A stretch of DNA of 64,000 nt, taken from a virus. The stretch is taken from the IMG/VR virus record IMGVR_UViG_3300009314_000003, positions 32,001-96,000 of that record; one strand, given 5' to 3'. Below the pieces are notes generated by a model. The model was not told the DNA's origin. It worked only from the letters and a program-made list of their open reading frames with translations, and made no database searches. This document shows, one piece after another, positions 1-64,000 of the stretch (the stretch's first letter is position 1; every line of letters begins with the position of its first letter). A program made the translations under genes and the position numbers.

Positions 1-2
1 TC

Positions 3-332
3 CAGGAACATAGGGCTCAGAAGTATCTTGCCCTTGATAATGACATGATCCCCAGGTCGATAGGTATTGACCAGGCTACTGGAATTCCAATCTGGCAGGA
101 TGACATGTCCCCCGCCCTATCTAACAAGGAGAGGGCCCAACGGAAGAAGGAAAAGCTCCGGAAGGAGTTTGTAGCTACCCGGGAGATGCGACTTAAGTTC
201 AAGGTAGCTACCCCGGAGGATGAAAGTCAGAAGGCAGCAGCTATGAGAAAGCAAATGGAAGAAGCTATTCAAAGGCAGGCACAAGAGGCCAAGTTTGAAG
301 ATATAGAGGAAGAAAGAGAAAATGCCACTTAA
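3..332 (+). CDS. 5'-truncated hypothetical protein, helical and charged (possibly terminase small subunit-like)
   Basis: The frame of ORF 45..332 is open back to the window edge. It lies upstream of the packaging module. Function is a guess from position only. Confidence 0.5.
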   Translation, partial: QEHRAQKYLALDNDMIPRSIGIDQATGIPIWQDDMSPALSNKERAQRKKEKLRKEFVATREMRLKFKVATPEDESQKAAAMRKQMEEAIQRQAQEAKFEDIEEERENAT

Positions 333-945
333 TCTATTTAAGAAAGCAGCTGTGAGCAGGGGCCTACTTAAGAAAGCAGCTAGTAGCAGGACAGGCTTAT
401 ACGCGAGGACGCGGGAAGAATTCACAAGGAGGCTTTATCAAGAAGGATCGCTTAAGGTCGGGGATGTGATAGAGGCATCCATAAGGGGCGAGACTGGCGG
501 CGGGGCGATCAAGAGCTCCATAGCCGTGACCGAGTCCATCTCGACTAGACTGACAAGAGGCTCCTCGTTGCATGCCCAGCGTGCTTCTCCCCAGGCATTT
601 ACCGCAGAACTGAGCGGTATCTTAGGTGATACGTTAGGCGGTACAAAGAATTTCATGCGAGAGCTGATGGCATCAACATCTAAGTACAACTACTCCGGGG
701 CAGGCACATTTGTGGGTGCTGCAATAGGTATGAGTGGGGCTTATGACAGGGATGATACATCAATGCCGCGTATGTTAGCCTATGGCATGGCGGGTGGACT
801 GCTGGGAAGATATGTAGGCGGGTTCGCCGTTAAGAAGGGAAAGTTTATTAACTGGTTAAACAAGACCGGCGGGAGATTTAATATAAGTACACAGGTTCTA
901 CAAGGTGGTAAACACCCGTCCGTTGTTGGAAAGGTATTTAGGTAA
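322..945 (+). CDS. Gly/Ala-rich basic protein with glycine-zipper-like hydrophobic segments
   Basis: 207-aa ORF; segments GAGTFVGAAIG and YGMAGGLLGRYVGG; tightly packed with its neighbours. Confidence 0.7.
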   Translation: MPLNLFKKAAVSRGLLKKAASSRTGLYARTREEFTRRLYQEGSLKVGDVIEASIRGETGGGAIKSSIAVTESISTRLTRGSSLHAQRASPQAFTAELSGILGDTLGGTKNFMRELMASTSKYNYSGAGTFVGAAIGMSGAYDRDDTSMPRMLAYGMAGGLLGRYVGGFAVKKGKFINWLNKTGGRFNISTQVLQGGKHPSVVGKVFR

Positions 946-951
946 AGCGGG

Positions 952-1668
952 ATGTCTTTAAAAGCTATGATACAGGGAGTTAAGGCTTCGAAGGTAGTTG
1001 AGAATGCCGGCCGGTTCCTGTCAGGCCCAAATGCCTCAAATGCATCCGCTGCTGTAATGCTTGGCCTCGGAGGTGTGGGTATTGCTGCAGGCATAGGTTA
1101 TATGACGGACACCTCATACTATGGCCGTTACGGTATGGACCTGGGCAGTGGTATGGAAAATACCCTAGCCAACCGGCCGTGGTTTGGTATTTGGGGTAAG
1201 AGTCCGGCAGAGGCCTCAGGCTTCGGTATATACATGAAACCCATATCCCCCTGGGATGCAATAAAGCAATCTGCTTCTTACATGACATCTAGTAAGGATG
1301 CCGCGTTACTGAGAAAAGGCACTAGGGCAGGGGCTGTTACCGGCGGTGTAATAGGTGCCGCGGCGGGACTGTTCTTTGGCAAAGGGACGAGGGGCTGGTC
1401 AGCTGTTATTGGCGGTCTTATAGGCGCCGCCGCAGGTGGCTACCAGGGGAGCAAGTTGGTCCTTGGTATGTCTAAGGCTGTTAATGATGTTGTCCGTACC
1501 TATCACGGCCTTAATAACACTATGACAGACAGAACAAAAGTTGGCGGCGGTCAAGGATATCGTACCTGGATGAAACGGCCAGGTGGTAGGATGTACCCTG
1601 GACACCTAGGGGCCAGCGGCAATTTAGCACTAGCCTCCCACAGAGTAAGAAACCGGAGTATGTTGTAA
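952..1668 (+). CDS. Gly-rich glycine-zipper protein (putative virion or membrane protein)
   Basis: 238-aa ORF; GAVTGGVIGAAAGLFFG and AVIGGLIGAAAGGYQG. Confidence 0.7.
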   Translation: MSLKAMIQGVKASKVVENAGRFLSGPNASNASAAVMLGLGGVGIAAGIGYMTDTSYYGRYGMDLGSGMENTLANRPWFGIWGKSPAEASGFGIYMKPISPWDAIKQSASYMTSSKDAALLRKGTRAGAVTGGVIGAAAGLFFGKGTRGWSAVIGGLIGAAAGGYQGSKLVLGMSKAVNDVVRTYHGLNNTMTDRTKVGGGQGYRTWMKRPGGRMYPGHLGASGNLALASHRVRNRSML

Positions 1669-1669
1669 T

Positions 1670-1774
1670 ATGCCACTATTCAGAAGAGATATCCCTAGGC
1701 GAGCACCTTCCAGGCCTATAAAGAAGGTGGGCAAGGCTAAGAAGCCAAATGTGAAAAGAGGCAAGAAGTCATGA
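1670..1774 (+). CDS. Small highly basic peptide (34 aa)
   Basis: MPLFRRDIPRRAPSRPIKKVGKAKKPNVKRGKKS*. GGAG lies upstream, the ATG is 1 nt after the previous stop, and its stop overlaps the next start (ATGA). Confidence 0.5.
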   Translation: MPLFRRDIPRRAPSRPIKKVGKAKKPNVKRGKKS

Positions 1775-1911
1775 AAAAGGTAAGGTGTGCAGAGCGTGGC
1801 GAAGTTGTCATTATCCTTGAAAAAGGTAGTCAGATAAAGCCTGATCTATACATTGTACATGAGTGTTGTCCAAATCTGAGTAGCCAGGATGGTGTAGAGT
1901 CTCCCCCCTAA
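1771..1911 (+). CDS. Small hypothetical protein (46 aa), ending at CCC-CCC-TAA
   Basis: MKKVRCAERGEVVIILEKGSQIKPDLYIVHECCPNLSSQDGVESPP*; ATGA coupling to the upstream peptide. Confidence 0.45.
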   Translation: MKKVRCAERGEVVIILEKGSQIKPDLYIVHECCPNLSSQDGVESPP

Positions 1912-1955
1912 TGAAGTAGAGGCTAAAGACATAATAGATTTTCTAGGTAAATTTA

Positions 1956-3092
1956 ATGCCCTCAATTAAACAGGCAACCAACGCCAGTTGGACCAACCCG
2001 GCACTGATAGGTGCTGCGGCGGCCGGTGCGGGTGGTATTGCTACTGATGTTGCCGCTGGTTTTAACCCCCTCTCAGTTCTCTTTGTAAATCCGCTTGAGT
2101 CCCTCCGGATGGGTATGTTAGTTAACCCATTCCAAGGGCTAGGCCCGAGCGGGGCAGGGTTAAGTCAGTTCAAGTTTGGCGGGATGTGGGGCTATAAGAC
2201 CCTTCTCACAGGAGTAACTGGGCCCAGTCGCTACCTCAGCGCCGGTAATATAATTCTTTCAGCAGTTGAGGGTGTGGCACGTACTCCCCTGGCAGGTTCC
2301 CTATTAGGTGATAATGCTAGAGTAGCTCTACAGCATGCACGTTCCTTGGGCCTGGCAGGTATAGTTGACCCGGGGCGGTCTGTAGTCTCTCTCGGAAGCG
2401 TCGCGGACTTAATTGATGATGCATTAGAGACAGACCTGGGTTATAGGAAGAATATATTTAAGGGGGAAGTTAGATGGGTAAAGAAGGATGCTAAAAGGGG
2501 CAGTAGGAAGTGGGGCGCTAAAACAGCGGCCAAGATTACAAGACACATGGATAAAGACAAATTGGTTAGGGGACCGGCTAGGCGTAAGTTAGTTTCAATG
2601 ATTGGCGACCGTGAGGCTCCTAAGGGCGTTGTGAGAAAGATACTCCGGGCCGCGGGAGAGGGATTTGACGCGGATGATGTACTTAAAGGGGCACGAATTG
2701 TTGAGGAGGGTGGTACATACAGGGCCATTGTTAGTGCATCCAGTAAAAAGGCAAGTACCTTAGCTATAAAATTGGGCAAAGGTTTTGCAGGTAAGGCTGC
2801 CGGACTTGCTCTAAGAGGATTCGCCGCATGGAGTTGGGCCAGCCTGGCCTGGTTAGCCCTTAAGCCATTGGGCTCCGCCATGATAAGAGAGGCCGGAGGC
2901 GTTGCAGCCTCAGCCCTTACCCTGCTGGATGAGTTCCGCTCCTTGGAGATCAGTACAGGCAGACTTCCAGGGGCCTTCATGACCCCCGGAGCTGCCACAG
3001 AGAGACAACGTGCGGTTCAGGCCATCTATCAGGCGAAGGTACAGCCCAGTAATCGCTTCCTAGGAAATGAAGCACAGTTCTATCATAGATAG
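1956..3092 (+). CDS. Gly/Ala-rich basic protein with hydrophobic segments (putative internal virion or membrane protein)
   Basis: 378-aa ORF; hydrophobic stretch ALRGFAAWSWASLAWLAL. Confidence 0.7.
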   Translation: MPSIKQATNASWTNPALIGAAAAGAGGIATDVAAGFNPLSVLFVNPLESLRMGMLVNPFQGLGPSGAGLSQFKFGGMWGYKTLLTGVTGPSRYLSAGNIILSAVEGVARTPLAGSLLGDNARVALQHARSLGLAGIVDPGRSVVSLGSVADLIDDALETDLGYRKNIFKGEVRWVKKDAKRGSRKWGAKTAAKITRHMDKDKLVRGPARRKLVSMIGDREAPKGVVRKILRAAGEGFDADDVLKGARIVEEGGTYRAIVSASSKKASTLAIKLGKGFAGKAAGLALRGFAAWSWASLAWLALKPLGSAMIREAGGVAASALTLLDEFRSLEISTGRLPGAFMTPGAATERQRAVQAIYQAKVQPSNRFLGNEAQFYHR

Positions 3093-3100
3093 GAGGACAT

Positions 3101-3280
3101 ATGGTAATTGTTGAGGTTAAGGGACAGGAAGAAAGAGACATAATTAAAGCCCTCCGTAGATTCAGGAGGAAAGTAGATAAAGCTAATATCATTAGAGATG
3201 TTCTTGATCACCGCTATTATTTGAAGCCATCAGCTAGGAGGCACAGGGATCGTAACAGCACCAAAAGACGAAAAAGGTAG
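3101..3280 (+). CDS. rpsU: 30S ribosomal protein bS21 homolog (phage-encoded)
   Basis: 59 aa: MVIVEVKGQEERDIIKALRRFRRKVDKANIIRDVLDHRYYLKPSARRHRDRNSTKRRKR. Contains the bS21 signatures ALRRF+RK and YxKPS and a basic tail. AGGAGG at 3091-3096. Confidence 0.9.
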   Translation: MVIVEVKGQEERDIIKALRRFRRKVDKANIIRDVLDHRYYLKPSARRHRDRNSTKRRKR

Positions 3281-3293
3281 GGAAGGTGAAAGG

Positions 3294-4175
3294 CTGTTAA
3301 TCTCGGCCGCGCAGGAGATTGTACTCGCCGACGGTTCTTTTCACAAGGCCGGCGACTTAATTGGTTGTGGTCCTGTTGAGGGTTTGGGTTGGTTGGTTTC
3401 TTCTCCGCGAAAGCAAATGATAGAGATTTATCCTGTGGAAGAGGGTTCATCCGCTCGACTTTGTGGTCTTGTGAGCTCAAATGGCCGCAGTATCTTATGT
3501 GGGGAGGAGACAGAACTCTTAGGGGCCAAGGGGTGGATATCCTTCGCCGAGCATGTTAGGCAATATAAAAGATGTCGATGGTTAAAAATATATCCCTATC
3601 TCATTAACAGAATTAATAACTATGGGAGGGATGAGCGTGGTCAGGAGTGGGTGGATGCCTTTGTTGCCTCTCTGGTTGAGCTGTCACGTCGTAGTCCGCA
3701 TATGGGCGAGCGTGGTACTATCACAATTCCTTCCTACCTTGGTAAATTAAATGAAGCATCCCTTAATCGTTTTCTGGGGGCCTTATTTAACGCATTCTCC
3801 AAAAGTAAGAGAACTGCCTTTATAAGAAGGATTGATTATGAGAGTCAGCAGCGATTATTTAGCTTATTTACGAGGACTGGCTCCTACAAAACAACCAGCC
3901 GGGGTAAAAGCAGGATTTATGAGGTTGGTATACCTGGCGCTAATTTACATAAGAGGCCTGATGAAAACACCAACAACAGAGGAGGTTGGTGGCCATCACC
4001 AAATTTATTAATCCGTACAAGTAATATTGATGATTCTGTAGTTACTTGTTGTATAAACCGCTATAGGATAGTTGATCGTGATATATATGAGACCCTTGTT
4101 GAGGTCCGCACCCAAATTGGTAATTTCATTGATAAGAGCTTCATATGTCGGACCGAAAAGATCAATCCAGCCTAG
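3294..4175 (+). CDS. Free-standing degenerate intein-like protein (Hint-like ends, eroded LAGLIDADG-like core); start uncertain
   Basis: The frame is open upstream of the track's 3384 start. Block A-like ISAAQEIVLADGSF, block B-like SSNGRSILCGEETELLGAKGW, block E-like IPSYLGKLNEASLNRFLGALF, block F/G-like LVEVRTQIGNFIDKSFICRT. Catalytic residues are absent. Confidence 0.55.
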   Translation: MLISAAQEIVLADGSFHKAGDLIGCGPVEGLGWLVSSPRKQMIEIYPVEEGSSARLCGLVSSNGRSILCGEETELLGAKGWISFAEHVRQYKRCRWLKIYPYLINRINNYGRDERGQEWVDAFVASLVELSRRSPHMGERGTITIPSYLGKLNEASLNRFLGALFNAFSKSKRTAFIRRIDYESQQRLFSLFTRTGSYKTTSRGKSRIYEVGIPGANLHKRPDENTNNRGGWWPSPNLLIRTSNIDDSVVTCCINRYRIVDRDIYETLVEVRTQIGNFIDKSFICRTEKINPA

Positions 4176-6427
4176 GTAGTTTCTCTCCAGACGAATTCCT
4201 GGAGGCCCAGACCATTATAGACCCTACGCTCTTTGCTGAATCTTACCTCCGTAATCCAGCCGATCCAACTGAGCCTCTCGTCTTACGGCCTTATCAGAGG
4301 ACTATTCTTAGGGACCAACACCAGCATCGTCTTCTGCGACTAGGAAGGCGCGTTGGAAAATCCGTAACCTTAGCTATTGAGGCGATTTGGAAAGCCTTCA
4401 CTCATAATTATCGTCAGGTTTTGGTTGTAGCCGCCTACGAGAACCAGCTGGATATCATATTTAACCTAATGGGTAATATGATATATGACGCCCCAAAGAT
4501 AAAGGACTCCATTAAGAATGTTCGGAAGAAACCACACGAGATTTGGTTTGAGAATGGTTCCAGTATTATCGGTAATGTTGGTAATTCCTCAGTTCGCGGT
4601 AAATGTCTCCCCGCAGGAACAAAGGTATGGATGGCAGGCGGATCTTGGAAATCAGTTGAGGAAATTAAAGCTGGTGAACGGGTTCGTTCCTATGACCTGG
4701 ATGATCTTTGTATGGTGACTAGAAAGGTGACGGCTATACACGATAATGGTAAGAAGCTTATCTATCAACTAAATACCACCTCCAGTCGGATTCTAAAGGC
4801 TACTGCTGAGCACAAGATCTTTATCTTTGGAAAGGGTTTTATAGAATTAGAGGATATCAAGACTTGGAAAACTGACCAGAATATGTCTCACTTTGTGGGG
4901 GTGGTAGATATAAATGGTGGACTTAATTGGAGCCGAGCATATAATGTTGAGGAGATGGGGGAGGAGAGGACTTATGACCTTACTGTGGAAGAGGAACACA
5001 ACTTCATTGTTATGACACCACCCCCAGAAGAGTTAGGGGGTTTTCGCATATCTGGAGTAGCTAATGGAGGTTTCCTTGTACATAACTCTGCGCACGACCT
5101 TATTATTGATGAGGGTGACTATATACCGGAGAATATAATCATTGAGGATATCTGGCCCATATCTACCTCCCACAAGGATACGCAGGTAATATTTTCTTCT
5201 ACACCCTCCGGCCGTCGGGGTTTCTTCTTTAACCTGAGTCGCAACAAGGACGATCCCAGGTTTGACTTCCACGAACATCACATCCCCAGCTCATCTAGCC
5301 CGGAATGGACTACGGAACAGGAAGCACTAGCCCGTTCCATCGCGGATGAGAGTCAATACAATAGGGAGTATTGTGCCCTCTTTAGTGATGCGACTGAAGG
5401 CGTCTTCCGGAACAAGTTTATTGAGCCGGCTCTATTTGTTTATGACTATCCTGACCTACAATTTAATCCGGAGAACTATTATACCATGGGGGTTGACTGG
5501 AATGAGGCCGCCACTGGGGTACATGTAGTTATCCTGGAGCATGTTAATAAGCCGGTGGAAATGGTCCCGTACAGGTCTGGCCTTATCGGAGAACCTAAGA
5601 AAGTGGGAAAGGTTCTTCGCCTCTTCAAGGCAGATAGGGTTGATGCCCTGGAATATACCAACGTAGTGGCAGTTGATTTTATCCTATCTCTTCTACATAA
5701 GTACAGGATTGACTATGCCTGTTTTGATCATGGCCACGGGCATACCAATTGGGAGCTCTTACGATTATCCATACAGAGGGGTATCTCTCCTACCGGTATG
5801 AGGTGTACCGGCCTTACCAGGATGCTGGATAGGATGGAGGTAGTTGATTTTGGCGGCTCTAGTGAGGTTATTGATCCAACTACCAATAGTACCAGTAAGG
5901 TGCGGACTAAGAATTTCCTTGTTCGTAATGGAGTTCGAGTTTTGGAGGGTGGTAGAATTATTATTCCTGCTGTTGATGTCTTGGGCAACCCAATAGAACT
6001 TAACGAGAAACGACTTGTGGGCCAGATGCGTGCTTATACTGTGGAACGTGTAGGGGCCCGGGGGGAGGTTTATTCCAAAGGAAACGATCATGTCTTAGAT
6101 AGTTGGATGTTAGCTGTTCATGCTTACCTCACTAATCATGATGATTTCATGGCCTGGGATTATGCTATGGAAAGTGCAGGGGTAGAAGATTCTACTCTCA
6201 TTCCCCATGCAATAGCCAGACGTAATGTACTTAGTCCTGTAAGTAGTAAGAAGACATCTTTGGACCCAGAGGTATTTCAAGCAGGCGAGTATACAGTCAA
6301 TCATTATGGGCATTGGCCTAAGAAAGGTGAACCGCCGGAGCGGGAAGATAAGGGGGATCCGCTTCTCCCCAAACGTCGTGGGTCCCGGGGAGATAGACAC
6401 CACACTCCAAGGAGAACAGATATATAA
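4145..6427 (+). CDS. terL: Terminase large subunit (with mini-intein)
   Basis: LRPYQ; Walker A GRRVGKS; Walker B LIIDE; motif C SSTP; RNase H-like nuclease motifs MGVDWN and NDHVLDS. Confidence 0.95.
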   Translation: MSDRKDQSSLGSFSPDEFLEAQTIIDPTLFAESYLRNPADPTEPLVLRPYQRTILRDQHQHRLLRLGRRVGKSVTLAIEAIWKAFTHNYRQVLVVAAYENQLDIIFNLMGNMIYDAPKIKDSIKNVRKKPHEIWFENGSSIIGNVGNSSVRGKCLPAGTKVWMAGGSWKSVEEIKAGERVRSYDLDDLCMVTRKVTAIHDNGKKLIYQLNTTSSRILKATAEHKIFIFGKGFIELEDIKTWKTDQNMSHFVGVVDINGGLNWSRAYNVEEMGEERTYDLTVEEEHNFIVMTPPPEELGGFRISGVANGGFLVHNSAHDLIIDEGDYIPENIIIEDIWPISTSHKDTQVIFSSTPSGRRGFFFNLSRNKDDPRFDFHEHHIPSSSSPEWTTEQEALARSIADESQYNREYCALFSDATEGVFRNKFIEPALFVYDYPDLQFNPENYYTMGVDWNEAATGVHVVILEHVNKPVEMVPYRSGLIGEPKKVGKVLRLFKADRVDALEYTNVVAVDFILSLLHKYRIDYACFDHGHGHTNWELLRLSIQRGISPTGMRCTGLTRMLDRMEVVDFGGSSEVIDPTTNSTSKVRTKNFLVRNGVRVLEGGRIIIPAVDVLGNPIELNEKRLVGQMRAYTVERVGARGEVYSKGNDHVLDSWMLAVHAYLTNHDDFMAWDYAMESAGVEDSTLIPHAIARRNVLSPVSSKKTSLDPEVFQAGEYTVNHYGHWPKKGEPPEREDKGDPLLPKRRGSRGDRHHTPRRTDI
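4604..5086 (+). mobile_element. Mini-intein (161 aa) in the terminase ATPase domain
   Basis: VRGK|CLPAGTKV...ATAEH...TYDLTVEEEHNF...FLVHN|SAHDLIIDE; no endonuclease domain. Confidence 0.93.
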
Positions 6428-8187
6428 TGCCGGATGATTTTGACAAGGCGGCCAAGGCGGCCGAGGATCTGGGGAATCTTGCTGTGAGTGAGTTTTCAGG
6501 GTCTCTGGAGAACCAGCTTAGTGGTTTACAGGAGGAGATGACAGGGCGTACGCATGGGCCCAGTAGTGGGGAACCGAATCCAGTCGCGAGTAGGATTAAT
6601 ACCTGGCTGACAACCCGTCTTGATGATCTTGCGTCATACAGTGACACATTACGTGAGGATTGGGGCTTTTCTAAAGAGACTGGTGTTGCTAAGCTCTCCA
6701 AACCTATCAATCTTGGGAACACCAAGATAAGTGTAAAGGACTTCTCTGCCACTGCCATGGAGGAAGAGTGGAAGGCTAATGAGGGTCATAATAGGGTGGG
6801 TTTCGTGGAGGGAGAGACTCGTATTTCTGATAGGTTACCTGAGTTTGTTAAGTCGAAGTTTGTGAGTGGAGGCGCAATTATTGAATTAACCCTTGAGGGG
6901 GGAGGGGTTCAGAGTAGCTGGCTTAAAGAATTCTATGAGAATAAGGGTGTTGATATACCTTCCCCCTTAAGTGTGCCAAGAGGCACACCAATAGCGAATT
7001 TTCATAAGGGTTTTGGAGGAAACTTAACAAATATAGAGGATGCTGGCTATGGCGTCATCGGACGTGTCTTTGAGGAAACCGTAGACCTTCTTGAAGGCGC
7101 TGTAAGATCGCTGGAGCATATGGATACTGAGCCAGTTATGTTTGTCTGCTGTCTTATACGCCAACTTGCTGCTTGGGATAAAATTGAACGAACAGAGTTG
7201 GAGAAGGCTCTGGAGGCCGGAGTATTGGATGAAGATGTTAGGAAGGCCATGCGTGAGGTAAGGACAGTATTATGCAGCGTTCGGTTAATTCTTACTCTTG
7301 CGATCTCGGAGAAAAAGGACTTTAGCATTAAGATGTTAACGATGAACATCTTCAAGATTATGGTGGACAGTCTGATTATGGCCACATTTGGGACACTTCA
7401 GGTGTTATGTGGAATACTTAAGAGATCTATATACGCCTGGGCTATGAAGATGTTGAAAAAGTATAAGATACAATCGTGTATGCCATTTCTCTCTTTGATC
7501 CAGCTCGCACTTTCTAAACTTTTTGGTCGAGAAGGTATTCTTGCGCAGCTCATCAGTTATCGACGTCAAACAGAGGCCCGTATGTCTAAGTTGTTAGGGG
7601 GAGAAATACAGGAGGATATCAAGGAAACAATGGTCATTGAGTATTTAACCATTCTTATTCAATTGATGGATGCCTTAATAGATGCAGGATATAGGGCTGA
7701 GTTATGCGTGGAAGATATCCTAGATGACATGTATGACACAACTAAGGAAGAGATCCCTGCTGATGATAATATAAGTGCAGGAGACGATACAGGTGGTTTA
7801 GATAGAGGTGGTTTAGATAGAGGTGGTTTAGATAGAGGTGGTGGAGATGCAGGAACTTATATAGATAACCCAATGCGTGATGGTTTTGAGGATCTAGATG
7901 AACTTGATTCTGCGTTACGCAATATTATGTCCCCGTCAACAACCTCTACGGCTCTTGGAGTGCCTTCAACGGGGGAAACGGCACCAACCCTTAATGATTT
8001 GCTTATATCGGGGCCAACTGATGCGGAATTGGAAAGGTTTATGATTGCGCGGCTGGGGGTAGATCCGGCTACAGCACGGGATGCCGTCTACAGATCTCGC
8101 GTATCTGGTGATTGTGCAAAGGGCCTAACATCCGCCGAGTTGCGGGAAGTATATGAAGCTTTAGAAGATATGAAGGTTTACAAATAA
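6427..8187 (+). CDS. Hypothetical helical, acidic protein between terminase and portal
   Basis: 586-aa ORF with TAATG coupling to terL; no recognised motif. Confidence 0.75.
   Translation: MPDDFDKAAKAAEDLGNLAVSEFSGSLENQLSGLQEEMTGRTHGPSSGEPNPVASRINTWLTTRLDDLASYSDTLREDWGFSKETGVAKLSKPINLGNTKISVKDFSATAMEEEWKANEGHNRVGFVEGETRISDRLPEFVKSKFVSGGAIIELTLEGGGVQSSWLKEFYENKGVDIPSPLSVPRGTPIANFHKGFGGNLTNIEDAGYGVIGRVFEETVDLLEGAVRSLEHMDTEPVMFVCCLIRQLAAWDKIERTELEKALEAGVLDEDVRKAMREVRTVLCSVRLILTLAISEKKDFSIKMLTMNIFKIMVDSLIMATFGTLQVLCGILKRSIYAWAMKMLKKYKIQSCMPFLSLIQLALSKLFGREGILAQLISYRRQTEARMSKLLGGEIQEDIKETMVIEYLTILIQLMDALIDAGYRAELCVEDILDDMYDTTKEEIPADDNISAGDDTGGLDRGGLDRGGLDRGGGDAGTYIDNPMRDGFEDLDELDSALRNIMSPSTTSTALGVPSTGETAPTLNDLLISGPTDAELERFMIARLGVDPATARDAVYRSRVSGDCAKGLTSAELREVYEALEDMKVYK
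7791..7842 (+). repeat. In-frame 15-bp tandem repeat AGGTGGTTTAGATAG x3.5 (GGLDR)
   Basis: Exact copies at 7791, 7806 and 7821, plus a partial copy at 7836. Confidence 0.95.
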
Positions 8188-8188
8188 T

Positions 8189-9943
8189 ATGGCAGCAATA
8201 AAAGAGAGAAGATATTTCTGGCAGGTGTGGCGGCCCAGGGAAGTTAGTGTGGTAGAAAGAATACACCAGATTGAGGAAGATAATGTCAGTGCTCATACAC
8301 AACTTACCGATACTCCCACACCCAAGGGGAGATCTGTAAGCATAAGCAGTGTTCTGCAGAAGTTACGTTCCACAGTACTAAGGGCGGCAGGGTTTGCTAC
8401 CAGGGGATCTTTTGAGGCAAGCGAGTGGGATCTTGTACAGGTACAGAATGCTGTTCAGACAGAATCCATACTTCGTAGGGCCATTGAGAAATATGTGGAG
8501 CAGATATGGAAGAATGGCTTCGAGTTCGTAGGTCAAAATCCCAAGACTACAAAGTATATCCGTAGGCGTTTTGAACAAATTGCTCAGGTAACAGGCAAGA
8601 CAACTATGGAGCTTTTTCAGGAGATAAGTTATTCCCTCGTGGTATATGCAAACGCCTTCGTCATTAAACAACGTAACATGAAAGCCTCCGGAGGTCGAAA
8701 GAGGGTAACCTTTGACAATAAACTTCGTGTCCCTGTTGCTGGTTATCGTGTGGTCGATCCCACTTCTATGTGGTTTGATGGGGATCGTTTTGGTAATGTA
8801 TATCGTTGGAAGCAAGTAATAGCGGGTATGGAGCAATCCTCCTTCTTTCATGTCTCCAAGGAGACAGCTAAGGAGTGGCCCCCTTATAATGTTATTCATT
8901 TCCAGGATCGTACGGCTACTCCCAGTAAATATTTCTTTGCTATGCCCATGGCTGTACCAGTGATACCCGATATCAAAGCCCTTCGTGAGACGGAGGAGCT
9001 AAGTCTTTTGCAGGCTATTAAATTTGCTATTCCCCGTTACCATGGCAAGGTCGGGGAAAAGGACAAACCCGGTACCCAACCTGAGCTTGATGCGCTTGCT
9101 GATCTGATTGATACTCTCCCCCATGACGCTGTTCTTGTCACCTCCAGCAGGGCTGAGATAGCTAATATATCCCGGAATGATAGTGTACTCGAGCTGGAGC
9201 CTTATTTGGAATATTGGCGCCAGCGTATTCTAACGGGCCTGGGTATGAGTGATGTTGGTATGGGGAGAGGCGAAAGTTCATCGAAAGCAACTGCACAGGT
9301 TCTATCGGCGGAGATGCAGTACACCACAGTCAAATTTCAGCAGATCATCAAGAAAACTATTGAAGAGGAAATGATTAAGGAGCTTCTCTTCGAGGCCGGT
9401 TACACACCCGAGACTCTAGGAATTGAGGACATGGTGCGGCTGCATGTACCGGAAATTGATCTGGAGGAGAAGATTAGGCGCGAAGCTCATTCCCTAAATC
9501 TTTATCTGACTAATGGTATCACCCAGGATGAGCTGCGTAAGGAGCTGGGCCGGGATATTGTATCGGAAGAGGAACAGAAGCTTATGTATTTACACCTGGT
9601 GCAAATACCATTGGCCCAGGCAAAGGCTAACCTCCTATCCCCCGGGGAAAATAGCGCTAGCAACAAAGCTCAGCCGGAAAATCAGTATGGTAAGAGTTTG
9701 GTCAAGCCGCGAATTACTAAGGAGGAGTATATGAGCCTTTGGGAGGATGTTGCTCAGTATGAGGAGGAGAAAGCCATTATTCATACCATTACTACCTCAC
9801 CCATACTTAATGATTATACAGAAATGCGAGATCATTTGGTAACCCATCTACGTGAGGCTTTAAGGCATAATGGTATTATGCCCTCCCATGTTGTGAATTT
9901 AGTATTTCAAACCCTAGAACCTCACCTAACCGAAGAGTATTAG
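8189..9943 (+). CDS. Portal protein
   Basis: Lies between terminase and protease. Portal-like motifs SLVVYANAFV, VVDPTSM, NVIHF and NGITQDELRKELG. Confidence 0.88.
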   Translation: MAAIKERRYFWQVWRPREVSVVERIHQIEEDNVSAHTQLTDTPTPKGRSVSISSVLQKLRSTVLRAAGFATRGSFEASEWDLVQVQNAVQTESILRRAIEKYVEQIWKNGFEFVGQNPKTTKYIRRRFEQIAQVTGKTTMELFQEISYSLVVYANAFVIKQRNMKASGGRKRVTFDNKLRVPVAGYRVVDPTSMWFDGDRFGNVYRWKQVIAGMEQSSFFHVSKETAKEWPPYNVIHFQDRTATPSKYFFAMPMAVPVIPDIKALRETEELSLLQAIKFAIPRYHGKVGEKDKPGTQPELDALADLIDTLPHDAVLVTSSRAEIANISRNDSVLELEPYLEYWRQRILTGLGMSDVGMGRGESSSKATAQVLSAEMQYTTVKFQQIIKKTIEEEMIKELLFEAGYTPETLGIEDMVRLHVPEIDLEEKIRREAHSLNLYLTNGITQDELRKELGRDIVSEEEQKLMYLHLVQIPLAQAKANLLSPGENSASNKAQPENQYGKSLVKPRITKEEYMSLWEDVAQYEEEKAIIHTITTSPILNDYTEMRDHLVTHLREALRHNGIMPSHVVNLVFQTLEPHLTEEY

Positions 9944-9945
9944 AA

Positions 9946-10314
9946 ATGATTGAAGAGAAGAAAGAATTTATAGAGTTCAAATGCCCGCCGAGTTGTGGTC
10001 GTATGCTCTGCCGGTATATTGAGAAACCAAGTAATGAACCGTACGCCTTTGAAATTAAATGCCATCACCACGGCTGTAATGCGCTCAATTACCGTGGTAA
10101 TGTTATTGTAACTGACAGTATGGAAGAGTTTCGTTGCTATGCCATTGACAAGAAGAAGAGCGTTCATTGGGGCGCCGAAACTGTTTGTAACAAGCTTCTG
10201 GCTAGGATATTACCTGGCACAGAGCTGGAAATTAGATGTCCTCGTTGCGGAGCGATTGTAAATAGTAATGAGGCAGACATCAAAACACCCGAGAGTGTTG
10301 AGGCAGAGAAATAA
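9946..10314 (+). CDS. Tandem Mu Com-like zinc-ribbon protein
   Basis: FKCPPSCGRMLCR...FEIKCHHHGCNALN and EFRC...CNKLLAR...LEIRCPRCGAIVN. Confidence 0.7.
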   Translation: MIEEKKEFIEFKCPPSCGRMLCRYIEKPSNEPYAFEIKCHHHGCNALNYRGNVIVTDSMEEFRCYAIDKKKSVHWGAETVCNKLLARILPGTELEIRCPRCGAIVNSNEADIKTPESVEAEK

Positions 10315-10327
10315 TACAGGTATATAA

Positions 10328-12109
10328 ATGAACAACAAATTACTTATCGATACTATTGAGGTTGATGCTAAAAAAGCTAATAAGGATTATGTATTCACCA
10401 CCATTCCCAAGGCGGCCTTACTTACAACTATTGATGCTACACACTCAGGATATGTTAATAGTAACTTCTATTACTATGATCCTGATTCTATGAAGGAATC
10501 CTACCATACATGGACAACTCCCTACAAGAAGCCAATCCTACGACATCATAATTTAGGCGGTGGTTTATTTTCTTCGGCCGAGGATCCTATGGGCCGTGTA
10601 CAAGATGCTCGCTTCCTAAAGGATGCCCGTGGTGGGTTCATTCAACTTGATGCTCGCATCACAGATGAAGATGCTAAGGCTAAAATAATGGATAGCCGTT
10701 ATGAAACCGTCTCTACGGCGGGTAAGCCTGTAGACTTTGTGGAATGCTCTGTTTGTGGCGTGAATATGCTTAAGGGTGGAAAGTTCTGTGGCCACAACAG
10801 GGGTCAGGTATATGAGGATGAGGAATCCGCTGAGAAAAAGCTTGCTTATTGGAAGATTGGTCCGATGCAGTATAAGGAGATGTCATTTGTTAATGCGCCG
10901 GCAGATCAATCTGATACACACGCGGCCCGGGTAGTGAGTTGGCAATTTGCTGACTCTGAGCAACCAGCCCCAGCTCAACAGGACCAGGTTCGGCACACAG
11001 GTATTTGGGTGTTTGATACCCAGGTTGTTTTACCTGATTCAGGTATAATTACTCTCTTTCGGGAGAAGCCAGATGAGGATATGATCGTTAATAAATCCCT
11101 CTGGGAAGCAATCGAGGGAGATATATCACGTTATGCTGAGCTTGGTGGTTTGGTATTAAGGCCCGACAGTGTTGTGACCCCGATCTCCACTACTGTCCCC
11201 GAGGGGGCCAATCTGGCCCAGGAAGAACATTTTGCCCAGGAGGGGCAAGATGATGATGATGATGAAGAGTGGACAGAAGACGATCTTAAGGTCCTTGACT
11301 GGTTAATGGACGAATTGGAGAAGCTGGAAGATGAAGCCCTATCCAAATCTCGTAAGCTAACAAACAAAGTTGGACAGAAGGGTAAAGTGGCTCATAATCA
11401 TGTTGTCCGTCTTAATGAGGTAGGCAATGGTCGCACAGATTGGGTTCTGAGCCATTCCCATGATGTTGTGAACAGTAAAATATCTGATGCAGTAAGCAGA
11501 GGTGAAGAAAAGGCACATAACCACAGTATTACCGAGGATCTGAAGGTTCCTAAGAAGAAATGCCCGTGGGAACTATACGAACGATATACCACAGACTTCC
11601 CCAACATTAAGGGGGCCAGGAAGCACCGTCACGTTGTTGACCTCAACGAAGCGGAAAACGGAGACACTGAATATGTTGTCGCCCATAACCATGAAGTCGT
11701 TGGCAACCGCATCCTACCTTCCACAGCCGATGGTGATACAAAGGCCCACACTCATAAGTTGGGTGATCTTCTGACCGAGGATCAGTGGTTAGATGAGGAG
11801 ACATGGGATATTGTGACAGAGGCTAAAGATAAACTCTCTGAAAAGACTAAGAAGTCCGCTAGTAAGGCAGGAAAGAAATTTTGTGGCCCTCAGGATCCGA
11901 GGAAAGGTCGTAAAAGCTTCCCGGCTTATAGATGCCAAAATGTGCGCAGCGGATTACAGCTTTTGGCTAAGTACAAAGGGCCTGGTTCCAAGGCAAAAAT
12001 ACGTAAGTGTTTATTATCTCAGAACAAGAAGCTGAAGTGTGGTATTACCACTAAAGACCTAGAGGTCTATGATCTTCTAGCTCTAGTTGAAACCCTCATA
12101 AGCGGGTAA
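10328..12109 (+). CDS. Prohead maturation protease with zinc-ribbon insert and His-rich C-terminal extension
   Basis: KPILRHH, MGRV, RYETVST, CSVCG..FCGH, EMSFVNAPAD; position after the portal. Confidence 0.8.
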   Translation: MNNKLLIDTIEVDAKKANKDYVFTTIPKAALLTTIDATHSGYVNSNFYYYDPDSMKESYHTWTTPYKKPILRHHNLGGGLFSSAEDPMGRVQDARFLKDARGGFIQLDARITDEDAKAKIMDSRYETVSTAGKPVDFVECSVCGVNMLKGGKFCGHNRGQVYEDEESAEKKLAYWKIGPMQYKEMSFVNAPADQSDTHAARVVSWQFADSEQPAPAQQDQVRHTGIWVFDTQVVLPDSGIITLFREKPDEDMIVNKSLWEAIEGDISRYAELGGLVLRPDSVVTPISTTVPEGANLAQEEHFAQEGQDDDDDEEWTEDDLKVLDWLMDELEKLEDEALSKSRKLTNKVGQKGKVAHNHVVRLNEVGNGRTDWVLSHSHDVVNSKISDAVSRGEEKAHNHSITEDLKVPKKKCPWELYERYTTDFPNIKGARKHRHVVDLNEAENGDTEYVVAHNHEVVGNRILPSTADGDTKAHTHKLGDLLTEDQWLDEETWDIVTEAKDKLSEKTKKSASKAGKKFCGPQDPRKGRKSFPAYRCQNVRSGLQLLAKYKGPGSKAKIRKCLLSQNKKLKCGITTKDLEVYDLLALVETLISG

Positions 12110-12278
12110 GCAGTACAGCAGAATTAACCTATCCACACACATACACATACTAAAGATGAATTATAATGGTACAGAATGATTATAGTACGTACCAAATAAG
12201 GGCCGTTGAGTCTATTCAAACAGACTTGAAATAGTTACTTCCTTCTCAGGGCTTGTTTAAAGGCCCGTAAGAATTGGA

Positions 12279-12290
12279 GTGACATAACTA
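12279..12290 (+). promoter_or_regulatory. Candidate phage promoter motif GTGACATAACTA (copy 1)
   Basis: GACATAACTA recurs in intergenic DNA at 12281, 21939 and 30262. Confidence 0.5.
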
Positions 12291-12494
12291 TATATAGCAG
12301 GACAACTGCATAAAATGATGATAAATGATAACTATCCATCAATAAGTAGTAACACGTTACAGAGCCTCACAGAGATACTCTATCATATTCCCCTAGACAA
12401 ACTCGACCGAATTAAGAAGGTGGTCGCATATAGCGGCTACTCTGAGGAAGTGGTAGATATATTTCTGCAGGCACTGACTCAAATAGGAGACAAA

Positions 12495-13022
12495 ATGTCC
12501 ATGACTATGAACCTTGAGGAAATTCTGGCCTTGGATGAGGTTCAGGAGCACCTTAGACAGAAGGTTGACGAGGCTGTACAAAACAGTGAGATAACTCATC
12601 GAGAAGAGTCGGCTGATATAAAGGCCGGGTTTGAGAATGAGTTGCAAGTACTCAGGGATGAGAAGAATACTTCCGCCCAGGAGTACCATGCGCTTGTTGT
12701 GGACAGTATCGTCTTCCTATCAACCATACTACGTAAAGACGTCATTGATTTTAATGATGAAGCAGGATCCCAGGAGAAATATCGGGAAGAGCTATCAAGT
12801 AGTTCCGAAGAGGAATTGAAAGAGACACTCTCCGAACTCCAGGGCGAGTACATTGCTTCGTTTAGCAATGTTCCGGCCGAATCTCTTGACGGCGAAGTCG
12901 TTACAGAGAGCGGTCAGAGAAACCCCTCCGAGGGTTCTGATGGAGATGAGAAGGCAGTGACAATATCATCACTTGGTGATGTTCTCAAAGTAGCCTTCAA
13001 ATCCATTGGAAAGAATAATTAA
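12495..13022 (+). CDS. Putative capsid scaffolding protein (acidic, coiled-coil)
   Basis: Part of ORF 12315..13022. The ATG at 12495 is preferred because TAGGAG precedes it. Lies between protease and capsid genes. Confidence 0.6.
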   Translation: MSMTMNLEEILALDEVQEHLRQKVDEAVQNSEITHREESADIKAGFENELQVLRDEKNTSAQEYHALVVDSIVFLSTILRKDVIDFNDEAGSQEKYREELSSSSEEELKETLSELQGEYIASFSNVPAESLDGEVVTESGQRNPSEGSDGDEKAVTISSLGDVLKVAFKSIGKNN

Positions 13023-13045
13023 GTAAATGGAGTTGCTATACTAAA

Positions 13046-14191
13046 ATGGCTAAACTCACATTCTCTGCACAGAGCGGACGTAAGAGACCTATTAAGCCTG
13101 TCTCCAGTAAGTATCTGGAATCCAAAATCAGGCCTAATATTGAGGTCTCCGATGGTATCCGCCCGGCTCTTCCTCTCATACCTCTACGGTATCTTCCTGT
13201 AAAGTTCCAGGATGTTACCACGGAGCAGTGGGTGGTAATTCCAAAGGGCCGGATCGTATCAGCTGTTATGGCAACTAATTCAATTAATGAACCATCCAGC
13301 GAACATCTAGAGATAGGTCATGCCTCTGGTGATATCCAGACTGGCTATGCCTCTGAACTTGACGGTTCAACTGCACTATCTCTTGGGGCAGATACAAGTT
13401 ACTATGGCATCAGCCGTAATATCCTGGGCCTTATGGTCCCAGCTAACGGTGGTGCTGTATTCGAAGTAACTTATGATGCTGATGATGTCAGCGCTAATGT
13501 ACCTTCCGTGGTAAATACTGGCTCACCTGTGGCAGCGGCTGAGGGATATACCCTTCCAGCAAATATGCCCATTGGTATTGCTATGTATGATGTTTACCAG
13601 GATATTCGTGGTGCTCATTTGAATTACGAGCTGTGGAAAAACTATGGCGTCCTCGCAGAACACGTCATCAAGCTTCCATTTGTTGATGTATATGAACTCG
13701 AGGCCCTTTCTGAGGTATCAGCAAATAGTTTCACAAATCTTTCGGGTGCTAATGATGCACCGTTAGCTATTGCTGAAGCTGCTGGTGGTTATGAAGCGGT
13801 TGAGAAATACTACTCCTTCCTAACCTTTAATACCTCGCAAACAGGTCATGGCCTGGCAGGTTCCCTTGTGAAGTCCGATGTCTTCGGTAACTTTGCTATG
13901 CAAGGGGCCAGTTTGGCTGAAAGCCGTAACACACAGACTGTAGGTCGCTTGATTGGTATTGATACACGCCATCCCAAGGATCTCCTTGAGACGGTTGACA
14001 CATACTGGGACCAGTTCCAGACCGGTACCAAAACAGCCGGCGTACCTGAGAACCTGTATGACTTCGCTGATAAAATCTTCACGGGTTGTGGCATTACTTG
14101 GCCCTCCGATAAGGATAAGGCAATCTATATTCGAGATGCAATCCAGGCGGGTGCCATAGGTTATGCCCATATACAGATATCTCTGCGTTAG
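13046..14191 (+). CDS. Head structural protein (decoration or cement-like)
   Basis: 381-aa Gly/Ala/Ser-rich ORF directly before the major capsid gene; GGAG upstream. Confidence 0.65.
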   Translation: MAKLTFSAQSGRKRPIKPVSSKYLESKIRPNIEVSDGIRPALPLIPLRYLPVKFQDVTTEQWVVIPKGRIVSAVMATNSINEPSSEHLEIGHASGDIQTGYASELDGSTALSLGADTSYYGISRNILGLMVPANGGAVFEVTYDADDVSANVPSVVNTGSPVAAAEGYTLPANMPIGIAMYDVYQDIRGAHLNYELWKNYGVLAEHVIKLPFVDVYELEALSEVSANSFTNLSGANDAPLAIAEAAGGYEAVEKYYSFLTFNTSQTGHGLAGSLVKSDVFGNFAMQGASLAESRNTQTVGRLIGIDTRHPKDLLETVDTYWDQFQTGTKTAGVPENLYDFADKIFTGCGITWPSDKDKAIYIRDAIQAGAIGYAHIQISLR

Positions 14192-14215
14192 TAATAGATA
14201 CAATAAGACTACCAA

Positions 14216-14247
14216 GGCTCCGGTTCTTAACAGGACCGGAGACCTTC
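14216..14247 (+). terminator. Stem-loop after the head protein gene (possible terminator or processing site)
   Basis: CTCCGGTTCT-loop-GGACCGGAG followed by a pyrimidine-rich tract. Confidence 0.45.
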
Positions 14248-14314
14248 TGTCTCCCCAGGTCCTTAGAGGCCAAATCATTTGCACGCTTAATATCTGAGGA
14301 GTGCAATAAATAAT

Positions 14315-15658
14315 ATGAAGATACTAAGTACAAACCGTACTGGCGAACAGATCCTTAATGATCTTGTCTACAATGTCTTCACGAATAATGGCGTGGTTGG
14401 TCTTCCAAAAGAGGATAAAACCATTGTCCAGCTCGGTTTTAATGATCTCTTTTCCATCCCTGAGGAGTTAAAGAGTATTCCGGAGATTGCTGACACGGTT
14501 ACTAGTAAGGACCTAACAAGGTTCATTGAAACCTCAATTTCCCGTGTAGTTAGAGATGCTATTGAGCCTGAGCTCGTTGTTGTGCCAAATCTGTTTACCG
14601 ATATTCGGTATGAAGGACCTGGGCGACAGGTTGAGATTGGCTCACTAGGTGCGTTTCATGCGGCTGAGGTTCCAGAAGGCGGGGAATATGAAGAGGTTGA
14701 ATTTAACTTTGGTGAGGGTCACATGATCCAGGTAGGTATCTCCAAGCATGGCTTGAAGATGCGTGTTACTGAAGAAGTTATAGAAGACAATCTCTTTGAT
14801 GTTTTCGGTCTCTGGCTTCGTATGGCTGGCCGAGCTCTTGCAAGACATAAGGAGGAATATGGTATCAAACTCGTAAATGATATGGGTATTGATGTATTTG
14901 ATAATTCCTCTCCATCCACAGCGGATATAGGTTCTTGTTCCGGCCGCGGTATAGATGGCGCACAGAATGGCTCCATGACGGTAGATGATATTTTTGAGAT
15001 GTATGCCTATCTCTATCTACGAGGTTTTGCGCCTGACACCTTATTGATGAATCCATTATCCTGGAAGGTCTTTATGACGGATCCAGAAACTCGTGAGATC
15101 ATTTTTAAAGGTGCTACACTGGCAACCAACAGACTCCCTGGCGGAAGCTATTCCAAAGCATTTGGAACCGGCTTTGCCGGTCTGGGTGCTCGGACAACTG
15201 CCACGGGCCGTGGATTCGACAGCTCAACGGGTGGTGACGATAATCGTGTAGCTGGTAACAATCCATTTGTAACGTCCCTTAATCCTTTAGGGGCCACATT
15301 TCAGATTGCTCCAAGCTATCTCCCGTCACCTCTTAGGGTGATTGTATCGCCACACGTAACATATAAGACAGCTACTGTAGGCTCTGCAACTAAACATGTA
15401 GCCGATATCATTATGGCTGACAGTTCACGCTGCGGTCTTTTACTCAGTAAGGAAGAACCTTCCATTGATGAGTGGAACGATCCGGAACGCGATATTCGGG
15501 CTATGAAGATAAAGGAACGTTGGGGTATGGGTCTGTTTGAACAGGGTAAGGGTATTGCCGTTGCTCGCGATGTTGTTATTGAGAAGAACTATGTCTTTGA
15601 CAATGTTAATCAACAGGTGTTATCAGCCCTTAACCATAGCTCAGCTATTGTAGACTAG
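14315..15658 (+). CDS. Major capsid protein
   Basis: 447 aa; HK97-fold-type motifs AAEVPEGGEY, KHGLKMRVTEEVIEDN, MAGRALARHKE, PDTLLMNP and MKIKERWG; GAGGAG RBS. Confidence 0.9.
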   Translation: MKILSTNRTGEQILNDLVYNVFTNNGVVGLPKEDKTIVQLGFNDLFSIPEELKSIPEIADTVTSKDLTRFIETSISRVVRDAIEPELVVVPNLFTDIRYEGPGRQVEIGSLGAFHAAEVPEGGEYEEVEFNFGEGHMIQVGISKHGLKMRVTEEVIEDNLFDVFGLWLRMAGRALARHKEEYGIKLVNDMGIDVFDNSSPSTADIGSCSGRGIDGAQNGSMTVDDIFEMYAYLYLRGFAPDTLLMNPLSWKVFMTDPETREIIFKGATLATNRLPGGSYSKAFGTGFAGLGARTTATGRGFDSSTGGDDNRVAGNNPFVTSLNPLGATFQIAPSYLPSPLRVIVSPHVTYKTATVGSATKHVADIIMADSSRCGLLLSKEEPSIDEWNDPERDIRAMKIKERWGMGLFEQGKGIAVARDVVIEKNYVFDNVNQQVLSALNHSSAIVD

Positions 15659-15675
15659 TACAGATAGCACATTAG

Positions 15676-15744
15676 CATATATACACACAATCAGATAGTG
15701 GTGGGGCAATAACCCCGCCGCTATCATCTGTGTATATGTATATG
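15676..15744 (+). terminator. Long inverted repeat after the major capsid gene
   Basis: GATAGTGGTGGGG / CCCCGCCGCTATC stem, with outer CATATATAC..CACA / TGTG..TATGTATATG pairing; no clear U-tract. Confidence 0.55.
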
Positions 15745-15774
15745 GACTAAAACAGTGGAGGAATCAATACCTAT

Positions 15775-16455
15775 ATGAGTACTGACAAAGAACAAAAGAA
15801 TACCACCAAAAAGGAATTTAGTAAGAAATACGTTATTCTAACCAATCAGATGATGTGGCAGGATCCAACAACTAAGTTTCAGTTGAATTGGTTTAATCCC
15901 GAGGAGGAGGAGTCCTGGTGGGCCAGGACTGAGGATATTCCTGGTGAGGCTGTGGATATAGTTAAGAAGGCCATTGGTATGGGGATATTAAAGGTAGCGA
16001 ATAGTTATAAGAAGTGGGCTGATAAGAACAAGGTAGCGGGATCTAAAGGACGCCGAAAGGATAAACTTGTTTGGACCGAGTTGGATAAGGATGATGTTAA
16101 GGCAAATAAACGGACTCCAAGGAATCCTAGCATTGCTAAAGGTACATTAACTTATGGAGACCAAAACTCAAAGGCCTATCAGATATTGCAGAAGACAGTT
16201 ATAGAACTTACAAAGGAGCTACCTAAAATAACTGCCTCTATGTCAAAGGAGAATGCAGAAGCTTTTCTTCGTGAAGCTATGGACATTGAAAAGCACGGGT
16301 ACAACCGCGTATTACATCCCCGTGACAGTGTACTCGATACAATCAAACAAATTCTGGTGAGTATGGGCCTTTCCTCCGGCATTACTCGGGTGGTGCAGGA
16401 GAGGGATGATGAACCCATTACCAGGGATAGCAAACCCGTAAGGTTTGCTCTTTAA
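15775..16455 (+). CDS. Hypothetical protein (head completion region)
   Basis: 226-aa ORF with GGAGG RBS. Confidence 0.7.
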   Translation: MSTDKEQKNTTKKEFSKKYVILTNQMMWQDPTTKFQLNWFNPEEEESWWARTEDIPGEAVDIVKKAIGMGILKVANSYKKWADKNKVAGSKGRRKDKLVWTELDKDDVKANKRTPRNPSIAKGTLTYGDQNSKAYQILQKTVIELTKELPKITASMSKENAEAFLREAMDIEKHGYNRVLHPRDSVLDTIKQILVSMGLSSGITRVVQERDDEPITRDSKPVRFAL

Positions 16456-16465
16456 GACTGTGTAA

Positions 16466-17821
16466 ATGACCACCTTTGATGTTACGTCAATATCTCCATC
16501 ATTTAATGCCACTGATGTATTACTTGATACAACAGTGGAAGCCACATTCAATGCGGCTGTACTTGCCTCCAGCGTAACTTCCCTCAGCTTCAGTTTTGTA
16601 AAAGCCAACACCCTAACACCTATTGAGGGCACGGTTACTTTAGTTGGCAACAATACAGTACGCTATACTCCCAACGATAATTTAGCAGGCAATACACGCT
16701 ATACAGCTATCGTTATGGGTGGGCCACATGGAATTATCTCAGCCGGGCAGCAAGAACTTATATCTCCTACCATCTCATGGAGCTTTACAACCGGCTTATA
16801 TGAGGATAGTGAGGATCAAGAGGATTCCATTCCATTCGGTGTTGACCCAACAACCCAACCTACGGGAGATGAACTCTATATAGTTTCTTCAGAGCCGCTC
16901 GATGATAGTATAGGTGTTCTCTCTCCGAGTTTGAGAATAGCACTCACAGGACCTGTTCCTTCCGATACAGCCGCCTCTATTAAGGCTTATCATCCCCTTG
17001 GATATCCAATGGGTGATAGTTATTGGCAGAAGTATTCTCAGTCTGTTGTAAGTGGGGATTATATTATTATTACCTCATCCGGCGATTTGTCTGAGGATGT
17101 GGCTATTAGATTAGTGCTTTATGATGATGAAACCGAGATAGAGGAAAGTTCTATTGTGGTAGCTAGTTCTGGGGCTATATCAGATGGTATGATACCGTGT
17201 ACCTTTGTTACCGACCCAAATTTTACTTATGAGGTGGATGTTTTCATTCCTACCAACAGATTTACTCCCGAGGTATCCTTTCTTTCAGAAATGGTACCCC
17301 AATACGCCCCGGTAGAGGAATTACGTCTGGCTATGGGACCTGCAACGGGTAAGTTTAATGACTATACCTTATCAGTTTTACTCTATAAGATTAGTCGAAT
17401 AGCAAAGGATATATGGACCGGTAATAACCATACCTGGCCCAGTACGGTCCCCTACTATGCTAAGGAATATGTTCTTGCCAGGGCCCAGCGTGATTTGGTA
17501 CAGATTATTCTTCGTGACCCCGGAGGTTCCGGAGGAGCTTCAAAAGCTCTAGGGGATATTCGTATACAAACCAGAACTGATTCAGATACCTTAGCAGAAG
17601 ATCTGCGGCAGTTGGATCTTCTTACAAACATCCTTGCTGGTAAATTAGCCAGGGGAGACATAGGCACCAGGCCAATATCTGGTCCTGTTTGGGCAGAAGC
17701 GAGTAAAGGCGGCAGTTATGGTACAATAGGAAGATACTCTGAGGACTATGGGCCAGAGGACCTATACTCTAGGAGCGGCAGCAACAATTTTAGTCGTGGA
17801 ATCAAAGAGCAGAAGAGATAA
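16466..17821 (+). CDS. Ig-like-domain neck or head-tail adaptor protein
   Basis: N-terminal bacterial Ig-like pattern (VTSISPS..ATDV..VEATFN..YTPNDNL..NTRYT..WSFTT); helical C-terminus with adaptor-like KALGDIRI. Confidence 0.65.
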   Translation: MTTFDVTSISPSFNATDVLLDTTVEATFNAAVLASSVTSLSFSFVKANTLTPIEGTVTLVGNNTVRYTPNDNLAGNTRYTAIVMGGPHGIISAGQQELISPTISWSFTTGLYEDSEDQEDSIPFGVDPTTQPTGDELYIVSSEPLDDSIGVLSPSLRIALTGPVPSDTAASIKAYHPLGYPMGDSYWQKYSQSVVSGDYIIITSSGDLSEDVAIRLVLYDDETEIEESSIVVASSGAISDGMIPCTFVTDPNFTYEVDVFIPTNRFTPEVSFLSEMVPQYAPVEELRLAMGPATGKFNDYTLSVLLYKISRIAKDIWTGNNHTWPSTVPYYAKEYVLARAQRDLVQIILRDPGGSGGASKALGDIRIQTRTDSDTLAEDLRQLDLLTNILAGKLARGDIGTRPISGPVWAEASKGGSYGTIGRYSEDYGPEDLYSRSGSNNFSRGIKEQKR

Positions 17822-17826
17822 TATAC

Positions 17827-18300
17827 ATGAGTAGCTCACAAATATTTGGAGGGGAGTCTTCCCTATCTGATAGTATAGGAAGAGACTTTGACGTGTTTCT
17901 GGAGGACTTTGGTCATTGGGTTATTTACCGCCGGTATGACCTAACCAGGAAATCTACTTACGTAGATGAAACTACTGGTGAGGGTGTAAGTGGCCCACGC
18001 TGGACTTATGTGGATGAACCAATCAAAATTAGACACGACTCGGCCAGTGTACGCGCTATTGCCGGGCTTATAGAAGATGAAAGTAAAATATATTGTGGTG
18101 CTGAGGTACGACCAAAGAGAGGTGATGTAGTAATAGAGATCGATTATGATGGTGACAGTAATAAGCTTACTCCTGGTGTAGTAATGTCTTACCCCCACCG
18201 GGAGGCATATCGTATTGATGAGCTTGACACCAAACGTGGTATTGGGGGCCATGTGGTCTATTATCGCCTCATTGTGAAGCCGGAGTTGAAGGATTACTAA
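17827..18300 (+). CDS. Putative head closure (stopper) protein
   Basis: 157 aa, beta-rich, VRPKRGDVVIE; synteny. Confidence 0.55.
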   Translation: MSSSQIFGGESSLSDSIGRDFDVFLEDFGHWVIYRRYDLTRKSTYVDETTGEGVSGPRWTYVDEPIKIRHDSASVRAIAGLIEDESKIYCGAEVRPKRGDVVIEIDYDGDSNKLTPGVVMSYPHREAYRIDELDTKRGIGGHVVYYRLIVKPELKDY

Positions 18301-18305
18301 AACAT

Positions 18306-18983
18306 ATGAGTAAGATAAGACTGTACAACGAAGACATATCCCAAGAACCTACGTTGGTTTGTCTTACTGTGGATGGTAGTTCTATCCCAACTGGGGTTAG
18401 TCTATACTCCTTCATCTCGGGTATGCGAAGGACACTCAAGATGATTGCACCTGCCCTACATTTTGAGCCGGCGTACCCGGATTATATTATAAATTATGAT
18501 GAAACCAAATTTGAGACGGCTATTACCTGGGAAGTGCAAACTATGGCCCCTACGAAATTAGGTGGGAGTCCATCAAAATCTCCAAGCATTGGAACAAGGG
18601 AAATAAAGCCCCGTCTTCGCTCTGAGGTACATGTTGATGGTAAGTATTATCAAATTACCGGGCAATTCCTTGATTGTTTCCTACGGTTTGTTGTATGGGC
18701 CAAAACCGCAAGCGAGTCGGAACAAGTAACTCAGTGGTTTCAATCAGATTTCATGAATAACTTTTCACGCCTGTTTGGTTCACAGCAGGTATATCTTTAT
18801 GAACGGTCGAGAGATAGCGAATTGTTGAAGATAAACAATACGCTTCAAACAAGGTCCCTGGAGTATTATGTACTCCTGGAGGACTACACAGCCATATTGA
18901 CAAGCACGATCCAAGAGATCAAAGTGGATATAGAAGCTAAGGATACACTTACTAATATCATGGGCCATGGAAATGATACCTAA
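18306..18983 (+). CDS. Putative tail terminator / tail completion protein
   Basis: 225 aa with FVVWAKTASESEQV; immediately before the sheath. Confidence 0.55.
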   Translation: MSKIRLYNEDISQEPTLVCLTVDGSSIPTGVSLYSFISGMRRTLKMIAPALHFEPAYPDYIINYDETKFETAITWEVQTMAPTKLGGSPSKSPSIGTREIKPRLRSEVHVDGKYYQITGQFLDCFLRFVVWAKTASESEQVTQWFQSDFMNNFSRLFGSQQVYLYERSRDSELLKINNTLQTRSLEYYVLLEDYTAILTSTIQEIKVDIEAKDTLTNIMGHGNDT

Positions 18984-19168
18984 TATCGTTTTCCATAGGG
19001 CTGTGATTTAGATCATACAAATGTTATCATCATCATTATCATCATTATCACACCGTCCTGTTTTGAGTGATGTAAGTGTCAATGTGATGATACAACCTTG
19101 TTGTTCATCAGTATGTGCGTCAATATATGAGCTGATTTATTACTCTCACAGCAGGAGTAAGAAATAGA

Positions 19169-21826
19169 ATGGCACTTCCTAAAATCACAAGTGTTTTGAC
19201 AGATGGAAATCTGGAACGGGCCGAGGGTAGTGGTAATCGTAGTAAACATATTACCATTATAGGTACAGCTGTAGATGGGCCAATGTATACATCGGTGACG
19301 ATCCGAGATCTGGATCACGCTGAGAGCATTTTTGGTACCTTCAATAGAGGAACTCTTCTCCGCGCCATGAATGAGGCATGGCAAGCCCAGATGGATAGCG
19401 GTAGAACTCCGTACATCTCTGGTGTGCGTGTAGGTGGTCTGGTTGCTTCGAGGGCTGATCTTGAGATTGAGAATAATAACTCAGAAGTAGCTCTAAAGCT
19501 TGAGGCTCTTTACCACGGTAGTCGATATAATGACATCGTTATCACCGAGGATAGTTCTAATGATGCTATCAAGATATACAACCCCGTATCTGGTATTTGG
19601 TCAACCTTCAAATATAACTGGACAAATTCCAACGCGGGAGGCGTAGATGCGCATAACGTCGTTGAACTGGCAAATGCCATCAATGCTGATAGTAATCTGA
19701 ATGGTATTTTGGTTGCATCGGTTCCTGAGATGATTGCTACGTTTGAGGTATTTGCTAAAAGCGGCGACGCTTTTGTGTCTTCCTCAAATAGTAAAACCAC
19801 TATCACCCTTAATGGGGCCGGTAGTGGCGATCTAAATGCAGACACTCTTTACCTGGACGGGTCATCGAGTACCACTACCATAGACGAAGTTCATAGACCA
19901 ATTGTAAGAGTGTCAAAGGTGTATGCTATTACTGATGGTGGTATCGAGGTTCTTGAGGGCGGAAGTTCTCAGGCTACGACAGTACATCTACCTCTGGCGG
20001 GCCGGAGTGATACTCGTTTTGATACCCTTCTCAATGTTATTGATGAGAACGGGACATTAGGCGAGCTAGCTCAAACCCCGGATGATTTGGCCATAACTTC
20101 AGAAGGGTATTTCAAAGTCCGGAATCAGGGCATTGGTATACTTGATCTTGATGTTGGTAGTATTACCTTCGATGCTCCCCTTGCTATTGCCGATGCCGAT
20201 ACTTCAAGTAATTTAAGTGGTACAGCATCAGCCTATACTACGGCTAAAAATTATGGTGCTGGTTACACTGCAAGCAATCTTGGAGCAGAATTCCAAGGCT
20301 TAACTAGATGGACAGTAGCAGGGGAAGAAAGTTCCTCTGGTACTTATCCTATCAAAGTTGAGTGGAAGGATCCCTCTGCAGGACCTAATGCGTGGCAGGC
20401 CGCCAATCTAGGCGACACAGCCTGGGCCCTTAGTTGGGCAAACGATCAAGCGACACTTACGTTCCCAAGCAGTACACCGGACAGGTATGACGGAATGGAG
20501 ATTAGAATCTCTTTCGATTCATGTATTGGAGTGTTCAATGAGAAGTCAACCCTGGCCGGGGTTGAGGAGTCTTCATCTTCCTTCCTGGATTACTTTGTGC
20601 GAGGTCAGGAAATCATCTTTGGTAAAGCCCTACCACATAACTTGGCAGTTCGTTACGCCAGGGTACAATACTATGAGCTCGGCTCCACAATATCTCTAGA
20701 AGATGCTGAGGCCGGCAAATTTAGTATTACTGGTGTAGGTATACAACCAGGTCCTGGGGGCGGTGCTCTTGGAACTAGCGATAGTACTATCGGCTTTGAT
20801 GTTATATACGCTCAGGATGAATTCAGTTTAAGTAGCTCTCAATCTCTTCTAGGTGGTACCTCCGGTACTGGTTTATCGGATAGTACTCTCTACAGTGAGC
20901 TAAAGGAGGCCTATGATAATCTGGATGCATTTGATTTTGACCTCTTAATCACACCTGGTGCATATATTGACTCCACAAAAGGTGGTTACAATGTACTAAC
21001 AGGCGCTCCAGAAGAGGTGAACGCAGGATTCCATGAGCTTATGGATGAGTTTCTCTCCGGTTATAATGGAGATGCCCGTGGTATTATGGGTTTCAAACCC
21101 ATAGTAGGTACTGGTATCAATAATACCATCAGCAGGAAAGATGTTGCCAGTCGTGTGTCCAAACTAACTGTAGTTGATTACAGTGATAATCTTCGTGCGG
21201 CTAACTTTCTGGCTAACTTCGACTCCAAATATATGATGGCTATTGATCTAGAACCTATCGTTATAGCTAAAGGCTCCCGTTATACAACTACGGGCGAAGC
21301 AATAGTTGCTGGTCACCTGGCAATTCTAGAGCCAGAAGAAGCCCCTTATCTTAGCTCCTTAACAGGTACACAGGGTCTTCGTTATCGTTACTCTAGTAAA
21401 GTAGCTGATGGCCGTAGTCAACTTGATGCACTAAGCGACATGAGAATAATAGGGGCCAGGATCGATGGTTACAGGGCGCGGCTCGTTGATGGACCGTCCC
21501 TTGCTGAACCTGGATCTGATTACGAACGCTGGACAACCTCCAGCATCGTGGCTGCTGTTATGAAAGATGTTCGCGCTGTTGCCGAACCATTCCTCGGACA
21601 TGTCTCTAATTTGCCTACACTACAGGCACTGGAGACTACTCTCCGAAGTAGACTTAATCAGCGAGTACCAAAGTCACTTTCCGCGTATTCCTTTAAGATC
21701 AAGTCTTCTCCGGCACAGAAGGTTGTTGGCATCATCGAAATCCCACTGACATTGGTACCTGTGTTTGAAATCCGTCAGATAAAGGTTACAGTTGTACTTA
21801 AGGCTGACGCCTCGACTCTGGCGTAA
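19169..21826 (+). CDS. Contractile tail sheath protein
   Basis: IIGTAVDGP, AESIFG, LLGGTSG, AEPFLG and the C-terminal LTLVPVFEIRQIKVTV; AGGAG RBS. Confidence 0.92.
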   Translation: MALPKITSVLTDGNLERAEGSGNRSKHITIIGTAVDGPMYTSVTIRDLDHAESIFGTFNRGTLLRAMNEAWQAQMDSGRTPYISGVRVGGLVASRADLEIENNNSEVALKLEALYHGSRYNDIVITEDSSNDAIKIYNPVSGIWSTFKYNWTNSNAGGVDAHNVVELANAINADSNLNGILVASVPEMIATFEVFAKSGDAFVSSSNSKTTITLNGAGSGDLNADTLYLDGSSSTTTIDEVHRPIVRVSKVYAITDGGIEVLEGGSSQATTVHLPLAGRSDTRFDTLLNVIDENGTLGELAQTPDDLAITSEGYFKVRNQGIGILDLDVGSITFDAPLAIADADTSSNLSGTASAYTTAKNYGAGYTASNLGAEFQGLTRWTVAGEESSSGTYPIKVEWKDPSAGPNAWQAANLGDTAWALSWANDQATLTFPSSTPDRYDGMEIRISFDSCIGVFNEKSTLAGVEESSSSFLDYFVRGQEIIFGKALPHNLAVRYARVQYYELGSTISLEDAEAGKFSITGVGIQPGPGGGALGTSDSTIGFDVIYAQDEFSLSSSQSLLGGTSGTGLSDSTLYSELKEAYDNLDAFDFDLLITPGAYIDSTKGGYNVLTGAPEEVNAGFHELMDEFLSGYNGDARGIMGFKPIVGTGINNTISRKDVASRVSKLTVVDYSDNLRAANFLANFDSKYMMAIDLEPIVIAKGSRYTTTGEAIVAGHLAILEPEEAPYLSSLTGTQGLRYRYSSKVADGRSQLDALSDMRIIGARIDGYRARLVDGPSLAEPGSDYERWTTSSIVAAVMKDVRAVAEPFLGHVSNLPTLQALETTLRSRLNQRVPKSLSAYSFKIKSSPAQKVVGIIEIPLTLVPVFEIRQIKVTVVLKADASTLA

Positions 21827-21884
21827 GGTACAAGATGGACTGATCTAGAGCTAGTCTGGTCCAGAAGAAACTAACTCAAATCAG

Positions 21885-21910
21885 AAGGCCCCTATAACCT
21901 GGGGGCCTTT
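21885..21910 (+). terminator. Probable intrinsic terminator after the sheath gene
   Basis: AAGGCCCCTA-TAACC-TGGGGGCCTT followed by a T-rich tract. Confidence 0.6.
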
Positions 21911-21936
21911 GCTTATTAAAGGGGTATTACCGCTCT

Positions 21937-21948
21937 GTGACATAACTA
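21937..21948 (+). promoter_or_regulatory. Candidate phage promoter motif GTGACATAACTA (copy 2), upstream of the tail tube gene
   Basis: Identical 12-mer to 12279-12290; both have TTAAAGG 23-24 nt upstream. Confidence 0.5.
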
Positions 21949-22030
21949 ATTACAAGAGCTCAAGGGCCGGCAGTTAATACTGCATAGAGCTGAGGGCCAT
22001 TAACTTCTGAAACAAGGAGATGTAAATACA

Positions 22031-25000
22031 ATGAGTAATGTGTTTGATGTAAGTACAAACGATGTTGCTAAGACATTTACGACCTTCTCTGGTTCGGACA
22101 TCAAAGCGGTATTCGGAAATGTGGAGATAGGCAATCTGCAAGGCCTTTCACTCTCGGTAAACCGTGAGGTGAGGCCGGTGTTTGTGATGGGTAAATAGAT
22201 GATTTGCCCTTTCCTGCTAATATCGGGGAAATCTAAGGGCCAGTGGGCCTATGGCAATCCCGAGGCAAGCCCATTATGTGGCAGCCGTAGAGACTTGATC
22301 AGCAATGATCAGGCTCCGTTGAGAAAGACCCTAATACAGGGTAACGGAAGCAATACGCAGGAGCTGTCTAAATGAACGATCAAACACATCAGCTATTGAA
22401 TGGTAGTCTGTTGGGTGACGGTTACTTGAGCAAGTGCCAATATCATACCGCCAGTGATGGATACACACGCTGGCATAATAGTCGTTATGAGGAAGATCAC
22501 AAAGAAGATGACAAGTCCTACCTTGAGTGGAAGGCAACAATCATGAGTCAGGACTTTGATGTGAAGTGGGTATATAAAGAGGCACGCACGTTGGGCATTA
22601 AAGGACATGAGGCGGACTGTGGTCCTGTTTATCGAATTTACACCAATACGTCTACTGAACTGTCCGATCTACGGCAGATATGGTACCCAGATGGCCAGAA
22701 GATAATACCGGACTATCTGGATGACTTTGACTCCTCGACACTGACTTCCTGGTACTATGATGATGGCACCTATCATGTTCACCGTCAGATAATAGAGATC
22801 AGCACCGATAGTTTCACCCTTGAGGACGTCAAACGCCTCCAGGGATGGCTTAGAGACCGGTGGAACATTGAGGCTGCCATCAAGCGCAAACCAGGACACG
22901 CTATTAGGCGGTACTACCTTCATCTTAACAGGGAAGCCTCCAAGAGGCTCCTCAGTCTAGTCGAGGATGTACCAAGTATGGAACGCAAGAAGCCTATGGG
23001 CTGGGATGGAGTCTTTGATCGTAGTGAGACACCATCCAACTTTCATAGGCGGCTGAACGCTAGGCTGTCCTCAGGTGAGAAGCGGAAGCTAATAGTCCTC
23101 GACCTACAAGAGTTCTATGAACAGACTGGGCCGTGGGATGGTTTCCCAGCCGTAAAGTATCACTACACTGAGGATTGCATAAGTCCAACCCTGGCCATAC
23201 GCCACTTCGGATCATTCAAGGTGGCTCTCGAGTCGGCCAGACTGCCAACTAACTATATTTAGACAGCAAGAGATAGTCCATACCTACCGAAAGGTTAGGA
23301 TGAATTGAAATCAGATGCCGTGAGTTACTCGAAGGGTAAATAGATGTTTGCCCTTGTAAAAGCTAGCTCGTTCGAGGAAACCTACAGGGCCGTGAGGCGC
23401 CAAGGCAATCTCGATGCAAAGACGGTCCCGGGGACTTGGTTACCGGGATGCAGAGGCGGTAGAGACTGCACGCTAGCCAGCTGGGCCTCCAAGGGTCAAA
23501 CAGCTGAAGGAACAGTCCAGGCCCATGGGAAACCATGGAGAATTACTGAAACGCGGAATCGCAGGGTTGAGATGAATTGGCTCTGCTTAAATCCGGCTTA
23601 TATCGGTGAACGCCGAGAGGCTAATACCGAGGGGTATCCGTACCTGTGATGCAAACAATAGGAACTAACATAAATGTCTAGTGGAAAGTGGAAGAAGTAC
23701 AGATCCTGTCCTATTACTAGAGACGGGGTCAGAGTACTGTATGGGACTTTGCTAGGAGACGGATCCTTATTTAAGGATCCAGAGTGTGTGAATTATAGAT
23801 TTTCAGTAACACACTCTAATCGTCACTCAGATTATATACAGTGGAAACAGTCTATACTTGGACTTCCATCGAGTATTTGGAATGATGAGAAAAGAAACCT
23901 AGTAAAACTTCAGTCACTAGCCTGTACCGAGCTTACTTCTATACATACCAGCTTCTACAATGGAGCTGTTAAACGAATTCCACGTGACATTGACTTAACT
24001 GAACTGCTGTCACCTTTATCGATAGCTACCTGGTTCATGGATGATGGTAGCTACGATGTTGAGGAGGCAGTAGTTATATCCGCGTATGCTTTCTGCGAAG
24101 AAGATATGCTTCGTGTAGCAAAATACATGGATCACGTTTATGGGATTAAGATCAATGTCTGGAGTGATAATCGTGTTTACATACGCAAGGAATCACATGA
24201 CAGGTTCTTTAGTATTATCACTCACTACGTAAGTGAGGTTCCTTCTATGCATTATAAGGTACGCACTTGGATAAAACCAGGTGTCTCCCAGGTGAAACTC
24301 CTGGGGTATGACGAGCCCTGTAGAGACTATCCCACAGCCGTGGGATCATGGGATGGATTTATCCGCCCATGAAACGCCGGACTTGAACTAATAGAATATG
24401 AACTGGACACAAGAAGAAACTGAGATCCTGAGAGATAATTACTCCTGGAATCCAAGGACAGCTATGTTACTTCCTAACAGGTCTGCACATCAGGTAATAA
24501 AGAAGGCTAATAATATAGGCCTGAAGAGAGATGGGCGAGGTAGGATAGATACTCTAAGGGCTGACTATTTTGATCATTGGACCCCTAACATGACATACAT
24601 CCTAGGATTCTTCACAGCGGATGGAAACATATATGCACCACCAACCCGGGTTGATGGGGTTAGTGTTTATAAGATCACATTTGCCCAAAGTGACCCATAC
24701 ATACTAGAACTAGTATGTGATGAGTTGGGTATCTCAAGAGGGTATATTTATGGACAGCAAGGGCTTAATGCCTTACCTCAGGGCGGGTACCTGAATATGA
24801 TACATCCGATGTATAGGGTAATGTTTACCAGTAAGTATATGGTAGAGAGATTGAAGGAGCTTGGCTTGTCTGAGCGTAAATCAACACAACTCAAGAAAGT
24901 ATCCGTACCTAAGAAGTTCTTCGCTCACTTCTTGAGGGGCTACTTTGATGGAGATGGTTGTCTTCAGATATCCAATAACACCACACCAAGTATCACATTT

Positions 25001-28000
25001 ACTGGTGGATCGAGGCAGTTTCTTAAATCAATCGAGGCCCGAATCAGTCGTTATTGGGATCTCCCAGGTGGCAGACTAAGGCCCAGGAAAAGAAACAAGG
25101 TCTGGGATCTGCGGTATCGTAAGGCTACTTCTCTCGAGATCTTGAAGAGAATGTATGAGGGCCATCCAGATATTCTATGCTTACTGACTAAGTACAACAA
25201 ATATGCGGGTGTTATAGGTGATGATGTAATTGATATACCAGAAGTATCATACAATTACCGAGTCTATGACACTGGCACACAAGTTCAAGAAGATATAGTC
25301 CAGGAATAGAAGATAACGTAAGTTATTGATAATTCAGCACTTATATTGACCATGTTTGACCGCCAAGCCCTACACGACATCATGCGGAGTGCTCGCTATG
25401 TAGCCAAACCAGATGATTGGGCAGGGTCGGCGGGTGTTTCTCGTGCTTTAGGCGATGCCTCAGATGTAGGTAGTGACTACACCCTGGAGTCTCCATCATA
25501 TAGTGACCAGATTCCACCGTTCGATATTACACTCGTCGGTAAACCTAAATAAGAGATGAGTAATCTTAAATACGATAAAGAACAGTTAGTATCTGAATCT
25601 CTTATTGAACAGCCGCTCTCAGAAGCGATTCTGAGTGAAACACCGGGTGAATTCAGTGGATCCCTAAGTACCAGTCAAATCTGGGATATGGCAACACTGA
25701 GCCAAGCCACGCTGGGCTTTGATAGCGTGGAAGGTGCAACGACTACATCTCTGAGTCCCAACAATAACGAGATGCACGAGCTCCCGGCACCCCTTCGGGG
25801 TGATGATATAGTCTGTGCTTCAGGGAAACCTGAAGAAGTAGCGGATAAAGAGCCGCTATGGTAACAATACAGGTTAACGAGTTTGGGTCAGCGACAACAA
25901 TGCGAATACATGGAGTTCACCTCATTTCAGAGGGAACTGGTGTGTCGGTTGACAATCAGCCGCTTTCCCAAGAGATTGGGATTGACAAACTGGGTGAATT
26001 CGGAGGAAGCCTAAGTGCTATTGCATAAGGTAACTCCGAGCCAAGCCGTACTGGGCTTAGATAGTACGGAAGGTGTAGAGACTAGCTTGAATCATATAAT
26101 AATAGTTCACCAAAGTGTGTAACGAAAATGAATAAAGACAAACGTAGCATACTCTTAGGTATGTGTATAGGAGATGGTTACATAGGTGTCAGTACAGACA
26201 AACGGTGGAATACCAAATCCTACGTACTTAGGCTATGTCACTCAGTGAAGCAGAAAGCATATCTAGAGCATAAAACCGAGCTCCTCCATTCTGCTTTAGG
26301 TGGCAAGAAACCTAGAATCGTTGAGTATAACAATAATGGATACCCAGGTGTGAAGTGTAGCAAGACAAATAAGTACTTTAAGGTGCTTAGAGATTGGTTG
26401 TACAAGGATGGGGAAAAGGTTGTTACCCGTAGAATCCTTGATATGCTTACTCCACAAGGTATCGCAATATGGCATATGGATGATGGTAGTTTGTATACTA
26501 AACGCCGCAACGGAAAGGTTCACGCTTGGGAGTTATGTACCAGCACATATGTAAGCTGGGATGAAAACCAAGTAATAGTGGACTATTTTCGTGATGTCCA
26601 TGGAATACGCTTTACAATAGTCAAGGGAAAAGGAAAGTACAGGATTCGCTGTGGTACAAAAGAGGCAAAGAAGTTTATTGAGATCGTCAAGCCATTTATA
26701 ATACCATCAATGTTGTACAAAGTCCGAATGATCTCTGACAATAATGATTCAAGCCAAGAGCGCCCAGCACCCCACGTGGGTGATGATATAGTCCGGACTC
26801 CAATGAAAGTTGGAGAGATAAGGTTTAAACGGCCTTATGATAACAAGTCGTGATGACAATGTCCAAGAGGCGACACAACTGCCTCTCTTCTCGAGTAATT
26901 GAGATGCCTAAACCAGGCTTATATCAGGGGAGGCTAAGTCCTACGGGATATGCTAATCCTGAGGGGTTCACGCCCTGCAGAGACTCATCCACTATGGATG
27001 GATCCGGAGTGCTTTGTCAGCCGGATAATACGCCTGGCTCCCACTTTATGTGGGATGATGAGATAGTCCATACCTACCGAAAGAGTAGGAGTAAATGCAC
27101 AAATGACGTTTGTGGCTTTACCCAAGACGGGCTGGGTCACATTAAACCGTGCTTAATCGGGGAACCCTTACTGGGGAATCCCGAGGGGTGTTTCGTCCCG
27201 GTTACTGCCGGGAGTCTGACAAGCCCTGTAGAGACTGAATAGTATGAAACTATGGACTAACAAAGAAGTTGAGATCCTTCACGAGAACTATAGCTGGAAT
27301 CCGCGTATTGATGAACTATTACCGGATCGTCCCAGACGTCAGATTGTGAGTAAGGCAAACCGAGAGGGCCTGAAAGTAATGGGACGCGGACGTGCATGGG
27401 GCTTAAAGGTAGACTTCTTTGACCATTGGAGTGAGGAGATGGCTTATGTTTATGGCCTGATCGTTGCTGATGGGTGTATAATGAAGCGTAAGGATAGTGG
27501 TATAATGGTTATTGATATAACGCTAAATGATGAAGACCACATTAGGCGATTAGCCAATTTGTTGGGCGTACCAGAGCGTGTTTATAGTAACAGTGATGGT
27601 ACATATCATCTGAGGTTTGTTAGCAACTACATAGCCAAAAGACTGATGAAGCTTAAGGTTCCGTTTCGTAAGTCTCTTGTCCTTGGTAAGCTTCCTGTCC
27701 CTAAGAAGTTCTTCTCTCACTTCCTACGTGGTTACTTTGATGGAGATGGATCCTTCAGTATTAATGCTAAGGGCCGAGCTCCTATGCTTAGTTTCACATC
27801 AGGTTCATACAATTTCCTTCGATGGATTCAAGCAAAGTTAAAGAGGTATTATGGCTTTCCAATGGGTCGTCTTCGTAATAAGAAAGGCACCAATACATGG
27901 AATGTCTGGTATAGGAAATCTGCATCTATATTCCTAATGGCAATAATGTATAGGGATAAGGGTGACCTCTTTCTTCGCAGGAAGTATAACAGATACATTA

Positions 28001-28206
28001 GTTATCTATCCGATCAAGGACATACTATTCGAGAAAAGGAATTCATTTCCCTTCTAAACGCACGGCTACCTCAGAAAGAGGTAGAAGAGATAGTCCATTC
28101 TCTTGAACAAGAGAAGCAGCAAGTAACATGGTGGAAACCAGTTGAATCCGACGCGGACAAACTAGATATCGATGATATTTCAGGTACGATAGTTGGATTA
28201 CAATAG
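22031..28206 (+). CDS. Tail tube protein (206 aa) split by 7 group I introns; join(22031..22192,23308..23337,23549..23567,25338..25540,25873..25949,26851..26870,27098..27117,28117..28206)
   Basis: Exons total 621 nt and stay in frame. The product MSNVF..TFSGSDI..SVNREVRPVFVMG/KSDAVSYSKG/KRGIAG/SLILTMFD..SDQIPPFDITLVG/VNEFG..ISEGTGVSV/DDNVQE/AQMTFVA/QQVTWW.. is colinear with paralog 28247..29155 across every junction. AAGGAG RBS; follows the sheath. Confidence 0.9.
22193..23307 (+). mobile_element. Group I intron 1 (1115 nt), endonuclease in L8
   Basis: P1 GGGT|AAAT / ATTTGCCC with U.G; P10 TGATTT/AAATCA; P3 TCCTGC/GCAGGA; R GTAGAGACT; S GAGATAGTCC; P8 GCTGTCTAAAT/ATTTAGACAGC; terminal G. Confidence 0.92.
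22372..23262 (+). CDS. LAGLIDADG homing endonuclease (intron 1)
   Basis: LLNGSLLGDG and LTSWYYDDG; C-terminal RHFGSFKVALESA helical repeat. Confidence 0.9.
   Translation: MNDQTHQLLNGSLLGDGYLSKCQYHTASDGYTRWHNSRYEEDHKEDDKSYLEWKATIMSQDFDVKWVYKEARTLGIKGHEADCGPVYRIYTNTSTELSDLRQIWYPDGQKIIPDYLDDFDSSTLTSWYYDDGTYHVHRQIIEISTDSFTLEDVKRLQGWLRDRWNIEAAIKRKPGHAIRRYYLHLNREASKRLLSLVEDVPSMERKKPMGWDGVFDRSETPSNFHRRLNARLSSGEKRKLIVLDLQEFYEQTGPWDGFPAVKYHYTEDCISPTLAIRHFGSFKVALESARLPTNYI
23338..23548 (+). mobile_element. Group I intron 2 (211 nt, no ORF)
   Basis: P1 AAGGGT|AAA / TTTGCCCTT; R GGTAGAGACTG; S GGAACAGTCC; P9 CCATGG-GAAA-CCATGG; terminal G before AAACGCGGA. Confidence 0.9.
23674..24372 (+). CDS. LAGLIDADG homing endonuclease (intron 3, P6 region)
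   Basis: VLYGTLLGDG and IATWFMDDG; the 3' end reads through the R element (EPCRDY). Confidence 0.9.
   Translation: MSSGKWKKYRSCPITRDGVRVLYGTLLGDGSLFKDPECVNYRFSVTHSNRHSDYIQWKQSILGLPSSIWNDEKRNLVKLQSLACTELTSIHTSFYNGAVKRIPRDIDLTELLSPLSIATWFMDDGSYDVEEAVVISAYAFCEEDMLRVAKYMDHVYGIKINVWSDNRVYIRKESHDRFFSIITHYVSEVPSMHYKVRTWIKPGVSQVKLLGYDEPCRDYPTAVGSWDGFIRP
24398..25309 (+). CDS. LAGLIDADG homing endonuclease with N-terminal Myb/SANT-like domain (intron 3, L8)
   Basis: WTQEETEILRDNY; YILGFFTADG; HFLRGYFDGDG. Confidence 0.9.
   Translation: MNWTQEETEILRDNYSWNPRTAMLLPNRSAHQVIKKANNIGLKRDGRGRIDTLRADYFDHWTPNMTYILGFFTADGNIYAPPTRVDGVSVYKITFAQSDPYILELVCDELGISRGYIYGQQGLNALPQGGYLNMIHPMYRVMFTSKYMVERLKELGLSERKSTQLKKVSVPKKFFAHFLRGYFDGDGCLQISNNTTPSITFTGGSRQFLKSIEARISRYWDLPGGRLRPRKRNKVWDLRYRKATSLEILKRMYEGHPDILCLLTKYNKYAGVIGDDVIDIPEVSYNYRVYDTGTQVQEDIVQE
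25541..25872 (+). mobile_element. Group I intron 4 (332 nt, no credible ORF), extended P1 loop
   Basis: CGGT| pairs with GCCG at ~25612 across an AATAAGAGAT/ATCTCTTATT stem; P GAATTCAGTGGA; R GCAACGACTA; S GATATAGTCT; terminal G. Confidence 0.88.
25950..26850 (+). mobile_element. Group I intron 5 (901 nt), endonuclease in P7.1 loop
   Basis: P1 CGGT|TGA / TCAGCCG with U.G; P10 ATCA/TGAT; R GTAGAGACTA; GCTTGAATCAT/ATGATTCAAGC stem around most of the ORF; S GATATAGTCC. Confidence 0.9.
26128..26853 (+). CDS. LAGLIDADG homing endonuclease (intron 5)
   Basis: ILLGMCIGDG and IAIWHMDDG; the stop codon is the first 3 nt of exon 6. Confidence 0.9.
   Translation: MNKDKRSILLGMCIGDGYIGVSTDKRWNTKSYVLRLCHSVKQKAYLEHKTELLHSALGGKKPRIVEYNNNGYPGVKCSKTNKYFKVLRDWLYKDGEKVVTRRILDMLTPQGIAIWHMDDGSLYTKRRNGKVHAWELCTSTYVSWDENQVIVDYFRDVHGIRFTIVKGKGKYRIRCGTKEAKKFIEIVKPFIIPSMLYKVRMISDNNDSSQERPAPHVGDDIVRTPMKVGEIRFKRPYDNKS
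26871..27097 (+). mobile_element. Group I intron 6 (227 nt, no ORF), non-canonical splice junction
   Basis: P1 AGAGGCG/TGCCTCT; P3 CCAGGC/GCCTGG; R CTGCAGAGACT; S GAGATAGTCC; P9 as in intron 1. Boundary is ambiguous by 1-2 nt. Confidence 0.8.
27118..28116 (+). mobile_element. Group I intron 7 (999 nt), endonuclease inserted after P7
   Basis: P1 TGTGGCT| / GGTCACA with U.G; P10 GCTG/CAGC; P3 CCGTGC/GCACGG; R CTGTAGAGACT; P8 CTACCTC/GAGGTAG; S GAGATAGTCC. Confidence 0.9.
27244..28206 (+). CDS. LAGLIDADG homing endonuclease with N-terminal Myb/SANT-like domain (intron 7), in frame with tube exon 8
   Basis: WTNKEVEILHENY; YVYGLIVADG; HFLRGYFDGDG; its last 29 aa are the tube C-terminus. Confidence 0.88.
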   Translation: MKLWTNKEVEILHENYSWNPRIDELLPDRPRRQIVSKANREGLKVMGRGRAWGLKVDFFDHWSEEMAYVYGLIVADGCIMKRKDSGIMVIDITLNDEDHIRRLANLLGVPERVYSNSDGTYHLRFVSNYIAKRLMKLKVPFRKSLVLGKLPVPKKFFSHFLRGYFDGDGSFSINAKGRAPMLSFTSGSYNFLRWIQAKLKRYYGFPMGRLRNKKGTNTWNVWYRKSASIFLMAIMYRDKGDLFLRRKYNRYISYLSDQGHTIREKEFISLLNARLPQKEVEEIVHSLEQEKQQVTWWKPVESDADKLDIDDISGTIVGLQ

Positions 28207-28246
28207 AAAGTCAGTAGACAAGCGTGTATGGACAATATAAATAAAG

Positions 28247-29155
28247 ATGCCTTACGGACCATTTCAGTTTGGTAGTTTAGAATCGGGGCAAACCTTCTCC
28301 GGGGTAGATATTATTGCTACCCTACGGGGACCAGATATACCCGGAGCTATTGCTATGACAAACCTAAACACCGTAAGTTACTCTATACACAGGGAGAAGG
28401 CACCCGTCCGTCGACTCGGGCGGGTGTACTCCCAAGGCTACACCAGAGGCCCCCGCACAATCGCCGGCAGTATGGTGTGGATAAACTTTAATAAGGCAGC
28501 TCTCTGGGAACTAATTAGAACGGCCCCTGGCGAGGAATCGCCTGTTCACTCCATCATGACAGATCAGCTCCCCCCTTTCCATATGGGCTTTACCTTTGTC
28601 AATGAGAATGGGCTGTCAGCCTTTATGAATCTCTTTGGCATTGAGATTGTGGACGAGGGAATGGTGCTGGGTACGGATGAGGCTTACCTAGAAACGACCA
28701 TGCAATATGTAGCAGAGGATATTGACCTTATGTACCCAGGAGATGATATTAACGAGAAGTGGGATGAGCTTATGCGGCAAGGTATAGACAAACAACACCA
28801 TGAAATCTTTAATAGTAAAGAGGAAGCCAACCAGTTTGCTGCTGAGTTAAGGGGTAAAGGAATAAGAATAAATGTTGGGAAAATAATGAGTGGAGAAGAT
28901 AAGGATAAGTGGAAGGTGTACTTTTCCTTAACAACAGGTGAAGAGATGTTCAACGTCTTAGGTCCATCAAATAAAGACTTTGTTCGTATGATGAAGGCAG
29001 CAGGTCTACTTGATTTTGATCCTTGGGGAGAGAGTCTTGATAAGAAGGATCTTGTATACTATGACGCCCATGGAAATCCACACTACGATACAACCCATAC
29101 ATATCAACACTATACACCACCACCACCTGAACCTGAAAATGGAGATGATGGTTAA
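28247..29155 (+). CDS. Tail tube paralog (tube initiator-like) with C-terminal extension
   Basis: TFSGVDI, SIHREKAPV, TRGPRTIAGS, DQLPPF, VNENG and QYVA parallel the spliced tube protein. Confidence 0.8.
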   Translation: MPYGPFQFGSLESGQTFSGVDIIATLRGPDIPGAIAMTNLNTVSYSIHREKAPVRRLGRVYSQGYTRGPRTIAGSMVWINFNKAALWELIRTAPGEESPVHSIMTDQLPPFHMGFTFVNENGLSAFMNLFGIEIVDEGMVLGTDEAYLETTMQYVAEDIDLMYPGDDINEKWDELMRQGIDKQHHEIFNSKEEANQFAAELRGKGIRINVGKIMSGEDKDKWKVYFSLTTGEEMFNVLGPSNKDFVRMMKAAGLLDFDPWGESLDKKDLVYYDAHGNPHYDTTHTYQHYTPPPPEPENGDDG

Positions 29156-30258
29156 TGTACTATAGCGGAACACAAGCTACAGCTTGGGTGGCCAGTAAAA
29201 AAGGTAGCCGGCGGCTTACATTATTTGAATTAGATGTAGCCTCCTTCCAATTCAATGCCTCTGTAGTTAAGATGCCACTCTATGGCTACCGCTCCAAGAC
29301 TTTTGATGCCGTAGCTGTTGGTGAAAAGCTGATTCAAGGCCAGATGATGATTAACTTTAAGGAAGCAGATCAACTGGAGCTTCTTGAGGAGGAGATAACG
29401 TTTGAACTTACCCTCGAATATCAGCGTGGGCTGGGCTCGGACTTCACCCAATATATCTTTGAGGATGTACACTTCTCCACCCTCTCCCATGGGGCCACAC
29501 CAACCGGGAATCCAATTATAGAGGCCGTTGACTTCATAGCTAAAGACTTCCGGGCCAAGACTACTGCGCGTCCACCTATTGCTATTCCTGAGGATGAAAC
29601 GAGCGTGGGAGAAGATTCTTTAGGTGGTGTTCCACCCCCGGAAGATATACCTTTAGATGTATTTGTAGATAAAATTAAAGCAGAAGCCTACCAACTTATT
29701 GTAGGTTCTATATCAACCCACGATCGGTTTTACATACCCTATAGTAGTATAACACGCAACTCACCTTTACTTACTAGTTATATAACTGACTATACAGTGA
29801 AGGCTGGAGATTTGGTATGTTGTCGGCCTTCATGTGGGGTTGAGACAAGAGGAGGCGATTTCCGGATAACGGTGGGCTCTAGGGTGAAGCCCCGCTGGGC
29901 TTTTCAAATTAAACAGGCTGTAGAGGCATCCATTTCGCCGGAGGGGACTTCCTCCTACATTGGCCCATTTAGTAGTAAAGAGGCCGCCGAAAGTTTCTAT
30001 GAATTCTATCCTATCTTTGGAAATGGTATGTGGATATGGGGTACTCGGGATGGTCCGATGGTGATCATAAAGGGAAATACTAGATTCCCTGATTTTGTTG
30101 TGTTTAAAGATTCGCAGGAGGAATCATTGGGGGTCATAAGTAATCAGCTGGGGGAGATTATGTATATAAACTCCGATGATATAGACGACTTACTCCATAA
30201 TAGGACGACTAAAGTAGAAATACTTAATCACTTATTTGCCCACCTTGTCCAATCATAG
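29155..30258 (+). CDS. Second tube-fold paralog / baseplate-tube junction protein
   Basis: YYSG, KMPLYGY, AVGEKLIQGQMMINF and NPIIEAVDFIAKD follow the tube motif order; TAATG coupling. Confidence 0.65.
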   Translation: MYYSGTQATAWVASKKGSRRLTLFELDVASFQFNASVVKMPLYGYRSKTFDAVAVGEKLIQGQMMINFKEADQLELLEEEITFELTLEYQRGLGSDFTQYIFEDVHFSTLSHGATPTGNPIIEAVDFIAKDFRAKTTARPPIAIPEDETSVGEDSLGGVPPPEDIPLDVFVDKIKAEAYQLIVGSISTHDRFYIPYSSITRNSPLLTSYITDYTVKAGDLVCCRPSCGVETRGGDFRITVGSRVKPRWAFQIKQAVEASISPEGTSSYIGPFSSKEAAESFYEFYPIFGNGMWIWGTRDGPMVIIKGNTRFPDFVVFKDSQEESLGVISNQLGEIMYINSDDIDDLLHNRTTKVEILNHLFAHLVQS

Positions 30259-30261
30259 CCG

Positions 30262-30271
30262 GACATAACTA
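30262..30271 (+). promoter_or_regulatory. Candidate phage promoter motif GACATAACTA (copy 3), upstream of the chaperone and giant-protein genes
   Basis: Same 10-mer as at 12281 and 21939, again intergenic. Confidence 0.45.
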
Positions 30272-30324
30272 AACTACAAACAGAATTAAACTCATAACAT
30301 ACATATATGGAGGATAAACCATAA

Positions 30325-30747
30325 ATGATTGAAGAACAACAACAGCAAGAAGAAGAAGTAACGGAAGAAGTAATGCTCCCAGAGGAAGTAATATCCCCCG
30401 AGGATTTATTTGAGGGAGATGATTCCTATCCTTACGGTCCTAAGGGGCCCAGCCGAGCTGAAATAAATACCCTCAAGGAGAAATATGGTGATCTACAACT
30501 AACTGAAGTTGCTGGCAATATCTATATCTACCGCCTTATGCTCAGGGGTGAGCATATGAAGCTGGTGGAGAGCGGCGCCCTGGAGGGCGATGATTCAGAG
30601 ATGATTACCGTGGAAACTCTCCTTGTCTGGCCTAATCCTAAGGAGATCGACTGGGATGCTGTAGGGGCCGGAGTGGTACCCACCCTATCAACAGATATGC
30701 TTCAGTTCTCGGGCTTCATTCGCTTAACCCAACCCATCAAGCTATAA
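30325..30747 (+). CDS. Putative tail assembly chaperone
   Basis: Acidic 140 aa; LKEKYGD..YIYRLMLRGE..LLVWP; GGAGG RBS; lies between tube and tape-measure position. Confidence 0.7.
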   Translation: MIEEQQQQEEEVTEEVMLPEEVISPEDLFEGDDSYPYGPKGPSRAEINTLKEKYGDLQLTEVAGNIYIYRLMLRGEHMKLVESGALEGDDSEMITVETLLVWPNPKEIDWDAVGAGVVPTLSTDMLQFSGFIRLTQPIKL

Positions 30748-30886
30748 CCTCCCCACACCCATAACGGGCCGCTGTTTTGGCCTGTAGGATGGTTTCATGC
30801 CATCACTAATCTGTGAGCAGACACCTCGAAATAGAATGACTCATAGGAGGTGGTGAGGTACGCCTTTAATGGAGTAATACTTACAC

Positions 30887-31486
30887 ATGTCTTATAAGGA
30901 AATAACCAGTTGGAAGCAACGTTGGGGCACCATCCATCAGATTGTTCTGGAGGGTATTACCTGCTACTATCGCAGTCTTACGGCGTGGGAGTTTACAGCC
31001 CTCAAGGAATTGATGGACCACAATCCCAGTGTCGACTGGGATAGTGTTATATGTTCGATGGGCCTGTTAGGATCCGATGTTTCACAATTCAAACTGGCTG
31101 GTACAACAACAACTATGTCCTCCCTTATACTTGAAGCCTCCATCTTTACTGAAGAGACCATAGGGCCTAGCGTGATAGAGGCTAGGGAGTGGGCCGCAAA
31201 GGTAGTGGAAGACAATTTCCTCATAGGTCTGGCCCTTGCCATCGGCAGTATATATCCAGGCTCTGATATTATATCCCTACTTAATGAGCCGGCTGAGAGA
31301 CTTATTAAACTTGGTGCCCTCGTAGAGCAAATCACTAAGCAACCCATCTTTAAGGATTCCAGTGGTCTTAAGGCTATGCCTCTAACAAAGACTGGAGAGA
31401 TGGCAGCACAAAATAAGGGTAAGCAAATAGCGGAGTCAACGCGTGCCCTAAGAGAGGAGATATCAAAGCAGCGTAAGAAGAAATAA
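30887..31486 (+). CDS. Second putative tail assembly chaperone (resembles the previous gene)
   Basis: WKQRWGTI..CYYRSLTAWE..AGTTTTMSSLILEAS parallels 30325..30747. Confidence 0.6.
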   Translation: MSYKEITSWKQRWGTIHQIVLEGITCYYRSLTAWEFTALKELMDHNPSVDWDSVICSMGLLGSDVSQFKLAGTTTTMSSLILEASIFTEETIGPSVIEAREWAAKVVEDNFLIGLALAIGSIYPGSDIISLLNEPAERLIKLGALVEQITKQPIFKDSSGLKAMPLTKTGEMAAQNKGKQIAESTRALREEISKQRKKK

Positions 31487-31490
31487 TCTA

Positions 31491-34400
31491 ATGCCGGATC
31501 AGAGAGAGACATTCGAAGAACTACAGCCACAGGAAGGTGGTGGGGCGCTGAAACAGCTTGCTGGTTTAGGCCTTGCCCTTGTAGGCTGGGGTATAGGCCT
31601 CACCCTGGCCAGATTCGGATTTACGGCCGGTAAAGCAGCTGCCTTGAAACGGCTGGCTGGTATAAAGAAACCAGCCACAGAGGTTCTTAAGCGCTATAAG
31701 ACAGCAGCTATTTACGCACAGGACAAGGGAGGTAGCTTCTCCCATTTTGCCTCCAAGGCAGGTATGCCTGGTGGTAAAGCATTAGCGGACATACGTTATG
31801 CGGCTGAGGAATCTCCTATAATCAAATCCTTTAGGACCTCAACTAAGAATAAGAGTATACTACAGAAGGTTGGAACCTACCGTAGTTTCCCCAGGGGTCA
31901 GAGAATAGAACTTGGACGGGGCCTTGCTGCTCACTACGGGCGGGAAATGGCTTTTGTGGCCCCTACCTTCTATGTTGGGGAGCAGATGCTCGGACGTTTG
32001 GGTTGGGGTGCACACCAGAGGGATGCTCATCAAGGCCCTGCCTGGTGGAATATACCGGGACACGCTGTCAACTTTGCCAGGTGGCTTCCAGGATTCCTGA
32101 CAATAGACCTGGGTGCTCGCCTGGGCTTCGGCCTGGTTGGTGCGGCTAAAAGGGCTACATCAAATGCTGTTTTTAAGAGTCAACCCCTCCGAAGCCTTCC
32201 GGAGATAATTACCAACGCCCGCCGTTACGCCAAAGACAATCTAGATTCCCCAGTCGTAAATCTCATTACCAGCACACTCGCTTCGGTACGTGCCTTCAGT
32301 CATTTTGTGGGAGGTAAGACAGATGCCAATAACCAGACTAAGAGATTTGCCGAGCGTAGTTATAAAACTATCAGTGGGTATCGGCGCACAGGGGCTACTG
32401 CTAATGAGTATATAACCGAGAACACACGCCGTCTCTTTAAGGATTATAGACGCTTCAAGGCTAAGGCTAAGAGTGACCTGAAGCGGGCCTTATCCACTGA
32501 CTATACCAGGACTGGGGCAGAGTTAACTCGCTTATTTGATCCTGATGCTGCAAAGTCATCTCCTATACACATATTCAAGAAAGGGTTTGGCGTTGAGTAT
32601 GGAGGTATGAGGGAAATGTCCAGGCATCTGTTTGAGCGCAAGATGCCTCTGGTGGCCAGGTTATCGGGGTTGGAGAGCCTTCGGATGCGCCATCTCAAGG
32701 GGATTGGGCAATCCGAGGAGTGGAAACGCATCTTCAGAGTAATTTACAAGGGAATTCAATCGGCTAGGGAATTTGGTGATGCGGGAAACCAGGTTAGAAA
32801 ATTAGTCAAGGGTGGATATTCTGAGGGTGGGAAACGTTCCTTTGACGACCTCATTGTAGATTCCAGACTCTTCTTCGATCCCGTGACTAAGGAAGTTCGT
32901 AACCTCTCCGGTTTTACCTTTAAGGACATAATTGGCAGGTCCCTACACTATGCCTCTAAGCGCCTCACCTTTAACACACCCCTCGGTAAGATTGATCTGG
33001 TTAGCATCTTTGGCGGACGTGCTGTAGCTAGTTACGGTATGCCCAGTATAGTTCGCCTGGAGCATGGACGTGTACCGACCAAGGCTATTCAACGGTTGTA
33101 TGGTGTAGAGGTATATCCTACCCCAACAGACCCAAGCGCAAAGCAATTTACTCAGGTACTAGCAATAAAGGATAGGAAGAGCGGCTACACAGTCTGGGCT
33201 GATGTATATGGTGGTGATGCAAGTGGTGGAACTGGGCTGGAAGTGGTGGCAAGGAATATGAGTCTTGTCTCCAGTACCGATAGCACGAAGATGATGAGTG
33301 TCTATGCTATGCGGGAGAGTATGTGGCCTCCGCTTGATAAGAATGCACTTAATGAAAGATTTAAGGGTGGGGGTATAACCCCAACAATTAGAAAGTGGCT
33401 GCATAACAAGTTTGACTTGTTTGGGGGAGGAAAGTTTTATCCATCTGTGTGGGAACTTGCTCTACACCATATGCGCGGTGATTCAAGGGTGTGGACTATA
33501 TTTCATCCGGAGGGTCTTCCTGCCAGGGTAGCCAGCGGTATCTACAAGATGAAGGACCTTGCCGCCTCCGGCGGGCAGAAGGCAAGCTATCAGATTCAGT
33601 ATTTGGACGCCGCCTACAGGAAGGCGCGCACAGAAGCAAGTAAGCTGCTCACAAGGGATGATATACTGAGTCGTATATTACGTAAAGCTTATGAGGGAGA
33701 TACCATAAAACTATGGGGCGTTAAGACAGAATTCAAGATTAAGGATATCATTGATGAGAAGATTGTGGAGGACGGCTTACCAGAACCTCTGCGTCTTGTG
33801 AGGGAGATACTTAAAATTGATGAGACTGCATCCGCTGATAGTAGACTCGGGAGAAATCTTAAGCAGATCATAGATGAGTTGACAGATAGGATGCCTGAGA
33901 TGGGCGGTTTTCATAAGTATGTCTCAGAGGGAGGGGTTGGAGAGACAGCAACTGTAAAAGCCAAAAGGTTCCTGGCCGAAAGAGCTATACTACGTGAGGC
34001 GGATACCCTGGGGGCGGCCAGGCAACTAGATACTCCCCACGCCGGTGATACGGTTAAAAATATTGTAGATGATATCCTCGTGGCATTTGATGATCTGGCC
34101 AAGACAAATGCTATAACCACCAAGGACCTGCTGAAGGTTAAGATGGGAATGCAAGGGATAAGATGGGAGCACGAAGTACGCAACCTAGGCAGCCTGAGTG
34201 GAAAGAGTCAGATAACGGGGCGTGGTATTGATAAACTCTTTCAGGCAGTAGGCGAACGGGGCCTCATGGCTAAGGAGTATAAGGACGTTGAATCGTTATT
34301 TGACTTCCTCAGGAAGGCTAAGATGGAAGATCCAGAGCTGTGGGATTCCTACCGGCGTATGACGGGCAAGTTCAAAACCACAATGATGGTTGACTCTCAG

Positions 34401-37400
34401 AGACATGCCCTGGAGATGATGTCTGATGTATTTGGGGAGAGCCCTTACCTGCTCTTCGAAGGGGGCCCGATGGGATGGGCCAAGAATGTCTTTTCATGGG
34501 GTTATGATACCTTCGGACGTACTATGGACCTGGTTGGCCTGGGCTGGGATCGAGGACGTTTCCCGAAGTTCATGGGGAAGGATAGTATAGCCGGACTCTG
34601 GACCAAGAGATTCGCTCTCATGGGTGGTGTTGCAGCCGCTTACCAGACGGTAGACACTGTTACTGATACCACCCCCATATTTGCTGGTTCCTTGGCCCAT
34701 GACGAATTAGTCGCTGTTAGACATAAACGGACTGGACTAGTGAGCCTTGTCAAAATTGGTGAGTTTGTTGAAGATGGTAGAGCCGATAATAATCAATTTG
34801 AAGCCTGGACCAACCATGGCGGCAAAATCGGCTGGTATGACATTACCCAGGGCATTAGACATAAGCGTGAGACCACATTAGTGAGGGTTGAGTTAGAATC
34901 CGGTGCCGATCTATTTGTCACGGATAACCACTCTCTATTCACGGGATCGGAGAGCAACCTACAACTTCAAGCGCCAGAAGTTGGGAAGCATATTGTCGCG
35001 TTAGAGTCGCAATACCCATCAGGGGCAGGTATATCAAGAGTTGACATCAGTGATCTTGTAACGTCGTTGCCAGAGAAGCTGTACGTGGCTGTTGAGGACC
35101 CGTCCTTAAATCGTGGCAACTACAAACTCCGCGCGGATGCAGAGGATATTTGGGGTAGCAACTATGTGAGGTGGCTACGGGACAGGGTAACATATCATAA
35201 AGCTGTTTATAGGACCACCTATGAAGCCTATACGGAGTGCCCAAAGAAAGAGTTCACTAAGATTCGTCACTTTAGATCTCCTGTGAAGATCCCGTCTGGG
35301 TGGGAGCTAACTAGGGAGTTTGGATATGTGTTGGGTATGTTTGCTGCTGAGGGGTGTGCAACTAAGTCTAATGGTAGTGTGTATGGCGTTCTCTTCAGCG
35401 CCAAGGATTATGGTAGTCTTGGCCACAGATATAAAGGCCATATTAGATCAAGGCTCGTCTCTGCACTCAAGACTGTATTTCCAGATGCCAAGATTTCACA
35501 TTCTCACAAGAAAATAATACTCCACGGGTATCTATACTACTGGCTCTTCCATGACGTATTCAAGATGGGCCATGGCGCGTCCAATAAACGCCTCCCGGAC
35601 TTTGCACTGAATGGCCCGGAAGGGTTTAGGAGAGGACTCATTGATGGATATATTGATGGGGATGGATATCAGAAGCAGACCGGCGACACCATCAGACCGG
35701 CCGGTATTGGGAGTACTTCCCGCGAACTCGTCACTCAAGTTTATCTATTACTCAGGATGGAGGGCTGCCAGGTAAAGCTGTCTAGCAGGGAGCCAAGACA
35801 GGGACAAATTATTGATGGTCGCGTTGTTAATGGTAACTATCGAACCTATGCGATTACCATCAGGGATCTACACACAGATTTGTATGATGTATCAAACTCC
35901 AACCATGCTAGAACTATACGAAGTAACAGGGTCTCGTCCGCAATAGCAAGTATGTCCGCATGTGAGGAGCAGCCAGACTTTGTGTATGATATCTCCGTGG
36001 CTGGTGCGGAGAAGTTCATCGCTGGATTTGGTTTCTTGTATGCACACAACACTGCCCTCGATGAGGGGACTACGGTTTTCTTAGCTGACCAGGCCGTAAG
36101 GGCCAGGTTATTCGCCGGTTACGTATATGATATTACAGGCATCACGGATACAATGAAGTATCTTGAGGGTCTTATGCCGAAGAGTACACAAGTTCTGCCA
36201 GGGGCAGCCATGGGTTTCGCTATGGGTGGTGTACCAGGAGCAATTACCGGCGGTATTCTTAATGCCTGGACCCAACCGGTCCTCAAGGAAGGCCCCCTCT
36301 CCTTCCTCTCCCTCTTACCCCCCACTGCCCCATTTGTCTCTGACATGACTAAGAGCTTCAAGGAGCTACAGGATTTATATTCCGGGAGGGAGCTAGAAGC
36401 CGTTAGAAAAGGATCGGGCTGGCCTTTTGGTTCTGTTCCTATTGAGGGTTGCCTCACCGAGAGAACCGAGGTCTTAGTTGCTGACGGTGGTACCACGTCT
36501 ATAAGGGCCATTAAGGTTGGGGACTGTGTTATTGGGCCGGCTGGTCCCGTTCTTGTAACAGCTACCAAGGATCGATACACCACTCCTAGTGAACAACTCT
36601 ACACAATCATCTCAAGATACAACCGATCTGACGAGGTTGAAATTACAGGCAACCATCCTGTACTAGTAGCAGAAGATCCTTTTAGATGCTCTGTTGTATC
36701 CAATGGGACCTGTTCCCCGAGGCGTAACCAGAAGTGTCACAAATGCAGCCATCCGTATTGGCAGTCCTACAAACTCGGCTGGAAGCGGGCCGATGATATT
36801 ACCAGTGATGACTTACTAGCAATACCACGGCGCAGGTTCAATAGCAGCTCCGAACATGTTATCCGGTGGGTGGACTTCCTTGGTGATGATTATAAATACG
36901 TTGGTGGCCACGTCTGGGTTAATAGTAAACTGGGCACTTTTGGCAATGAGGCTCTCAGAGCAATCGTTGACCTGGTCCTGGATGATCTACCACATAAGGA
37001 TTCTGAGAAGCAACGTAGAATTGAGGCGATCGCTACACAGTCTGGCAGGATGCCCAGACAAGTTCGTCAGAAGATGGTAGATGTGCGGGACAGACTTAGA
37101 GATGGATGCCCTCGAGATTGCATTGATTATGTGGATCTTGGTTCCTTGGCAGAATATCTGCCACTCTCCTATGAGACGGGGCGCTTTCTTGGTCTTTACG
37201 CCGCCGAGGGGAGTGTGTGTGATAATGGCACTATATCATTTGCTTTCCACGCCAACGAAATAGAGTATCACCAGTTTGTTGAGTCGTGCATGCGCAGATA
37301 CTTTGGTTCGGACACAGTTACTCATGTGTCGGGCCCACAAACCGCAGGGACAAATCAGTGGGCTGTTCAATGCTTCTCCACACCTATAGCCAGCATCCTG

Positions 37401-40400
37401 GGAAGAATGTTCAACCGCGGAGCTTCTAGTAAGGACATCCCGGCCAGGTTGTTTGAGGCGAACGATGATTTCTTGCGTGGGTTTCTGAGGGGACTATTTG
37501 ATGGGGATGGACACCACAATTTGATAAAACCAAGAGTGGAGATGCGCCTGGCCAGTAAGGATCTGATTAATCAAGTTCAGTTGGTACTGGAGCATTTCGG
37601 TGTCGTGGGATTTGTGTCCCAGGTGGACAATAATGGCTTTGATGCTTACGAAATCCTTGTGAGCAGCTCTAATGCCCGTGCCCTACTCCAGCTTATGGAG
37701 GGCGTACATGAAAGCACATTCTACGATAGCCTGCCTGGTAAAGGAGCCTGGGTTTGCGGAGACTTCATCTTCACGGAAGTTCATAAGATTTCATCCAGGT
37801 CATGTCCTGAAGGAACCCATGTATATGATATCGAAGTCGCAGAGGGTGAATCCTTCCGCACAGTTGGACTCCATCTTCATAATTCAAGAATTACAGCATA
37901 CTCTCCTAACTGGTACCCCATGTTGAAGGCTCAGTATAAAGCCACCCCGGCCCTTTACGGTTCCAAGCTTGAGCAGTGGGCCTTTAAGGACCTTCCCTTT
38001 GTCGACTTCAGCTTTGGTGACCTTATTGACCCCGACTACCTAACCAGGAAACACTATTACGACAGGCCCTATATTTCGTGTCTAACTCCAGGTACCTTAA
38101 TTATAGGCGATAGAATTACAGCCATAGATAAAATCAGGGAAGGCTCACATGTTTATACTAAGTCAGGAGAACTATCAAAGGTTACCGAGGTACATAGAAG
38201 AAATGTAAAAGAGCATATCACCAACATCCGTATTGCTAAACACTCAGAGCCGCTGAGACTTACCTGGAATCATAAAGTGATGGTGATGCAAACTGAAGTA
38301 TGTAGTCATAGACACAACAGCTCTAAGTCTAGACGAGTGTGTAGATTTGGGTTAACAAACAGTGATTGTGTGAAATGTACAAACAAACTTTATAAGAACT
38401 ATGAACTCGGGTGGGTACGAGCTAAGCATATAGAACCTGGGGACATAGTAGTTAAATCCATACCAGATACGTCAGAAATTGTCGAATCAATCAACATAAG
38501 TGATTTTGTGCTAGATTATCCAGTTTATGATGGTTCAGTATATTATGCGCCGAGAGCAAATAAGCTGTCAGCTAAACTAGCTTGGATTAAAGCTCATATC
38601 CCCCAACACAAAGATAATGAGAAGGGAGCACTAAAGAGATTATCTGCTGCTTACGATATACCACTTGGGTATTTATATAATCACTACTATACTTGTAATA
38701 CTAATCAGTGGGAACGTTGGACTATACCAGATGCTCTACCTCTCGATAAGAACTTATTTACCATACTAGGATACTACCTTGCCGAGGGCTCACTAACAAC
38801 CAAAGGGGTTAGTTTCGTCTTTCATGAGAAAGAGTTGAATACATATGTTAAGGAACTAATCAATGCTGCTTCTAATCTTGGATTCAAATCATCGTCGTGG
38901 CGATATAAAGAAGGCTCAAAGGCTATTGAATTAACCATATACAGCGTAATTCTCAGGAAGATGGTAGATAGCTTATGTGGTAGGGCCGAGCAAAAACACA
39001 TTCACTCGTTATTGATGAAGGCCCCGAGGGAGTCCAGAATTGCATTTGTTAGATCCTATATAAATGGAGACGGTTGTTATACGGCCGTAGATAGGGGTAT
39101 TTGGACGGTAACATATACGAGTGTTGTACCTTCAATTAGTTATCAGATCCAGCAAATGTTGTCAACACTTGGTGTGTTTGCTGGTATCCACAAAAGTGAA
39201 TGTCCCCCATATAAGATCAAAATAAATGATAAAGTAAATGGCATATCCTCTGGTGTATACTATATAGGTACGATAAATGGTGTTGAGTGTAGAAAGCTTC
39301 TCGACTTATTTGAGATGGACCATCCACAAACCAATCCACCAGCTCCGAATAGGTGGGGGTGGATGGATAATAAGTTTATTTATTTAGCTGTTAGAAATGT
39401 AGACCGTGAGTATTATGAGGGACCAGTGTATGATATTACAGTTGATGGTGAGCACAACTACCAAACATCATCTGCAATAGTTCATAACTCCGATATTCCA
39501 TTTTTGGAGGTACCTCTAGTAGGACCGGCCCTGGCGGCAACAGCCGGACAGGCATTCCGGGCCATTCACCCCATGACACTTGATCACCCTATGCACAAGG
39601 AGGAGGTGCAGAGGGCTTTGCAGGAGGGCGTGGCCTACAGTTGGCGAGGGGAGGAGGAGCCCGGCTTCGGTCCCAGGTACACTGGTTCCGTGTATACAGA
39701 TGAATCATACAGTCAGGGTCGTATTATGGGGACACTCGAGGGTCGCAGTCCTACGATCCGCAGCAATATGGATGTACGACAGATCATCTCCGAGCAGATT
39801 TACAGGGGGTGGATTGAGCCGGCAGGTCTGGCTGGCTTCTGCCTACCAGAGGGATCTGAGGTTATTACTTATGGGGGCCTTTATAAGAAGGTGGAGGATA
39901 TTAATCTCGGTGATAAACTTATCACCCATAGGGGCCACCCTGGTAAAGTCACTAGGGTATATAAGAGATTTGTGGATGAGGATATTATTGAGCTTAGTGT
40001 TTCCCACTATGCCGATGTCCCTGTCCAATTGACGGGGGAGCATCCAGTCTTGGTAGCAAAAACGAAGCCCTGCCTGAAAACCCACGACAAACAACATTGC
40101 CTACCACTTCATGGATCTTCTAGGTGTTATTGTTGTCCAAGAGAGTTCAACACCAATCTGGAGTGGGTTGTGGCGAAGGATATTAAGGAGGGTGATTTTG
40201 TTGTTCAACCATCCTCTATAGGCCTTCCACATAGCGGTCTTTTGGATTTAGGTAAGATGGATGAGGTGGTAAATTATAAAAGGGTAAATAACAACAGCCG
40301 GTGCTCAAGAGATAGGGATCACAAATACTTTGTTATCGAGCATGACAATATTAGGTGGTGGAATGGTTCCAAGAAACGATTTCCAAGATACTTGGAGCTA

Positions 40401-43400
40401 ACCAAGGATCTTGGGTTCTTCTTCGGTGTATATTTGGCCGAGGGTAGTTTGGATCCTTCTCCCAATAAAGTAAATAAACACAACAGGGGCCCGGAGAGAA
40501 TACAGTTCGCCCTTCATAAAGATGAAACAGATGCCATAGGAAGACGCCTTATTCGTATTGCTCGGGAGTACTTCAATATTGATCCATCTAAATGCCACAT
40601 TACACCCAACCACGGAAATGGCATAAGATTAAGACTCCAATCTCATGCTCAGCTGGCTATAACTATGCATCTCCTTCTAGGATCAAAGGAGAACAAATAT
40701 CTACACCCATCCCTATCCAACGGTCCTACTAAGTTTATTATTGGTTTATTGGAGGGGCTACTAATCGGAGACGGTTGCGCATTTAACAATGAGAATTTAA
40801 CCACTATAACCCCTACAATTAGCCTAACAACCACTGCTTATGGTATTGTCCAGGCAGTACGTTATGCAATGACTAGAATAGGGCTACATCCTCCAGTAAC
40901 AACCAGGGATGATAGTATAGTTGGGAGAAAAACAATAATTAATAGTCACGTAGCGATCCATAAGCTCCCATCATATAGACTGCGGTTATCTGGGTATACA
41001 GCTGTTAAGCTAAATCAGTTAATACACCTCTACTCTGGGGACGGGGATTTCAATTATAAGCCTATACGCAAGAAGGCCCCAGAGGTTTTTACCTTATATG
41101 ATTACACTTATTTAAAGGTTAAGAAAGTAGTTAGCAAGAGATATAAAGGTCGTGTATATGATTTCGAGATTGGTGGGGATCATAGCTTTATGACTACTGC
41201 TTGTATAGTTCATAACTGTACCAGTGCCCTGTTATGGGATTCTGATGAACCATTCGTAGATGAGCCAGTCTTTGCCCCGGCTAGTGAGATGGACTCAATG
41301 GGACGTGCTTACTGGGATATGAATATTGGTGATCCATTCTTAATTGGCGAGGGTATACGTAGAATGATCCCCCGGCCCAGAACAAGTTATGAGAAGGTTG
41401 ATGACTTACTCAGAAACGATATGCCAGGATGGCTTCCTGAGAACTTTCGGCGTGGCGACCCCTTTTGCATTTCTCCGGATACTATGGTAGAGGTTTATGA
41501 TGGTCTGATTCGGGCGGATGGGGTCAAGGAGGGTGATTTGATTCGTACTATTAGGGGCCGGTATTTCCCTATTAACAAGATTGCTGTAAGAGAGGTAGAT
41601 GAACCGGTATACAAGATTAAACTTGCTGGTGTGGAATATATAACCACCGCAACAGCTGAACATCCATTTAGAATTCATCCTGGAAAATGGGCACTAGCTG
41701 AGGATTTAAGGCCAGGTATGTATGTTGCTTACCCGCGGCTGAAAATAGATTTCCCCACAGAGTTAGAAATTCTAGGTAGAAGGTTTCAGCTTTCCGGCCC
41801 ACTGGCTTACATACTAGGTAATGTACTTAAGTATGGCCGAGTGGGTGATTTGTCCCTGGCTGTTACAGGTGTGCCTGAGGGGGACAGTTTTGCCCGGACG
41901 GTACAAAACATATTAGGAATTAAACTTAGCAAGCAGGGTCATAGCAGAAGTAAAATATTGCTTAGTCTCTTCAAGGATCTTAATCTAAGGCTCCCTCCCA
42001 TGTTTTATGGGGGCCCATTAAATATATTCGCCTCATTCTTAAAACCATTTACGGACGAGCCTCTACCGGGCCGCCGATTCATTACCCTAACCCTACCCAA
42101 TATGTCATTAGCATACCAGGTATGGAATTGTCTAATACAACATGACGTCATAGGACAAATCGATGGATGCCAGATAACAATACCAAGATGGATGCTTGTG
42201 GGTTTCAATAAGAATGCTGTTCTCATAGACTATTTATGTGGAGATAGGGAGATATTACGCTACGGAGATATAAGTACCATACCCTATAAGAAACACGAAA
42301 GGGGTAATGATGATCACCTCTATATAAGAGTGGATGAGGTTGAGGAAATACATTATAAAGGCCCGGTCTATGGTTTTGAGGTTGATAGGGATAATACTTT
42401 TTGTGTTGCGGGCTGTATAAGTCATAACACCCGTATTCCCAGGGGCGAGGCCTTACTCCCTGGGCCGGGGTACGAATCAATGTTTAACATGGTTCTTGAC
42501 TTCCCCACCGGGGCCAGTAGGCTTGGTTATTCAGCCTATGAACAGGCCTTGCATATGATTGGCCTTAAAGATCCCCTCTCCGAGGATGAGGAAGAGATCA
42601 TGAGTGAGGGAACTGCAATCCACAAAATGGTACAGGCTCAGCTGACAAAGGAGGGGGTACTAAAAAAGGTTGAGGCATATGTAACAGATCCCTACAACCG
42701 TGTTTCATCCTATGTTGACGGTGTTATGGGGTCCGCCTACGGCGACATTCCGCTGGAGATTAAGAGCATCTCCAGTAAAGGTTTTCAGCAACTTACCCGG
42801 CCGAAGCACAAACATAACATCCAGTTGAATGCTTACCTGCATATGATGAAGGCACGTGAGGGTAAAATCTTGTATGTTAATAGGACTGACCCATCTCAGA
42901 CTAAGGAATTTAAGGTCCGTTATGACCCACGTCTCTGGGCGCAGACCCTGGCTGAATTGGAGACTGCTAGGGAATATGCCAGTCAGTTCCTGGGTGAGGG
43001 ATATGGCTCCTCCACGAATGGCTACTCATATGTAGATAGAATGCAGGTACTCATGAATGCCGCCCCCTTTTCCACAGAGTATAGAGAGGTAGCTCAAATT
43101 GTAGGGCAGCAGTCTGAGCTCGGACTCTTATCTGATGAGCAGGAGAACCACCTGAAGAGAATGAGGCGTTATCACCAGAACATGATGAGGCGCCATGAGC
43201 TCTATCCACATCGTTTCAAATGGAATCAAATTCTCGATCCGGATCCACAGTACCAGCAACTTAATAGTAATGAACTAATCAAGGCAGCTGCTGAATATCC
43301 ACTCCCGGCCAGAGTAGCTGGTTCGATCTGGGAATACATGACCCATCTCCGTTCGCCACTTCATAGCAAACTTATTGGCCAATACTCCCCCGAGGAACAG

Positions 43401-44669
43401 TATGAGAGGACTGTGTTATATGGGAGTACACACAAGAATTGGGCGAATCCCATATCCGATTTCGCTGAGCCTTATATGCGCGGACTTAAGTCTGTAACTG
43501 ATCCGGTACAGGGGGCTCTCTCTTTTGGCCTGGGTGGGTCCCTCTTCGGCGGACTACCTGGGGCCATCCTGGCTGGTACGTTTGGAGCTGTGTATGGCTC
43601 GGCTCATGGTATATACCGAGCAGCTACTGACAGCCGCTATGTGCCGGAGAGATTTGAGGAGATGCAGGAAATGGAGGAGTATTTTGATCGCCTCAAGTAC
43701 TATCGCTCCCATACACTGTACAAAGCCACCGGAGACAGACGTTTCCTGGATGAGATGGGCCGAACTGCAGTTGGTTGGTCAGCAAAAACTCGTGGCGGGA
43801 GGATGACCAGACAACGGAGGGAGGATGATACCAAGCGGAGCCCGTACGCCAATTATGCCAGGCAGCCAACAATATATGATATTACAGGTAATTCATCCAT
43901 ATACACCAGGATGATGAATTGGATGGGCGGTGTATTACCACCAGAGGGCATGACCCAATCCTCTCGCTGGGCTAATCAGTCATACTCTACAGCTGGTGGC
44001 ACAAACAGGGGCCATATGTCCCCCTGGTCAGGTCAGGATACAGAACGTGACTTGGGATTCAGTGCTAATGAGGAAAACCTGCTTGATTATAGTGGCGCTT
44101 ATGCTGCTATGCCTTACTGGGACAGACCCTTCTTCAACGCCTTTCTAACAACTCCTTATGAAAAGAGGGAAGATATCCTTGGGACGGTGGACAGAACCTT
44201 GGCTAGTATGTTACAGGCAGCCTGGGGTCACGGTGAGCCGGATATTGAGGGTATTGGCAATTACTTTGAGGACCACTATCAACCGCCCGCCGGTCATCCT
44301 ATAATGCTTCCGGGGGCTGAGTTTGAGGACTACAAATATGAGACCATAGATCAGGCTGGCCTGGCTGCTCATGACTTTGGTCTTGGCTGGAGAGATCAGC
44401 TGCGAAGAATTCAATCAAGCCCCATAGATATTAAACCCGTTAACATTAATGCTGAAGGCCCATCGAAGAAAGGCCTATCCCTGGATGCCGGACAAATTAA
44501 GCAATCTATGCACCAGATACTTGCTAGACTAGGTTACCAATCCACCCCTGTCAAGGTGTCAACAACAGAGTCTCTTACCGATTCAGTCTCTCTACGTGTA
44601 AACATCAAGAGGGACTCTACCAATCAAATTATTAACCTACATACAGAGTCAATGCGTTATGGCGGATAA
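31491..44669 (+). CDS. Giant tape-measure-position virion protein (4392-aa precursor, about 2210 aa after removal of 5 inteins) with a PD-(D/E)XK nuclease domain
   Basis: Follows the chaperones; Gly-rich hydrophobic segments; five Hint/LAGLIDADG inserts; motifs GTAIH..VDG..LEIKS..QLNAY. Confidence 0.8.
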   Translation: MPDQRETFEELQPQEGGGALKQLAGLGLALVGWGIGLTLARFGFTAGKAAALKRLAGIKKPATEVLKRYKTAAIYAQDKGGSFSHFASKAGMPGGKALADIRYAAEESPIIKSFRTSTKNKSILQKVGTYRSFPRGQRIELGRGLAAHYGREMAFVAPTFYVGEQMLGRLGWGAHQRDAHQGPAWWNIPGHAVNFARWLPGFLTIDLGARLGFGLVGAAKRATSNAVFKSQPLRSLPEIITNARRYAKDNLDSPVVNLITSTLASVRAFSHFVGGKTDANNQTKRFAERSYKTISGYRRTGATANEYITENTRRLFKDYRRFKAKAKSDLKRALSTDYTRTGAELTRLFDPDAAKSSPIHIFKKGFGVEYGGMREMSRHLFERKMPLVARLSGLESLRMRHLKGIGQSEEWKRIFRVIYKGIQSAREFGDAGNQVRKLVKGGYSEGGKRSFDDLIVDSRLFFDPVTKEVRNLSGFTFKDIIGRSLHYASKRLTFNTPLGKIDLVSIFGGRAVASYGMPSIVRLEHGRVPTKAIQRLYGVEVYPTPTDPSAKQFTQVLAIKDRKSGYTVWADVYGGDASGGTGLEVVARNMSLVSSTDSTKMMSVYAMRESMWPPLDKNALNERFKGGGITPTIRKWLHNKFDLFGGGKFYPSVWELALHHMRGDSRVWTIFHPEGLPARVASGIYKMKDLAASGGQKASYQIQYLDAAYRKARTEASKLLTRDDILSRILRKAYEGDTIKLWGVKTEFKIKDIIDEKIVEDGLPEPLRLVREILKIDETASADSRLGRNLKQIIDELTDRMPEMGGFHKYVSEGGVGETATVKAKRFLAERAILREADTLGAARQLDTPHAGDTVKNIVDDILVAFDDLAKTNAITTKDLLKVKMGMQGIRWEHEVRNLGSLSGKSQITGRGIDKLFQAVGERGLMAKEYKDVESLFDFLRKAKMEDPELWDSYRRMTGKFKTTMMVDSQRHALEMMSDVFGESPYLLFEGGPMGWAKNVFSWGYDTFGRTMDLVGLGWDRGRFPKFMGKDSIAGLWTKRFALMGGVAAAYQTVDTVTDTTPIFAGSLAHDELVAVRHKRTGLVSLVKIGEFVEDGRADNNQFEAWTNHGGKIGWYDITQGIRHKRETTLVRVELESGADLFVTDNHSLFTGSESNLQLQAPEVGKHIVALESQYPSGAGISRVDISDLVTSLPEKLYVAVEDPSLNRGNYKLRADAEDIWGSNYVRWLRDRVTYHKAVYRTTYEAYTECPKKEFTKIRHFRSPVKIPSGWELTREFGYVLGMFAAEGCATKSNGSVYGVLFSAKDYGSLGHRYKGHIRSRLVSALKTVFPDAKISHSHKKIILHGYLYYWLFHDVFKMGHGASNKRLPDFALNGPEGFRRGLIDGYIDGDGYQKQTGDTIRPAGIGSTSRELVTQVYLLLRMEGCQVKLSSREPRQGQIIDGRVVNGNYRTYAITIRDLHTDLYDVSNSNHARTIRSNRVSSAIASMSACEEQPDFVYDISVAGAEKFIAGFGFLYAHNTALDEGTTVFLADQAVRARLFAGYVYDITGITDTMKYLEGLMPKSTQVLPGAAMGFAMGGVPGAITGGILNAWTQPVLKEGPLSFLSLLPPTAPFVSDMTKSFKELQDLYSGRELEAVRKGSGWPFGSVPIEGCLTERTEVLVADGGTTSIRAIKVGDCVIGPAGPVLVTATKDRYTTPSEQLYTIISRYNRSDEVEITGNHPVLVAEDPFRCSVVSNGTCSPRRNQKCHKCSHPYWQSYKLGWKRADDITSDDLLAIPRRRFNSSSEHVIRWVDFLGDDYKYVGGHVWVNSKLGTFGNEALRAIVDLVLDDLPHKDSEKQRRIEAIATQSGRMPRQVRQKMVDVRDRLRDGCPRDCIDYVDLGSLAEYLPLSYETGRFLGLYAAEGSVCDNGTISFAFHANEIEYHQFVESCMRRYFGSDTVTHVSGPQTAGTNQWAVQCFSTPIASILGRMFNRGASSKDIPARLFEANDDFLRGFLRGLFDGDGHHNLIKPRVEMRLASKDLINQVQLVLEHFGVVGFVSQVDNNGFDAYEILVSSSNARALLQLMEGVHESTFYDSLPGKGAWVCGDFIFTEVHKISSRSCPEGTHVYDIEVAEGESFRTVGLHLHNSRITAYSPNWYPMLKAQYKATPALYGSKLEQWAFKDLPFVDFSFGDLIDPDYLTRKHYYDRPYISCLTPGTLIIGDRITAIDKIREGSHVYTKSGELSKVTEVHRRNVKEHITNIRIAKHSEPLRLTWNHKVMVMQTEVCSHRHNSSKSRRVCRFGLTNSDCVKCTNKLYKNYELGWVRAKHIEPGDIVVKSIPDTSEIVESINISDFVLDYPVYDGSVYYAPRANKLSAKLAWIKAHIPQHKDNEKGALKRLSAAYDIPLGYLYNHYYTCNTNQWERWTIPDALPLDKNLFTILGYYLAEGSLTTKGVSFVFHEKELNTYVKELINAASNLGFKSSSWRYKEGSKAIELTIYSVILRKMVDSLCGRAEQKHIHSLLMKAPRESRIAFVRSYINGDGCYTAVDRGIWTVTYTSVVPSISYQIQQMLSTLGVFAGIHKSECPPYKIKINDKVNGISSGVYYIGTINGVECRKLLDLFEMDHPQTNPPAPNRWGWMDNKFIYLAVRNVDREYYEGPVYDITVDGEHNYQTSSAIVHNSDIPFLEVPLVGPALAATAGQAFRAIHPMTLDHPMHKEEVQRALQEGVAYSWRGEEEPGFGPRYTGSVYTDESYSQGRIMGTLEGRSPTIRSNMDVRQIISEQIYRGWIEPAGLAGFCLPEGSEVITYGGLYKKVEDINLGDKLITHRGHPGKVTRVYKRFVDEDIIELSVSHYADVPVQLTGEHPVLVAKTKPCLKTHDKQHCLPLHGSSRCYCCPREFNTNLEWVVAKDIKEGDFVVQPSSIGLPHSGLLDLGKMDEVVNYKRVNNNSRCSRDRDHKYFVIEHDNIRWWNGSKKRFPRYLELTKDLGFFFGVYLAEGSLDPSPNKVNKHNRGPERIQFALHKDETDAIGRRLIRIAREYFNIDPSKCHITPNHGNGIRLRLQSHAQLAITMHLLLGSKENKYLHPSLSNGPTKFIIGLLEGLLIGDGCAFNNENLTTITPTISLTTTAYGIVQAVRYAMTRIGLHPPVTTRDDSIVGRKTIINSHVAIHKLPSYRLRLSGYTAVKLNQLIHLYSGDGDFNYKPIRKKAPEVFTLYDYTYLKVKKVVSKRYKGRVYDFEIGGDHSFMTTACIVHNCTSALLWDSDEPFVDEPVFAPASEMDSMGRAYWDMNIGDPFLIGEGIRRMIPRPRTSYEKVDDLLRNDMPGWLPENFRRGDPFCISPDTMVEVYDGLIRADGVKEGDLIRTIRGRYFPINKIAVREVDEPVYKIKLAGVEYITTATAEHPFRIHPGKWALAEDLRPGMYVAYPRLKIDFPTELEILGRRFQLSGPLAYILGNVLKYGRVGDLSLAVTGVPEGDSFARTVQNILGIKLSKQGHSRSKILLSLFKDLNLRLPPMFYGGPLNIFASFLKPFTDEPLPGRRFITLTLPNMSLAYQVWNCLIQHDVIGQIDGCQITIPRWMLVGFNKNAVLIDYLCGDREILRYGDISTIPYKKHERGNDDHLYIRVDEVEEIHYKGPVYGFEVDRDNTFCVAGCISHNTRIPRGEALLPGPGYESMFNMVLDFPTGASRLGYSAYEQALHMIGLKDPLSEDEEEIMSEGTAIHKMVQAQLTKEGVLKKVEAYVTDPYNRVSSYVDGVMGSAYGDIPLEIKSISSKGFQQLTRPKHKHNIQLNAYLHMMKAREGKILYVNRTDPSQTKEFKVRYDPRLWAQTLAELETAREYASQFLGEGYGSSTNGYSYVDRMQVLMNAAPFSTEYREVAQIVGQQSELGLLSDEQENHLKRMRRYHQNMMRRHELYPHRFKWNQILDPDPQYQQLNSNELIKAAAEYPLPARVAGSIWEYMTHLRSPLHSKLIGQYSPEEQYERTVLYGSTHKNWANPISDFAEPYMRGLKSVTDPVQGALSFGLGGSLFGGLPGAILAGTFGAVYGSAHGIYRAATDSRYVPERFEEMQEMEEYFDRLKYYRSHTLYKATGDRRFLDEMGRTAVGWSAKTRGGRMTRQRREDDTKRSPYANYARQPTIYDITGNSSIYTRMMNWMGGVLPPEGMTQSSRWANQSYSTAGGTNRGHMSPWSGQDTERDLGFSANEENLLDYSGAYAAMPYWDRPFFNAFLTTPYEKREDILGTVDRTLASMLQAAWGHGEPDIEGIGNYFEDHYQPPAGHPIMLPGAEFEDYKYETIDQAGLAAHDFGLGWRDQLRRIQSSPIDIKPVNINAEGPSKKGLSLDAGQIKQSMHQILARLGYQSTPVKVSTTESLTDSVSLRVNIKRDSTNQIINLHTESMRYGG
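34689..36050 (+). mobile_element. Intein 1 (454 aa, Ser1) with LAGLIDADG domain
   Basis: FAG|SLAHDE..VTDNHS..LGMFAAEG..IDGYIDGDG..VYDISV..YAHN|T. Confidence 0.93.
36450..37883 (+). mobile_element. Intein 2 (478 aa) with LAGLIDADG domain
   Basis: IEG|CLTERT..ITGNHP..LGLYAAEG..LRGLFDGDG..VYDIEV..HLHN|S. Confidence 0.95.
38079..39488 (+). mobile_element. Intein 3 (470 aa) with LAGLIDADG domain
   Basis: YIS|CLTPGT..LTWNHK..LGYYLAEG..VRSYINGDG..VYDITV..IVHN|S. Confidence 0.95.
39840..41216 (+). mobile_element. Intein 4 (459 aa) with LAGLIDADG domain
   Basis: AGF|CLPEGS..LTGEHP..FGVYLAEG..LEGLLIGDG..VYDFEI..IVHN|C. Confidence 0.95.
41466..42428 (+). mobile_element. Intein 5 (321 aa) with degenerate endonuclease
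   Basis: DPF|CISPDT..ATAEHP..VYGFEV..ISHN|T. The LAGLIDADG motifs are eroded (YILGNVLKYG, SFLKPFTDE). Confidence 0.92.
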
Positions 44670-47600
44670 AGAGAAAGATACAAGAGACATACTGATATCC
44701 TGGTCCCTAATTCTCCCTACCCTCCTGGGGATTGTAAAGGCTAATAAGAATCTACCTCGCCTGGCAGAGCTACAGGATCTACTTATCAGATACCTCAGGG
44801 GTAGGGTATCTATGTCTGATGTTATTTCAGGCCGTAAGGCTATACGGGCCGTATTAACTAAGGACGTGGAGCTTGAGAAGTTTGTCGAAGCCCGTAAGCA
44901 AGCATGGCAGGATCATCTCACCGGCAAGACTGGAAAGGAATTTAGTTCAAACATATCTGCTAAGTTTGTTGAGGACATAGAGGGCGGAAAAGATTTAGTT
45001 GAGACCAAAATTGATATCCACACCAGGGATACTCTGGCAAGCAGAATCGATGTTGTTAGGGAAAATCTGGGGAAACGGATTGAGGATATCAAGAATAGAA
45101 CTGGTATCAAGACCTCTGTATTGAATAGGAAGGACGCTATCAAGGCAAGGTCCACCTTTGACTTATTTGGAGCGCAGGTATGGTATGATATGTTTGGCAG
45201 TACAGGTCCTATATCTGGGGGTTCTGCCTGGGATATGATGGATGCACATGCGTGGTTCAGGGCCTATAAAACTTCAGGGCATATATCATTTACCGGGAAC
45301 ACACAGGACCTGGAGGTGAATAGTATTAGAAGTCGACTTTCGTCGTTTGATACATCACCCGAGAGTGCTGATGTAGACATACTTAAGAAATATGTTACTG
45401 AGCTGGAGAGAATTGAAAAGCAATTTGAGGCTCCTCAGCTAAAACCCATAAGTGGCAGCAGAGTCAAAGATCCCATATGGACCTCAATTATTGGCAACAG
45501 AGTGGCAACCTCGAATGGTAGGATTACTACTATTGGCGGAAAGGAGGTTATGGGGCTTGGTGCTATTGAGAGTAGTATTCAACAGAGCTTACTTGGCGAG
45601 TTGGAGCAGAACCTCGCACCACCAAAGCAGGGATTCCAAACCAGATTTGAGGATATATTCTATAACTATTCCCCCCAGACACAAAGATTTTATGATGTTG
45701 TATTATCACCTCAGTCACAAGCTAAGGAAGTTGCTAAGGTATTCAGATCGATGTCTGAACACCTGGGGAGATTGAAACGTGGTGGGGCAAATACTGTGGC
45801 TGCTAAGCTTGCGAAGGATGAGAGCACACAACGGGCCCTGACAAAGGTTATAAACAACATGGAGCTGCGACTGGAGGTTACTGAGGAGCACGCCTTAGGA
45901 CGTCCCTTCAAGTACTTTAAGTTCGTACTCGATTCCTCAGGGGCCGAGGTAGATAGGAGTATAAAGGTAGGGGATAAGACACTAGACAAACTGGTTGGTC
46001 GTATGGAGTTCTACTTCCCCACCGTCCAGGAAGGTTATTTAATTACACGCCCCGGCGTTCATCCTCTAACATCTCCCGCCACATGGCCAGCAGGGGCTAA
46101 GGGGATATCCCAGTTCATGTCTATACCAAGTACCGTAGCCTTGGATATAACTCAGCACATGCCAAAGTTCTATAATGAAATGATGGATGCCATGCTCAGA
46201 GGTGATAGGGCCCAAAACTATCTTATGAGACGCATTAATCATGCCATGGAACTGGCATCTCCTGCTAAAGGCACCGTAGGAGATATCTTTCGTATAGCCG
46301 CCGCCAAACATGTCGAGGGTAGAATATATGCTGGGTTGGAAGATTCCAGGATGTATATAAACGCCCTAAAGGCAAAGTCGGCTGTGGAAAACGTTAAAAG
46401 GATGCACACAACAGGTAAATCGCGTATCCTGGTATTTGATACTGAGTATGGTAAGGAAGGCCTTCTCTCCAGATCTTTGGGGGTACAGCGTATGGCACGG
46501 GACCCGGGCGTAAAGGTCTGGTCCATTGGCTATCAGATCCTTGATTATGAGGCCTCTTCAGGGAGGATGACGGGTATTATGGGTAAACCAGGCAAGCTTA
46601 TGATAAAGCCCAAAAACTGGAATAGTATCAAGAGTAATGTGGAGCAGTGGCTACGCAGGCAATTGCCCGATGAGAAAGCTGTGGAGAAGATAATTAATAA
46701 GATTCAGGAGGGTGAAGGACTACGGGAAGCCCTAAAGAAGCTGGTTGATGATATAAGGACCTATGGAAAGAACGATATATATGTCTCTGGTTTTGCTAGT
46801 ATGGATGCGGATTTGAAGAACCTGGCCCAGATGATTGATGCTGAATTCAGTAAGAAGGAGGCCTTAGAATGGAAGACGCAACTGAGTTATCTCCTTGATG
46901 TAGATATGGAACACGGGGCCCGTAGACAAATTGATGTTATGCGTCTTTACCAGGGCTTTTCCTTTGCCAGACCTGAGACAGCTATATCAAATGCCGCAGT
47001 ATTTGAAAGCCTGTATGGTATTGATTCAACGCGCTTCGGTGAGCTATTGACAATGGTAAAGGGGAAGAAGCAGGTGGAGCTAAAGGTCGCAGCGAAGAAG
47101 TTGTGGAGCAGCAGTTCAGAAATAGCCAAGGCCGAGCACGCATTCAAGACCTTTGAGAATATGAAGCTTGGGGTGACGGAGTATCATTCGCACATGGCCG
47201 AGTTTGACTGGACAATACACGCCATGAGTATGAAGAGGTTGTTTGGCCGCGTCATGGGCCCCAATACACTCGATCGTGAGGCTCTGGAACGCCTGTCAAT
47301 TGCTGCTGAGATACAACGTAACAGGTTAGCCGGTTACAAATCACCCTGGCACTACGTAACAGATACCATTCTGAATCCTCTCTTCGCCTCTACTTACTCA
47401 GTAAGTTCGTTTGATGGGGCCGGTACAAGTTATTCAGATCCCAATATGGCCCAACTCTCTCTCCATGCTATGCCTAAGGCACAGGCCGCGCGGATGATTG
47501 GGAGTTTACTGAACCCGGATCGTGTTTTACCTGGTGGTTTACTACATAATCTCCTCCGCCAGAAGTATCAATCCTTCTCAGGGCATATCCTATCTGTTAA

Positions 47601-50600
47601 TACAGGCCTCATGTTCAAGGATATGCACGCAGACATGACCCAGGTCATGAAGGAGGCAGACCTGCCTTTCCTAGGTATTGGTGAAGTAATGGGTACTCCC
47701 CACACCACCGCAATGCGTCAGCACATAATTAATACCTATATGGGCAGCTACGGCAATTATGCAAGGAACAATCTTAGAGTAACCCTAGGAGACAGAGCTG
47801 CGGAGGCGGCCATGAAAAAGACTACGATGCACATGACCGATAGTATCATAGGTCTTGTGGCTTACCTACCGGATAGGCATGGTTACACACACGATGCCGC
47901 CCTAAGAGTTAATAAGGCCATATTCGAATCAGTTAATGTACTTGGTCATGGAGACCGACCAGGCATCCGGAATATAGAATTGGAGATACCAATTCCTGAT
48001 GAATGGAAGAACAAGAGTGGTATGGCCATAAAAGATGTCCTGAAGAGACAAGGTTTTCACCCTGCCATACAAAGGCTTGCACGTGAATATGGAGGAAGAG
48101 TCTCCGGTATAGTTGACAAGAGGTGGGAATATTTCAAGATGGATGTGCTGGGTGAGGGGGATATAAGTGACCGCATCATCCACCCAGGTGATGAACTAAT
48201 TAAGGAGGTACAGGGTAGACGTGAATATCTCCGGTTGACTGATGTAGGTAGGAAATATGATAAGAAGTACCCTGCCGCTGTGGTTGGTATGAAGGTTGAT
48301 CTCGAACAAAATAATATTATAATTACCGTCAGTGAACACTCTCGCCCCATGCTGACCACCAAAATATCAACCGGATCTACTAAAACACTGTGGGGAACTG
48401 CCAGCTCAAAGGTGGAGAATGTAAATACAAAGGGCCGTGCTGTGGGTGGTGGTATGCTCTTGTTGGAGGGGTCAATAAAATCCCTAAAGGACTATGGTGC
48501 TATTGTCATGGCACAAATCGGACGTGTATTGAGGCATGTGTACAGCAGTAACCTCGGGCCTCTTGGGCAGGAGGGAGCTATTAAAAAGGCTTTGACACCT
48601 CTTCTCGGCAAGGACCTGGTTGAGGATATAACATTCCAGGATAACAGGCTGTTGACTACAGGAGGTAGGTCTATAGTCATCAGAAAACCTGAGCTGGGAA
48701 ACAAGATACAGACCCATCTCTCCCGTCACAGTGCCTCCGTACCCAAATTATATGACATGGTGGAGGCAGCTGGTATAACTATCGGTGAGGTGCGTAAGTT
48801 GTTCAATATCATAACGAGTAATATACTGGAGAGTGAAACAGAGAGGGAGAAGCTCTTTAATCAATTAGGCAGGGACCACCTGAACTCTCTGGAGAGAGAG
48901 AAGGACAGGTTACTAGGTAAAATAGCAACAGCCGGTGAGGGGCGAAGTAAGAAAGAGATTGAGAGGAGTAAGAACATGGTCTCGAGACAAATTAGGAGTT
49001 GGAAGGCCTTTGTCGAGAGACAGGATGAATCTGGGACAGCCCTATTTGATTTTATGGCTACCAAACCTTTTGCGGATAGTGCTGTACTAACCTCACATAA
49101 TGCCATAATTGCTCTCGAGAGCTTACATATCGTAGAATCTGGGCCCATCGACTTTATGAGGTCCTTTGACAGGATGGAGAGCTTCTACGGTTTTCCACTG
49201 GGCCCACAGAAATTAAGTCCGGCGGATGCTAATGTCCTGGAGGATGCTGTCCGGCGTGCCGCTGGAGAGGATATAGCAGCACTGGAAATAATGGTCGAAA
49301 TGGACAAGATGCGCGGCTTTGCCTATATAAGTAAAAAGACAGGCAGACCTATAATCAGGGAATCCATACAAGCTGTTAACCTGGCTATGAAATTTCTTAG
49401 AGAAGGCAGGCCGGCCCTGGCAGCGGCCCTTGGTGAGGAGGGGACTACCAAGATATTGAATTATGAGGCTGTGCAACAGCTAGCAGAGAAATCTGGCTTC
49501 ATAGAGCTTATGTCCACCAAGGATATGGAATCTGTTCTGACAAAGCTGGATGCTATTACCGATGAGAGACACGTAGGACGAAAGGTGGCTGACGCCCTGG
49601 TGGATATGGGCATCCTCGGCGCGAAGGAGGGTATGAGTGAGCACGACCTGATGAAACTATTAAATGACTTTGGTATCTCGGGACCAGATGTAGAATACTT
49701 TACAGACGTGATAAACCAGGACAGGATTCACCTTGTGGACAAGACTCTCCTGAATGAGATCAAAATGTTCCGCACTACAAAGGGTAGTATGAAGGACATA
49801 ACCTTGCTGGAAGTTCAAAATACCAGCAGCGCAATCAAGGCTTTGAAAGCTCGTGTGGGAAAGAGTAGGGCAGATGTAAAGAGAGTAGAGAAGCTTGAGG
49901 GATGGCTGAAGAATACAGGTCGGACTAGCTTGTATAAGGAAGGCTTCACCTTTGATCTTAGGGAACATCTATTTGGCTATCTCATGGACAACCCGAATAT
50001 GGCGAAGGGAAAGACAGATATACTTCTACGGCAGGTATCTAACTACCTAGAGCGTATGGCGAAGAGGGGATCCCTGCGGGTCGGTGCAGATTTCATTCCC
50101 ATACCAAAGGCTGCCGTACTGATGTCTATCCTCCAATCCTCTAACCTAAGTAACCTCCTGGGAGGAAAAAATGCCTTCCTTGGAGGGGCCGCAGTGTCTA
50201 CCCTGGAAGTAATGAGAGATGTGATGCAGTTCAATCAAGCAACCAAAGATATTGCTGGTCTTGGTGATGGTGCAAAAAAATCTGTGGAGGAGTTAATTGA
50301 GAACTGGACGTCTAAGGTACAACAGCTGGAGCATTCCATAGGAGTGCTGCAGGAACGGGTAATTGGGCCCTCCGTATCTCAGCTCATCAAGAAGGCCTTT
50401 ACCCTATATGCCCCCACCTCATACGGCAAGTTGTTACACCCCCTCCATCTGCTTCCTACACTCCAGAATAAGTTGTACGGAGCTCCTGGCGGCCTGGAGA
50501 AGGCCCTGAGTAACTTTCCTAAGTCCGAAGTTATCAAGATAAATAATAAGGTGTTTGCAGAGATAGATATTAAGAAGGCCTTTGCTAATCTAGTTGATGC

Positions 50601-52563
50601 ACCCTCCGAGGGGGGTTCCCAGTTGTTTGGACCTATGGACGGCGGTCTGCAGAGAATAAGGTTCAAAGGCCTGGGAGTCAATGAAGCGATCATGCCGATG
50701 CATGTGGCTAAGGAGCAGGTAATTAGAATAGCTAAGCAGCACGGCGGTTCAATACCTAAACCCAAACTGGTGAGGGATTGGCTTATGGGCAAAACTGCCT
50801 CCCCCTTCCCAATCCACCGCGGTAAGCAGCCAATTATATATAGTGGTACCAGCTTGGCCAAGGTGTATGTAGTACCAGATGTTCTGTGGGAACTACATGG
50901 AGGGCTTGATATAGATGTCAAGAAACAGTCAAAGATGGGCAACTTACATGGCCTTGTCTATATAGATCCCGTGGCGGCTATATCAGACCTGGCTGACTGG
51001 GATGGTGATTTAGGGATGATGGTCTTCGCCGGCAATACCCCAAGTACAAGGGCCATACAAGCTGCGACCAATCGGACTGAGGAACTTGTGAAATATCTAA
51101 CCTGGAAGCAGAAGGTATCTGGTGATGCCCCGCTGGATAGGGTAACTGATGCCGTTACTGTCGACCTTGATCCGGAGAACTTTAAGAAGACCGGCAGGGT
51201 AACTTATATGGTACCTAATAAGAATTACAAGAAGGTAATTGATACAACTGCTACGTTGGACATTTTCCCTGTGAAAGACTTCTACGATCGCTCCAATCAT
51301 GATTTCACTGTTCTCAAGACATCTCTGATTGATGAATATATTACCAACGAATTGGTGACCGGCAGGCTTGGAAATATGCACAAGTACCTACAGTCACAGG
51401 TCCTTGGCAAACCATCTGTCTGGGAGCAGTTGTCACATGAACTCTCCGACAATAAGAAATTGGCTAAGTTTCTTAAGGAGGAAGGCATCTCTGCCTTAGA
51501 GGTACAGGAGGCTGTGCACTATATCCTTAATAAGGAGGCCAAATCGGGTATGAAATTTGCCACTGCTGTTGAGAAGTGGTCAGGAAACCTGGTTGAGGTA
51601 ATGACTGTCCAGAAGATCCTTGGGGGTGAACAGATTAGTGGATCCTCCGCAAGATTGAAGAAGGATCTTATCAATAAAATACTCAGCAGCAATCAAAGTC
51701 TGCTGAGTGGCTCAATTGTAGATGAATCTCAGGGTGTTGTGAATAGGCTGGCATTAATGCCGGAAAAGCCGGATGCATCCCTGATGCAATTTATCTCGCC
51801 CGACAAGATAAGCAGGTTAAGCGACGCAGATGTAAGGGATATGGCTAGGGTATCCAGGAAACTGACAGTGGATGTTGGCCTTATAATACTTGCCTCGCAA
51901 AAGGCAGCTGAATTCTTGAATAAACCGGATGCCTTCGGTGTTACCTATATAAAAAAGGCCCTGGACTCCTCCACAGCTGCAATACAGGGTAACATAGGAT
52001 TCCACTTCTCCCTTATGGCGGGGCTGGGGGCCTCGGCAAAGTGGGAGGACTTCGCCTCAGGTATATTTGGTAAGGACAATCTTGCCTACAGCCTAAGTGA
52101 ATTTCAGCGGGGTATGCCGATGTCCGGCCGCCGCACAATATTAGAATCCATTAAGACAGGTATACGTGAGCATGTAGGTGAAGAGGGTTACAGATCCCTA
52201 GGTAAGAGTGTGAAATGGGCAGGCCTCGCAGCCTTAGCCCTAATGGCCCTTGATCCTAATGCTAATAGTAAACTCCTAGGACCTACCCCCGGTGAGGGAG
52301 GTGAAAAATATGATCTCCCAACCATCCAATCCATCTTGGATGTGTATAAGCAGAAGAAGCCAAGGCTGCTCGAGCCCAGTGCTACTATGATGGATAAGTT
52401 GGCTACACTGACAGGGCTGCCAATAGAGTCCTTGCCACAACTAAAACAAGGGAGGAATCTTCCTCCACGACCGAGTATACGCTACAATAATAGAAGGAAG
52501 AAATACAGCCGTCATAATATCGGACAATACATCCGTGATGGAAACGGAGTACTACTGACCTAA
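44659..52563 (+). CDS. Giant protein: DEDDh exonuclease domain plus putative single-chain two-barrel RNA polymerase (candidate virion RNAP)
   Basis: VFDTE / MDAD / HMAEFD; beta-like VAYLPDRHGYTHD and TKISTGSTK; beta'-like HRGKQP and IDPVAAISDLADWDGD. Confidence 0.72.
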   Translation: MADKEKDTRDILISWSLILPTLLGIVKANKNLPRLAELQDLLIRYLRGRVSMSDVISGRKAIRAVLTKDVELEKFVEARKQAWQDHLTGKTGKEFSSNISAKFVEDIEGGKDLVETKIDIHTRDTLASRIDVVRENLGKRIEDIKNRTGIKTSVLNRKDAIKARSTFDLFGAQVWYDMFGSTGPISGGSAWDMMDAHAWFRAYKTSGHISFTGNTQDLEVNSIRSRLSSFDTSPESADVDILKKYVTELERIEKQFEAPQLKPISGSRVKDPIWTSIIGNRVATSNGRITTIGGKEVMGLGAIESSIQQSLLGELEQNLAPPKQGFQTRFEDIFYNYSPQTQRFYDVVLSPQSQAKEVAKVFRSMSEHLGRLKRGGANTVAAKLAKDESTQRALTKVINNMELRLEVTEEHALGRPFKYFKFVLDSSGAEVDRSIKVGDKTLDKLVGRMEFYFPTVQEGYLITRPGVHPLTSPATWPAGAKGISQFMSIPSTVALDITQHMPKFYNEMMDAMLRGDRAQNYLMRRINHAMELASPAKGTVGDIFRIAAAKHVEGRIYAGLEDSRMYINALKAKSAVENVKRMHTTGKSRILVFDTEYGKEGLLSRSLGVQRMARDPGVKVWSIGYQILDYEASSGRMTGIMGKPGKLMIKPKNWNSIKSNVEQWLRRQLPDEKAVEKIINKIQEGEGLREALKKLVDDIRTYGKNDIYVSGFASMDADLKNLAQMIDAEFSKKEALEWKTQLSYLLDVDMEHGARRQIDVMRLYQGFSFARPETAISNAAVFESLYGIDSTRFGELLTMVKGKKQVELKVAAKKLWSSSSEIAKAEHAFKTFENMKLGVTEYHSHMAEFDWTIHAMSMKRLFGRVMGPNTLDREALERLSIAAEIQRNRLAGYKSPWHYVTDTILNPLFASTYSVSSFDGAGTSYSDPNMAQLSLHAMPKAQAARMIGSLLNPDRVLPGGLLHNLLRQKYQSFSGHILSVNTGLMFKDMHADMTQVMKEADLPFLGIGEVMGTPHTTAMRQHIINTYMGSYGNYARNNLRVTLGDRAAEAAMKKTTMHMTDSIIGLVAYLPDRHGYTHDAALRVNKAIFESVNVLGHGDRPGIRNIELEIPIPDEWKNKSGMAIKDVLKRQGFHPAIQRLAREYGGRVSGIVDKRWEYFKMDVLGEGDISDRIIHPGDELIKEVQGRREYLRLTDVGRKYDKKYPAAVVGMKVDLEQNNIIITVSEHSRPMLTTKISTGSTKTLWGTASSKVENVNTKGRAVGGGMLLLEGSIKSLKDYGAIVMAQIGRVLRHVYSSNLGPLGQEGAIKKALTPLLGKDLVEDITFQDNRLLTTGGRSIVIRKPELGNKIQTHLSRHSASVPKLYDMVEAAGITIGEVRKLFNIITSNILESETEREKLFNQLGRDHLNSLEREKDRLLGKIATAGEGRSKKEIERSKNMVSRQIRSWKAFVERQDESGTALFDFMATKPFADSAVLTSHNAIIALESLHIVESGPIDFMRSFDRMESFYGFPLGPQKLSPADANVLEDAVRRAAGEDIAALEIMVEMDKMRGFAYISKKTGRPIIRESIQAVNLAMKFLREGRPALAAALGEEGTTKILNYEAVQQLAEKSGFIELMSTKDMESVLTKLDAITDERHVGRKVADALVDMGILGAKEGMSEHDLMKLLNDFGISGPDVEYFTDVINQDRIHLVDKTLLNEIKMFRTTKGSMKDITLLEVQNTSSAIKALKARVGKSRADVKRVEKLEGWLKNTGRTSLYKEGFTFDLREHLFGYLMDNPNMAKGKTDILLRQVSNYLERMAKRGSLRVGADFIPIPKAAVLMSILQSSNLSNLLGGKNAFLGGAAVSTLEVMRDVMQFNQATKDIAGLGDGAKKSVEELIENWTSKVQQLEHSIGVLQERVIGPSVSQLIKKAFTLYAPTSYGKLLHPLHLLPTLQNKLYGAPGGLEKALSNFPKSEVIKINNKVFAEIDIKKAFANLVDAPSEGGSQLFGPMDGGLQRIRFKGLGVNEAIMPMHVAKEQVIRIAKQHGGSIPKPKLVRDWLMGKTASPFPIHRGKQPIIYSGTSLAKVYVVPDVLWELHGGLDIDVKKQSKMGNLHGLVYIDPVAAISDLADWDGDLGMMVFAGNTPSTRAIQAATNRTEELVKYLTWKQKVSGDAPLDRVTDAVTVDLDPENFKKTGRVTYMVPNKNYKKVIDTTATLDIFPVKDFYDRSNHDFTVLKTSLIDEYITNELVTGRLGNMHKYLQSQVLGKPSVWEQLSHELSDNKKLAKFLKEEGISALEVQEAVHYILNKEAKSGMKFATAVEKWSGNLVEVMTVQKILGGEQISGSSARLKKDLINKILSSNQSLLSGSIVDESQGVVNRLALMPEKPDASLMQFISPDKISRLSDADVRDMARVSRKLTVDVGLIILASQKAAEFLNKPDAFGVTYIKKALDSSTAAIQGNIGFHFSLMAGLGASAKWEDFASGIFGKDNLAYSLSEFQRGMPMSGRRTILESIKTGIREHVGEEGYRSLGKSVKWAGLAALALMALDPNANSKLLGPTPGEGGEKYDLPTIQSILDVYKQKKPRLLEPSATMMDKLATLTGLPIESLPQLKQGRNLPPRPSIRYNNRRKKYSRHNIGQYIRDGNGVLLT

Positions 52564-52565
52564 TT

Positions 52566-52751
52566 ATGCATATTACTATAGAGGTTGACCTAAATAATAT
52601 TCCCTATGATGTTGATGTCACTGAGATTATTGGCTATCTACAATCATATCTTCAAGAGACATACCAGGTTGATGTGAATATGATGGTGGATGACTACGAC
52701 TTCGTCAATAAGATTGACCTGGGCCGGCAGATGAAGGCTATGAAGCGTTAA
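52566..52751 (+). CDS. Small acidic hypothetical protein
   Basis: 61-aa ORF filling the gap between two giant genes; TAATG coupling to the next gene. Confidence 0.65.
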   Translation: MHITIEVDLNNIPYDVDVTEIIGYLQSYLQETYQVDVNMMVDDYDFVNKIDLGRQMKAMKR

Positions 52752-55700
52752 TGTCTATTTACAACACCACTGACAGAATCAACTATCTCTCAACCGTTGA
52801 GCGCATCTCCAAGGAAAACGGCATTGATCCTGACTTTGTAGATGCCATGATAGGTGCAGAGTGCTCCTGGGACCTCAATTTGGCTGGCGGGACAGGCGCA
52901 CTTGGATTAATGCAACTTATTTCGGACAGCAGTATTGTGGAGATTATACAATGGCGGGAATCTCAATTCCATGGACAAGATCTGAAGGAATTAACAACCA
53001 AAGCAGGAGAAGATCCAGAAATCAATATTCGGATTGGTATTGACTATTTGAGGTATATTGACCTTCACCCCAGCACTTATGTCAGACCGAATGCTGCTCT
53101 CCTCGCCGCATCATATAATCAGGGTTGGCCCACTGTGGGGGACGCCGGCTGGACGGTCCCTACAGATGCTCAGGTCTACGTAAATAATATTCAAAAGCAG
53201 ATGCGTGTCTTGAAGAATAACAGTAGCTTCCTGCTGGCTGAGTATTATCCCATCGAGCTTGAGGACACCTCCGCCGACGATCTCGAGAAGAAGAAGCTAT
53301 ACTACAAGATGAGCGACCCCAAGGAGTTGGGCCTCCTGGTTATTGGTGACCTGCAATTCACCGTCCCACCCACAGCCATTAACTTCTCCTCAGACAGTCA
53401 GGCCATCTCTATTCCCACCCTTCGCTCCTCAGGTGATCCAGTCATTACCAGCAACACAGCAGTACCAAGGGCCCAGGTGGTTCTTTACTTCACAGGTGTG
53501 AATGCAATTAATAGGGAACTGAGACCCCTTTACGCTATGTTCCATAAGGCACCCTTCACCACGGTGCAGAACAACACCCTCCACAAACTTATGGTAGGTA
53601 AGAAGCAGGAGCAGTTGATGAATACATCTACTAAAGATTTTTCCCCTATCCCTATTATGCTGGAAGGAATTACCCTACACACCGTTCCAGGATTTCCTGG
53701 TACGATACAGGCCAATGTCTCCCTGGCATTTATAAATCACTTCCCCCATGTATCGGAGATGAAGTTCTTCAAAAAGACAGAAGACGCCAAGGCCCAAGCC
53801 AGGTATATGACTTACCGAAGTAGTAAGGCCTACAACACCATCAACCTTAGGGAGGATGGTAACCTCACATACATTACAGCGGAGGGAACCCCTGGTACCG
53901 CAGGTAAACCAGCGGGTGGTAAAACTACTCTCTATCCCGGGGGTAGTTGGCCCTTCATACGTCACTACAGGGGTCTCCTAAGGGAGTTTAAGGAGTCATA
54001 CTTTGCTGATATGTCTAATAGGGTAGAACCTTGGTGTGAATATAATGCAACTTCTGCGCAAGGTATAAAAATCCAATACAATAGCATCTTAGTCTACGAC
54101 ACAATGGAGCAAAACCTACTACGCAACCTGCGAGGAATAAGTGACATGTTGCACCGCCTCAAGGTAATGAGGGCATTGGCCACCAAGGACATTGCCATTA
54201 ACGCGGCCACGGGAGGTGGGCCTAAGAGCGTACTTATTGATGGTAAAGAAGTAGACGTTCAACCGACTGATATTGGAATGTTTACCTTTGAAGGTAGAGG
54301 AGCAGAAATATTAGAAAAGTATTTTAGTTTCTGGGAGCATTATATCGATGCCTTCGCGGGTATAAGATATACACTTAATGAGCTGAGGACAGAGATTACA
54401 CAGGCTTATAACCAATTTAAAACGATAACGGAGGAAAAGGCAGAAGGCATCGAGGTTGATTTCACCTTCCTAAGTGATGACGACCAACTCACAAATAACA
54501 GTGAGGTGATTAAGAAGAGCCTGTTACAATATGTTTATCTCCTACGTAAGAGAAAAGAACTCGCCAGTGAGACGGGAATGGATGAGGAGAAAAGTAAGCT
54601 AAATATTGCAATAGATAAGTATCATAAACTCTATGAAGCTATGGGACAGCACTTTAATGATTCCGTTGAGGACTGGGCAAAGGAGGAAAAGGTTAATCCT
54701 AAGATAGTCCATCCCATCGAATTTACTCTGGGGTGGGATGATACACTTAGTCCCAAATACAATGAGAATGCACTAAAGGAGGCACTAGAGAAACAGAAGG
54801 ATACGGCGGTTCAGAAGGCTAAACTACGATATAATACTGTCGTCAACTCTATAGGTGTTTCGTATCAGAATAATATTACTCCTATTCCTATTCTCGCCTT
54901 CGAGAACCCAACTTTCCAACATATGGGAATATCTAACGCAGTGGTCACTATCAATCTCAAGACAAAAGACGAAGATCTCCTTGCCCGTTTGACTGATGTA
55001 AGGCAAAGTATAGCTCATATCTCACGTGCTGTTGCGTCCGGCGGCAATAACGACCTGGCTGATCTGGAGCTATCAAAAATCACCATCACTGATGGCCTAT
55101 TGAACTCCCTCGGCCTGAACGAATTTGCCCTCAGGGACCTGGATGTACGGAGTATCTCCGGCTCTCCGGGATGGTACGAGATTACTTTGGAGCTTGTACA
55201 AAATGAAATGGATCTTACTAAGTTTGAACAGTTAAGCAGTATTCCCTCCTACCAACTTCCGAGGGATGCAGTGGCAACCCTCTTTCCATCCAAGGATTTT
55301 GAGCCGTATGACTTTTTTGACTCGCTTAAGGAGGAATATAATAAGAAAAACAAAGCACTTCGTGAGCGTATAATGGATTACAGATTCTATACGTCAGAAG
55401 TATGCAGGAGGGTGATAAAGAAACATTATGCAAGGCCTACAGCGAAAGACGCATTTGGGGAATATGTACTTGGCTCGGAGTATGGAGTAAGTGTCGAGCT
55501 AATTAGAGAACTGCCGGGGGGTAACCCATATTACGAATTCATTATCGAGGTGTATAATATCGATACCGGGGTGAAAGATACCTCCAGGACAAAATTCTAC
55601 AGGAGTATGGTTGGGCCATTACTCAGACGAGCAACCATTATCTGCCAAATGGCCCGTGCCTTTGAGAATGAAAAGAATTACGAACTAGGTGTCGGGTCCT

Positions 55701-58700
55701 TAACTGTTCAACTTGAAGCTCATTACCTAAGATATATTAGCAGGGTTGCTAATGGTATTGATACCCTCCTAAAGCTTGATCCAGAGGTAGTATCCTTACC
55801 TGCTACTATTTTTGGAACGGAAGTTGCCGGGGTCGGTGATATTGAAATTAAGTTACAACAACCGGGGATAATAGACACTACCCTCGATCAGATGAGATTA
55901 AAGAGCCTTTACATTCTCTTAAGCCGAAAGGACTTCCGCGATTTCCTTGATTCCTGTGAGGATTTGAATATAAGTAGCTTCGATACACCAGGTTATTTTA
56001 CAAGCAGTACACCAGTAAGTAGCTTCGATACACCAGGTTATTTTAGTTATCTTACAAGCAGTATATTGGGGTTTGGACAACAATACCTTGTTGGACCAGA
56101 GCCTCCCACCACATATGATAAATACCTTACCAACGAGGAGGAAGATCATCTCACCAAGCTCGCGAAGAGTATAGGCAAATATTTCGAAGAGGCACACAAA
56201 ATGATCAAGGGTAATTACCCTGACCTGGATTTACCTCCGGACGTGCTTGAGGAGAATGGCCATTATATCTTTGGCCCGTCCTTCTATTTGAAGGCTAAAG
56301 GCAGTCTGCAAGAGGATGCTATGAAGAAGACGAGTGAGCTTTTATCAGGTTATCGCTTGTCTGTGGCTTTACAGCTTGCCATTATCCAGGGTCAGATTAC
56401 CAATAAAATGTTTATTGATAAACACAACAAGATAGGGGAACGTATAAATGACCTTCTCACTAAACTAAAGGTAGATGAGAAGGTGAAAGATATACTTAAG
56501 CTAGAGAATGTTAGGGATGAGTATGAGCAAATCAATAATGTGATTGGCGTTGAAACGGACACAGGTGGCAATATAACAAATGAAACTGTATTAGCCTATA
56601 AATCGCTAATAGATGCTGATTTACTAAAGGATATAGGTGTAATGGCCGCCGGACGTGTATTTGTTGATGAGAATGGGGTGGAGCGTGATATAACACCACA
56701 AATGACAAGTAGGCAATTCAGAAGACTTATAATACGCTCCGCGTGTTTTGAGTACGCTTACTTTATGAGTATACTTGAGGAAGCCTTGAACGAGAAGATA
56801 GGACTTAACGGATTGAAGATAGTATATTTTAATGCGGAGGGGGAAACAACCGAGGCTGGTAATGCGGTTAGTGCTGCAATCGGAGGGTCCGGTGTTAATA
56901 CAGAAATAAGTCTTGTCAAATTACTTGACAATACACTAAACTTCCAGAACAAGGGCCTCGCAAAAGGCGCCGGTGAATTACAGCGATATATAAGGATCAC
57001 CTCCGCTACCGATACCGATGGGGTTGATTTTGAAGGGGAAGCTATACAGAATATACTCATCAAACTTTATAATGATGCTGTACGCCTTATCAAGAATGAA
57101 AATCCTGAAGCGTTGATGAATTACTTTGGCTTCAGCGACCTCGGTTCTGCGAAGGAGCGTTATGAATTAGATAAGAAGTTAGCTAAGATTGTAGATACAT
57201 CCACCAACGGTACTATGGATAGGGCATTCCCAACATTTAAGCTTTTCTTCATTGAGGAGGATACACCGAACTGGCTCTTGTTTGATGATTTCTATACTTA
57301 TGACGCTGTTAACTCCATAGATGTTGTCGAGTCAAAGCACGCTGCTAGCTCGACCGCTGTTATTAAACTTTCTAACGTCACAAACAAACTCACGGGGGAT
57401 CCTTTTCAGGATATGTGGAAGGATTCTGATGTTCCCGCCACCTTGCCACGTATTCGCCTCAGGCCTGGCACACCAATCCTGCTTCGACTTGGCTACGGCC
57501 CTGATTATCGTCATCTTCCTGTTGTTTTTATGGGCACAATCACAGAGGTGAAGCCGGGGCCTGTGCTTGAGTTCACTGCCCAAAGCTGGGGAGCAGAACT
57601 AACAAATTCCGTTGGCTCTAATAAGGGAATGAAATTTGGTGCTTTGTCTCCTGAGAAAACTATTGGTAGTGTTGTGGTCAGTGTTTTAGACCAACTACCG
57701 GGGATGCATCACTTTGGCCGCTGGACAATGAAGGCGCTTGATGATGCAGACCCTAATATGATACCAAATTCCTTTTACAAGATGGCTCACTTTGCTAAGA
57801 GTGGACCGGCAAAGTGGTTAGCCGGCTGGGGATTGGATTTTGCTGGTGTAGATACGGATATGTATAAGAAACTAATCGGCGATATAACTTCTTCCCAGAA
57901 GGATTTAGAGAATCTTCTCTCAGGCAGAAGACCAGACCACCTAATGCTAAATATAGGTAATGAACTATATGATAATGTGTACCTGAACGGGATAAGGTCT
58001 TCGGGGTACGGATGGGCCAATTTCTTGGGAATAGGAAATTTAGATCACCTAAACAACAGAGGTAATTTTGACTGGGTTATATATAACCAGACAGGCTGGG
58101 ATGCTCTCTGGGAAGCTTGTCTACATCTGGGGGATTATATTGTACGGCCACTCCCTTATAATGAAGGAACTAATATGCTTCAACAACCCCCGAGGATGAC
58201 CCTTTACATTGGCCCGCGTGAGGGATACTACCAACACTCTGACCAGATGTTGTCAAACATGTCTTTAACTGACCAAATTACTGAGGCGATGGAGAAGGAA
58301 CTTAAGGAATTGTTAGATGGGAGTAATAATGGCCCTACTACTACTACAGTTGAACAATTATTTAAGGAGGAACTCCTTGCCCACGCGGCTGAATTATTTG
58401 AGGGGTATACCAGCCCAGGTATTATGGTAGGCATCTACTGGTTAGCAAAACAAGTGCTTTTGGATATGCACCCCGTAGCTCCATGTATTACCACAAGAGC
58501 TCTTGACATACTGGAAGAGATATTTCCATCTATGCGTAGGGGGCAGCATGCAGGTGTAAAAGTAGGAGGTTTTACAACGTCTGATAGGGCCGGAGTTTGG
58601 CGAATCCTTTGTGTTCTCTTAACGGGTAATCTTGAGGAAACTACTTTTACTGGTATGATTAACAAATACCGACCACAGTCTTTGAAGAAGTTTACTCAGA

Positions 58701-59887
58701 GGAACTCAAGTTCCTTTCTTGACTCTGTAAATAAGGAGAAGGCTGAGGTGTATTTCAGTAATTACACAGATTACTACGAATCTGACTTGACCGCTAGTAT
58801 TTCCGATCTCTTTACAACCAACTACTCATCTCAAGATACAACCGACTCCCTTATAAATCGTGTTATGAGGAGGGCTAATGTCGAAAAGTTTGCGGCGAAT
58901 AAACACTTTACCCCTGTCGTTGAACATCATTTCGTTAATAGCTGGGAAGATATTATGTCTAATGACATTATTGCCACGTCTGATTCCATGTACAACCACG
59001 TCAGGTTATTATTCAGTGGTGAGCCAACAGCCCATAAATCTTTAGAGGATCAGGATAAGCTTAAATCTTATGACACCTTCATTGGTTATGATATTGATCC
59101 TAACCATATCCGAACCTATGTTAGTTATCAGAAGAATGTTGATCCTAACATAATATTCAACTTTTTGGAGGCCAAGAACTTCACGAAGTATGAAAATGAG
59201 GTCATTCTTCCTAACTACATGAATATTGCTAACCAGATATTATCTAATGTGGTCAAGCCTATGTATCAGGGCAGCCTTACATTGGTAGGTAATCCACATA
59301 TCCGGCCCTGGCATATTGTTCATATGTATGACGACATAACTAATATGGATGGGCCGGTGGAGGTAGAAGAGGTGGTTCATTCCTTCTCCTCAGAGCGTGG
59401 ATATACCACAACCATAGTTCCAAACCTGGTTATCTATGATAGAGATATTAATACCCAGGCCGACCTTCTCTATCTTGAGATGCTTGGTAGGTACCGGAGT
59501 CATCGCCTTGGTTGGGATATAGTAATTGGTGGAGGTAAAGCACTAGGTAAGACGGCAATAGTAGCAGCCACAGCTGCTCTGTTTTCATTGGCCGTCCCAG
59601 CGGCTATACTAGGAGGGACCTACTTCATAATCAAAGGGGGTTGGAATATATTCGAGAATTATGCAAATCAAACAATAGGCATGGCCGGCATTATTGCAGG
59701 GAATAATCCCCTTACCTTTGCCTATCTTAATTATAATGGTAAACCTTACATAGCTGGAATGGAAGGTATTTACGATATGGGTCGCAGTATATCCAGTATT
59801 GTGGTTGGTCAGTTACAAAAAGATGGTGAGAAGACTGGTATTTCTCCTTTTGTGTGGAATAGGCTCATGTCAAATATAACGGAGTGA
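52751..59887 (+). CDS. Giant baseplate hub / tail-associated lysin with N-terminal SLT lytic transglycosylase domain
   Basis: AMIGAECS, GALGLMQL, NIRIGIDYL, AASYNQG; hub-like LRLGYG..VFMGTITEV..FTAQSWG and GSLTLVGNP..VEVEEVVHSF..GYTTTI. Confidence 0.82.
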   Translation: MSIYNTTDRINYLSTVERISKENGIDPDFVDAMIGAECSWDLNLAGGTGALGLMQLISDSSIVEIIQWRESQFHGQDLKELTTKAGEDPEINIRIGIDYLRYIDLHPSTYVRPNAALLAASYNQGWPTVGDAGWTVPTDAQVYVNNIQKQMRVLKNNSSFLLAEYYPIELEDTSADDLEKKKLYYKMSDPKELGLLVIGDLQFTVPPTAINFSSDSQAISIPTLRSSGDPVITSNTAVPRAQVVLYFTGVNAINRELRPLYAMFHKAPFTTVQNNTLHKLMVGKKQEQLMNTSTKDFSPIPIMLEGITLHTVPGFPGTIQANVSLAFINHFPHVSEMKFFKKTEDAKAQARYMTYRSSKAYNTINLREDGNLTYITAEGTPGTAGKPAGGKTTLYPGGSWPFIRHYRGLLREFKESYFADMSNRVEPWCEYNATSAQGIKIQYNSILVYDTMEQNLLRNLRGISDMLHRLKVMRALATKDIAINAATGGGPKSVLIDGKEVDVQPTDIGMFTFEGRGAEILEKYFSFWEHYIDAFAGIRYTLNELRTEITQAYNQFKTITEEKAEGIEVDFTFLSDDDQLTNNSEVIKKSLLQYVYLLRKRKELASETGMDEEKSKLNIAIDKYHKLYEAMGQHFNDSVEDWAKEEKVNPKIVHPIEFTLGWDDTLSPKYNENALKEALEKQKDTAVQKAKLRYNTVVNSIGVSYQNNITPIPILAFENPTFQHMGISNAVVTINLKTKDEDLLARLTDVRQSIAHISRAVASGGNNDLADLELSKITITDGLLNSLGLNEFALRDLDVRSISGSPGWYEITLELVQNEMDLTKFEQLSSIPSYQLPRDAVATLFPSKDFEPYDFFDSLKEEYNKKNKALRERIMDYRFYTSEVCRRVIKKHYARPTAKDAFGEYVLGSEYGVSVELIRELPGGNPYYEFIIEVYNIDTGVKDTSRTKFYRSMVGPLLRRATIICQMARAFENEKNYELGVGSLTVQLEAHYLRYISRVANGIDTLLKLDPEVVSLPATIFGTEVAGVGDIEIKLQQPGIIDTTLDQMRLKSLYILLSRKDFRDFLDSCEDLNISSFDTPGYFTSSTPVSSFDTPGYFSYLTSSILGFGQQYLVGPEPPTTYDKYLTNEEEDHLTKLAKSIGKYFEEAHKMIKGNYPDLDLPPDVLEENGHYIFGPSFYLKAKGSLQEDAMKKTSELLSGYRLSVALQLAIIQGQITNKMFIDKHNKIGERINDLLTKLKVDEKVKDILKLENVRDEYEQINNVIGVETDTGGNITNETVLAYKSLIDADLLKDIGVMAAGRVFVDENGVERDITPQMTSRQFRRLIIRSACFEYAYFMSILEEALNEKIGLNGLKIVYFNAEGETTEAGNAVSAAIGGSGVNTEISLVKLLDNTLNFQNKGLAKGAGELQRYIRITSATDTDGVDFEGEAIQNILIKLYNDAVRLIKNENPEALMNYFGFSDLGSAKERYELDKKLAKIVDTSTNGTMDRAFPTFKLFFIEEDTPNWLLFDDFYTYDAVNSIDVVESKHAASSTAVIKLSNVTNKLTGDPFQDMWKDSDVPATLPRIRLRPGTPILLRLGYGPDYRHLPVVFMGTITEVKPGPVLEFTAQSWGAELTNSVGSNKGMKFGALSPEKTIGSVVVSVLDQLPGMHHFGRWTMKALDDADPNMIPNSFYKMAHFAKSGPAKWLAGWGLDFAGVDTDMYKKLIGDITSSQKDLENLLSGRRPDHLMLNIGNELYDNVYLNGIRSSGYGWANFLGIGNLDHLNNRGNFDWVIYNQTGWDALWEACLHLGDYIVRPLPYNEGTNMLQQPPRMTLYIGPREGYYQHSDQMLSNMSLTDQITEAMEKELKELLDGSNNGPTTTTVEQLFKEELLAHAAELFEGYTSPGIMVGIYWLAKQVLLDMHPVAPCITTRALDILEEIFPSMRRGQHAGVKVGGFTTSDRAGVWRILCVLLTGNLEETTFTGMINKYRPQSLKKFTQRNSSSFLDSVNKEKAEVYFSNYTDYYESDLTASISDLFTTNYSSQDTTDSLINRVMRRANVEKFAANKHFTPVVEHHFVNSWEDIMSNDIIATSDSMYNHVRLLFSGEPTAHKSLEDQDKLKSYDTFIGYDIDPNHIRTYVSYQKNVDPNIIFNFLEAKNFTKYENEVILPNYMNIANQILSNVVKPMYQGSLTLVGNPHIRPWHIVHMYDDITNMDGPVEVEEVVHSFSSERGYTTTIVPNLVIYDRDINTQADLLYLEMLGRYRSHRLGWDIVIGGGKALGKTAIVAATAALFSLAVPAAILGGTYFIIKGGWNIFENYANQTIGMAGIIAGNNPLTFAYLNYNGKPYIAGMEGIYDMGRSISSIVVGQLQKDGEKTGISPFVWNRLMSNITE
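55971..56045 (+). repeat. In-frame 30-bp direct repeat, period 45 (SSFDTPGYF x2)
   Basis: TAAGTAGCTTCGATACACCAGGTTATTTTA at 55971 and 56016. Confidence 0.95.
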
Positions 59888-59893
59888 TCCTTT

Positions 59894-60658
59894 ATGAGAC
59901 GAAATCTAGATAGGTTACAGAAGGAAGTACAAGAGGGAACCACAGTAGATAGTGCTGCTGTGATTGTCTCGGAGATTATGCAGGAGACAGAAGATGGAGG
60001 TCACTGGTCTGATTGGTATAGCCCCCGCACCAATATTGTTTCCGTAAAGGGTGAGCGAACCGGTGAGAGATACTTGATCTGGCTTATAAACAAACCGGAG
60101 AATGGTTACCCACACCCCCACAAGGATGTTGTGGAGTGGATGCCCTACAGCAACAGAAGTAAGGCAAAATTTACAACTCACAAAATGCCCGCTGCACAGA
60201 TTGGTGTAGACGGAATAGGCTTCATACGGCAAAAGACAGACTATCGGGTGGATATTGTTAGCACCACCTCCTCCCTTCTGTATGGTGGAGATTCTAGCAG
60301 TCCCCCTCACGAGCAGAAAGTCATTTCAGGGCGACAGTCGACGGATATTAATGAACGTACAGGCATCTCTTTTGATCTAATTAATGGGAGTGTTTTAATT
60401 AAGGGGCATGACAGCGCAATTGAACTTAAAAGTGGTGGAAGTGTGTATGTGCAAGGACCTATCAACACAGAGGAAATGAATTCAACAGGACCACTGACAG
60501 AAAACTGGCTCGGCAAATTACTCCCCGAGTGTCTCCCTATCTTTCCAGCATCTCTAACAATGCTTCCAGATCCTAATAAACTACTTAACATAGCTGGGAA
60601 GGTTGCAACAATAATTGAAGGTCTGAAGACAATGCAGAAACTAGCAGAGGAAATGTAG
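59894..60658 (+). CDS. Putative baseplate spike protein
   Basis: Lies between hub and gp25-like gene; short beta-repeat GSVLIKGHDSAIELKSGGSVYVQG. Confidence 0.5.
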   Translation: MRRNLDRLQKEVQEGTTVDSAAVIVSEIMQETEDGGHWSDWYSPRTNIVSVKGERTGERYLIWLINKPENGYPHPHKDVVEWMPYSNRSKAKFTTHKMPAAQIGVDGIGFIRQKTDYRVDIVSTTSSLLYGGDSSSPPHEQKVISGRQSTDINERTGISFDLINGSVLIKGHDSAIELKSGGSVYVQGPINTEEMNSTGPLTENWLGKLLPECLPIFPASLTMLPDPNKLLNIAGKVATIIEGLKTMQKLAEEM

Positions 60659-60662
60659 CTCT

Positions 60663-61160
60663 GTGTTTAATATAGCGGACAAAACCCTAGGCTGGACAGA
60701 AGATGGTGATCTCCTAATACACAAACCAAGTGATAGGCTCGCTTCTGTCGTAGGTTTTGATAGTTTGAAACGGAGAATCATGTTCTATTTAAGGACCCAA
60801 CCTGGTGATTACGGCTATGATGTTGGGGCGGGAATAGGTCTAGAGAACTTTGCCGGCCGTCCTAATACAGACGAAAATAGAGAAATGATATACCAAAATA
60901 TCTTTGACAATTTGTATGACGACAGCGTTACGTATCCATACCATTTTAGTGTTGATGTGAAGAAGGCTGAACGCCATGATGTAAGTATTACTATAAATGT
61001 AACAGGACCAACAGGCACAACAGAGGTGGCGCTCATCTTTGATTTGGAACGTGGATACATAAGAACGAAGGAGGAATTTATAAGCGACATAGAAGAAATT
61101 ACCCTACCCTATGGGCAAGAGGAAAATGAGAATATATATCTTAAGAGGAAGAATAGCTAA
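60663..61160 (+). CDS. Baseplate wedge / sheath initiator (gp25-like)
   Basis: DGDLLI, LKRRIMFYLRTQPGDY, GIGLENFAGRPN. Confidence 0.8.
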   Translation: MFNIADKTLGWTEDGDLLIHKPSDRLASVVGFDSLKRRIMFYLRTQPGDYGYDVGAGIGLENFAGRPNTDENREMIYQNIFDNLYDDSVTYPYHFSVDVKKAERHDVSITINVTGPTGTTEVALIFDLERGYIRTKEEFISDIEEITLPYGQEENENIYLKRKNS

Positions 61161-62366
61161 ATGCCACTTGTAACACGAACGAGGAGTGAGGTCTTAACCA
61201 GGCTCCGTAAACACTTTGAGAATGCCGGGCTCAATGCCTTTAATGAGTCTGGAACACCGGAACACGCCATCTTAAACATGATTGCTGATGAGATGTCGAG
61301 TATTTATTCGTTTGTAGAGCTGAGTTACAATGGTCTGCAGATATCAACAGCAATAGGTATAGATTTGGATAACCTGGCTGCTATTTTTGGTATCACAAGG
61401 AATATATCCCAACCGGCTATGGATAATAGTGACTCCAATTTCAAATTCTATATTGACCCCATCCTGGGAATTGACGCGAGTACTCTAGCAGCACAACATG
61501 GCCTCAGCTCCATAATTATACCGGAGGGGACAATTGTGTCCAATGCGGGTACAAAACAGTACCGCACTACAGCGTCGGTCTCTATGTCCGGAAGTGATAC
61601 ACAGGTATTTGCCCCTATAGTCGCAATGTCTGTCGGATCACAATACAATGTTGAGGCGGGTATACTAACTGCGCATAATTTAGGGTCTATGCCAACACTT
61701 AGAAATATTGCTACCAGTATTAGATGTACTAACCTCCTTCCTATTACTTCGGGGGAAAGTACTGAAACAGATGCCGATCTGAGAGTAAGAGTAACCAGTG
61801 CGTATTCCATAGGAGCCACCAGCAACCTCCTGGCAATTTTGGAAGCGGCTCGGGGAGTCGCGGGAGTAGCTGATGCAAGTATTGTGCCTTATGTCTATGG
61901 CTCTGGTACACTTGCTGTCTTTGTAGAGAGTACTGCCCCTGTTGTTGCTGTTGGTACAGTACGTGCTGTGCAAGAGGCGGTCGATAATGTTGTGGCCGTC
62001 GGCAACCGTGCTTTTGTTAGGTATCCAGATTATAAGGCCTTGAAGATTAGGGCTGAGGTAACTCTTGTTGCTGGTACTGATGGAGACTCTTACATACAAA
62101 GTACCAGGACACAGATCACAAACTTTATAAACAACCTCCCCCGGGGGACAGCATTTAACCCTGACCATCTATTATCCATCCTAGAAGGTCCTAATGTTAT
62201 TAATGCTACTATCCTGCGGGTTCAGTATGGTGATTTTGATATTTACACCAGGAAGATACTGAATTTACAAACCTTCCTACCAGTTACACAGGAACTTGGA
62301 CAGACAGAGAAATGGTACACTAATTCTACAATGATAGATATTTGTTTCCCTGGAGCGAATGAGTAA
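61161..62366 (+). CDS. Baseplate J-like wedge protein
   Basis: AIGIDLDNLAAIFGITR, IPEGTIV, GSQYNVEAG, ETDADLRVR, VAGVADA. Confidence 0.9.
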   Translation: MPLVTRTRSEVLTRLRKHFENAGLNAFNESGTPEHAILNMIADEMSSIYSFVELSYNGLQISTAIGIDLDNLAAIFGITRNISQPAMDNSDSNFKFYIDPILGIDASTLAAQHGLSSIIIPEGTIVSNAGTKQYRTTASVSMSGSDTQVFAPIVAMSVGSQYNVEAGILTAHNLGSMPTLRNIATSIRCTNLLPITSGESTETDADLRVRVTSAYSIGATSNLLAILEAARGVAGVADASIVPYVYGSGTLAVFVESTAPVVAVGTVRAVQEAVDNVVAVGNRAFVRYPDYKALKIRAEVTLVAGTDGDSYIQSTRTQITNFINNLPRGTAFNPDHLLSILEGPNVINATILRVQYGDFDIYTRKILNLQTFLPVTQELGQTEKWYTNSTMIDICFPGANE

Positions 62367-64000
62367 GCTTAATAACAGAGATAACCACAACTCCTCTAGA
62401 ACACCCTTACGTCTGTCACGCCTTCCAGAGTGGATCAAGAAGGGCACAGATTCAACTATCTGGTCAGTAATTAATCCTGCCTGCCTATCTGTAGAAGATG
62501 CTATTGAGTACATTGGGTATGCTTTTGGGGACGCCACACCAGCCGCATTTGACCCACATAACCAGAATCCTACCTACGTTGCTGGCCCCCTAACTGGAGA
62601 TATTAACGCTACTTACCATGTTAGTGGGGATATAGATATTATTAAGACACAGGAATTAGAGGAATTCTTCTTTGGACCACCTACGCAGGTAGTTGCGGAG
62701 GATGTTATAAGGCCAATCCCGTATGCAAAGCGTATACCTACCGATATTCATTATATACACAATTGGCAGATGGACGGGACTGGTGAGTCATTAAGTGCTT
62801 TTGCTTTATTACAAGAGAATGCTTATACCGATAGGGATGCCTTTCTCTTTTATGATACCAACTGGACCCCTGTGGGAATGAGTAATGTTGACAAGAAAAC
62901 ACAGAATTATAATAACACCGGCGCGGATGAGTGGTTAGGTCTCTCCACAGATGGTTTACAAGCAACACTTAATCATATACCTATATCTGGTACCATTCAG
63001 GTGTTAAATATTATGGATCTGGACGATGGTGGACAAGCACAGCCAATCAACACCAATTTCTCTGTTCAAGGGTGTGATATAGTGTTTGATAACCCCATCA
63101 TAGGATCTGGTATGTATATAGTTGAATATGACTATGTACCCAATTACACACTTCGTTGTTTTACCCCATACGCCTGGGTAAGTGATAGTTACATGCAAGA
63201 GTCTCCAAGCTTCAAAGCTAGTTACCGCGGAGTTTCTTCAGACGATATAATACTTGATCCCGATGTCTCAACCTATTTAGCTAGTGGAGACTTACACAGC
63301 CTCGTTAAGCTGAGAGGTACAACTACCACAATTCATCCGAGGGAAATACTTTTTAAGGACAGTATGCCCTACCTACGCAGCCATGCTAGTGTTCTACGCC
63401 CTGGAATGTCGGCCCTGGTAAATTATTCAGGGACACGATACTGTGTTGAGGAGTGGACGAACCCAACCTCAGGCGATTTTCTGTACGAGGTGGGAATTTT
63501 AGATGACTTTGTGAGTACAAATGTTAATATGGTGAGCGTCTTTAATACTGGCGGGGCCGATATTACTTCAGACAATGCGATAAGTATTTCGGGTGATTGG
63601 GTAGTTATTGACTCAAATGATACCCTTTTGGAGCCGGTTAATGTAAGAATCAATTATGAGTATAGTAGTAGTGGTTGGTACACGGCAGAGACTTTACCGG
63701 GGGCTTATGATATTTACGAGGGCTCCTTAGCAATATCAGGTAATTTTGAGGGCGCTGTGATGCCGGCAGTTGGAGTACCTGTTGGAGAGGTTGTATCGGG
63801 AGCTATATCTGATCTTCAGGTGCCCAGATTCACACTAGAGAAACATCAGGACATAGTTAGTACATCCTATGGGAAAGAACCTATGCTGATAGAGGATATA
63901 TCCGCCGAGATACCTGTTTATACCCTGGACCGTGTTGGTCAATATCTGAAAAGGACTGCACCCCTTAGTATGAGGGAAGAAAATTATATGGCAGCGGTAG
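62359..64000 (+). CDS. 3'-truncated baseplate or tail protein (absent from the ORF track)
   Basis: ATG at 62359 overlaps the J-like gene. The frame MSKLNNRDNH..RLPEWIK.. appears open to the window end. Confidence 0.75.
   Translation, partial: MSKLNNRDNHNSSRTPLRLSRLPEWIKKGTDSTIWSVINPACLSVEDAIEYIGYAFGDATPAAFDPHNQNPTYVAGPLTGDINATYHVSGDIDIIKTQELEEFFFGPPTQVVAEDVIRPIPYAKRIPTDIHYIHNWQMDGTGESLSAFALLQENAYTDRDAFLFYDTNWTPVGMSNVDKKTQNYNNTGADEWLGLSTDGLQATLNHIPISGTIQVLNIMDLDDGGQAQPINTNFSVQGCDIVFDNPIIGSGMYIVEYDYVPNYTLRCFTPYAWVSDSYMQESPSFKASYRGVSSDDIILDPDVSTYLASGDLHSLVKLRGTTTTIHPREILFKDSMPYLRSHASVLRPGMSALVNYSGTRYCVEEWTNPTSGDFLYEVGILDDFVSTNVNMVSVFNTGGADITSDNAISISGDWVVIDSNDTLLEPVNVRINYEYSSSGWYTAETLPGAYDIYEGSLAISGNFEGAVMPAVGVPVGEVVSGAISDLQVPRFTLEKHQDIVSTSYGKEPMLIEDISAEIPVYTLDRVGQYLKRTAPLSMREENYMAAV

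Follow-up and report, generated by a model that had tools for sequence, protein, structure and literature searches.

The window, the whole 64,000-nucleotide stretch of DNA analysed here, from a large uncultured phage, carries a tail-tube gene in the standard order of sheath, tube and tube paralog (Table 1). The gene has eight exons that supply 621 coding nucleotides over 6,176, encoding 206 amino acids and a stop codon; introns occupy 5,555 of the 6,176 nucleotides (90%), with a density of one intron per 89 coding bases. Gene callers report only a 55-amino-acid open reading frame (ORF) plus endonucleases at this locus, and an essential gene is in this way lost from automatic annotation. A first-pass annotation had read the apparent endonuclease cluster as one tail-tube gene; the gapless joined frame and the orthology described below bear this out, its exons are correct, and the seven intron lengths of this structure were reproduced by spliced alignment free of splice-site rules.

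Table 1 Features of the tail-tube locus and its neighbours (window coordinates)
Feature	Position	Strand	Description
Tail sheath gene (context)	19169..21826	+	phrog_16991, E 5e-35; matches gp139
Tail tube exon 1	22031..22192	+	162 nt; AGGAG ribosome-binding site upstream; 83-85% amino-acid identity to relatives
Intron 1	22193..23307	+	1115 nt; P7.1/P7.2, no P2; LAGLIDADG ORF in P8 loop
LAGLIDADG ORF of intron 1	22372..23262	+	296 aa; PF03161, E 1e-23; phrog_11023
Tail tube exon 2	23308..23337	+	30 nt; frame would survive its skipping
Intron 2	23338..23548	+	211 nt; ORF-less; P7 with compensatory G-C pair
Tail tube exon 3	23549..23567	+	19 nt; same-size exon in L001, L168, L171 and L172
Intron 3	23568..25337	+	1770 nt; two endonuclease ORFs, in P6 loop and P8 loop
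LAGLIDADG ORF, intron 3 first	23674..24372	+	232 aa; phrog_11023, E 9e-17; PF03161
LAGLIDADG ORF, intron 3 second	24398..25309	+	303 aa; 40% identity to intron 7 ORF
Tail tube exon 4	25338..25540	+	203 nt
Intron 4	25541..25872	+	332 nt; ORF-less; long P1 loop
Tail tube exon 5	25873..25949	+	77 nt; same 77-nt exon in L172
Intron 5	25950..26850	+	901 nt; LAGLIDADG ORF between P7 5′ strand and P3 3′ strand
LAGLIDADG ORF of intron 5	26128..26853	+	241 aa; phrog_11023, E 1e-18
Tail tube exon 6	26851..26870	+	20 nt; last base G
Intron 6	26871..27097	+	227 nt; ORF-less; terminal G 27097; predicted G26870-C26882 pair at 5′ splice site
Tail tube exon 7	27098..27117	+	20 nt
Intron 7	27118..28116	+	999 nt; LAGLIDADG ORF; 4-bp P10 favours 3′ site 28116
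LAGLIDADG ORF of intron 7	27244..28206	+	320 aa
Tail tube exon 8	28117..28206	+	90 nt including stop
Intronless tube paralog, gp141-like (context)	28247..29155	+	30% identical to spliced tube

Anatomy of the split gene

The gene was aligned, with splicing allowed and codons respected, to a profile built from intronless orthologs. Without a U/G prior, the alignment returned exactly the same seven intron lengths and, with mild priors, the same exact exon coordinates; under stronger U/G priors, introns 5 and 6 were merged because no U-ended junction is available at intron 6. The single intron that results (25965–27089) was rejected as an artefact of these priors, as it inserts an extra residue and passes over two complete cores. 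The joined frame is open and conserved: the 206-amino-acid protein shares 71% identity with an ortholog whose gene is uninterrupted, and none of the seven junctions opens a gap in alignment to that ortholog, to the ortholog set (hmmsearch E 2e-91) or, as first reported, to the downstream paralog; a junction peptide proposed at that stage is correct. Exons 6–8 remain open and conserved, and differences from relatives in micro-exons 3, 6 and 7 are mostly silent, with zero or one amino-acid change in each. Over each contig's reach, the locus is 100% identical in ENA ERZ23499057 and in JGI 3300013119, 3300013120 and 3300009128; the split is therefore not an assembly error. The same seven-intron allele occurs in several assemblies, including strains with different following genes. 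A promoter and terminator scan performed at chance level.

Identity and fold of the spliced product

The spliced protein is orthologous to gp140 of phage 0305phi8-36, its best match (52% over 75 amino acids and 40% over 57), which is annotated as a major structural protein and tail tube and was found in virions by mass spectrometry. The gp139–gp142 region of that phage (GenBank EF583821) follows the same gene order, running from sheath through major tube and tube paralog to the gene after it, although gp140 is intronless and longer. The fold comparison suggested in the first-pass annotation came out as tube-like with an ortholog standing in for the window's own product: a model of the 71%-identical intronless ortholog (L002/P0001; pLDDT 79) resembles Hcp/tube chains (Z 8.7, r.m.s.d. 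4–5 Å), the first ortholog model returned tube/Hcp in Foldseek with probability 1.0, and a tube/Hcp β-sandwich is accordingly the predicted fold. Single exons or this ortholog served as queries in the fold and database searches. By sequence, the match to PF18906 is weak (E 7e-4) and a search of the tube profile against the PDB found nothing. The name 'major head protein' was rejected as a propagated mislabel. The phrog_9206 label, HK97-type major capsid protein, does not fit either: the fold of the ortholog is that of a tube, and the capsid gene of the same genome lies at 14315–15658. In 148 kb of the genome (around 77% complete) there is no second copy of the tube gene.

Group I cores and endonucleases

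In all seven introns P1, P3, P4, P7, P8 and P9 occur in the right order and are complementary (helices were assigned by hand and complementarity was checked), forming a P3–P7 pseudoknot core with a G–C guanosine-binding pair and with P4, P8 and P9 in order, and every intron ends in a guanosine. On this basis they are of group I type, as had been claimed, and would be excised from the RNA. A U–G pair marks the P1 splice site of introns 1–5 and 7, and P10 pairing with the 3′ exon comprises 6, 5, 2, 3 (with one bulge), 4, 2 and 4 bp in introns 1–7, being weak in introns 3 and 6. In the covariance-model check proposed earlier, introns 4–7 match Rfam RF00028, with only intron 4 (77.3 bits) above the gathering score, intron 5 at E 7e-6 and intron 6 over its full length at E 9e-9, whereas introns 1–3 have no direct match. 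Applied to same-site introns of relatives, the model gave 68.8 bits at site 3 and E 0.018 at site 2 of L172, and E 0.014 at site 1 of L171. Other in-frame 3′ sites for intron 7 were worse in both alignment and P10, and a division of intron 3 into two introns or a nested pair was discarded, as it contains one R/S pair and its short cognates are single-core.

Five intact ORFs with family motifs lie inside the loops of introns 1, 3, 5 and 7 and are predicted to encode LAGLIDADG homing endonucleases. The 232-amino-acid ORF of intron 3 extends at its 3′ end into the ribozyme core, and the ORF of intron 7 runs through the 3′ core of its intron into exon 8, where it shares its stop codon with the tube. 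The presence of two endonuclease ORFs in intron 3 refines the first-pass annotation.

Occupancy of the sites in relatives

Six of the seven sites (1–5 and 7) are also filled in relatives on independent contigs, and orthologs carry 0, 1, 2, 3, 4 or 7 introns in varied combinations, the majority being intronless. Site 1 is filled in L171 (a cognate intron), L159 and L169; site 2 in L001, L100, L168, L171, L172 and gut phages; and site 7 by a cognate intron in L168. Introns 4 and 5 share 80% and 79% identity with the introns at the corresponding sites of L172, the L001 cognate of intron 4 has an ORF in its P1 loop, and short cognates of intron 3 (276 nt in L168 and 411 nt in L171) have core pieces that are 88–100% identical. 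For introns 1, 3, 4, 5 and 7 the best match is the same-site intron of a relative. Site 6 was occupied in no relative when searched by patterns in viral contigs, by blastn in phages and with the C-terminal fragment. The sites fall in conserved windows of the tube gene (p 0.019), as homing predicts.

The 5′ splice site of intron 6

Published accounts treat the U–G pair as all but universal and as critical to the selection of the 5′ splice site (PMC2504315, PMC11835236). At intron 6, P1 forms, with G rather than U at exon position −1; the only frame-keeping junctions are G|G, C|C, G|A and G|T, none of them U-ended, and with no U–G pair at its splice site the intron is classed as a group I-like variant. 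Guide base C26882, facing G26870, precedes the GNRA loop of P2 by 13 nt. Most of the canonical introns tested have their U–G pair at this distance, but in one canonical lineage it is 14 nt, so the spacing favours but does not prove a G–C pair here. The terminal G lies 8 nt past P9, exactly as in intron 1, the closest relative of intron 6. Because frame, terminal G and P1–P2 spacing all agree, we infer that intron 6 cleaves after G26870 at a G–C pair replacing the near-universal U–G.

The same G–C arrangement, with a conserved guide, is found in an unrelated group I tube intron that three related phage lineages (L146, L151 and L162) carry at an Arg-Glu site. We are somewhat inclined to see in these two introns, the members of the proposed class, a recurring type of phage group I intron that splices efficiently at a Watson–Crick G–C pair, its site set by P1–P2 spacing and not by the U–G wobble. 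A literature search for G–C 5′ splice sites found no report, although such sites may still be described. If confirmed, this splice site would be a natural exception to the rule that current intron databases filter on, and databases demanding U at −1 would overlook the class. Ribosomal hopping over intron 6 was dismissed, since the intron has a full ribozyme core and no stop adjoins a take-off codon. The first-pass annotation had passed over the G preceding this intron.

Origin of the seven-intron allele and alternative explanations

We consider it likely that the locus functions as the major tail-tube gene of a 0305phi8-36-like myophage, split by homing group I introns, with intron 6 spliced via G–C, and the best reading of its history is that selfish homing introns accumulated in an essential gene, at codons that are conserved. 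The introns would have come site by site through endonuclease-driven homing into these codons and, because exons are just 19–77 nt, repair after one endonuclease cut would also copy the adjacent ORF-less introns 2, 4 and 6. A fully filled allele would resist every cognate nuclease and could cut any rival with an intron missing, a ratchet in favour of intron accumulation. By established group I chemistry, the late transcript spanning sheath and tube would undergo seven independent two-step GTP-initiated splicing reactions, each directed by the P1 guide, P10 and terminal G of the intron concerned, and would yield the 621-nt coding sequence. Should the proposed G–C class be real, an essential virion protein made in high copy would depend on seven serial ribozyme reactions, one of them non-canonical.

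The first-pass annotation had instead proposed that the seven splicing events gate the timing or stoichiometry of tail assembly, and retention of the steps by such a gate, for example one sensing GTP or translation state, could draw on the fact that every group I intron detected in 148 kb of genome (around 77% complete) lies in the tube gene and on a 'molecular on-switch' role that the literature advances for phage introns as a hypothesis (PMC11878797). We regard it as very unlikely and find it without support: close relatives have no introns or other subsets, the three-intron L168 allele is sister to intronless L002 (tree support 91/86) and most orthologs do without, while homing alone accounts for the intact endonucleases and conserved-codon sites, and an Rfam search of the window found no aptamer or other regulatory RNA. 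That the locus holds no introns at all, being a cluster of free-standing endonuclease genes that break up a tube pseudogene, is what the output of the gene callers would suggest; but the ribozyme cores are complete, the frame is restored exactly and divergent relatives have identical micro-exons, which leaves this reading with almost no probability.

The two other alternatives turn on intron 6. The gene could be real but crippled or dead, with cleavage at the neighbouring C–G pair adding a base that truncates the last tube strands, and the phage, as part of this scenario, relying on rare correct splicing or another tube gene. The near-universality of U–G, the 2-bp P10 of intron 6 and the incomplete genome all speak for this, but the conserved open frame of exons 6–8, an identical allele in several assemblies, including strains that differ downstream, and the standard position between sheath and paralog make it improbable, and the spacing rule favours the in-frame site, with a second intron lineage showing the same G–C arrangement. 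Slightly less probable still is that intron 6 splices in frame but in a shifted register, either after C26871 and ending in C or after G26872 (a G–U pair) and ending in A. Both would preserve the protein, the C–G register fits the 14-nt spacing, and related gut phages have introns apparently ending in A; against them, P7 of intron 6 keeps the canonical G–C guanosine-binding pair, the position of the terminal G matches that in intron 1, and 13 nt is the commoner spacing.

Comparison with known systems

A seven-intron tube gene is an extreme case of a known phenomenon, and the initial claim that seven introns in a high-copy structural gene are exceptional was overstated, with direct precedents in Twort orf142, BwK1, LittleE and crAss-like Zeta phage. 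In the BwK1 / B. cereus B4264 phage region (PMC2504315), related to 0305phi8-36, the same tube family has a single intron, which lies where the gene is most conserved and which some relatives carry and others lack. Mycobacteriophages LittleE (capsid) and BAKA (tail) likewise have one intron per gene (PMC3706429); there the mRNA of a very high-copy virion protein is spliced, and an intron therefore need not limit assembly. Several group I introns in essential or structural genes are known from crAss-like Zeta phage, with a capsid gene in five fragments (PMC7886860), and from Jug phages (PMC12880540) and Bastillevirinae (PMC11878797), for which splicing was shown by RNA; like the present phage, these have intein-rich genomes, and their three to four reported introns per gene are spread over many genes, whereas all detected introns here are in one 621-nt gene.

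Staphylococcus phage Twort has three introns in its tail tube gene, orf142 (PMC11878797, PMC10136302), and seven more than doubles the highest phage tube-gene count found in the literature (three). Orf142 likewise combines several group I introns with a micro-exon (23 nt) between similar introns, but belongs to another tube family (142 versus 206 amino acids), and its splicing has been demonstrated, whereas here splicing is deduced from the DNA and five LAGLIDADG ORFs are present. Exon skipping was shown in Twort. In the present gene, the guide and 5′ end of intron 2 are nearly identical to those of intron 1, and because guide and junction sequences are common to both, exon 2 is likely to be skipped to some extent. 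With group I introns around 19–30-nt exons, the locus is a small natural system in which the order of splicing, exon skipping and yield can be studied.

A tail-tube gene in eight exons

Joined, the eight exons of the tail-tube gene form an open frame of 621 nt encoding 206 amino acids, with the seven introns making up 90% of the gene span; the exon lengths, joined length and frame in the first-pass annotation proved right to the base. As an independent test of the junctions, we gathered uninterrupted orthologs, the closest with 71% identity over 185 amino acids. The joined protein aligned to a profile of 22 close orthologs (E 2e-91) without a gap at any junction, as first noted against the neighbouring paralog, and a codon-aware spliced aligner given no splice-site preference returned the same seven intron lengths. 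The stretch is identical in other assemblies over each contig's reach, even in strains whose next two genes are different. In micro-exons 3, 6 and 7 most differences from relatives are silent, the pattern expected of a live gene. Strains L165, L167 and L174 match the window exactly over 19001-28765 and carry many substitutions and indels at 28766-29133 and 29416-29845, where the tube paralog and the gene after it encode their C-terminal parts.

Exons and introns of the tail-tube gene, and introns at the Arg-Glu site of distant homologs
Feature	Position	Strand	Length (nt)	Remark
Exon 1	22031-22192	+
Intron 1			1115	one LAGLIDADG ORF
Exon 2	23308-23337	+	30
Intron 2			211	no ORF
Exon 3	23549-23567	+		micro-exon
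Intron 3			1770	two LAGLIDADG ORFs, in P6 and in P8
Exon 4	25338-25540	+
Intron 4			332	no ORF
Exon 5	25873-25949	+
Intron 5			901	one LAGLIDADG ORF
Exon 6	26851-26870	+		micro-exon; last base G
Intron 6			227	no ORF
Exon 7	27098-27117	+		micro-exon
Intron 7			999	one LAGLIDADG ORF
Exon 8	28117-28206	+		stop codon shared with intron 7 ORF
Arg-Glu-site introns	L151:8110-8488; L146:8131-9510; L162:8083-9462			no U at -1; also in L145, L163

The assignment as tail tube held up. The gene adjoins the sheath gene upstream and a 30%-identical paralog downstream, and both gene order and best matches agree with gp139-gp142 of Bacillus phage 0305phi8-36, whose gp140 carries the annotation major structural protein and tail tube and was seen in virions by mass spectrometry. 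AlphaFold models of the 71%-identical intronless ortholog match Hcp and tail-tube chains, a first model with a Foldseek probability of 1.0 and a later one (pLDDT 79; 97 sequences) with VIA-align Z scores up to 8.7 (rmsd 4-5 Å); nearly all of the 50 VIA-align matches listed are tube-fold proteins. An intact major tube gene elsewhere, the alternative raised at first pass, was not found: the 148 kb searched of this genome (about 77% complete) hold no second copy. The 'major head protein' label of phrog_9206 and RefSeq NC_009760 ORF140 is wrong for this family, which includes both the spliced tube and the paralog at 28247-29155; the GenBank note and the fold both indicate a tail tube, and the capsid gene is located at 14315.

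Ribozyme cores and probable splicing route

All seven introns contain P1, P3, P4, P7, P8 and P9, arranged as in group I introns (assigned by hand, with complementarity checked), in line with the original claim, and all end in G, for intron 6 in the favoured register. A search with the group I model, also proposed at first pass, matched introns 4-7 to RF00028, intron 4 alone scoring above the gathering threshold; window introns 1-3 gave no direct match, and same-site introns of relatives, covering sites 1-3, do score. The five LAGLIDADG endonuclease ORFs are all intact. That of intron 7 crosses the ribozyme core into exon 8 and ends at the tube stop codon, a read-through that hides exon 8 from gene callers.

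The introns would be removed by the standard two-step guanosine pathway, given their anatomy and established chemistry (PMC3984707). The 5' ends and junctions of introns 1 and 2 are almost the same, and the guide of either intron can pair with the 3' exon of the other (3-4 bp), so that in-frame skipping of exon 2 probably occurs as a by-product, with a parallel in Twort.

A predicted G-C splice site

A point absent from the first-pass annotation is the final G of exon 6. For intron 6, every junction with U at the exon end breaks the frame, the only options being G|G, C|C, G|A and G|T. We predict cleavage after G26870 and a terminal G27097, favoured by frame, P9-to-G distance and P1-P2 spacing. 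The terminal G lies 8 nt past P9, as in intron 1, its most similar intron. The spacing rule comes from our measurements on this data set's canonical U-G introns whose P2 carries a GNRA cap. In most lineages (window intron 5, relatives L149 and L152, two introns each in L158 and L159) exon -1 is faced by the guide base lying 13th ahead of the P2 loop; in one group of site-2 introns it is faced by the 14th. Introns with such a P2 typically have a fixed P1-P2 distance, which agrees with the measured spacing. Counting 13 nucleotides back from the loop in intron 6 leads to C26882, opposite G26870.

An unrelated group I intron (RF00028, E 1e-7) at an Arg-Glu codon pair of distant tube homologs (L146, L151, L162) has a conserved guide with C as 13th base opposite G, and a terminal G; here too a G-C pair is predicted. 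U-G at the 5' splice site has been called virtually universal and serves as a database filter (PMC2504315, PMC11835236), and the predicted G-C site would be the most distinctive feature of the seven-intron gene. Exon 7 could form its own hairpin (27098-27114; 6-7 bp, -5 kcal/mol), competing with intron 6 P10 and intron 7 P1.

Intron accumulation

Introns occupy sites 2, 3 and 4 in related phage L001, 2, 3 and 7 in L168, 1, 2 and 3 in L171, 2 to 5 in L172, site 1 in L159 and L169, and site 2 in L100 and several gut phages; by sequence comparison, these same-site introns confirm the window junctions. Introns 1, 3, 4, 5 and 7 each find their best match in a relative's intron at the same site, and a site 6 intron was found in no relative examined.

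Every group I intron detected in the 148 kb searched sits in the tube gene, making it an intron hotspot. The first-pass annotation saw in the seven splicing events a possible timing or stoichiometry gate on tail assembly; such clustering does not show regulation, and a gate predicts constant intron content, whereas relatives carry varying sets, the opposite. Accumulation is best explained by homing, because the five endonucleases are intact, sites lie in conserved windows (p 0.019), presence is patchy (an intronless allele has a three-intron allele as its sister) and LAGLIDADG inteins, too, are abundant in the genome. Under homing, ORF-less introns would hitch-hike with neighbours across 19-77-nt exons, and a fully occupied allele would resist and cut rival alleles, acting as a ratchet; nuclease-based competition between phages has been discussed (PMC11878797).

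The seven-intron tube gene is real, yet it extends a known kind of split phage gene. Twort orf142, likewise a tail tube gene, is split by three group I introns, against seven here, and shows exon skipping (PMC11878797, PMC10136302); a tube intron was already known in this family, in the BwK1 region (PMC2504315), mycobacteriophage capsid and tail introns are spliced efficiently (PMC3706429), and core genes are heavily split in crAss-like (PMC7886860) and Jug phages (PMC12880540). Thus, of the exceptionality first proposed, the count stands, seven being the highest for a tube gene in the literature searched, whereas introns in structural genes have precedents.

Other insertions

The site-1 intron of L169 (9492 onward) and L170 is seemingly of another type than window intron 1, both contigs ending within it. 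L171 has an extra insertion (about 11305-11500) after a conserved DQIP motif, where the window is empty; an intron of L159 lies a few bases away. Judged by spliced alignment, gut-phage site-2 introns (L137:8172-9102, L147:9218-9470, L155:8497-9427, L144:9015-11720) seem to terminate in A, not G; their P1-P2 spacing is 14 nt.

An unannotated 263-aa ORF (3384-4175) overlapping the terminase start contains a weak intron-profile match (3513-3597, E 5e-4), probably by chance. The terminase large subunit (4145-6427) has an intein inside (PF14890 match at about 4649-5011), a 4392-aa ORF in tape-measure position (31491-44669) holds several LAGLIDADG inteins, and a second intein-rich ORF lies at genome positions 140680-143037.

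What the first reader, a model, noticed from the sequence alone, without database searches (positions are those of the whole stretch)
31491..59887. Candidate tail-encoded enzyme delivery module: nuclease-bearing tape-measure-like protein, exonuclease-RNAP and lytic hub
Seen: between the tail chaperones and baseplate genes lie three giant, tightly coupled ORFs carrying a PD-(D/E)XK nuclease, a DEDDh exonuclease with two-barrel RNAP motifs, and an SLT muramidase. Established: crAss-like phages, N4 and phiKZ-like phages package RNA polymerases and inject them. Inference: this myovirus encodes an injected early-transcription and DNA-processing machine in its tail operon. I do not recognise this architecture from described systems, but cannot confirm novelty without a search.
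Basis: inference. Interest (0 to 1): 0.75.

Follow-up and report, generated by a model that had tools for sequence, protein, structure and literature searches.

The report
Tail-gene giants with hidden RNA polymerase
Three giant genes in the tail operon of an uncultured contractile-tailed phage encode a nuclease-bearing protein interrupted by five inteins, an exonuclease fused to an RNA-polymerase-like core in the 'tape-measure' slot, and a cell-wall-cutting tail hub, so the phage probably carries its own transcription enzyme in its tail, as one Thermus phage is known to do.

Summary
ORF1 (31491-44669, 4392 aa), ORF2 (44659-52563, 2634 aa) and ORF3 (52751-59887, 2378 aa) lie tightly coupled between the tail chaperones and Baseplate_J.

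- **ORF1:** half of it is five inteins, which this finding's text does not mention. The spliced 2210-aa protein carries a Cas4-like PD-(D/E)XK nuclease without the Cas4 cysteines.
- **ORF2:** it has no Pfam, PHROG or PDB sequence hit. In ten homologues at 14-26% identity, the DEDD acidic residues and a beta-prime-type DxDxD triad never vary. Profile-profile alignments place these on RNase T and on the catalytic barrel of RNA polymerase beta-prime, above all column-shuffled controls.
- **Second barrel:** the beta-type barrel is supported by motifs only. Both AlphaFold models failed.
- **ORF3:** it starts with an SLT domain and matches the hub proteins of Bacillus jumbo phages.

The same three-giant module occurs in about a dozen metagenomic phages and in 0305phi8-36-like Bacillus phages, where ORF2's counterpart was called the tape measure.

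The closest precedent is Thermus phage P23-45 gp96, so this is a new variant of a known kind. Injection and transcription are inferred, not shown. The scan has reported similar tail-slot polymerases on other genomes.

The parts
30325..31486 (+). Two small ORFs (30325-30747, 30887-31486) in the tail-chaperone position
   Evidence: Assigned by position only. No Pfam or PHROG hit. They correspond by synteny to the two-gene chaperonin of 0305phi8-36 and WH1 gp098/gp097.
31491..44669 (+). ORF1: 4392-aa precursor, 2210-aa protein after splicing. N-terminal hydrophobic segment at aa 22-40.
   Evidence: The spliced extein is colinear with intein-free homologues. The family has 20 metagenomic clusters.
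34689..36050 (+). Intein 1 (aa 1067-1520; Ser1 ... His-Asn, +1 Thr) with a LAGLIDADG endonuclease
   Evidence: Pfam Intein_splicing match ends at the last residue; LAGLIDADG_3 hit. The 60-aa spliced junction aligns ungapped to L007 and L006 homologues.
36450..37883 (+). Intein 2 (aa 1654-2131; Cys1 ... His-Asn, +1 Ser) with LAGLIDADG
38079..39488 (+). Intein 3 (aa 2197-2666; Cys1 ... His-Asn, +1 Ser) with LAGLIDADG
39840..41216 (+). Intein 4 (aa 2784-3242; Cys1 ... His-Asn, +1 Cys) with LAGLIDADG
41466..42428 (+). Intein 5 (aa 3326-3646; Cys1 ... His-Asn, +1 Thr), no recognised endonuclease domain. The same site is occupied in the seven relatives fetched first.
   Evidence: The junction aligns across intein-free WH1 gp096 and Moorella CDS0026.
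42570..42983 (+). Cas4/RecB-like PD-(D/E)XK nuclease domain of ORF1 (aa 3694-3831), without the Cas4 cysteines
   Evidence: phrog_1706 E 7e-20. Profile hit to Cas4 4IC1 at E 4e-5. Invariant GT..H, D, E-I-K and Q...Y motifs. Present in all 17 homologues longer than 1700 aa that one search returned, and in the 3 fetched ORF1 homologues tested; cleanly absent from the Bacillus and Moorella homologues.
44659..52563 (+). ORF2: 2634-aa giant in the 'tape-measure' slot. N-terminal hydrophobic segment at aa 10-28; well-conserved C-terminal 130 aa.
   Evidence: Five homologues of 2529-2695 aa found by full HMMER search; four more found by synteny.
46396..47238 (+). DEDDh (DnaQ/RNase T-like) exonuclease region of ORF2 (aa 580-860): D594, E596, D718, H845, D850
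   Evidence: Invariant residues. hhalign to 11 RNase_T domains: 153 columns, score 30.4, against a maximum of 13.3 in 40 shuffles. No Pfam, PHROG or PDB sequence hit.
47506..48558 (+). Candidate beta-type barrel region of ORF2 (aa 950-1300): an R.vPgG..N..R.K.Q motif, an invariant Lys at about 1235, and an SR...G...E-like motif
   Evidence: Motifs lie in the order of E. coli beta. The hhalign score of 25.5 is not above the shuffles (2 of 40 reach it). Inferred.
50800..51072 (+). Beta-prime-type catalytic barrel of ORF2 (aa 2048-2138): (N)RxP motif, then D2113-W-D2115-G-D2117
   Evidence: hhalign to E. coli beta-prime 417-489: E 1e-3, score 34.7 against a shuffle maximum of 24.5. With ten sequences: score 38.3, E 3e-4, against 24.2. 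The three Asp are invariant in 10 of 10.
52566..52751 (+). 61-aa ORF between ORF2 and ORF3, present (55-70 aa) in most relatives
52751..59887 (+). ORF3: 2378-aa tail hub-like protein with an N-terminal SLT lytic transglycosylase (aa 17-132, window 52799-53146) and a C-terminal hydrophobic segment (aa 2264-2282)
   Evidence: Pfam SLT 32.7 bits. phrog_20474 E 1.5e-61 and phrog_52 'tail protein'. tblastn to WH1 gp094, KLEB27-3 'putative baseplate protein' and Moorella CDS0032. The 0305phi8-36 counterpart is described as a gp27 hub homologue.

Best explanation
This is the tail-internal module of a lineage of contractile-tailed phages distantly related to Bacillus phage 0305phi8-36.

- **ORF1** is made as a 4392-aa precursor. 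Five inteins splice out to leave a 2210-aa protein with an N-terminal membrane-type segment, a conserved core of unknown function and a Cas4-like nuclease.
- **ORF2** occupies the slot usually given to the tape measure. It is a single chain that joins a DnaQ/RNase T-type 3'-5' exonuclease to a cellular-type two-barrel RNA polymerase core with an intact DxDxD metal site.
- **ORF3** is the hub or tip protein, and its SLT domain cuts peptidoglycan.

Inferred mechanism: ORF1 and ORF2 are built into the tail, probably in or at the tube lumen, held by ORF2's conserved C-terminus near the hub. They leave the tail on contraction after the hub breaches the wall. ORF2 then transcribes the first phage genes as the DNA enters, as shown for P23-45 gp96.

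Shown here: the genes, the inteins, the nuclease, the SLT, conserved catalytic residues, synteny, and profile-level likeness to RNase T and beta-prime.

Inferred: the second barrel, enzyme activity, presence in the virion, ejection, and the role in early transcription.
For: - **Anatomy and coupling:**
- **Contractile-tail context:** sheath, sheath-initiator-like ORF and Baseplate_J.
- **Synteny:** the order chaperones, giant 1, giant 2, small ORF, giant 3, baseplate recurs in about a dozen metagenomic contigs. It also recurs in Bacillus phages vB_BceM_WH1 and KLEB27-3 and in Moorella phage MTATph1. In the Bacillus phage records the giants are annotated as virion or structural proteins.
- **0305phi8-36:** the chaperonin genes are described as the only non-structural genes near the tape-measure gene. 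orf146 is called the tape measure and orf147 the gp27-like hub (PMC2147016).
- **Inteins:** Pfam hits end exactly at each terminal Asn, the junctions align ungapped to intein-free homologues, and the inteins are 21-29% identical to each other.
- **Nuclease:**
- **ORF2 beta-prime barrel:** the family and, independently, the Bacillus-phage counterparts (NRYPTIN ... KADHDGD / KADYDGD) each align to the NRAPTLH ... NADFDGD barrel. E values are 3e-4 to 1e-3, above every column shuffle. The triad is invariant at 14-26% identity.
- **ORF2 exonuclease:**
- **Link to the Bacillus 'tape measure':** weak hhalign hits for ExoII, the beta-like Lys region and DxDGD are colinear between the ORF2 family and the Bacillus protein.
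- **Precedent:** a tape-measure-fused virion RNAP that transcribes pre-early genes (PMC10770324).
Against: - No Pfam, PHROG, NCBI-type or PDB sequence model recognises any part of ORF2. PF00623 and PF05183 find nothing in the genome.
- hhalign probabilities are modest (21-40%), and the beta-type barrel is not above the shuffles.
- ORF2 itself has GKQP where relatives have NR.P, and its second Lys motif is degenerate.
- Both AlphaFold models were unusable (pLDDT 35 and 42), so no fold was confirmed.
- Similarity to P23-45 gp96 is limited to the DFDGD motif (probability 1.9%).
- A DEDDh exonuclease is not a known partner of any RNA polymerase.
- The candidate second (non-virion) polymerase elsewhere in the genome has no detectable relatives.
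- No virion proteomics exists for this phage.
Confidence: 0.55

Rival explanations
1. ORF2 is only a structural tape measure or ejection protein. The exonuclease and polymerase motifs are relics of a captured enzyme that no longer works, or short chance matches.
For: No HMM or fold confirmation. The protein is long and largely helical in the low-confidence models. It has a conserved C-terminus and a hydrophobic N-terminus, as tape measures do. Hardies et al. assigned the 0305phi8-36 counterpart as tape measure from tail length. ORF2 departs from the family consensus at NR.P and at the second Lys motif.
Against: All three Asp of DxDxD and the D, E, D of the exonuclease are invariant in ten proteins that share only 14-26% identity. 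Two separate clades align to the same beta-prime barrel above all shuffles. In P23-45, a structural tape-measure role and an active polymerase coexist in one protein.
Confidence: 0.2
2. ORF2 is a two-barrel polymerase, but not a plain transcriptase. The fused DEDDh domain may edit or process 3' ends, so the enzyme may synthesise or repair DNA (as archaeal PolD uses two barrels), or make primers or RNA on RNA.
For: DEDDh domains are the usual proofreaders of DNA polymerases. The exonuclease and barrel fusion is conserved in all ten homologues, and an ExoII-like motif lies in the same order in the Bacillus proteins. QDE-1-type two-barrel enzymes use several templates (background knowledge).
Against: The barrel carries the RNA-polymerase-type signature NR.P ... 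ADFDGD, and its best match is beta-prime. Every characterised phage two-barrel enzyme is an RNA polymerase.
Confidence: 0.12
3. The PD-(D/E)XK domain of ORF1 is not a payload against the host. It is a domesticated or still selfish homing-type nuclease, sitting in the insertion hotspot that also holds intein 5.
For: The domain is a clean insertion relative to the Bacillus and Moorella homologues: profile positions of about 21-193 are missing there. It lies 48 aa after intein 5, which has no recognised endonuclease of its own. In KLEB27-3 the ORF1 homologue is split by a separate 211-aa ORF in the same stretch of the protein as the intein-5 and nuclease site. The genome is crowded with homing endonucleases.
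Against: The domain is about 50% identical with invariant catalytic residues across the whole environmental clade, and it is the best conserved part of ORF1. P0025 has the nuclease but no C-terminal intein signature. The domain is part of the mature protein rather than a removable element.
Confidence: 0.1

Closest known systems
Thermus phage P23-45 gp96 (tape-measure-fused virion two-barrel RNAP; Chaban et al. 2024, PMC10770324)
   Same: A giant protein in the tape-measure slot after the tail chaperones, carrying a single-chain two-barrel polymerase core with a DFDGD-type site. It is proposed to transcribe pre-early genes during DNA entry. The phage also has a second, non-virion RNAP.
   Different: P23-45 is a siphovirus, and its polymerase lies in the N-terminal 1200 aa of a 5002-aa protein. 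Here the tail is contractile, the barrels lie about 900 aa apart in the middle and C-terminal part, and a DEDDh exonuclease is fused upstream. A second giant with a nuclease precedes it. No significant sequence similarity to gp96.
Bacillus phage 0305phi8-36 orf145-orf146-orf147 (and WH1 gp096-gp095-gp094)
   Same: The same gene order and sizes. ORF1 and ORF3 are detectably homologous to their counterparts. The ORF2 counterpart carries NRYPTIN ... DHDGD/DYDGD and aligns to beta-prime. These are virion proteins by the authors' mass spectrometry and annotation.
   Different: orf146 was described only as a tape measure. I found no paper that reports a polymerase in it. The Bacillus ORF1 homologues lack both the inteins and the nuclease domain. 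ORF2 is too diverged for BLAST.
crAss-like phage phi14:2 gp66 and phage N4 gp50 (giant virion RNA polymerases)
   Same: A giant virion-delivered polymerase embedded in a much larger protein and encoded with structural genes. gp66 is a two-barrel enzyme.
   Different: Both are podoviruses that carry the enzyme in the capsid or tail-associated cargo. N4 gp50 is a T7-like enzyme, not a two-barrel one. Neither has a fused exonuclease.
Multi-intein host proteins (for example haloarchaeal MCM with four intein sites, PMC10643990)
   Same: Several inteins are packed close together in the most conserved stretch of one protein. Here there are five within about 400 extein residues.
   Different: The host protein is a phage tail-module protein of unknown core function rather than a replication enzyme. 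All five sites are occupied at once in one allele.
Cas4 / RecB-family PD-(D/E)XK nucleases (for example 4IC1)
   Same: Shares the GT..H, D, ExK and Q...Y motifs; profile hit at E 4e-5.
   Different: No cysteine cluster, no CRISPR context, and embedded in a 2210-aa tail-module protein.

Membership tests
Two-barrel (double-psi beta-barrel) RNA polymerases | Beta-prime-type barrel with a DxDxD metal-binding triad preceded by an NR.P motif | tested here: met
   The three Asp are invariant in 10 of 10 homologues. The R/K..P motif is about 55-60 aa upstream. hhalign to E. coli beta-prime 417-489: E 3e-4 to 1e-3, above all 40-60 shuffles. Replicated with the Bacillus clade.
Two-barrel (double-psi beta-barrel) RNA polymerases | Second, beta-type barrel that supplies conserved basic residues | tested here: inconclusive
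   One Lys is invariant in 10 of 10. K..G...KG and SR...G...E-like motifs align to E. coli beta 1054-1152 in the right order. The hhalign score is within the shuffle range (2 of 40 and 5 of 60 reach it).
Two-barrel (double-psi beta-barrel) RNA polymerases | The fold itself (two DPBBs facing each other, bridge helix) | tested here: inconclusive
   AlphaFold2 with six-sequence alignments gave pLDDT 35 and 42. Foldseek and VIA-align were uninformative.
Two-barrel (double-psi beta-barrel) RNA polymerases | Recognition by curated models (PF00623, PF05183) | tested here: not met
   No hit at E up to 5-10. This is expected for very divergent phage enzymes, but the test was not passed.
Tape-measure-fused virion RNAP (P23-45 gp96 type) | Polymerase encoded in the tape-measure slot downstream of the tail chaperones | tested here: met
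   Gene order in the window and in about a dozen relatives. The counterpart is called TMP in 0305phi8-36.
Tape-measure-fused virion RNAP (P23-45 gp96 type) | Sequence relationship to gp96 | tested here: not met
   hhalign aligns only the DFDGD motif, probability 1.9%. This is a functional analogue, not a family member.
Tape-measure-fused virion RNAP (P23-45 gp96 type) | Protein present in virions and active on pre-early promoters | not testable with these tools
   Only the 'virion structural protein' annotation of the Bacillus homologues is available.
DEDDh (DnaQ / RNase T) 3'-5' exonucleases | Four acidic residues in ExoI, ExoII and ExoIII, plus His-x4-Asp | tested here: met
   D594, E596 and D718 are invariant in 10 of 10. 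H845-x4-D850 is invariant in the first six and present in 7 of 10. hhalign covers positions 1-157 of the 164-position RNase_T model, score 30.4 against a shuffle maximum of 13.3.
DEDDh (DnaQ / RNase T) 3'-5' exonucleases | Recognition by PF00929 or by solved DEDDh structures by sequence | tested here: not met
   No Pfam, PHROG or PDB profile hit.
Cas4 / RecB-type PD-(D/E)XK nucleases | D ... (D/E)xK core with a Q...Y motif | tested here: met
   Invariant D, E-I-K and Q...Y. phrog_1706 at 7e-20 and 4IC1 at 4e-5.
Cas4 / RecB-type PD-(D/E)XK nucleases | Four-cysteine Fe-S cluster of Cas4 proper | tested here: not met
   No conserved cysteine in the domain alignment. It is therefore RecB/Cas4-like, not a Cas4.
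Inteins | Cys/Ser at position 1, terminal His-Asn, Cys/Ser/Thr at +1, Hint fold, and exact absence from homologous alleles | tested here: met
   All five meet this. Junctions align ungapped to intein-free homologues. Four carry LAGLIDADG_3. Splicing itself was not tested.
SLT lytic transglycosylase (PF01464) | Pfam match above the gathering score | tested here: met
   32.7 bits against 21.3, aa 17-132. Weak match to EmtA structures.
T4 gp27-type tail hub | gp27-like hub domains | not tested
   Inferred from homology to WH1 gp094 and KLEB27-3 gp035, from the published gp27 assignment of 0305phi8-36 orf147, and from phrog_52 'tail protein'.

The most novel reading that the evidence does not exclude
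In the whole 0305phi8-36-like lineage of contractile phages, cultured Bacillus jumbo phages included, the 'tape measure' may be an ejected two-barrel polymerase whose fused DEDDh exonuclease works with it, by editing or by processing 3' ends. No such pairing is known for any RNA polymerase. It would be delivered together with a partner giant that brings a Cas4-like nuclease, so that the tail injects a small nucleic-acid-processing machine rather than a single transcriptase.
Probability: 0.2. Interest if true: 0.85.

Novelty: new variant of a known kind. Interest (0 to 1): 0.68.

Why it matters
Virion-borne RNA polymerases let a phage start transcription without the host enzyme. They are documented for N4, phiKZ-like and crAss-like phages, and through the tail tape measure only for the P23-45 group of siphoviruses.

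If ORF2 works as proposed, the strategy also exists in contractile-tailed phages. The gene called 'tape measure' in the long-studied Bacillus phage 0305phi8-36 would then be a polymerase. That can be tested directly in cultured phages.

The exonuclease fusion has no counterpart among RNA polymerases. Five inteins in one tail-module protein suggest that its unknown core is under strong constraint. They also show that a 490-kDa precursor has to splice five times before the mature protein can take its place in the tail.

Tried and rejected
- **Structure prediction:** AlphaFold2 on ORF2 aa 1435-2634 and 540-1739 with six-sequence alignments gave pLDDT 35 and 42.
- **Fold searches on the better model:** Foldseek against PDB found nothing at E <= 0.001; one RNA Pol I subunit appeared at rank 31, which is not significant. 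VIA-align wide returned only helical hairpins.
- **ESM Atlas feature search:** no usable hit. An earlier Atlas call failed because the machine was busy.
- **Sequence libraries for ORF2:** Pfam and PHROGs on the whole protein, on both halves and on the exonuclease region found nothing. PDB phmmer and hmmsearch found nothing.
- **Own genome:** PF00623 and PF05183 found nothing.
- **Homologue searches for ORF2:** megablast and tblastn against INPHARED found no match. The word-indexed search returned only the phage's own truncated record. A profile search with 'longer' lengths returned nothing, because its length window excluded most members.
- **Related-loci scans:** The viral scan gave one near-duplicate of P0006. 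The metagenome scan gave none.
- **Comparison with P23-45 gp96:** hhalign was not significant.
- **Conserved core of ORF1 (alignment A7):** no Pfam or PDB match.
- **Early-arm 1041-aa ORF with DFDFD:** no Pfam, PHROG or tblastn hit, so the two-polymerase scheme is not verified here.
- **MAG handle:** looking up the MAG that holds L006 failed because the record is not held.
Full report
**1. What is there**

The window belongs to a 147,988-bp linear IMG/VR virus record, estimated 77% complete. The structural arm runs on the + strand:
- terminase (4145-6427), protease and major head protein;
- tail sheath (19169-21826);
- an endonuclease-rich tail-tube region;
- two chaperone-position ORFs;
- the three giants;
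- a 254-aa ORF, a sheath-initiator-like ORF and Baseplate_J (61161-62366).

The giants are ORF1 31491-44669 (4392 aa), ORF2 44659-52563 (2634 aa) and ORF3 52751-59887 (2378 aa). ORF1 and ORF2 overlap by 11 nt. A 61-aa ORF (52566-52751) fills the only gap.

**2. ORF1 is a five-intein precursor**

Pfam finds five Intein_splicing stretches and four LAGLIDADG_3 domains. The boundaries are:

| Intein | First residue | Last residue | +1 residue |
|---|---|---|---|
| 1 | S1067 | N1520 | T |
| 2 | C1654 | N2131 | S |
| 3 | C2197 | N2666 | S |
| 4 | C2784 | N3242 | C |
| 5 | C3326 | N3646 | T |

Each excised segment on its own matches the intein model up to its last residue.

Removing the inteins gives a 2210-aa protein that aligns colinearly with homologues lacking them. 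For inteins 1-4, the 60-residue spliced junctions align ungapped to the L007 and L006 homologues. For intein 5, the junction aligns across the intein-free Bacillus and Moorella proteins.

The inteins are only 21-29% identical to one another, so they are not recent copies. All five sit within about 400 extein residues. This is the stretch that stays recognisable even in the Bacillus and Moorella phages, but it matches no Pfam or PDB entry. The intein-5 site is occupied in the seven relatives fetched first.

**3. The ORF1 nuclease**

A domain 48 residues after intein 5 hits PHROG 'CRISPR/Cas system associated' at 7e-20, and also exonuclease and RecE-like PHROGs. A six-sequence profile hits Cas4 SSO0001 (4IC1) at 4e-5. 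GT..H, D, E-I-K and Q...Y are invariant, and no cysteine is conserved. The domain is therefore a RecB/Cas4-like PD-(D/E)XK nuclease, not a Cas4.

It is present in all 17 homologues longer than 1700 aa that one search returned, and in the three fetched ORF1 homologues that were tested. It is cleanly missing from WH1 gp096, Moorella CDS0026 and one short metagenomic protein, where profile positions of about 21-193 are absent.

**4. ORF2**

Nothing curated recognises ORF2. A full HMMER search of 1.8 billion representatives found five homologues of 2529-2695 aa. Four more were recovered downstream of ORF1 homologues. Identity to ORF2 is 14-26%.

Across these ten proteins the following hold:
- the D and E of an F-D-T-E ExoI motif and the D of a G-q-N...a-D ExoII motif are invariant;
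- an H-x4-D ExoIII motif is present in seven of the ten;
- one Lys in a K..G...KG-like motif is invariant;
- a Pro in an (N)R.P motif is invariant;
- all three Asp of DxDxD are invariant (DWDGD here; ADFDGD, DFDRD, DFDFD, DFDYD, DIDGD, DQDGD and others elsewhere).

*Structure prediction failed.* The two AlphaFold2 models had pLDDT 35 and 42, and fold searches on the better one were uninformative.

*Profile-profile comparison with a permutation control.* I used this instead.
- Against 63 proteobacterial beta-prime sequences, the family's best and only local hit was ORF2 2048-2138 on E. coli beta-prime 417-489, the NRAPTLH ... NADFDGD barrel. The score was 34.7, E 1e-3, against a maximum of 24.5 in 60 column shuffles.
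- With ten sequences the score rose to 38.3, E 3e-4, against 24.2.
- Independently, the Bacillus-phage proteins in the same slot (NRYPTIN ... KADHDGD / KADYDGD) hit the same barrel with score 34.4, E 8e-4, against 22.1.
- Against 11 RNase_T domains, the exonuclease region aligned over 153 columns (model positions 1-157 of 164). The score was 30.4 against a shuffle maximum of 13.3.
- The beta-type barrel aligned at the expected place (GDKMAGRHGNKG ... PSRMNIGQILE), but no better than the shuffles.

My reading is therefore graded:
- a DEDDh-like exonuclease: likely;
- a beta-prime-type catalytic barrel: likely;
- a full two-barrel core: probable, but inferred.

**5. ORF3**

ORF3 has an SLT domain at aa 17-132, above Pfam's cut-off. 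It matches a 1954-position 'endolysin' PHROG at 1.5e-61 and a tail-protein PHROG.

By tblastn it matches WH1 gp094, Edson, KLEB27-3 'putative baseplate protein' and Moorella CDS0032. The 0305phi8-36 gene in this position was described as an enlarged T4 gp27 hub homologue. In relatives the lytic domain is swapped for Peptidase_M23, SLT plus M23, or Phage_lysozyme.

**6. Synteny and the link to cultured phages**

The order chaperones, giant 1, giant 2, small ORF, giant 3, two small ORFs, Baseplate_J recurs in every metagenomic relative fetched. It also recurs in WH1 (gp098/097, gp096, gp095, gp094), KLEB27-3 and Moorella MTATph1.

In the Bacillus phage records the giants are annotated as virion or structural proteins. 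Hardies et al. state that the two chaperonin genes are the only non-structural genes near the tape-measure gene.

Weak but colinear hhalign hits (ExoII, the beta-like Lys region, DxDGD) connect the ORF2 family to WH1 gp095.

Each giant has one strongly hydrophobic segment: at the N-terminus in ORF1 and ORF2, and near the C-terminus in ORF3.

**7. Mechanism (inferred)**

By analogy with P23-45 gp96 (PMC10770324), ORF2 and probably ORF1 would be assembled with the tail by the chaperones and released on contraction. ORF3's SLT would open the wall. ORF2 would transcribe the first genes as the DNA enters.

The roles of the exonuclease and of the ORF1 nuclease are open. A possible non-virion polymerase elsewhere in the genome (a 1041-aa ORF with DFDFD) could not be verified.

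**8. Comparison and novelty**

The kind (a polymerase in the tape-measure slot) is known from one siphovirus group. Giant virion RNAPs are also known from crAss-like and N4 phages.

New here:
- a contractile-tail lineage;
- the exonuclease fusion;
- the nuclease-bearing, intein-riddled partner;
- the implication that the 0305phi8-36 'tape measure' is a polymerase.

I found no paper that states the last point. Hardies 2007 and Iyer 2021 list only the YonO-like orf99. The literature search covers open-access texts only.

The scan's own notes show similar tail-slot exonuclease-polymerase giants reported on other genomes. I treat these as leads, not as evidence.

**9. Verdict**

- Observation: confirmed.
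- Interpretation: partly supported.
- Novelty: new variant of a known kind.
- Confidence that ORF2 is a tail-delivered two-barrel polymerase: about 0.55.

Noticed in passing
window 24398-25309, 26128-26853, 27244-28206: Three free-standing homing-endonuclease ORFs (phrog_4645 at 1e-31 and 4e-35; a LAGLIDADG PHROG at 1e-18) lie inside the region another note reads as a tail-tube gene split by seven group I introns. The endonuclease domain of intein 2 in ORF1 hits the same phrog_4645.
   Followed up: partly
G000:C1 6750-9873, minus strand (L106:251-3373): A 1041-aa early-arm ORF with DFDFD at residue 512 was flagged by another note as a YonO-like polymerase. It has no Pfam, PHROG or INPHARED tblastn hit, so it remains unverified. 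The same DFDFD variant occurs in the ORF2 homologue of L108.
   Followed up: partly
L107 (Bacillus phage KLEB27-3) 1271-8424: The ORF1 homologue is split into gp031 and gp033 by a separate 211-aa ORF (gp032). The split lies in the same stretch of the protein that holds intein 5 and the nuclease domain in the window's clade, which suggests an insertion hotspot.
   Followed up: no
L002 (Moorella phage MTATph1) 11721-19077: The ORF2-position gene is broken by an annotated transposase (CDS0028) into several ORFs.
   Followed up: no
L006 98-9994 and L004 (ORF1 homologues of 3298 and 3437 aa): These homologues carry an extra 800-950 aa inserted after the nuclease region (extein positions of about 1914-1967). 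It is not recognised as an intein, and its nature is unknown.
   Followed up: no
L108, L109, L110 (hub genes downstream of ORF2 homologues): The lytic domain of the hub giant differs between relatives: SLT here, SLT plus Peptidase_M23, Peptidase_M23 alone, or Phage_lysozyme.
   Followed up: no
window 52566-52751: A 61-aa ORF lies between ORF2 and ORF3. ORFs of 55-70 aa sit in the same place in most relatives. It has no family hit.
   Followed up: partly
window 28247-29155: A 302-aa ORF after the tail-tube region hits a 'major head protein' PHROG (4e-25). The Moorella phage has similarly labelled small genes just after its sheath. These are probably tube or tube-like proteins with a misleading family name.
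   Followed up: no
P0004 (public protein record of ORF2): The only database copy of ORF2 is a 1949-aa version on a 42.5-kb contig. It covers 73% of the protein and is cut off before the DxDGD motif.
   Followed up: no

Follow-up and report, generated by a model that had tools for sequence, protein, structure and literature searches.

Background

Virion RNA polymerases make the start of phage transcription independent of the host enzyme. Among them, gp66 of crAss-like phages is said to have been shown to transcribe the first phage genes without the host RNA polymerase. In crAss-like phage phi14:2, gp66 (PDB 6VR4) is packaged in the virion (bioRxiv 10.1101/2020.03.07.982082). A virion two-barrel RNA polymerase that shares one polypeptide with the tail tape measure protein is known from phage P23-45 (gp96) as well as from P74-26, G20c, and TSP4; gp96 of P23-45 transcribes the first phage genes without the host RNA polymerase, and in the searchable literature, tail-borne two-barrel RNA polymerases are documented for this one Thermus siphovirus lineage only (PMC10770324).

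The window analysed here is a stretch of 64,000 nucleotides (positions 32,001 to 96,000 of IMG/VR virus record IMGVR_UViG_3300009314_000003) from an uncultured, contractile-tailed phage (tail sheath gene present), in which a giant open reading frame (ORF) encodes a protein of 2634 aa, hereafter P0001. A sequence-only reading had proposed a hidden, very divergent single-chain two-barrel RNA polymerase at 47520–51560, corresponding to aa 955–2300 of P0001, and each of the strings it quoted was present once in the ORF 44659–52563 at the residues named. Based on motif conservation, profile similarity to beta' and to exonucleases, and conserved tail-module synteny, all established by sequence comparison, P0001 is probably (at roughly 0.7) a very divergent, tail-delivered, single-chain two-barrel RNA polymerase with the beta-like part preceding the beta'-like part. 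Among nucleotide polymerases, a DNA-dependent RNA polymerase is most likely.

Genomic setting and protein family

The P0001 gene is located between tail sheath and tube genes on one side and baseplate genes on the other, and its first 11 nt are shared with the end of the upstream giant ORF. The tape-measure slot holds three giant ORFs, of which P0001 is one; its neighbours are a giant ORF with five inteins and a Cas4/RecB-like nuclease, and a giant ORF (52751–59887) with a lytic transglycosylase (SLT) domain and a hydrophobic segment. The three giant ORFs were compared for paralogy and none was found. The order of tail genes around P0001 was kept in all relatives, in agreement with the location in a tail module that had been claimed from the sequence alone. 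As with gp96, a giant protein occupies the tape-measure slot of a tailed phage, the phage of P0001 being contractile-tailed and that of gp96 a siphovirus. With gp66 of phi14:2, P0001 shares its large size, a DxDxD loop, and adjoining giant virion proteins. Coordinates of all features are given in Table 1.

Table 1 Features of P0001 with their positions in the window, strand, and basis of assignment
Feature	Position	Strand	Basis or remark
Whole ORF P0001, 2634 aa	44659..52563	+	three full-length relatives, 2634–2695 aa, same gene order
N-terminal segment, aa 1–28, moderately hydrophobic, conserved	44659..44742	+	below strict transmembrane threshold
DEDDh (DnaQ/RNase T-type) exonuclease-like domain, aa 589–856	46423..47226	+	hhalign
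Proposed beta-like region, aa 956–1290	47524..48528	+	conserved in family; beta profiles not significant
Best candidate lysine barrel (DPBB-B), aa 1195–1254	48241..48420	+	phage beta-beta' fusion alignment
Connector of ~700 aa between candidate barrels, aa 1300–2000	48556..50658	+	clamp or connector position
Beta'-like active-site region (candidate DPBB-A; Pfam RNA_pol_Rpb1_2 equivalent), aa 2005–2136	50671..51066	+	profile-profile
HRGKQP, aa 2053–2058, putative counterpart of beta' NRAP	50815..50832	+	family alignment, beta' profile alignment
ADWDGD, putative Mg-binding catalytic loop	50992..51009	+	family alignment
C-terminal ~130 aa (aa 2507–2634), most conserved part of P0001	52177..52560	+	family alignment

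When 1.8 billion proteins were searched exhaustively with HMMER, just three relatives of P0001 emerged (25–29% identity), all set in the same tail-gene order, and scans of IMG/VR and JGI metagenomes with family alignments added one locus, of the P0004 lineage. The family alignment used for profiles and for AlphaFold2 comprised four sequences. A word-indexed protein search with P0001 gave a single match, a 99% identical fragment. No match was obtained with Pfam and PHROGs (whole P0001 and six pieces), with PDB sequences (P0001 and family profile), by tblastn of P0001 against 50,697 phage records, or for P0001 when the phage genome was searched with the PF00623 and PF00562 profiles. HMMER with a purpose-built beta' profile reached at most 3.7 bits on P0001, and the reciprocal search of five bacterial genomes with the P0001 family profile gave no match. 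In the 148 kb of the record that were examined, no other RNA polymerase was recognisable, including by Pfam RNA polymerase families.

Both termini are conserved. In aa 1–28, K4, K6, D7, R9, and D10 as well as P20, T21, G24, V26, K27, and A28 are invariant, and this segment may have a role in virion incorporation or ejection. The C-terminal stretch reads ...AGLAALALMALDPNAN..G.T.G.GGE.YDLP..., matches no known family, and may serve assembly or ejection. Termini that are more conserved than the motifs, the tape-measure slot, and the failure of Pfam and HMMER to return anything for P0001 would fit a tail protein that has a structural role or is ejected, resembling a tape measure or forming inner-tail cargo, whose acidic cluster would be a non-polymerase metal site and whose likeness to beta' would be convergent or due to chance. 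Against this stands that no strong transmembrane or hydrophobic segment, peptidase domain, or tape-measure-type repeat was seen in P0001; the profile comparisons that bear on it are given below.

Beta'-like active-site region

The blocks of this region follow each other in the order LGVNEAIMP..AK, HRGKQP, and VYIDPVAAISDLADWDGD (aa 2100–2117). Counterparts of HRGKQP in the relatives are NREP, NRDP, and GRQP; P2058 does not vary, and K2056 stands in place of Arg in P0001 only. The catalytic loop is ADFDGD in two relatives and ADFDRD in one, with A2112, D2113, D2115, and D2117 unchanged throughout the family, whose overall identity is only 25%. Conservation of DxDGD in homologs had been named in the sequence-only reading as a check, and the W in DWDGD and the K in the RxP motif had been flagged as deviations; the three Asp were indeed invariant, relatives carried ADFDGD and NR[ED]P, and F and R were found at the two deviating positions. 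An EF-hand-like, Ca-binding reading of DxDGD was rejected on inspection, as position 6 is not Gly and position 12 is not Glu.

With hhalign, the family matched a diverse beta' profile of 48 sequences at Prob 73–77% and E=2–3e-5 over 106–119 columns, placing P0001 2005–2136 onto E. coli beta' 361–484. The match held with four different query alignments and under two settings, its score of 46.8 compared with a shuffle null of 14.7 ± 2.0 (0/40 shuffles reached the score), and reversed controls gave P=0.28 and 0.74. After deletion of the ADFDGD motif on both sides, the upstream flank still aligned in the correct register (P=0.01, 0/60 shuffles), and the three beta' sub-motifs (GlP..A, NRxP..H, hxhxPh....ADFDGD) appeared in the right order. 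In the same beta' profile test, the P23-45 gp96 family, used as positive control, gave E=5.8e-5 over 54 columns. The beta'-like block that had been read from the letters was hence above chance, with a profile match as strong as that of a crystallographically proven phage RNA polymerase. The decisive template was the diverse viral beta' profile, which replaced a low-diversity proteobacterial one; against single sequences or the low-diversity proteobacterial profile the flanks were not significant without the motif, and without the diverse template the similarity to beta' shrank to the motif alone. Downstream, where the bridge helix and trigger loop region would be expected, the flank was indistinguishable from chance (P=0.46, 18/60 shuffles reached the score). 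A conserved block, D2225..K2242, lies downstream of the beta'-like region; the equivalences proposed for TGRLGNMH (aa 2234–2241) and EAKSG (aa 2293–2297) did not rise above chance.

These comparisons also bear on the reading of P0001 as a tail protein. That the likeness to beta' is profile-to-profile only and concentrated in ~110 columns would suit it, as would the fact that ADFDGD is not unique to rpoC (outside rpoC, it occurs at ~0.2 per bacterial genome). All 80 of the 80 sampled NADFDGD-bearing ORFs in IMG/VR were BLAST-detectable rpoC homologs. The flank-only alignment in correct register, the correctly ordered sub-motifs, a beta' score equal to that of a proven RNA polymerase, and a second, independent nucleic-acid enzyme signature (DEDDh) in the same chain all speak against a mere tail protein, and we consider that reading unlikely. 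For the preferred reading as an RNA polymerase, the profile comparison supports that the beta'-like part of P0001 is related to beta'.

P0001 and gp96 resemble each other in their DFDGD-type loop, which is conserved among relatives while ordinary searches find no other RNA polymerase similarity, and in a profile similarity to beta' of the same strength (E ~5e-5). Membership of P0001 in the gp96 family was rejected, as the direct match covered 29 columns around the motif (P=0.006 vs 0.03 for the reversed control). Likewise, a 60-sequence gp66 profile matched only 13 motif columns (P=0.42), and the loop is of the DFDID type in the gp66 clade vs ADFDGD in P0001 relatives. By this gp66 comparison, the affinity to QDE-1/YonO-type enzymes that had been suggested was not supported, the nearest profile being canonical beta'. 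From cellular beta' (PF00623), which provided the best profile match, P0001 differs in falling below every HMMER and Pfam threshold and in having no detectable bridge helix, trigger loop, or other beta blocks.

DEDDh exonuclease-like domain

Upstream of the candidate barrels, aa 589–856 matched a 31-sequence RNase_T-family profile in hhalign (score 24.9, P=0.0075, 129 columns), with D594/E596 aligned onto DnaQ D12/E14 and D718 onto D103; a second, collinear match placed H845..D850 onto H162..D167. None of 100 shuffles reached the score, and the reversed control gave P=0.36. No family member departs from P0001 at the candidate catalytic residues D594, E596, D718, H845, and D850. No Pfam match was obtained for aa 589–856, even at E<=10. 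As in DnaQ/RNase T (PF00929), ExoI DxE, ExoII D, and ExoIII H-x4-D occur in order; the domain of P0001 differs in being ~100 aa longer through insertions and in the absence of the ExoII Asn. The assignment as a DEDDh exonuclease-like domain is moderately supported by these alignments.

Fusion of a DEDDh 3'-5' exonuclease with a polymerase is the hallmark of proofreading DNA polymerases; such a fusion is not known to have been described for a two-barrel polymerase. The domain would therefore suit a two-barrel enzyme other than a DNA-dependent RNA polymerase, i.e., a PolD-like DNA polymerase/primase or an RNA-dependent enzyme with DEDDh proofreading. So would the failure to detect a DNA polymerase of family A, B, or C in the 148 kb examined, despite replication-type genes (a clamp-loader-like gene, a RecD2-like helicase, and ribonucleotide reductase); the missing DNA polymerase is weak evidence because the record is complete to only ~77% and inteins and introns abound in its genes. 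We hold such an enzyme to be very improbable, given that every relative carries its copy of the gene within the tail operon, that the loop is of the RNA polymerase type (ADFDGD), and that beta' is the best profile match. Rather unlikely, in our assessment, is a further proposal, namely a tail-delivered single-chain two-barrel polymerase with its own DEDDh 3'-5' exonuclease, or a PolD-like DNA polymerase/primase co-injected with the genome. In the former case, P0001 would be unprecedented among two-barrel transcription-type enzymes in having exonucleolytic proofreading or processing of 3' ends.

Proposed beta-like region and connector

Of the strings assigned to a beta-like part, VLPGGLLHNLLR spans aa 956–967, VAYLPDRHGYTHDAALRV aa 1067–1084 (with D1079), and RPMLTTKISTGSTK aa 1229–1242 (with K1235 and K1242), while those read as sandwich-barrel-like are IIHPGDELI (aa 1173–1181), AAVVGMKV (aa 1206–1213), and IIITV (aa 1220–1224). 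R955, P958, G959, G960, L962, N964, L966, R967, K969, and Q971 are conserved in the family, as are L1070, P1071, and D1072. In hhalign, neither a 15-sequence nor a 59-sequence beta profile gave a significant match to the region, a comparison in which the proven gp96 and gp66 fail too, and some alternative local alignments to beta were out of order. The equivalences of VLPGG and VAYLPD to beta did not reach significance (hhalign), nor did that of LIPFLEHDDANR. The spacing from LIPFLEHDDANR to the lysine motif is 276 aa, vs 281 aa in one phage fusion, an anecdotal agreement.

Six phage beta-beta' fusion ORFs from IMG/VR (L181, L223–L226, and L236) served as a further template. Against their beta part, the top match of aa 940–1330 fell on the GDK..G.KG lysine motif (score 25.2, hhalign P=0.06, 2/100 shuffles) and was collinear with the beta' match. 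The candidate barrel consists of a hairpin (AAVVGMKV, IIITV) followed by K1235-x3-G1239-x-T1241 ... G1246, and K1235, G1239, T1241, and G1246 are invariant. Of the two lysines that had been expected to be conserved, K1235 was invariant and K1242 was not; the second Lys of the relatives lies three residues further on, where P0001 has W1245. A beta-like barrel around K1235 is thus hinted at. The two-barrel claim was supported in part, with the profile match for its beta'-like part and a borderline lysine block for its beta-like barrel.

The second Lys, together with W2114 for F and K2056 for R, is also what would be expected if the family were a real polymerase of which the P0001 copy had decayed catalytically and was retained for a structural or ejection role; P0001 alone deviates at these positions, as it does at the ExoII Asn and the LFDKTGE block, where the three relatives are canonical. 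Yet P0001 keeps all three Asp, K1235, and the five DEDDh residues in an intact ORF of full length, and both substitutions (F to W and R to K) are conservative, which makes a decayed copy highly doubtful. An active RNA polymerase remains the preferred reading.

For the connector, no similarity was found in Pfam, and a low-confidence model was mostly helical. AlphaFold2 with the four-sequence alignment yielded unusable models for aa 1131–2330 of P0001 (pLDDT 34) and for the beta' region of P0003, a more canonical relative (pLDDT 39). As in beta-beta' fusions, the beta-like part of P0001 comes first and the beta'-like part second, with a distance from lysine to Asp motif of the same order (878 aa vs 600–740 aa in fused or concatenated beta-beta'); phage beta-beta' fusions are BLAST-detectable as rpoB/rpoC homologs, whereas the P0001 family is not. 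In gp96, the polymerase part is N-terminal in a protein of 5002 aa, whereas that of P0001 is central in one of 2634 aa. P0001 further differs from gp96 in its inter-barrel spacing (~880 vs ~200 aa), in the DEDDh exonuclease-like domain fused to it upstream, and in having neither a metallopeptidase nor a clear transmembrane domain.

Implications

As a tail-delivered RNA polymerase, P0001 would be synthesised alongside the tail proteins, travel inside the virion, and be passed into the host cell on infection, where, like gp96, it would transcribe the first phage genes without the host RNA polymerase. The beta'-like barrel (aa ~2005–2136) would provide the Mg-binding triad D2113/D2115/D2117, and the beta-like barrel, most likely near K1235, would contribute the basic residues by which the incoming NTP is held. 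The fused exonuclease-like domain (aa 589–856) may trim 3' ends, either for proofreading or for end processing. In this scheme, the folds of the barrels and the beta-like barrel itself are inferences, as are packaging into virions, host delivery, template, product, and any coupling of exonuclease and polymerase.

If this reading is true, the strategy of a tail-borne RNA polymerase would also occur among contractile-tailed phages, and the protein family involved would be one that standard annotation misses and that is nearer to canonical beta' than to the crAss/QDE-1 clade. P0001 would bear an exonuclease domain without known precedent on such enzymes. Together with the adjoining giant ejected-type protein (nuclease, five inteins), it would suggest a cassette of genome-delivered nucleic-acid enzymes.

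Family and conserved residues

The sequence-only reading had placed a single-chain two-barrel RNA polymerase in P0001, the 2634-aa product of a large ORF in the tail region. Each motif string quoted there was located once in P0001 at the residue number given, which confirms the observation as a description of the sequence. P0001 had no match in Pfam, PHROGs, PDB sequences, or phage tblastn searches, and all that an exhaustive HMMER search of 1.84 billion representative proteins retrieved was one fragment from this phage itself plus three relatives of full length (P0003, 2636 aa; P0004, 2634 aa; P0005, 2695 aa; 25–29% identity to P0001). Scans of IMG/VR and JGI metagenomes yielded a single further locus (P0004 lineage), and a literature search found no paper describing the family.

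About one tenth of the columns were invariant in the four-sequence alignment, and conservation was highest over the N-terminal 28 and the C-terminal 130 residues. The proposed catalytic DxDGD loop was, as predicted, conserved in the homologues (A2112, D2113, D2115, and D2117 invariant), with ADFDGD in two relatives and ADFDRD in one. Since the relatives carry F, the tryptophan regarded as a deviation is confined to this phage. In place of HRGKQP, equated with NRAP, the relatives carry NREP, NRDP, and GRQP (P2058 invariant). As for the two lysines expected to be conserved, K1235 was invariant alongside G1239, T1241, and G1246, whereas K1242 was variable, the relatives having xKG three residues later. 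D594, E596, D718, H845, and D850 were also invariant.

Beta'-like region

Against single beta' sequences and a 23-segment proteobacterial beta' profile, hhalign matched the family on the catalytic loop (P = 0.004); once x-ADFDGD had been excised from query and template, the flanks did not reach significance against these templates. For a wider template, IMG/VR was scanned for DNA encoding NADFDGD and 80 ORFs were fetched, all of which were BLAST-detectable rpoC homologues (23–40% identity to E. coli), so that the heptapeptide is highly specific in viral DNA. The shorter ADFDGD pattern gave ~173 matches in 151 bacterial genomes, i.e., ~30 above one per genome (reversed control ~8), and this surplus means that the hexapeptide by itself is no proof.

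Against a diverse template of 48 sequences from the NADFDGD set (Neff 5.2), the family profile scored 46.8 over 106 columns (Prob 72.8%, E = 3.2e-5), aligning P0001 2005–2136 with E. coli beta' 361–484 in three ordered blocks: LGINq..iP..AK with L.L.qcGlP..mA, NRQP..H with NRAPTLH, and IDPl....ADFDGD with LHPLVCAAYNADFDGD. The match was stable with P0003 as master, a 335-aa or 1200-aa query, or another match-state rule (E = 2e-5 to 1.3e-4). None of 40 column shuffles reached the observed score (null 14.7 ± 2.0, maximum 19.9), reversing the query or the template gave P = 0.28 and 0.74, respectively, and other P0001 regions with alignments of equal depth gave P = 0.05–0.5. After removal of the motif from query and template, the flank upstream of it still aligned in the correct register (P0001 2005–2077 with beta' 361–447; score 19.6, P = 0.01, 0/60 shuffles), and the downstream flank gave no match.

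As a yardstick, a three-sequence profile of gp96 (P23-45, a variant, and TSP4), an RNA polymerase with published structure and activity (PMC10770324), was compared with the same 48-sequence template and gave E = 5.8e-5 over 54 columns; a 60-sequence profile of crAss gp66 gave P = 0.17. Judged by these profile E-values, the resemblance of the P0001 family to beta' is hence no less clear than that of the proven polymerase gp96. Profile-to-sequence methods, however, did not register the similarity: our own HMMER beta' profile gave at most 3.7 bits on the family, and the family profile, searched back against five bacterial genomes, did not retrieve rpoC. The equivalences suggested for TGRLGNMH and EAKSG were without statistical support.

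Beta-like region

Compared with beta profiles of 15 and 59 sequences, the beta-like part gave nothing significant, and some local alignments were out of order. The gp96 and gp66 families also failed here (P = 0.14 and 0.62), so the test has little power. Six single-ORF phage beta-beta' fusions from the IMG/VR sample (L181, L223–L226, and L236; ~1800–2200 aa, with BLAST-detectable rpoB-like and rpoC-like halves, GDK..KG at 485–1310, and NADFDGD 600–700 aa further on) served as another template. The best match of the whole P0001 core was the beta' block, and the second best, collinear with it, placed P0001 1195–1254 on the GDK..G.KG lysine motif. With aa 940–1330 as query against the beta half, this alignment ranked top (score 25.2; reversed control P = 0.52); gp96 and gp66 did not match the lysine motif of the same fusions. 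The barrel assigned to AAVVGMKV, IIITV, and K1235 is thereby aligned with the expected motif, but at hhalign P = 0.06 with 2/100 shuffles, which hints at a beta-like lysine barrel near K1235. The VLPGG and VAYLPD equivalences found no statistical backing.

AlphaFold2 models from shallow alignments were of low confidence because these held too few sequences (P0001 aa 1131–2330, pLDDT 34, pTM 0.27; P0003 beta' region, pLDDT 39).

Exonuclease-like domain

Thirteen bacterial genomes supplied 30 RNase_T-family domains, which together with E. coli DnaQ made up a DEDDh profile. The family profile of aa 560–900 matched it over 129 columns (score 24.9, P = 0.0075), with D594/E596 on DnaQ D12/E14 and D718 on D103, and a second collinear match placed H845..D850 on H162..D167. 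None of 100 shuffles reached this score (null 12.4 ± 1.9), and the reversed control gave P = 0.36. Pfam did not match an exonuclease domain on P0001. A DEDDh exonuclease-like domain is moderately supported.

Such an exonuclease-polymerase fusion may alternatively synthesise DNA or primers, a reading that we keep alive: no family A, B, or C DNA polymerase was Pfam-detectable in the 148-kb record, which does encode an intein-bearing ribonucleotide reductase, a RecD2-like helicase, and a clamp-loader-like gene. However, the record is only ~77% complete, and the missing DNA polymerase is therefore weak evidence.

Genomic context

The IMG/VR viral record is linear (147,988 bp), and the window corresponds to its bases 32001–96000. 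The phage is contractile-tailed, and the P0001 gene belongs to its structural module, the start overlapping the stop of the preceding giant ORF by 11 nt.

Features of the viral record (window positions unless marked)
Feature	Position	Strand	Remarks
Large terminase	4145-6427		
Portal	8189-9943		
Major head protein	14315-15658		
Tail sheath	19169-21826		
Homing-endonuclease ORFs (LAGLIDADG and phrog_4645 types; n = 3), between sheath gene and giants	22372-23262, 24398-25309, 27244-28206	+	
Giant ORF upstream of P0001	31491-44669	+	4392 aa
P0001 ORF	44659..52563	+	2634 aa; carries the polymerase-like motifs
Giant ORF downstream of P0001	52751-59887	+	2378 aa
Baseplate genes	60663-61160 and 61161-62366		
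11-mer TAGTTATGTCA/GACATAACTAA	12280, 21938, 30262; genome 14602, 125255		
Ribonucleotide reductase large subunit	whole record 139783-143952, outside the window (L015:9783-13952)	-	two intein-splicing stretches with homing endonucleases

The 4392-aa ORF contains five intein-splicing stretches, four LAGLIDADG domains, and a Cas4/RecB-like nuclease (aa 3694–3831); its counterparts in the relatives are either 2571 aa long, with one intein, or >3390 aa long, with several. Inteins and introns are unusually abundant in this genome. The 2378-aa ORF, the most tape-measure-like of the three giants, encodes an SLT lytic transglycosylase near its N-terminus (aa 17–132), matches an "endolysin" PHROG of 1954 positions, and is alone among them in having a strong hydrophobic segment (C-terminal, aa 2264–2295). 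Paralogy among the giants was rejected; the tape-measure slot (31491–59887) is filled by three unrelated giant proteins, in the relatives alike. All relatives' contigs share the order intein-bearing giant ORF, P0001 homologue, 61–66-aa ORF, and second giant, and those of P0003 and P0004, reaching further, continue with a 233-aa ORF, a 167-aa ORF, and baseplate J. The 188-nt gap at 52563–52751 is large enough for the 61–66-aa ORF. An 11-mer, TAGTTATGTCA or the overlapping form GACATAACTAA, occurs in 4–5 copies in the scarce intergenic DNA, mostly upstream of structural genes, and could serve as a promoter or terminator.

Classification and proposed function

Profile comparison rejected membership of P0001 in the gp96 and the crAss gp66 families, canonical beta' being the nearest profile. 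P0001 differs from P23-45 gp96, the one published tail-borne case, in tail type, in standing as an ORF of its own that lacks the hallmarks of a tape measure, in a very long connector (~880 aa) between the putative barrels, and in the fused exonuclease-like domain. From its sequence, P0001 is a credible candidate for an unusual enzyme of a shallow family.

No other recognisable RNA polymerase was found in the 148-kb record (~77% complete). We consider it probable (roughly 0.7) that P0001 is a single-chain two-barrel polymerase that is produced together with the tail, packaged in the particle, and brought into the host at infection, where it would transcribe the first phage genes. In this model, Mg would be bound by D2113/D2115/D2117, K1235 would mark the approximate site of the lysine barrel, and the DEDDh domain would precede both in the same chain. 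It is gene position and the precedents for virion-delivered RNA polymerases (P23-45 gp96, PMC10770324; crAss gp66, bioRxiv 10.1101/2020.03.07.982082) that suggest packaging and delivery.
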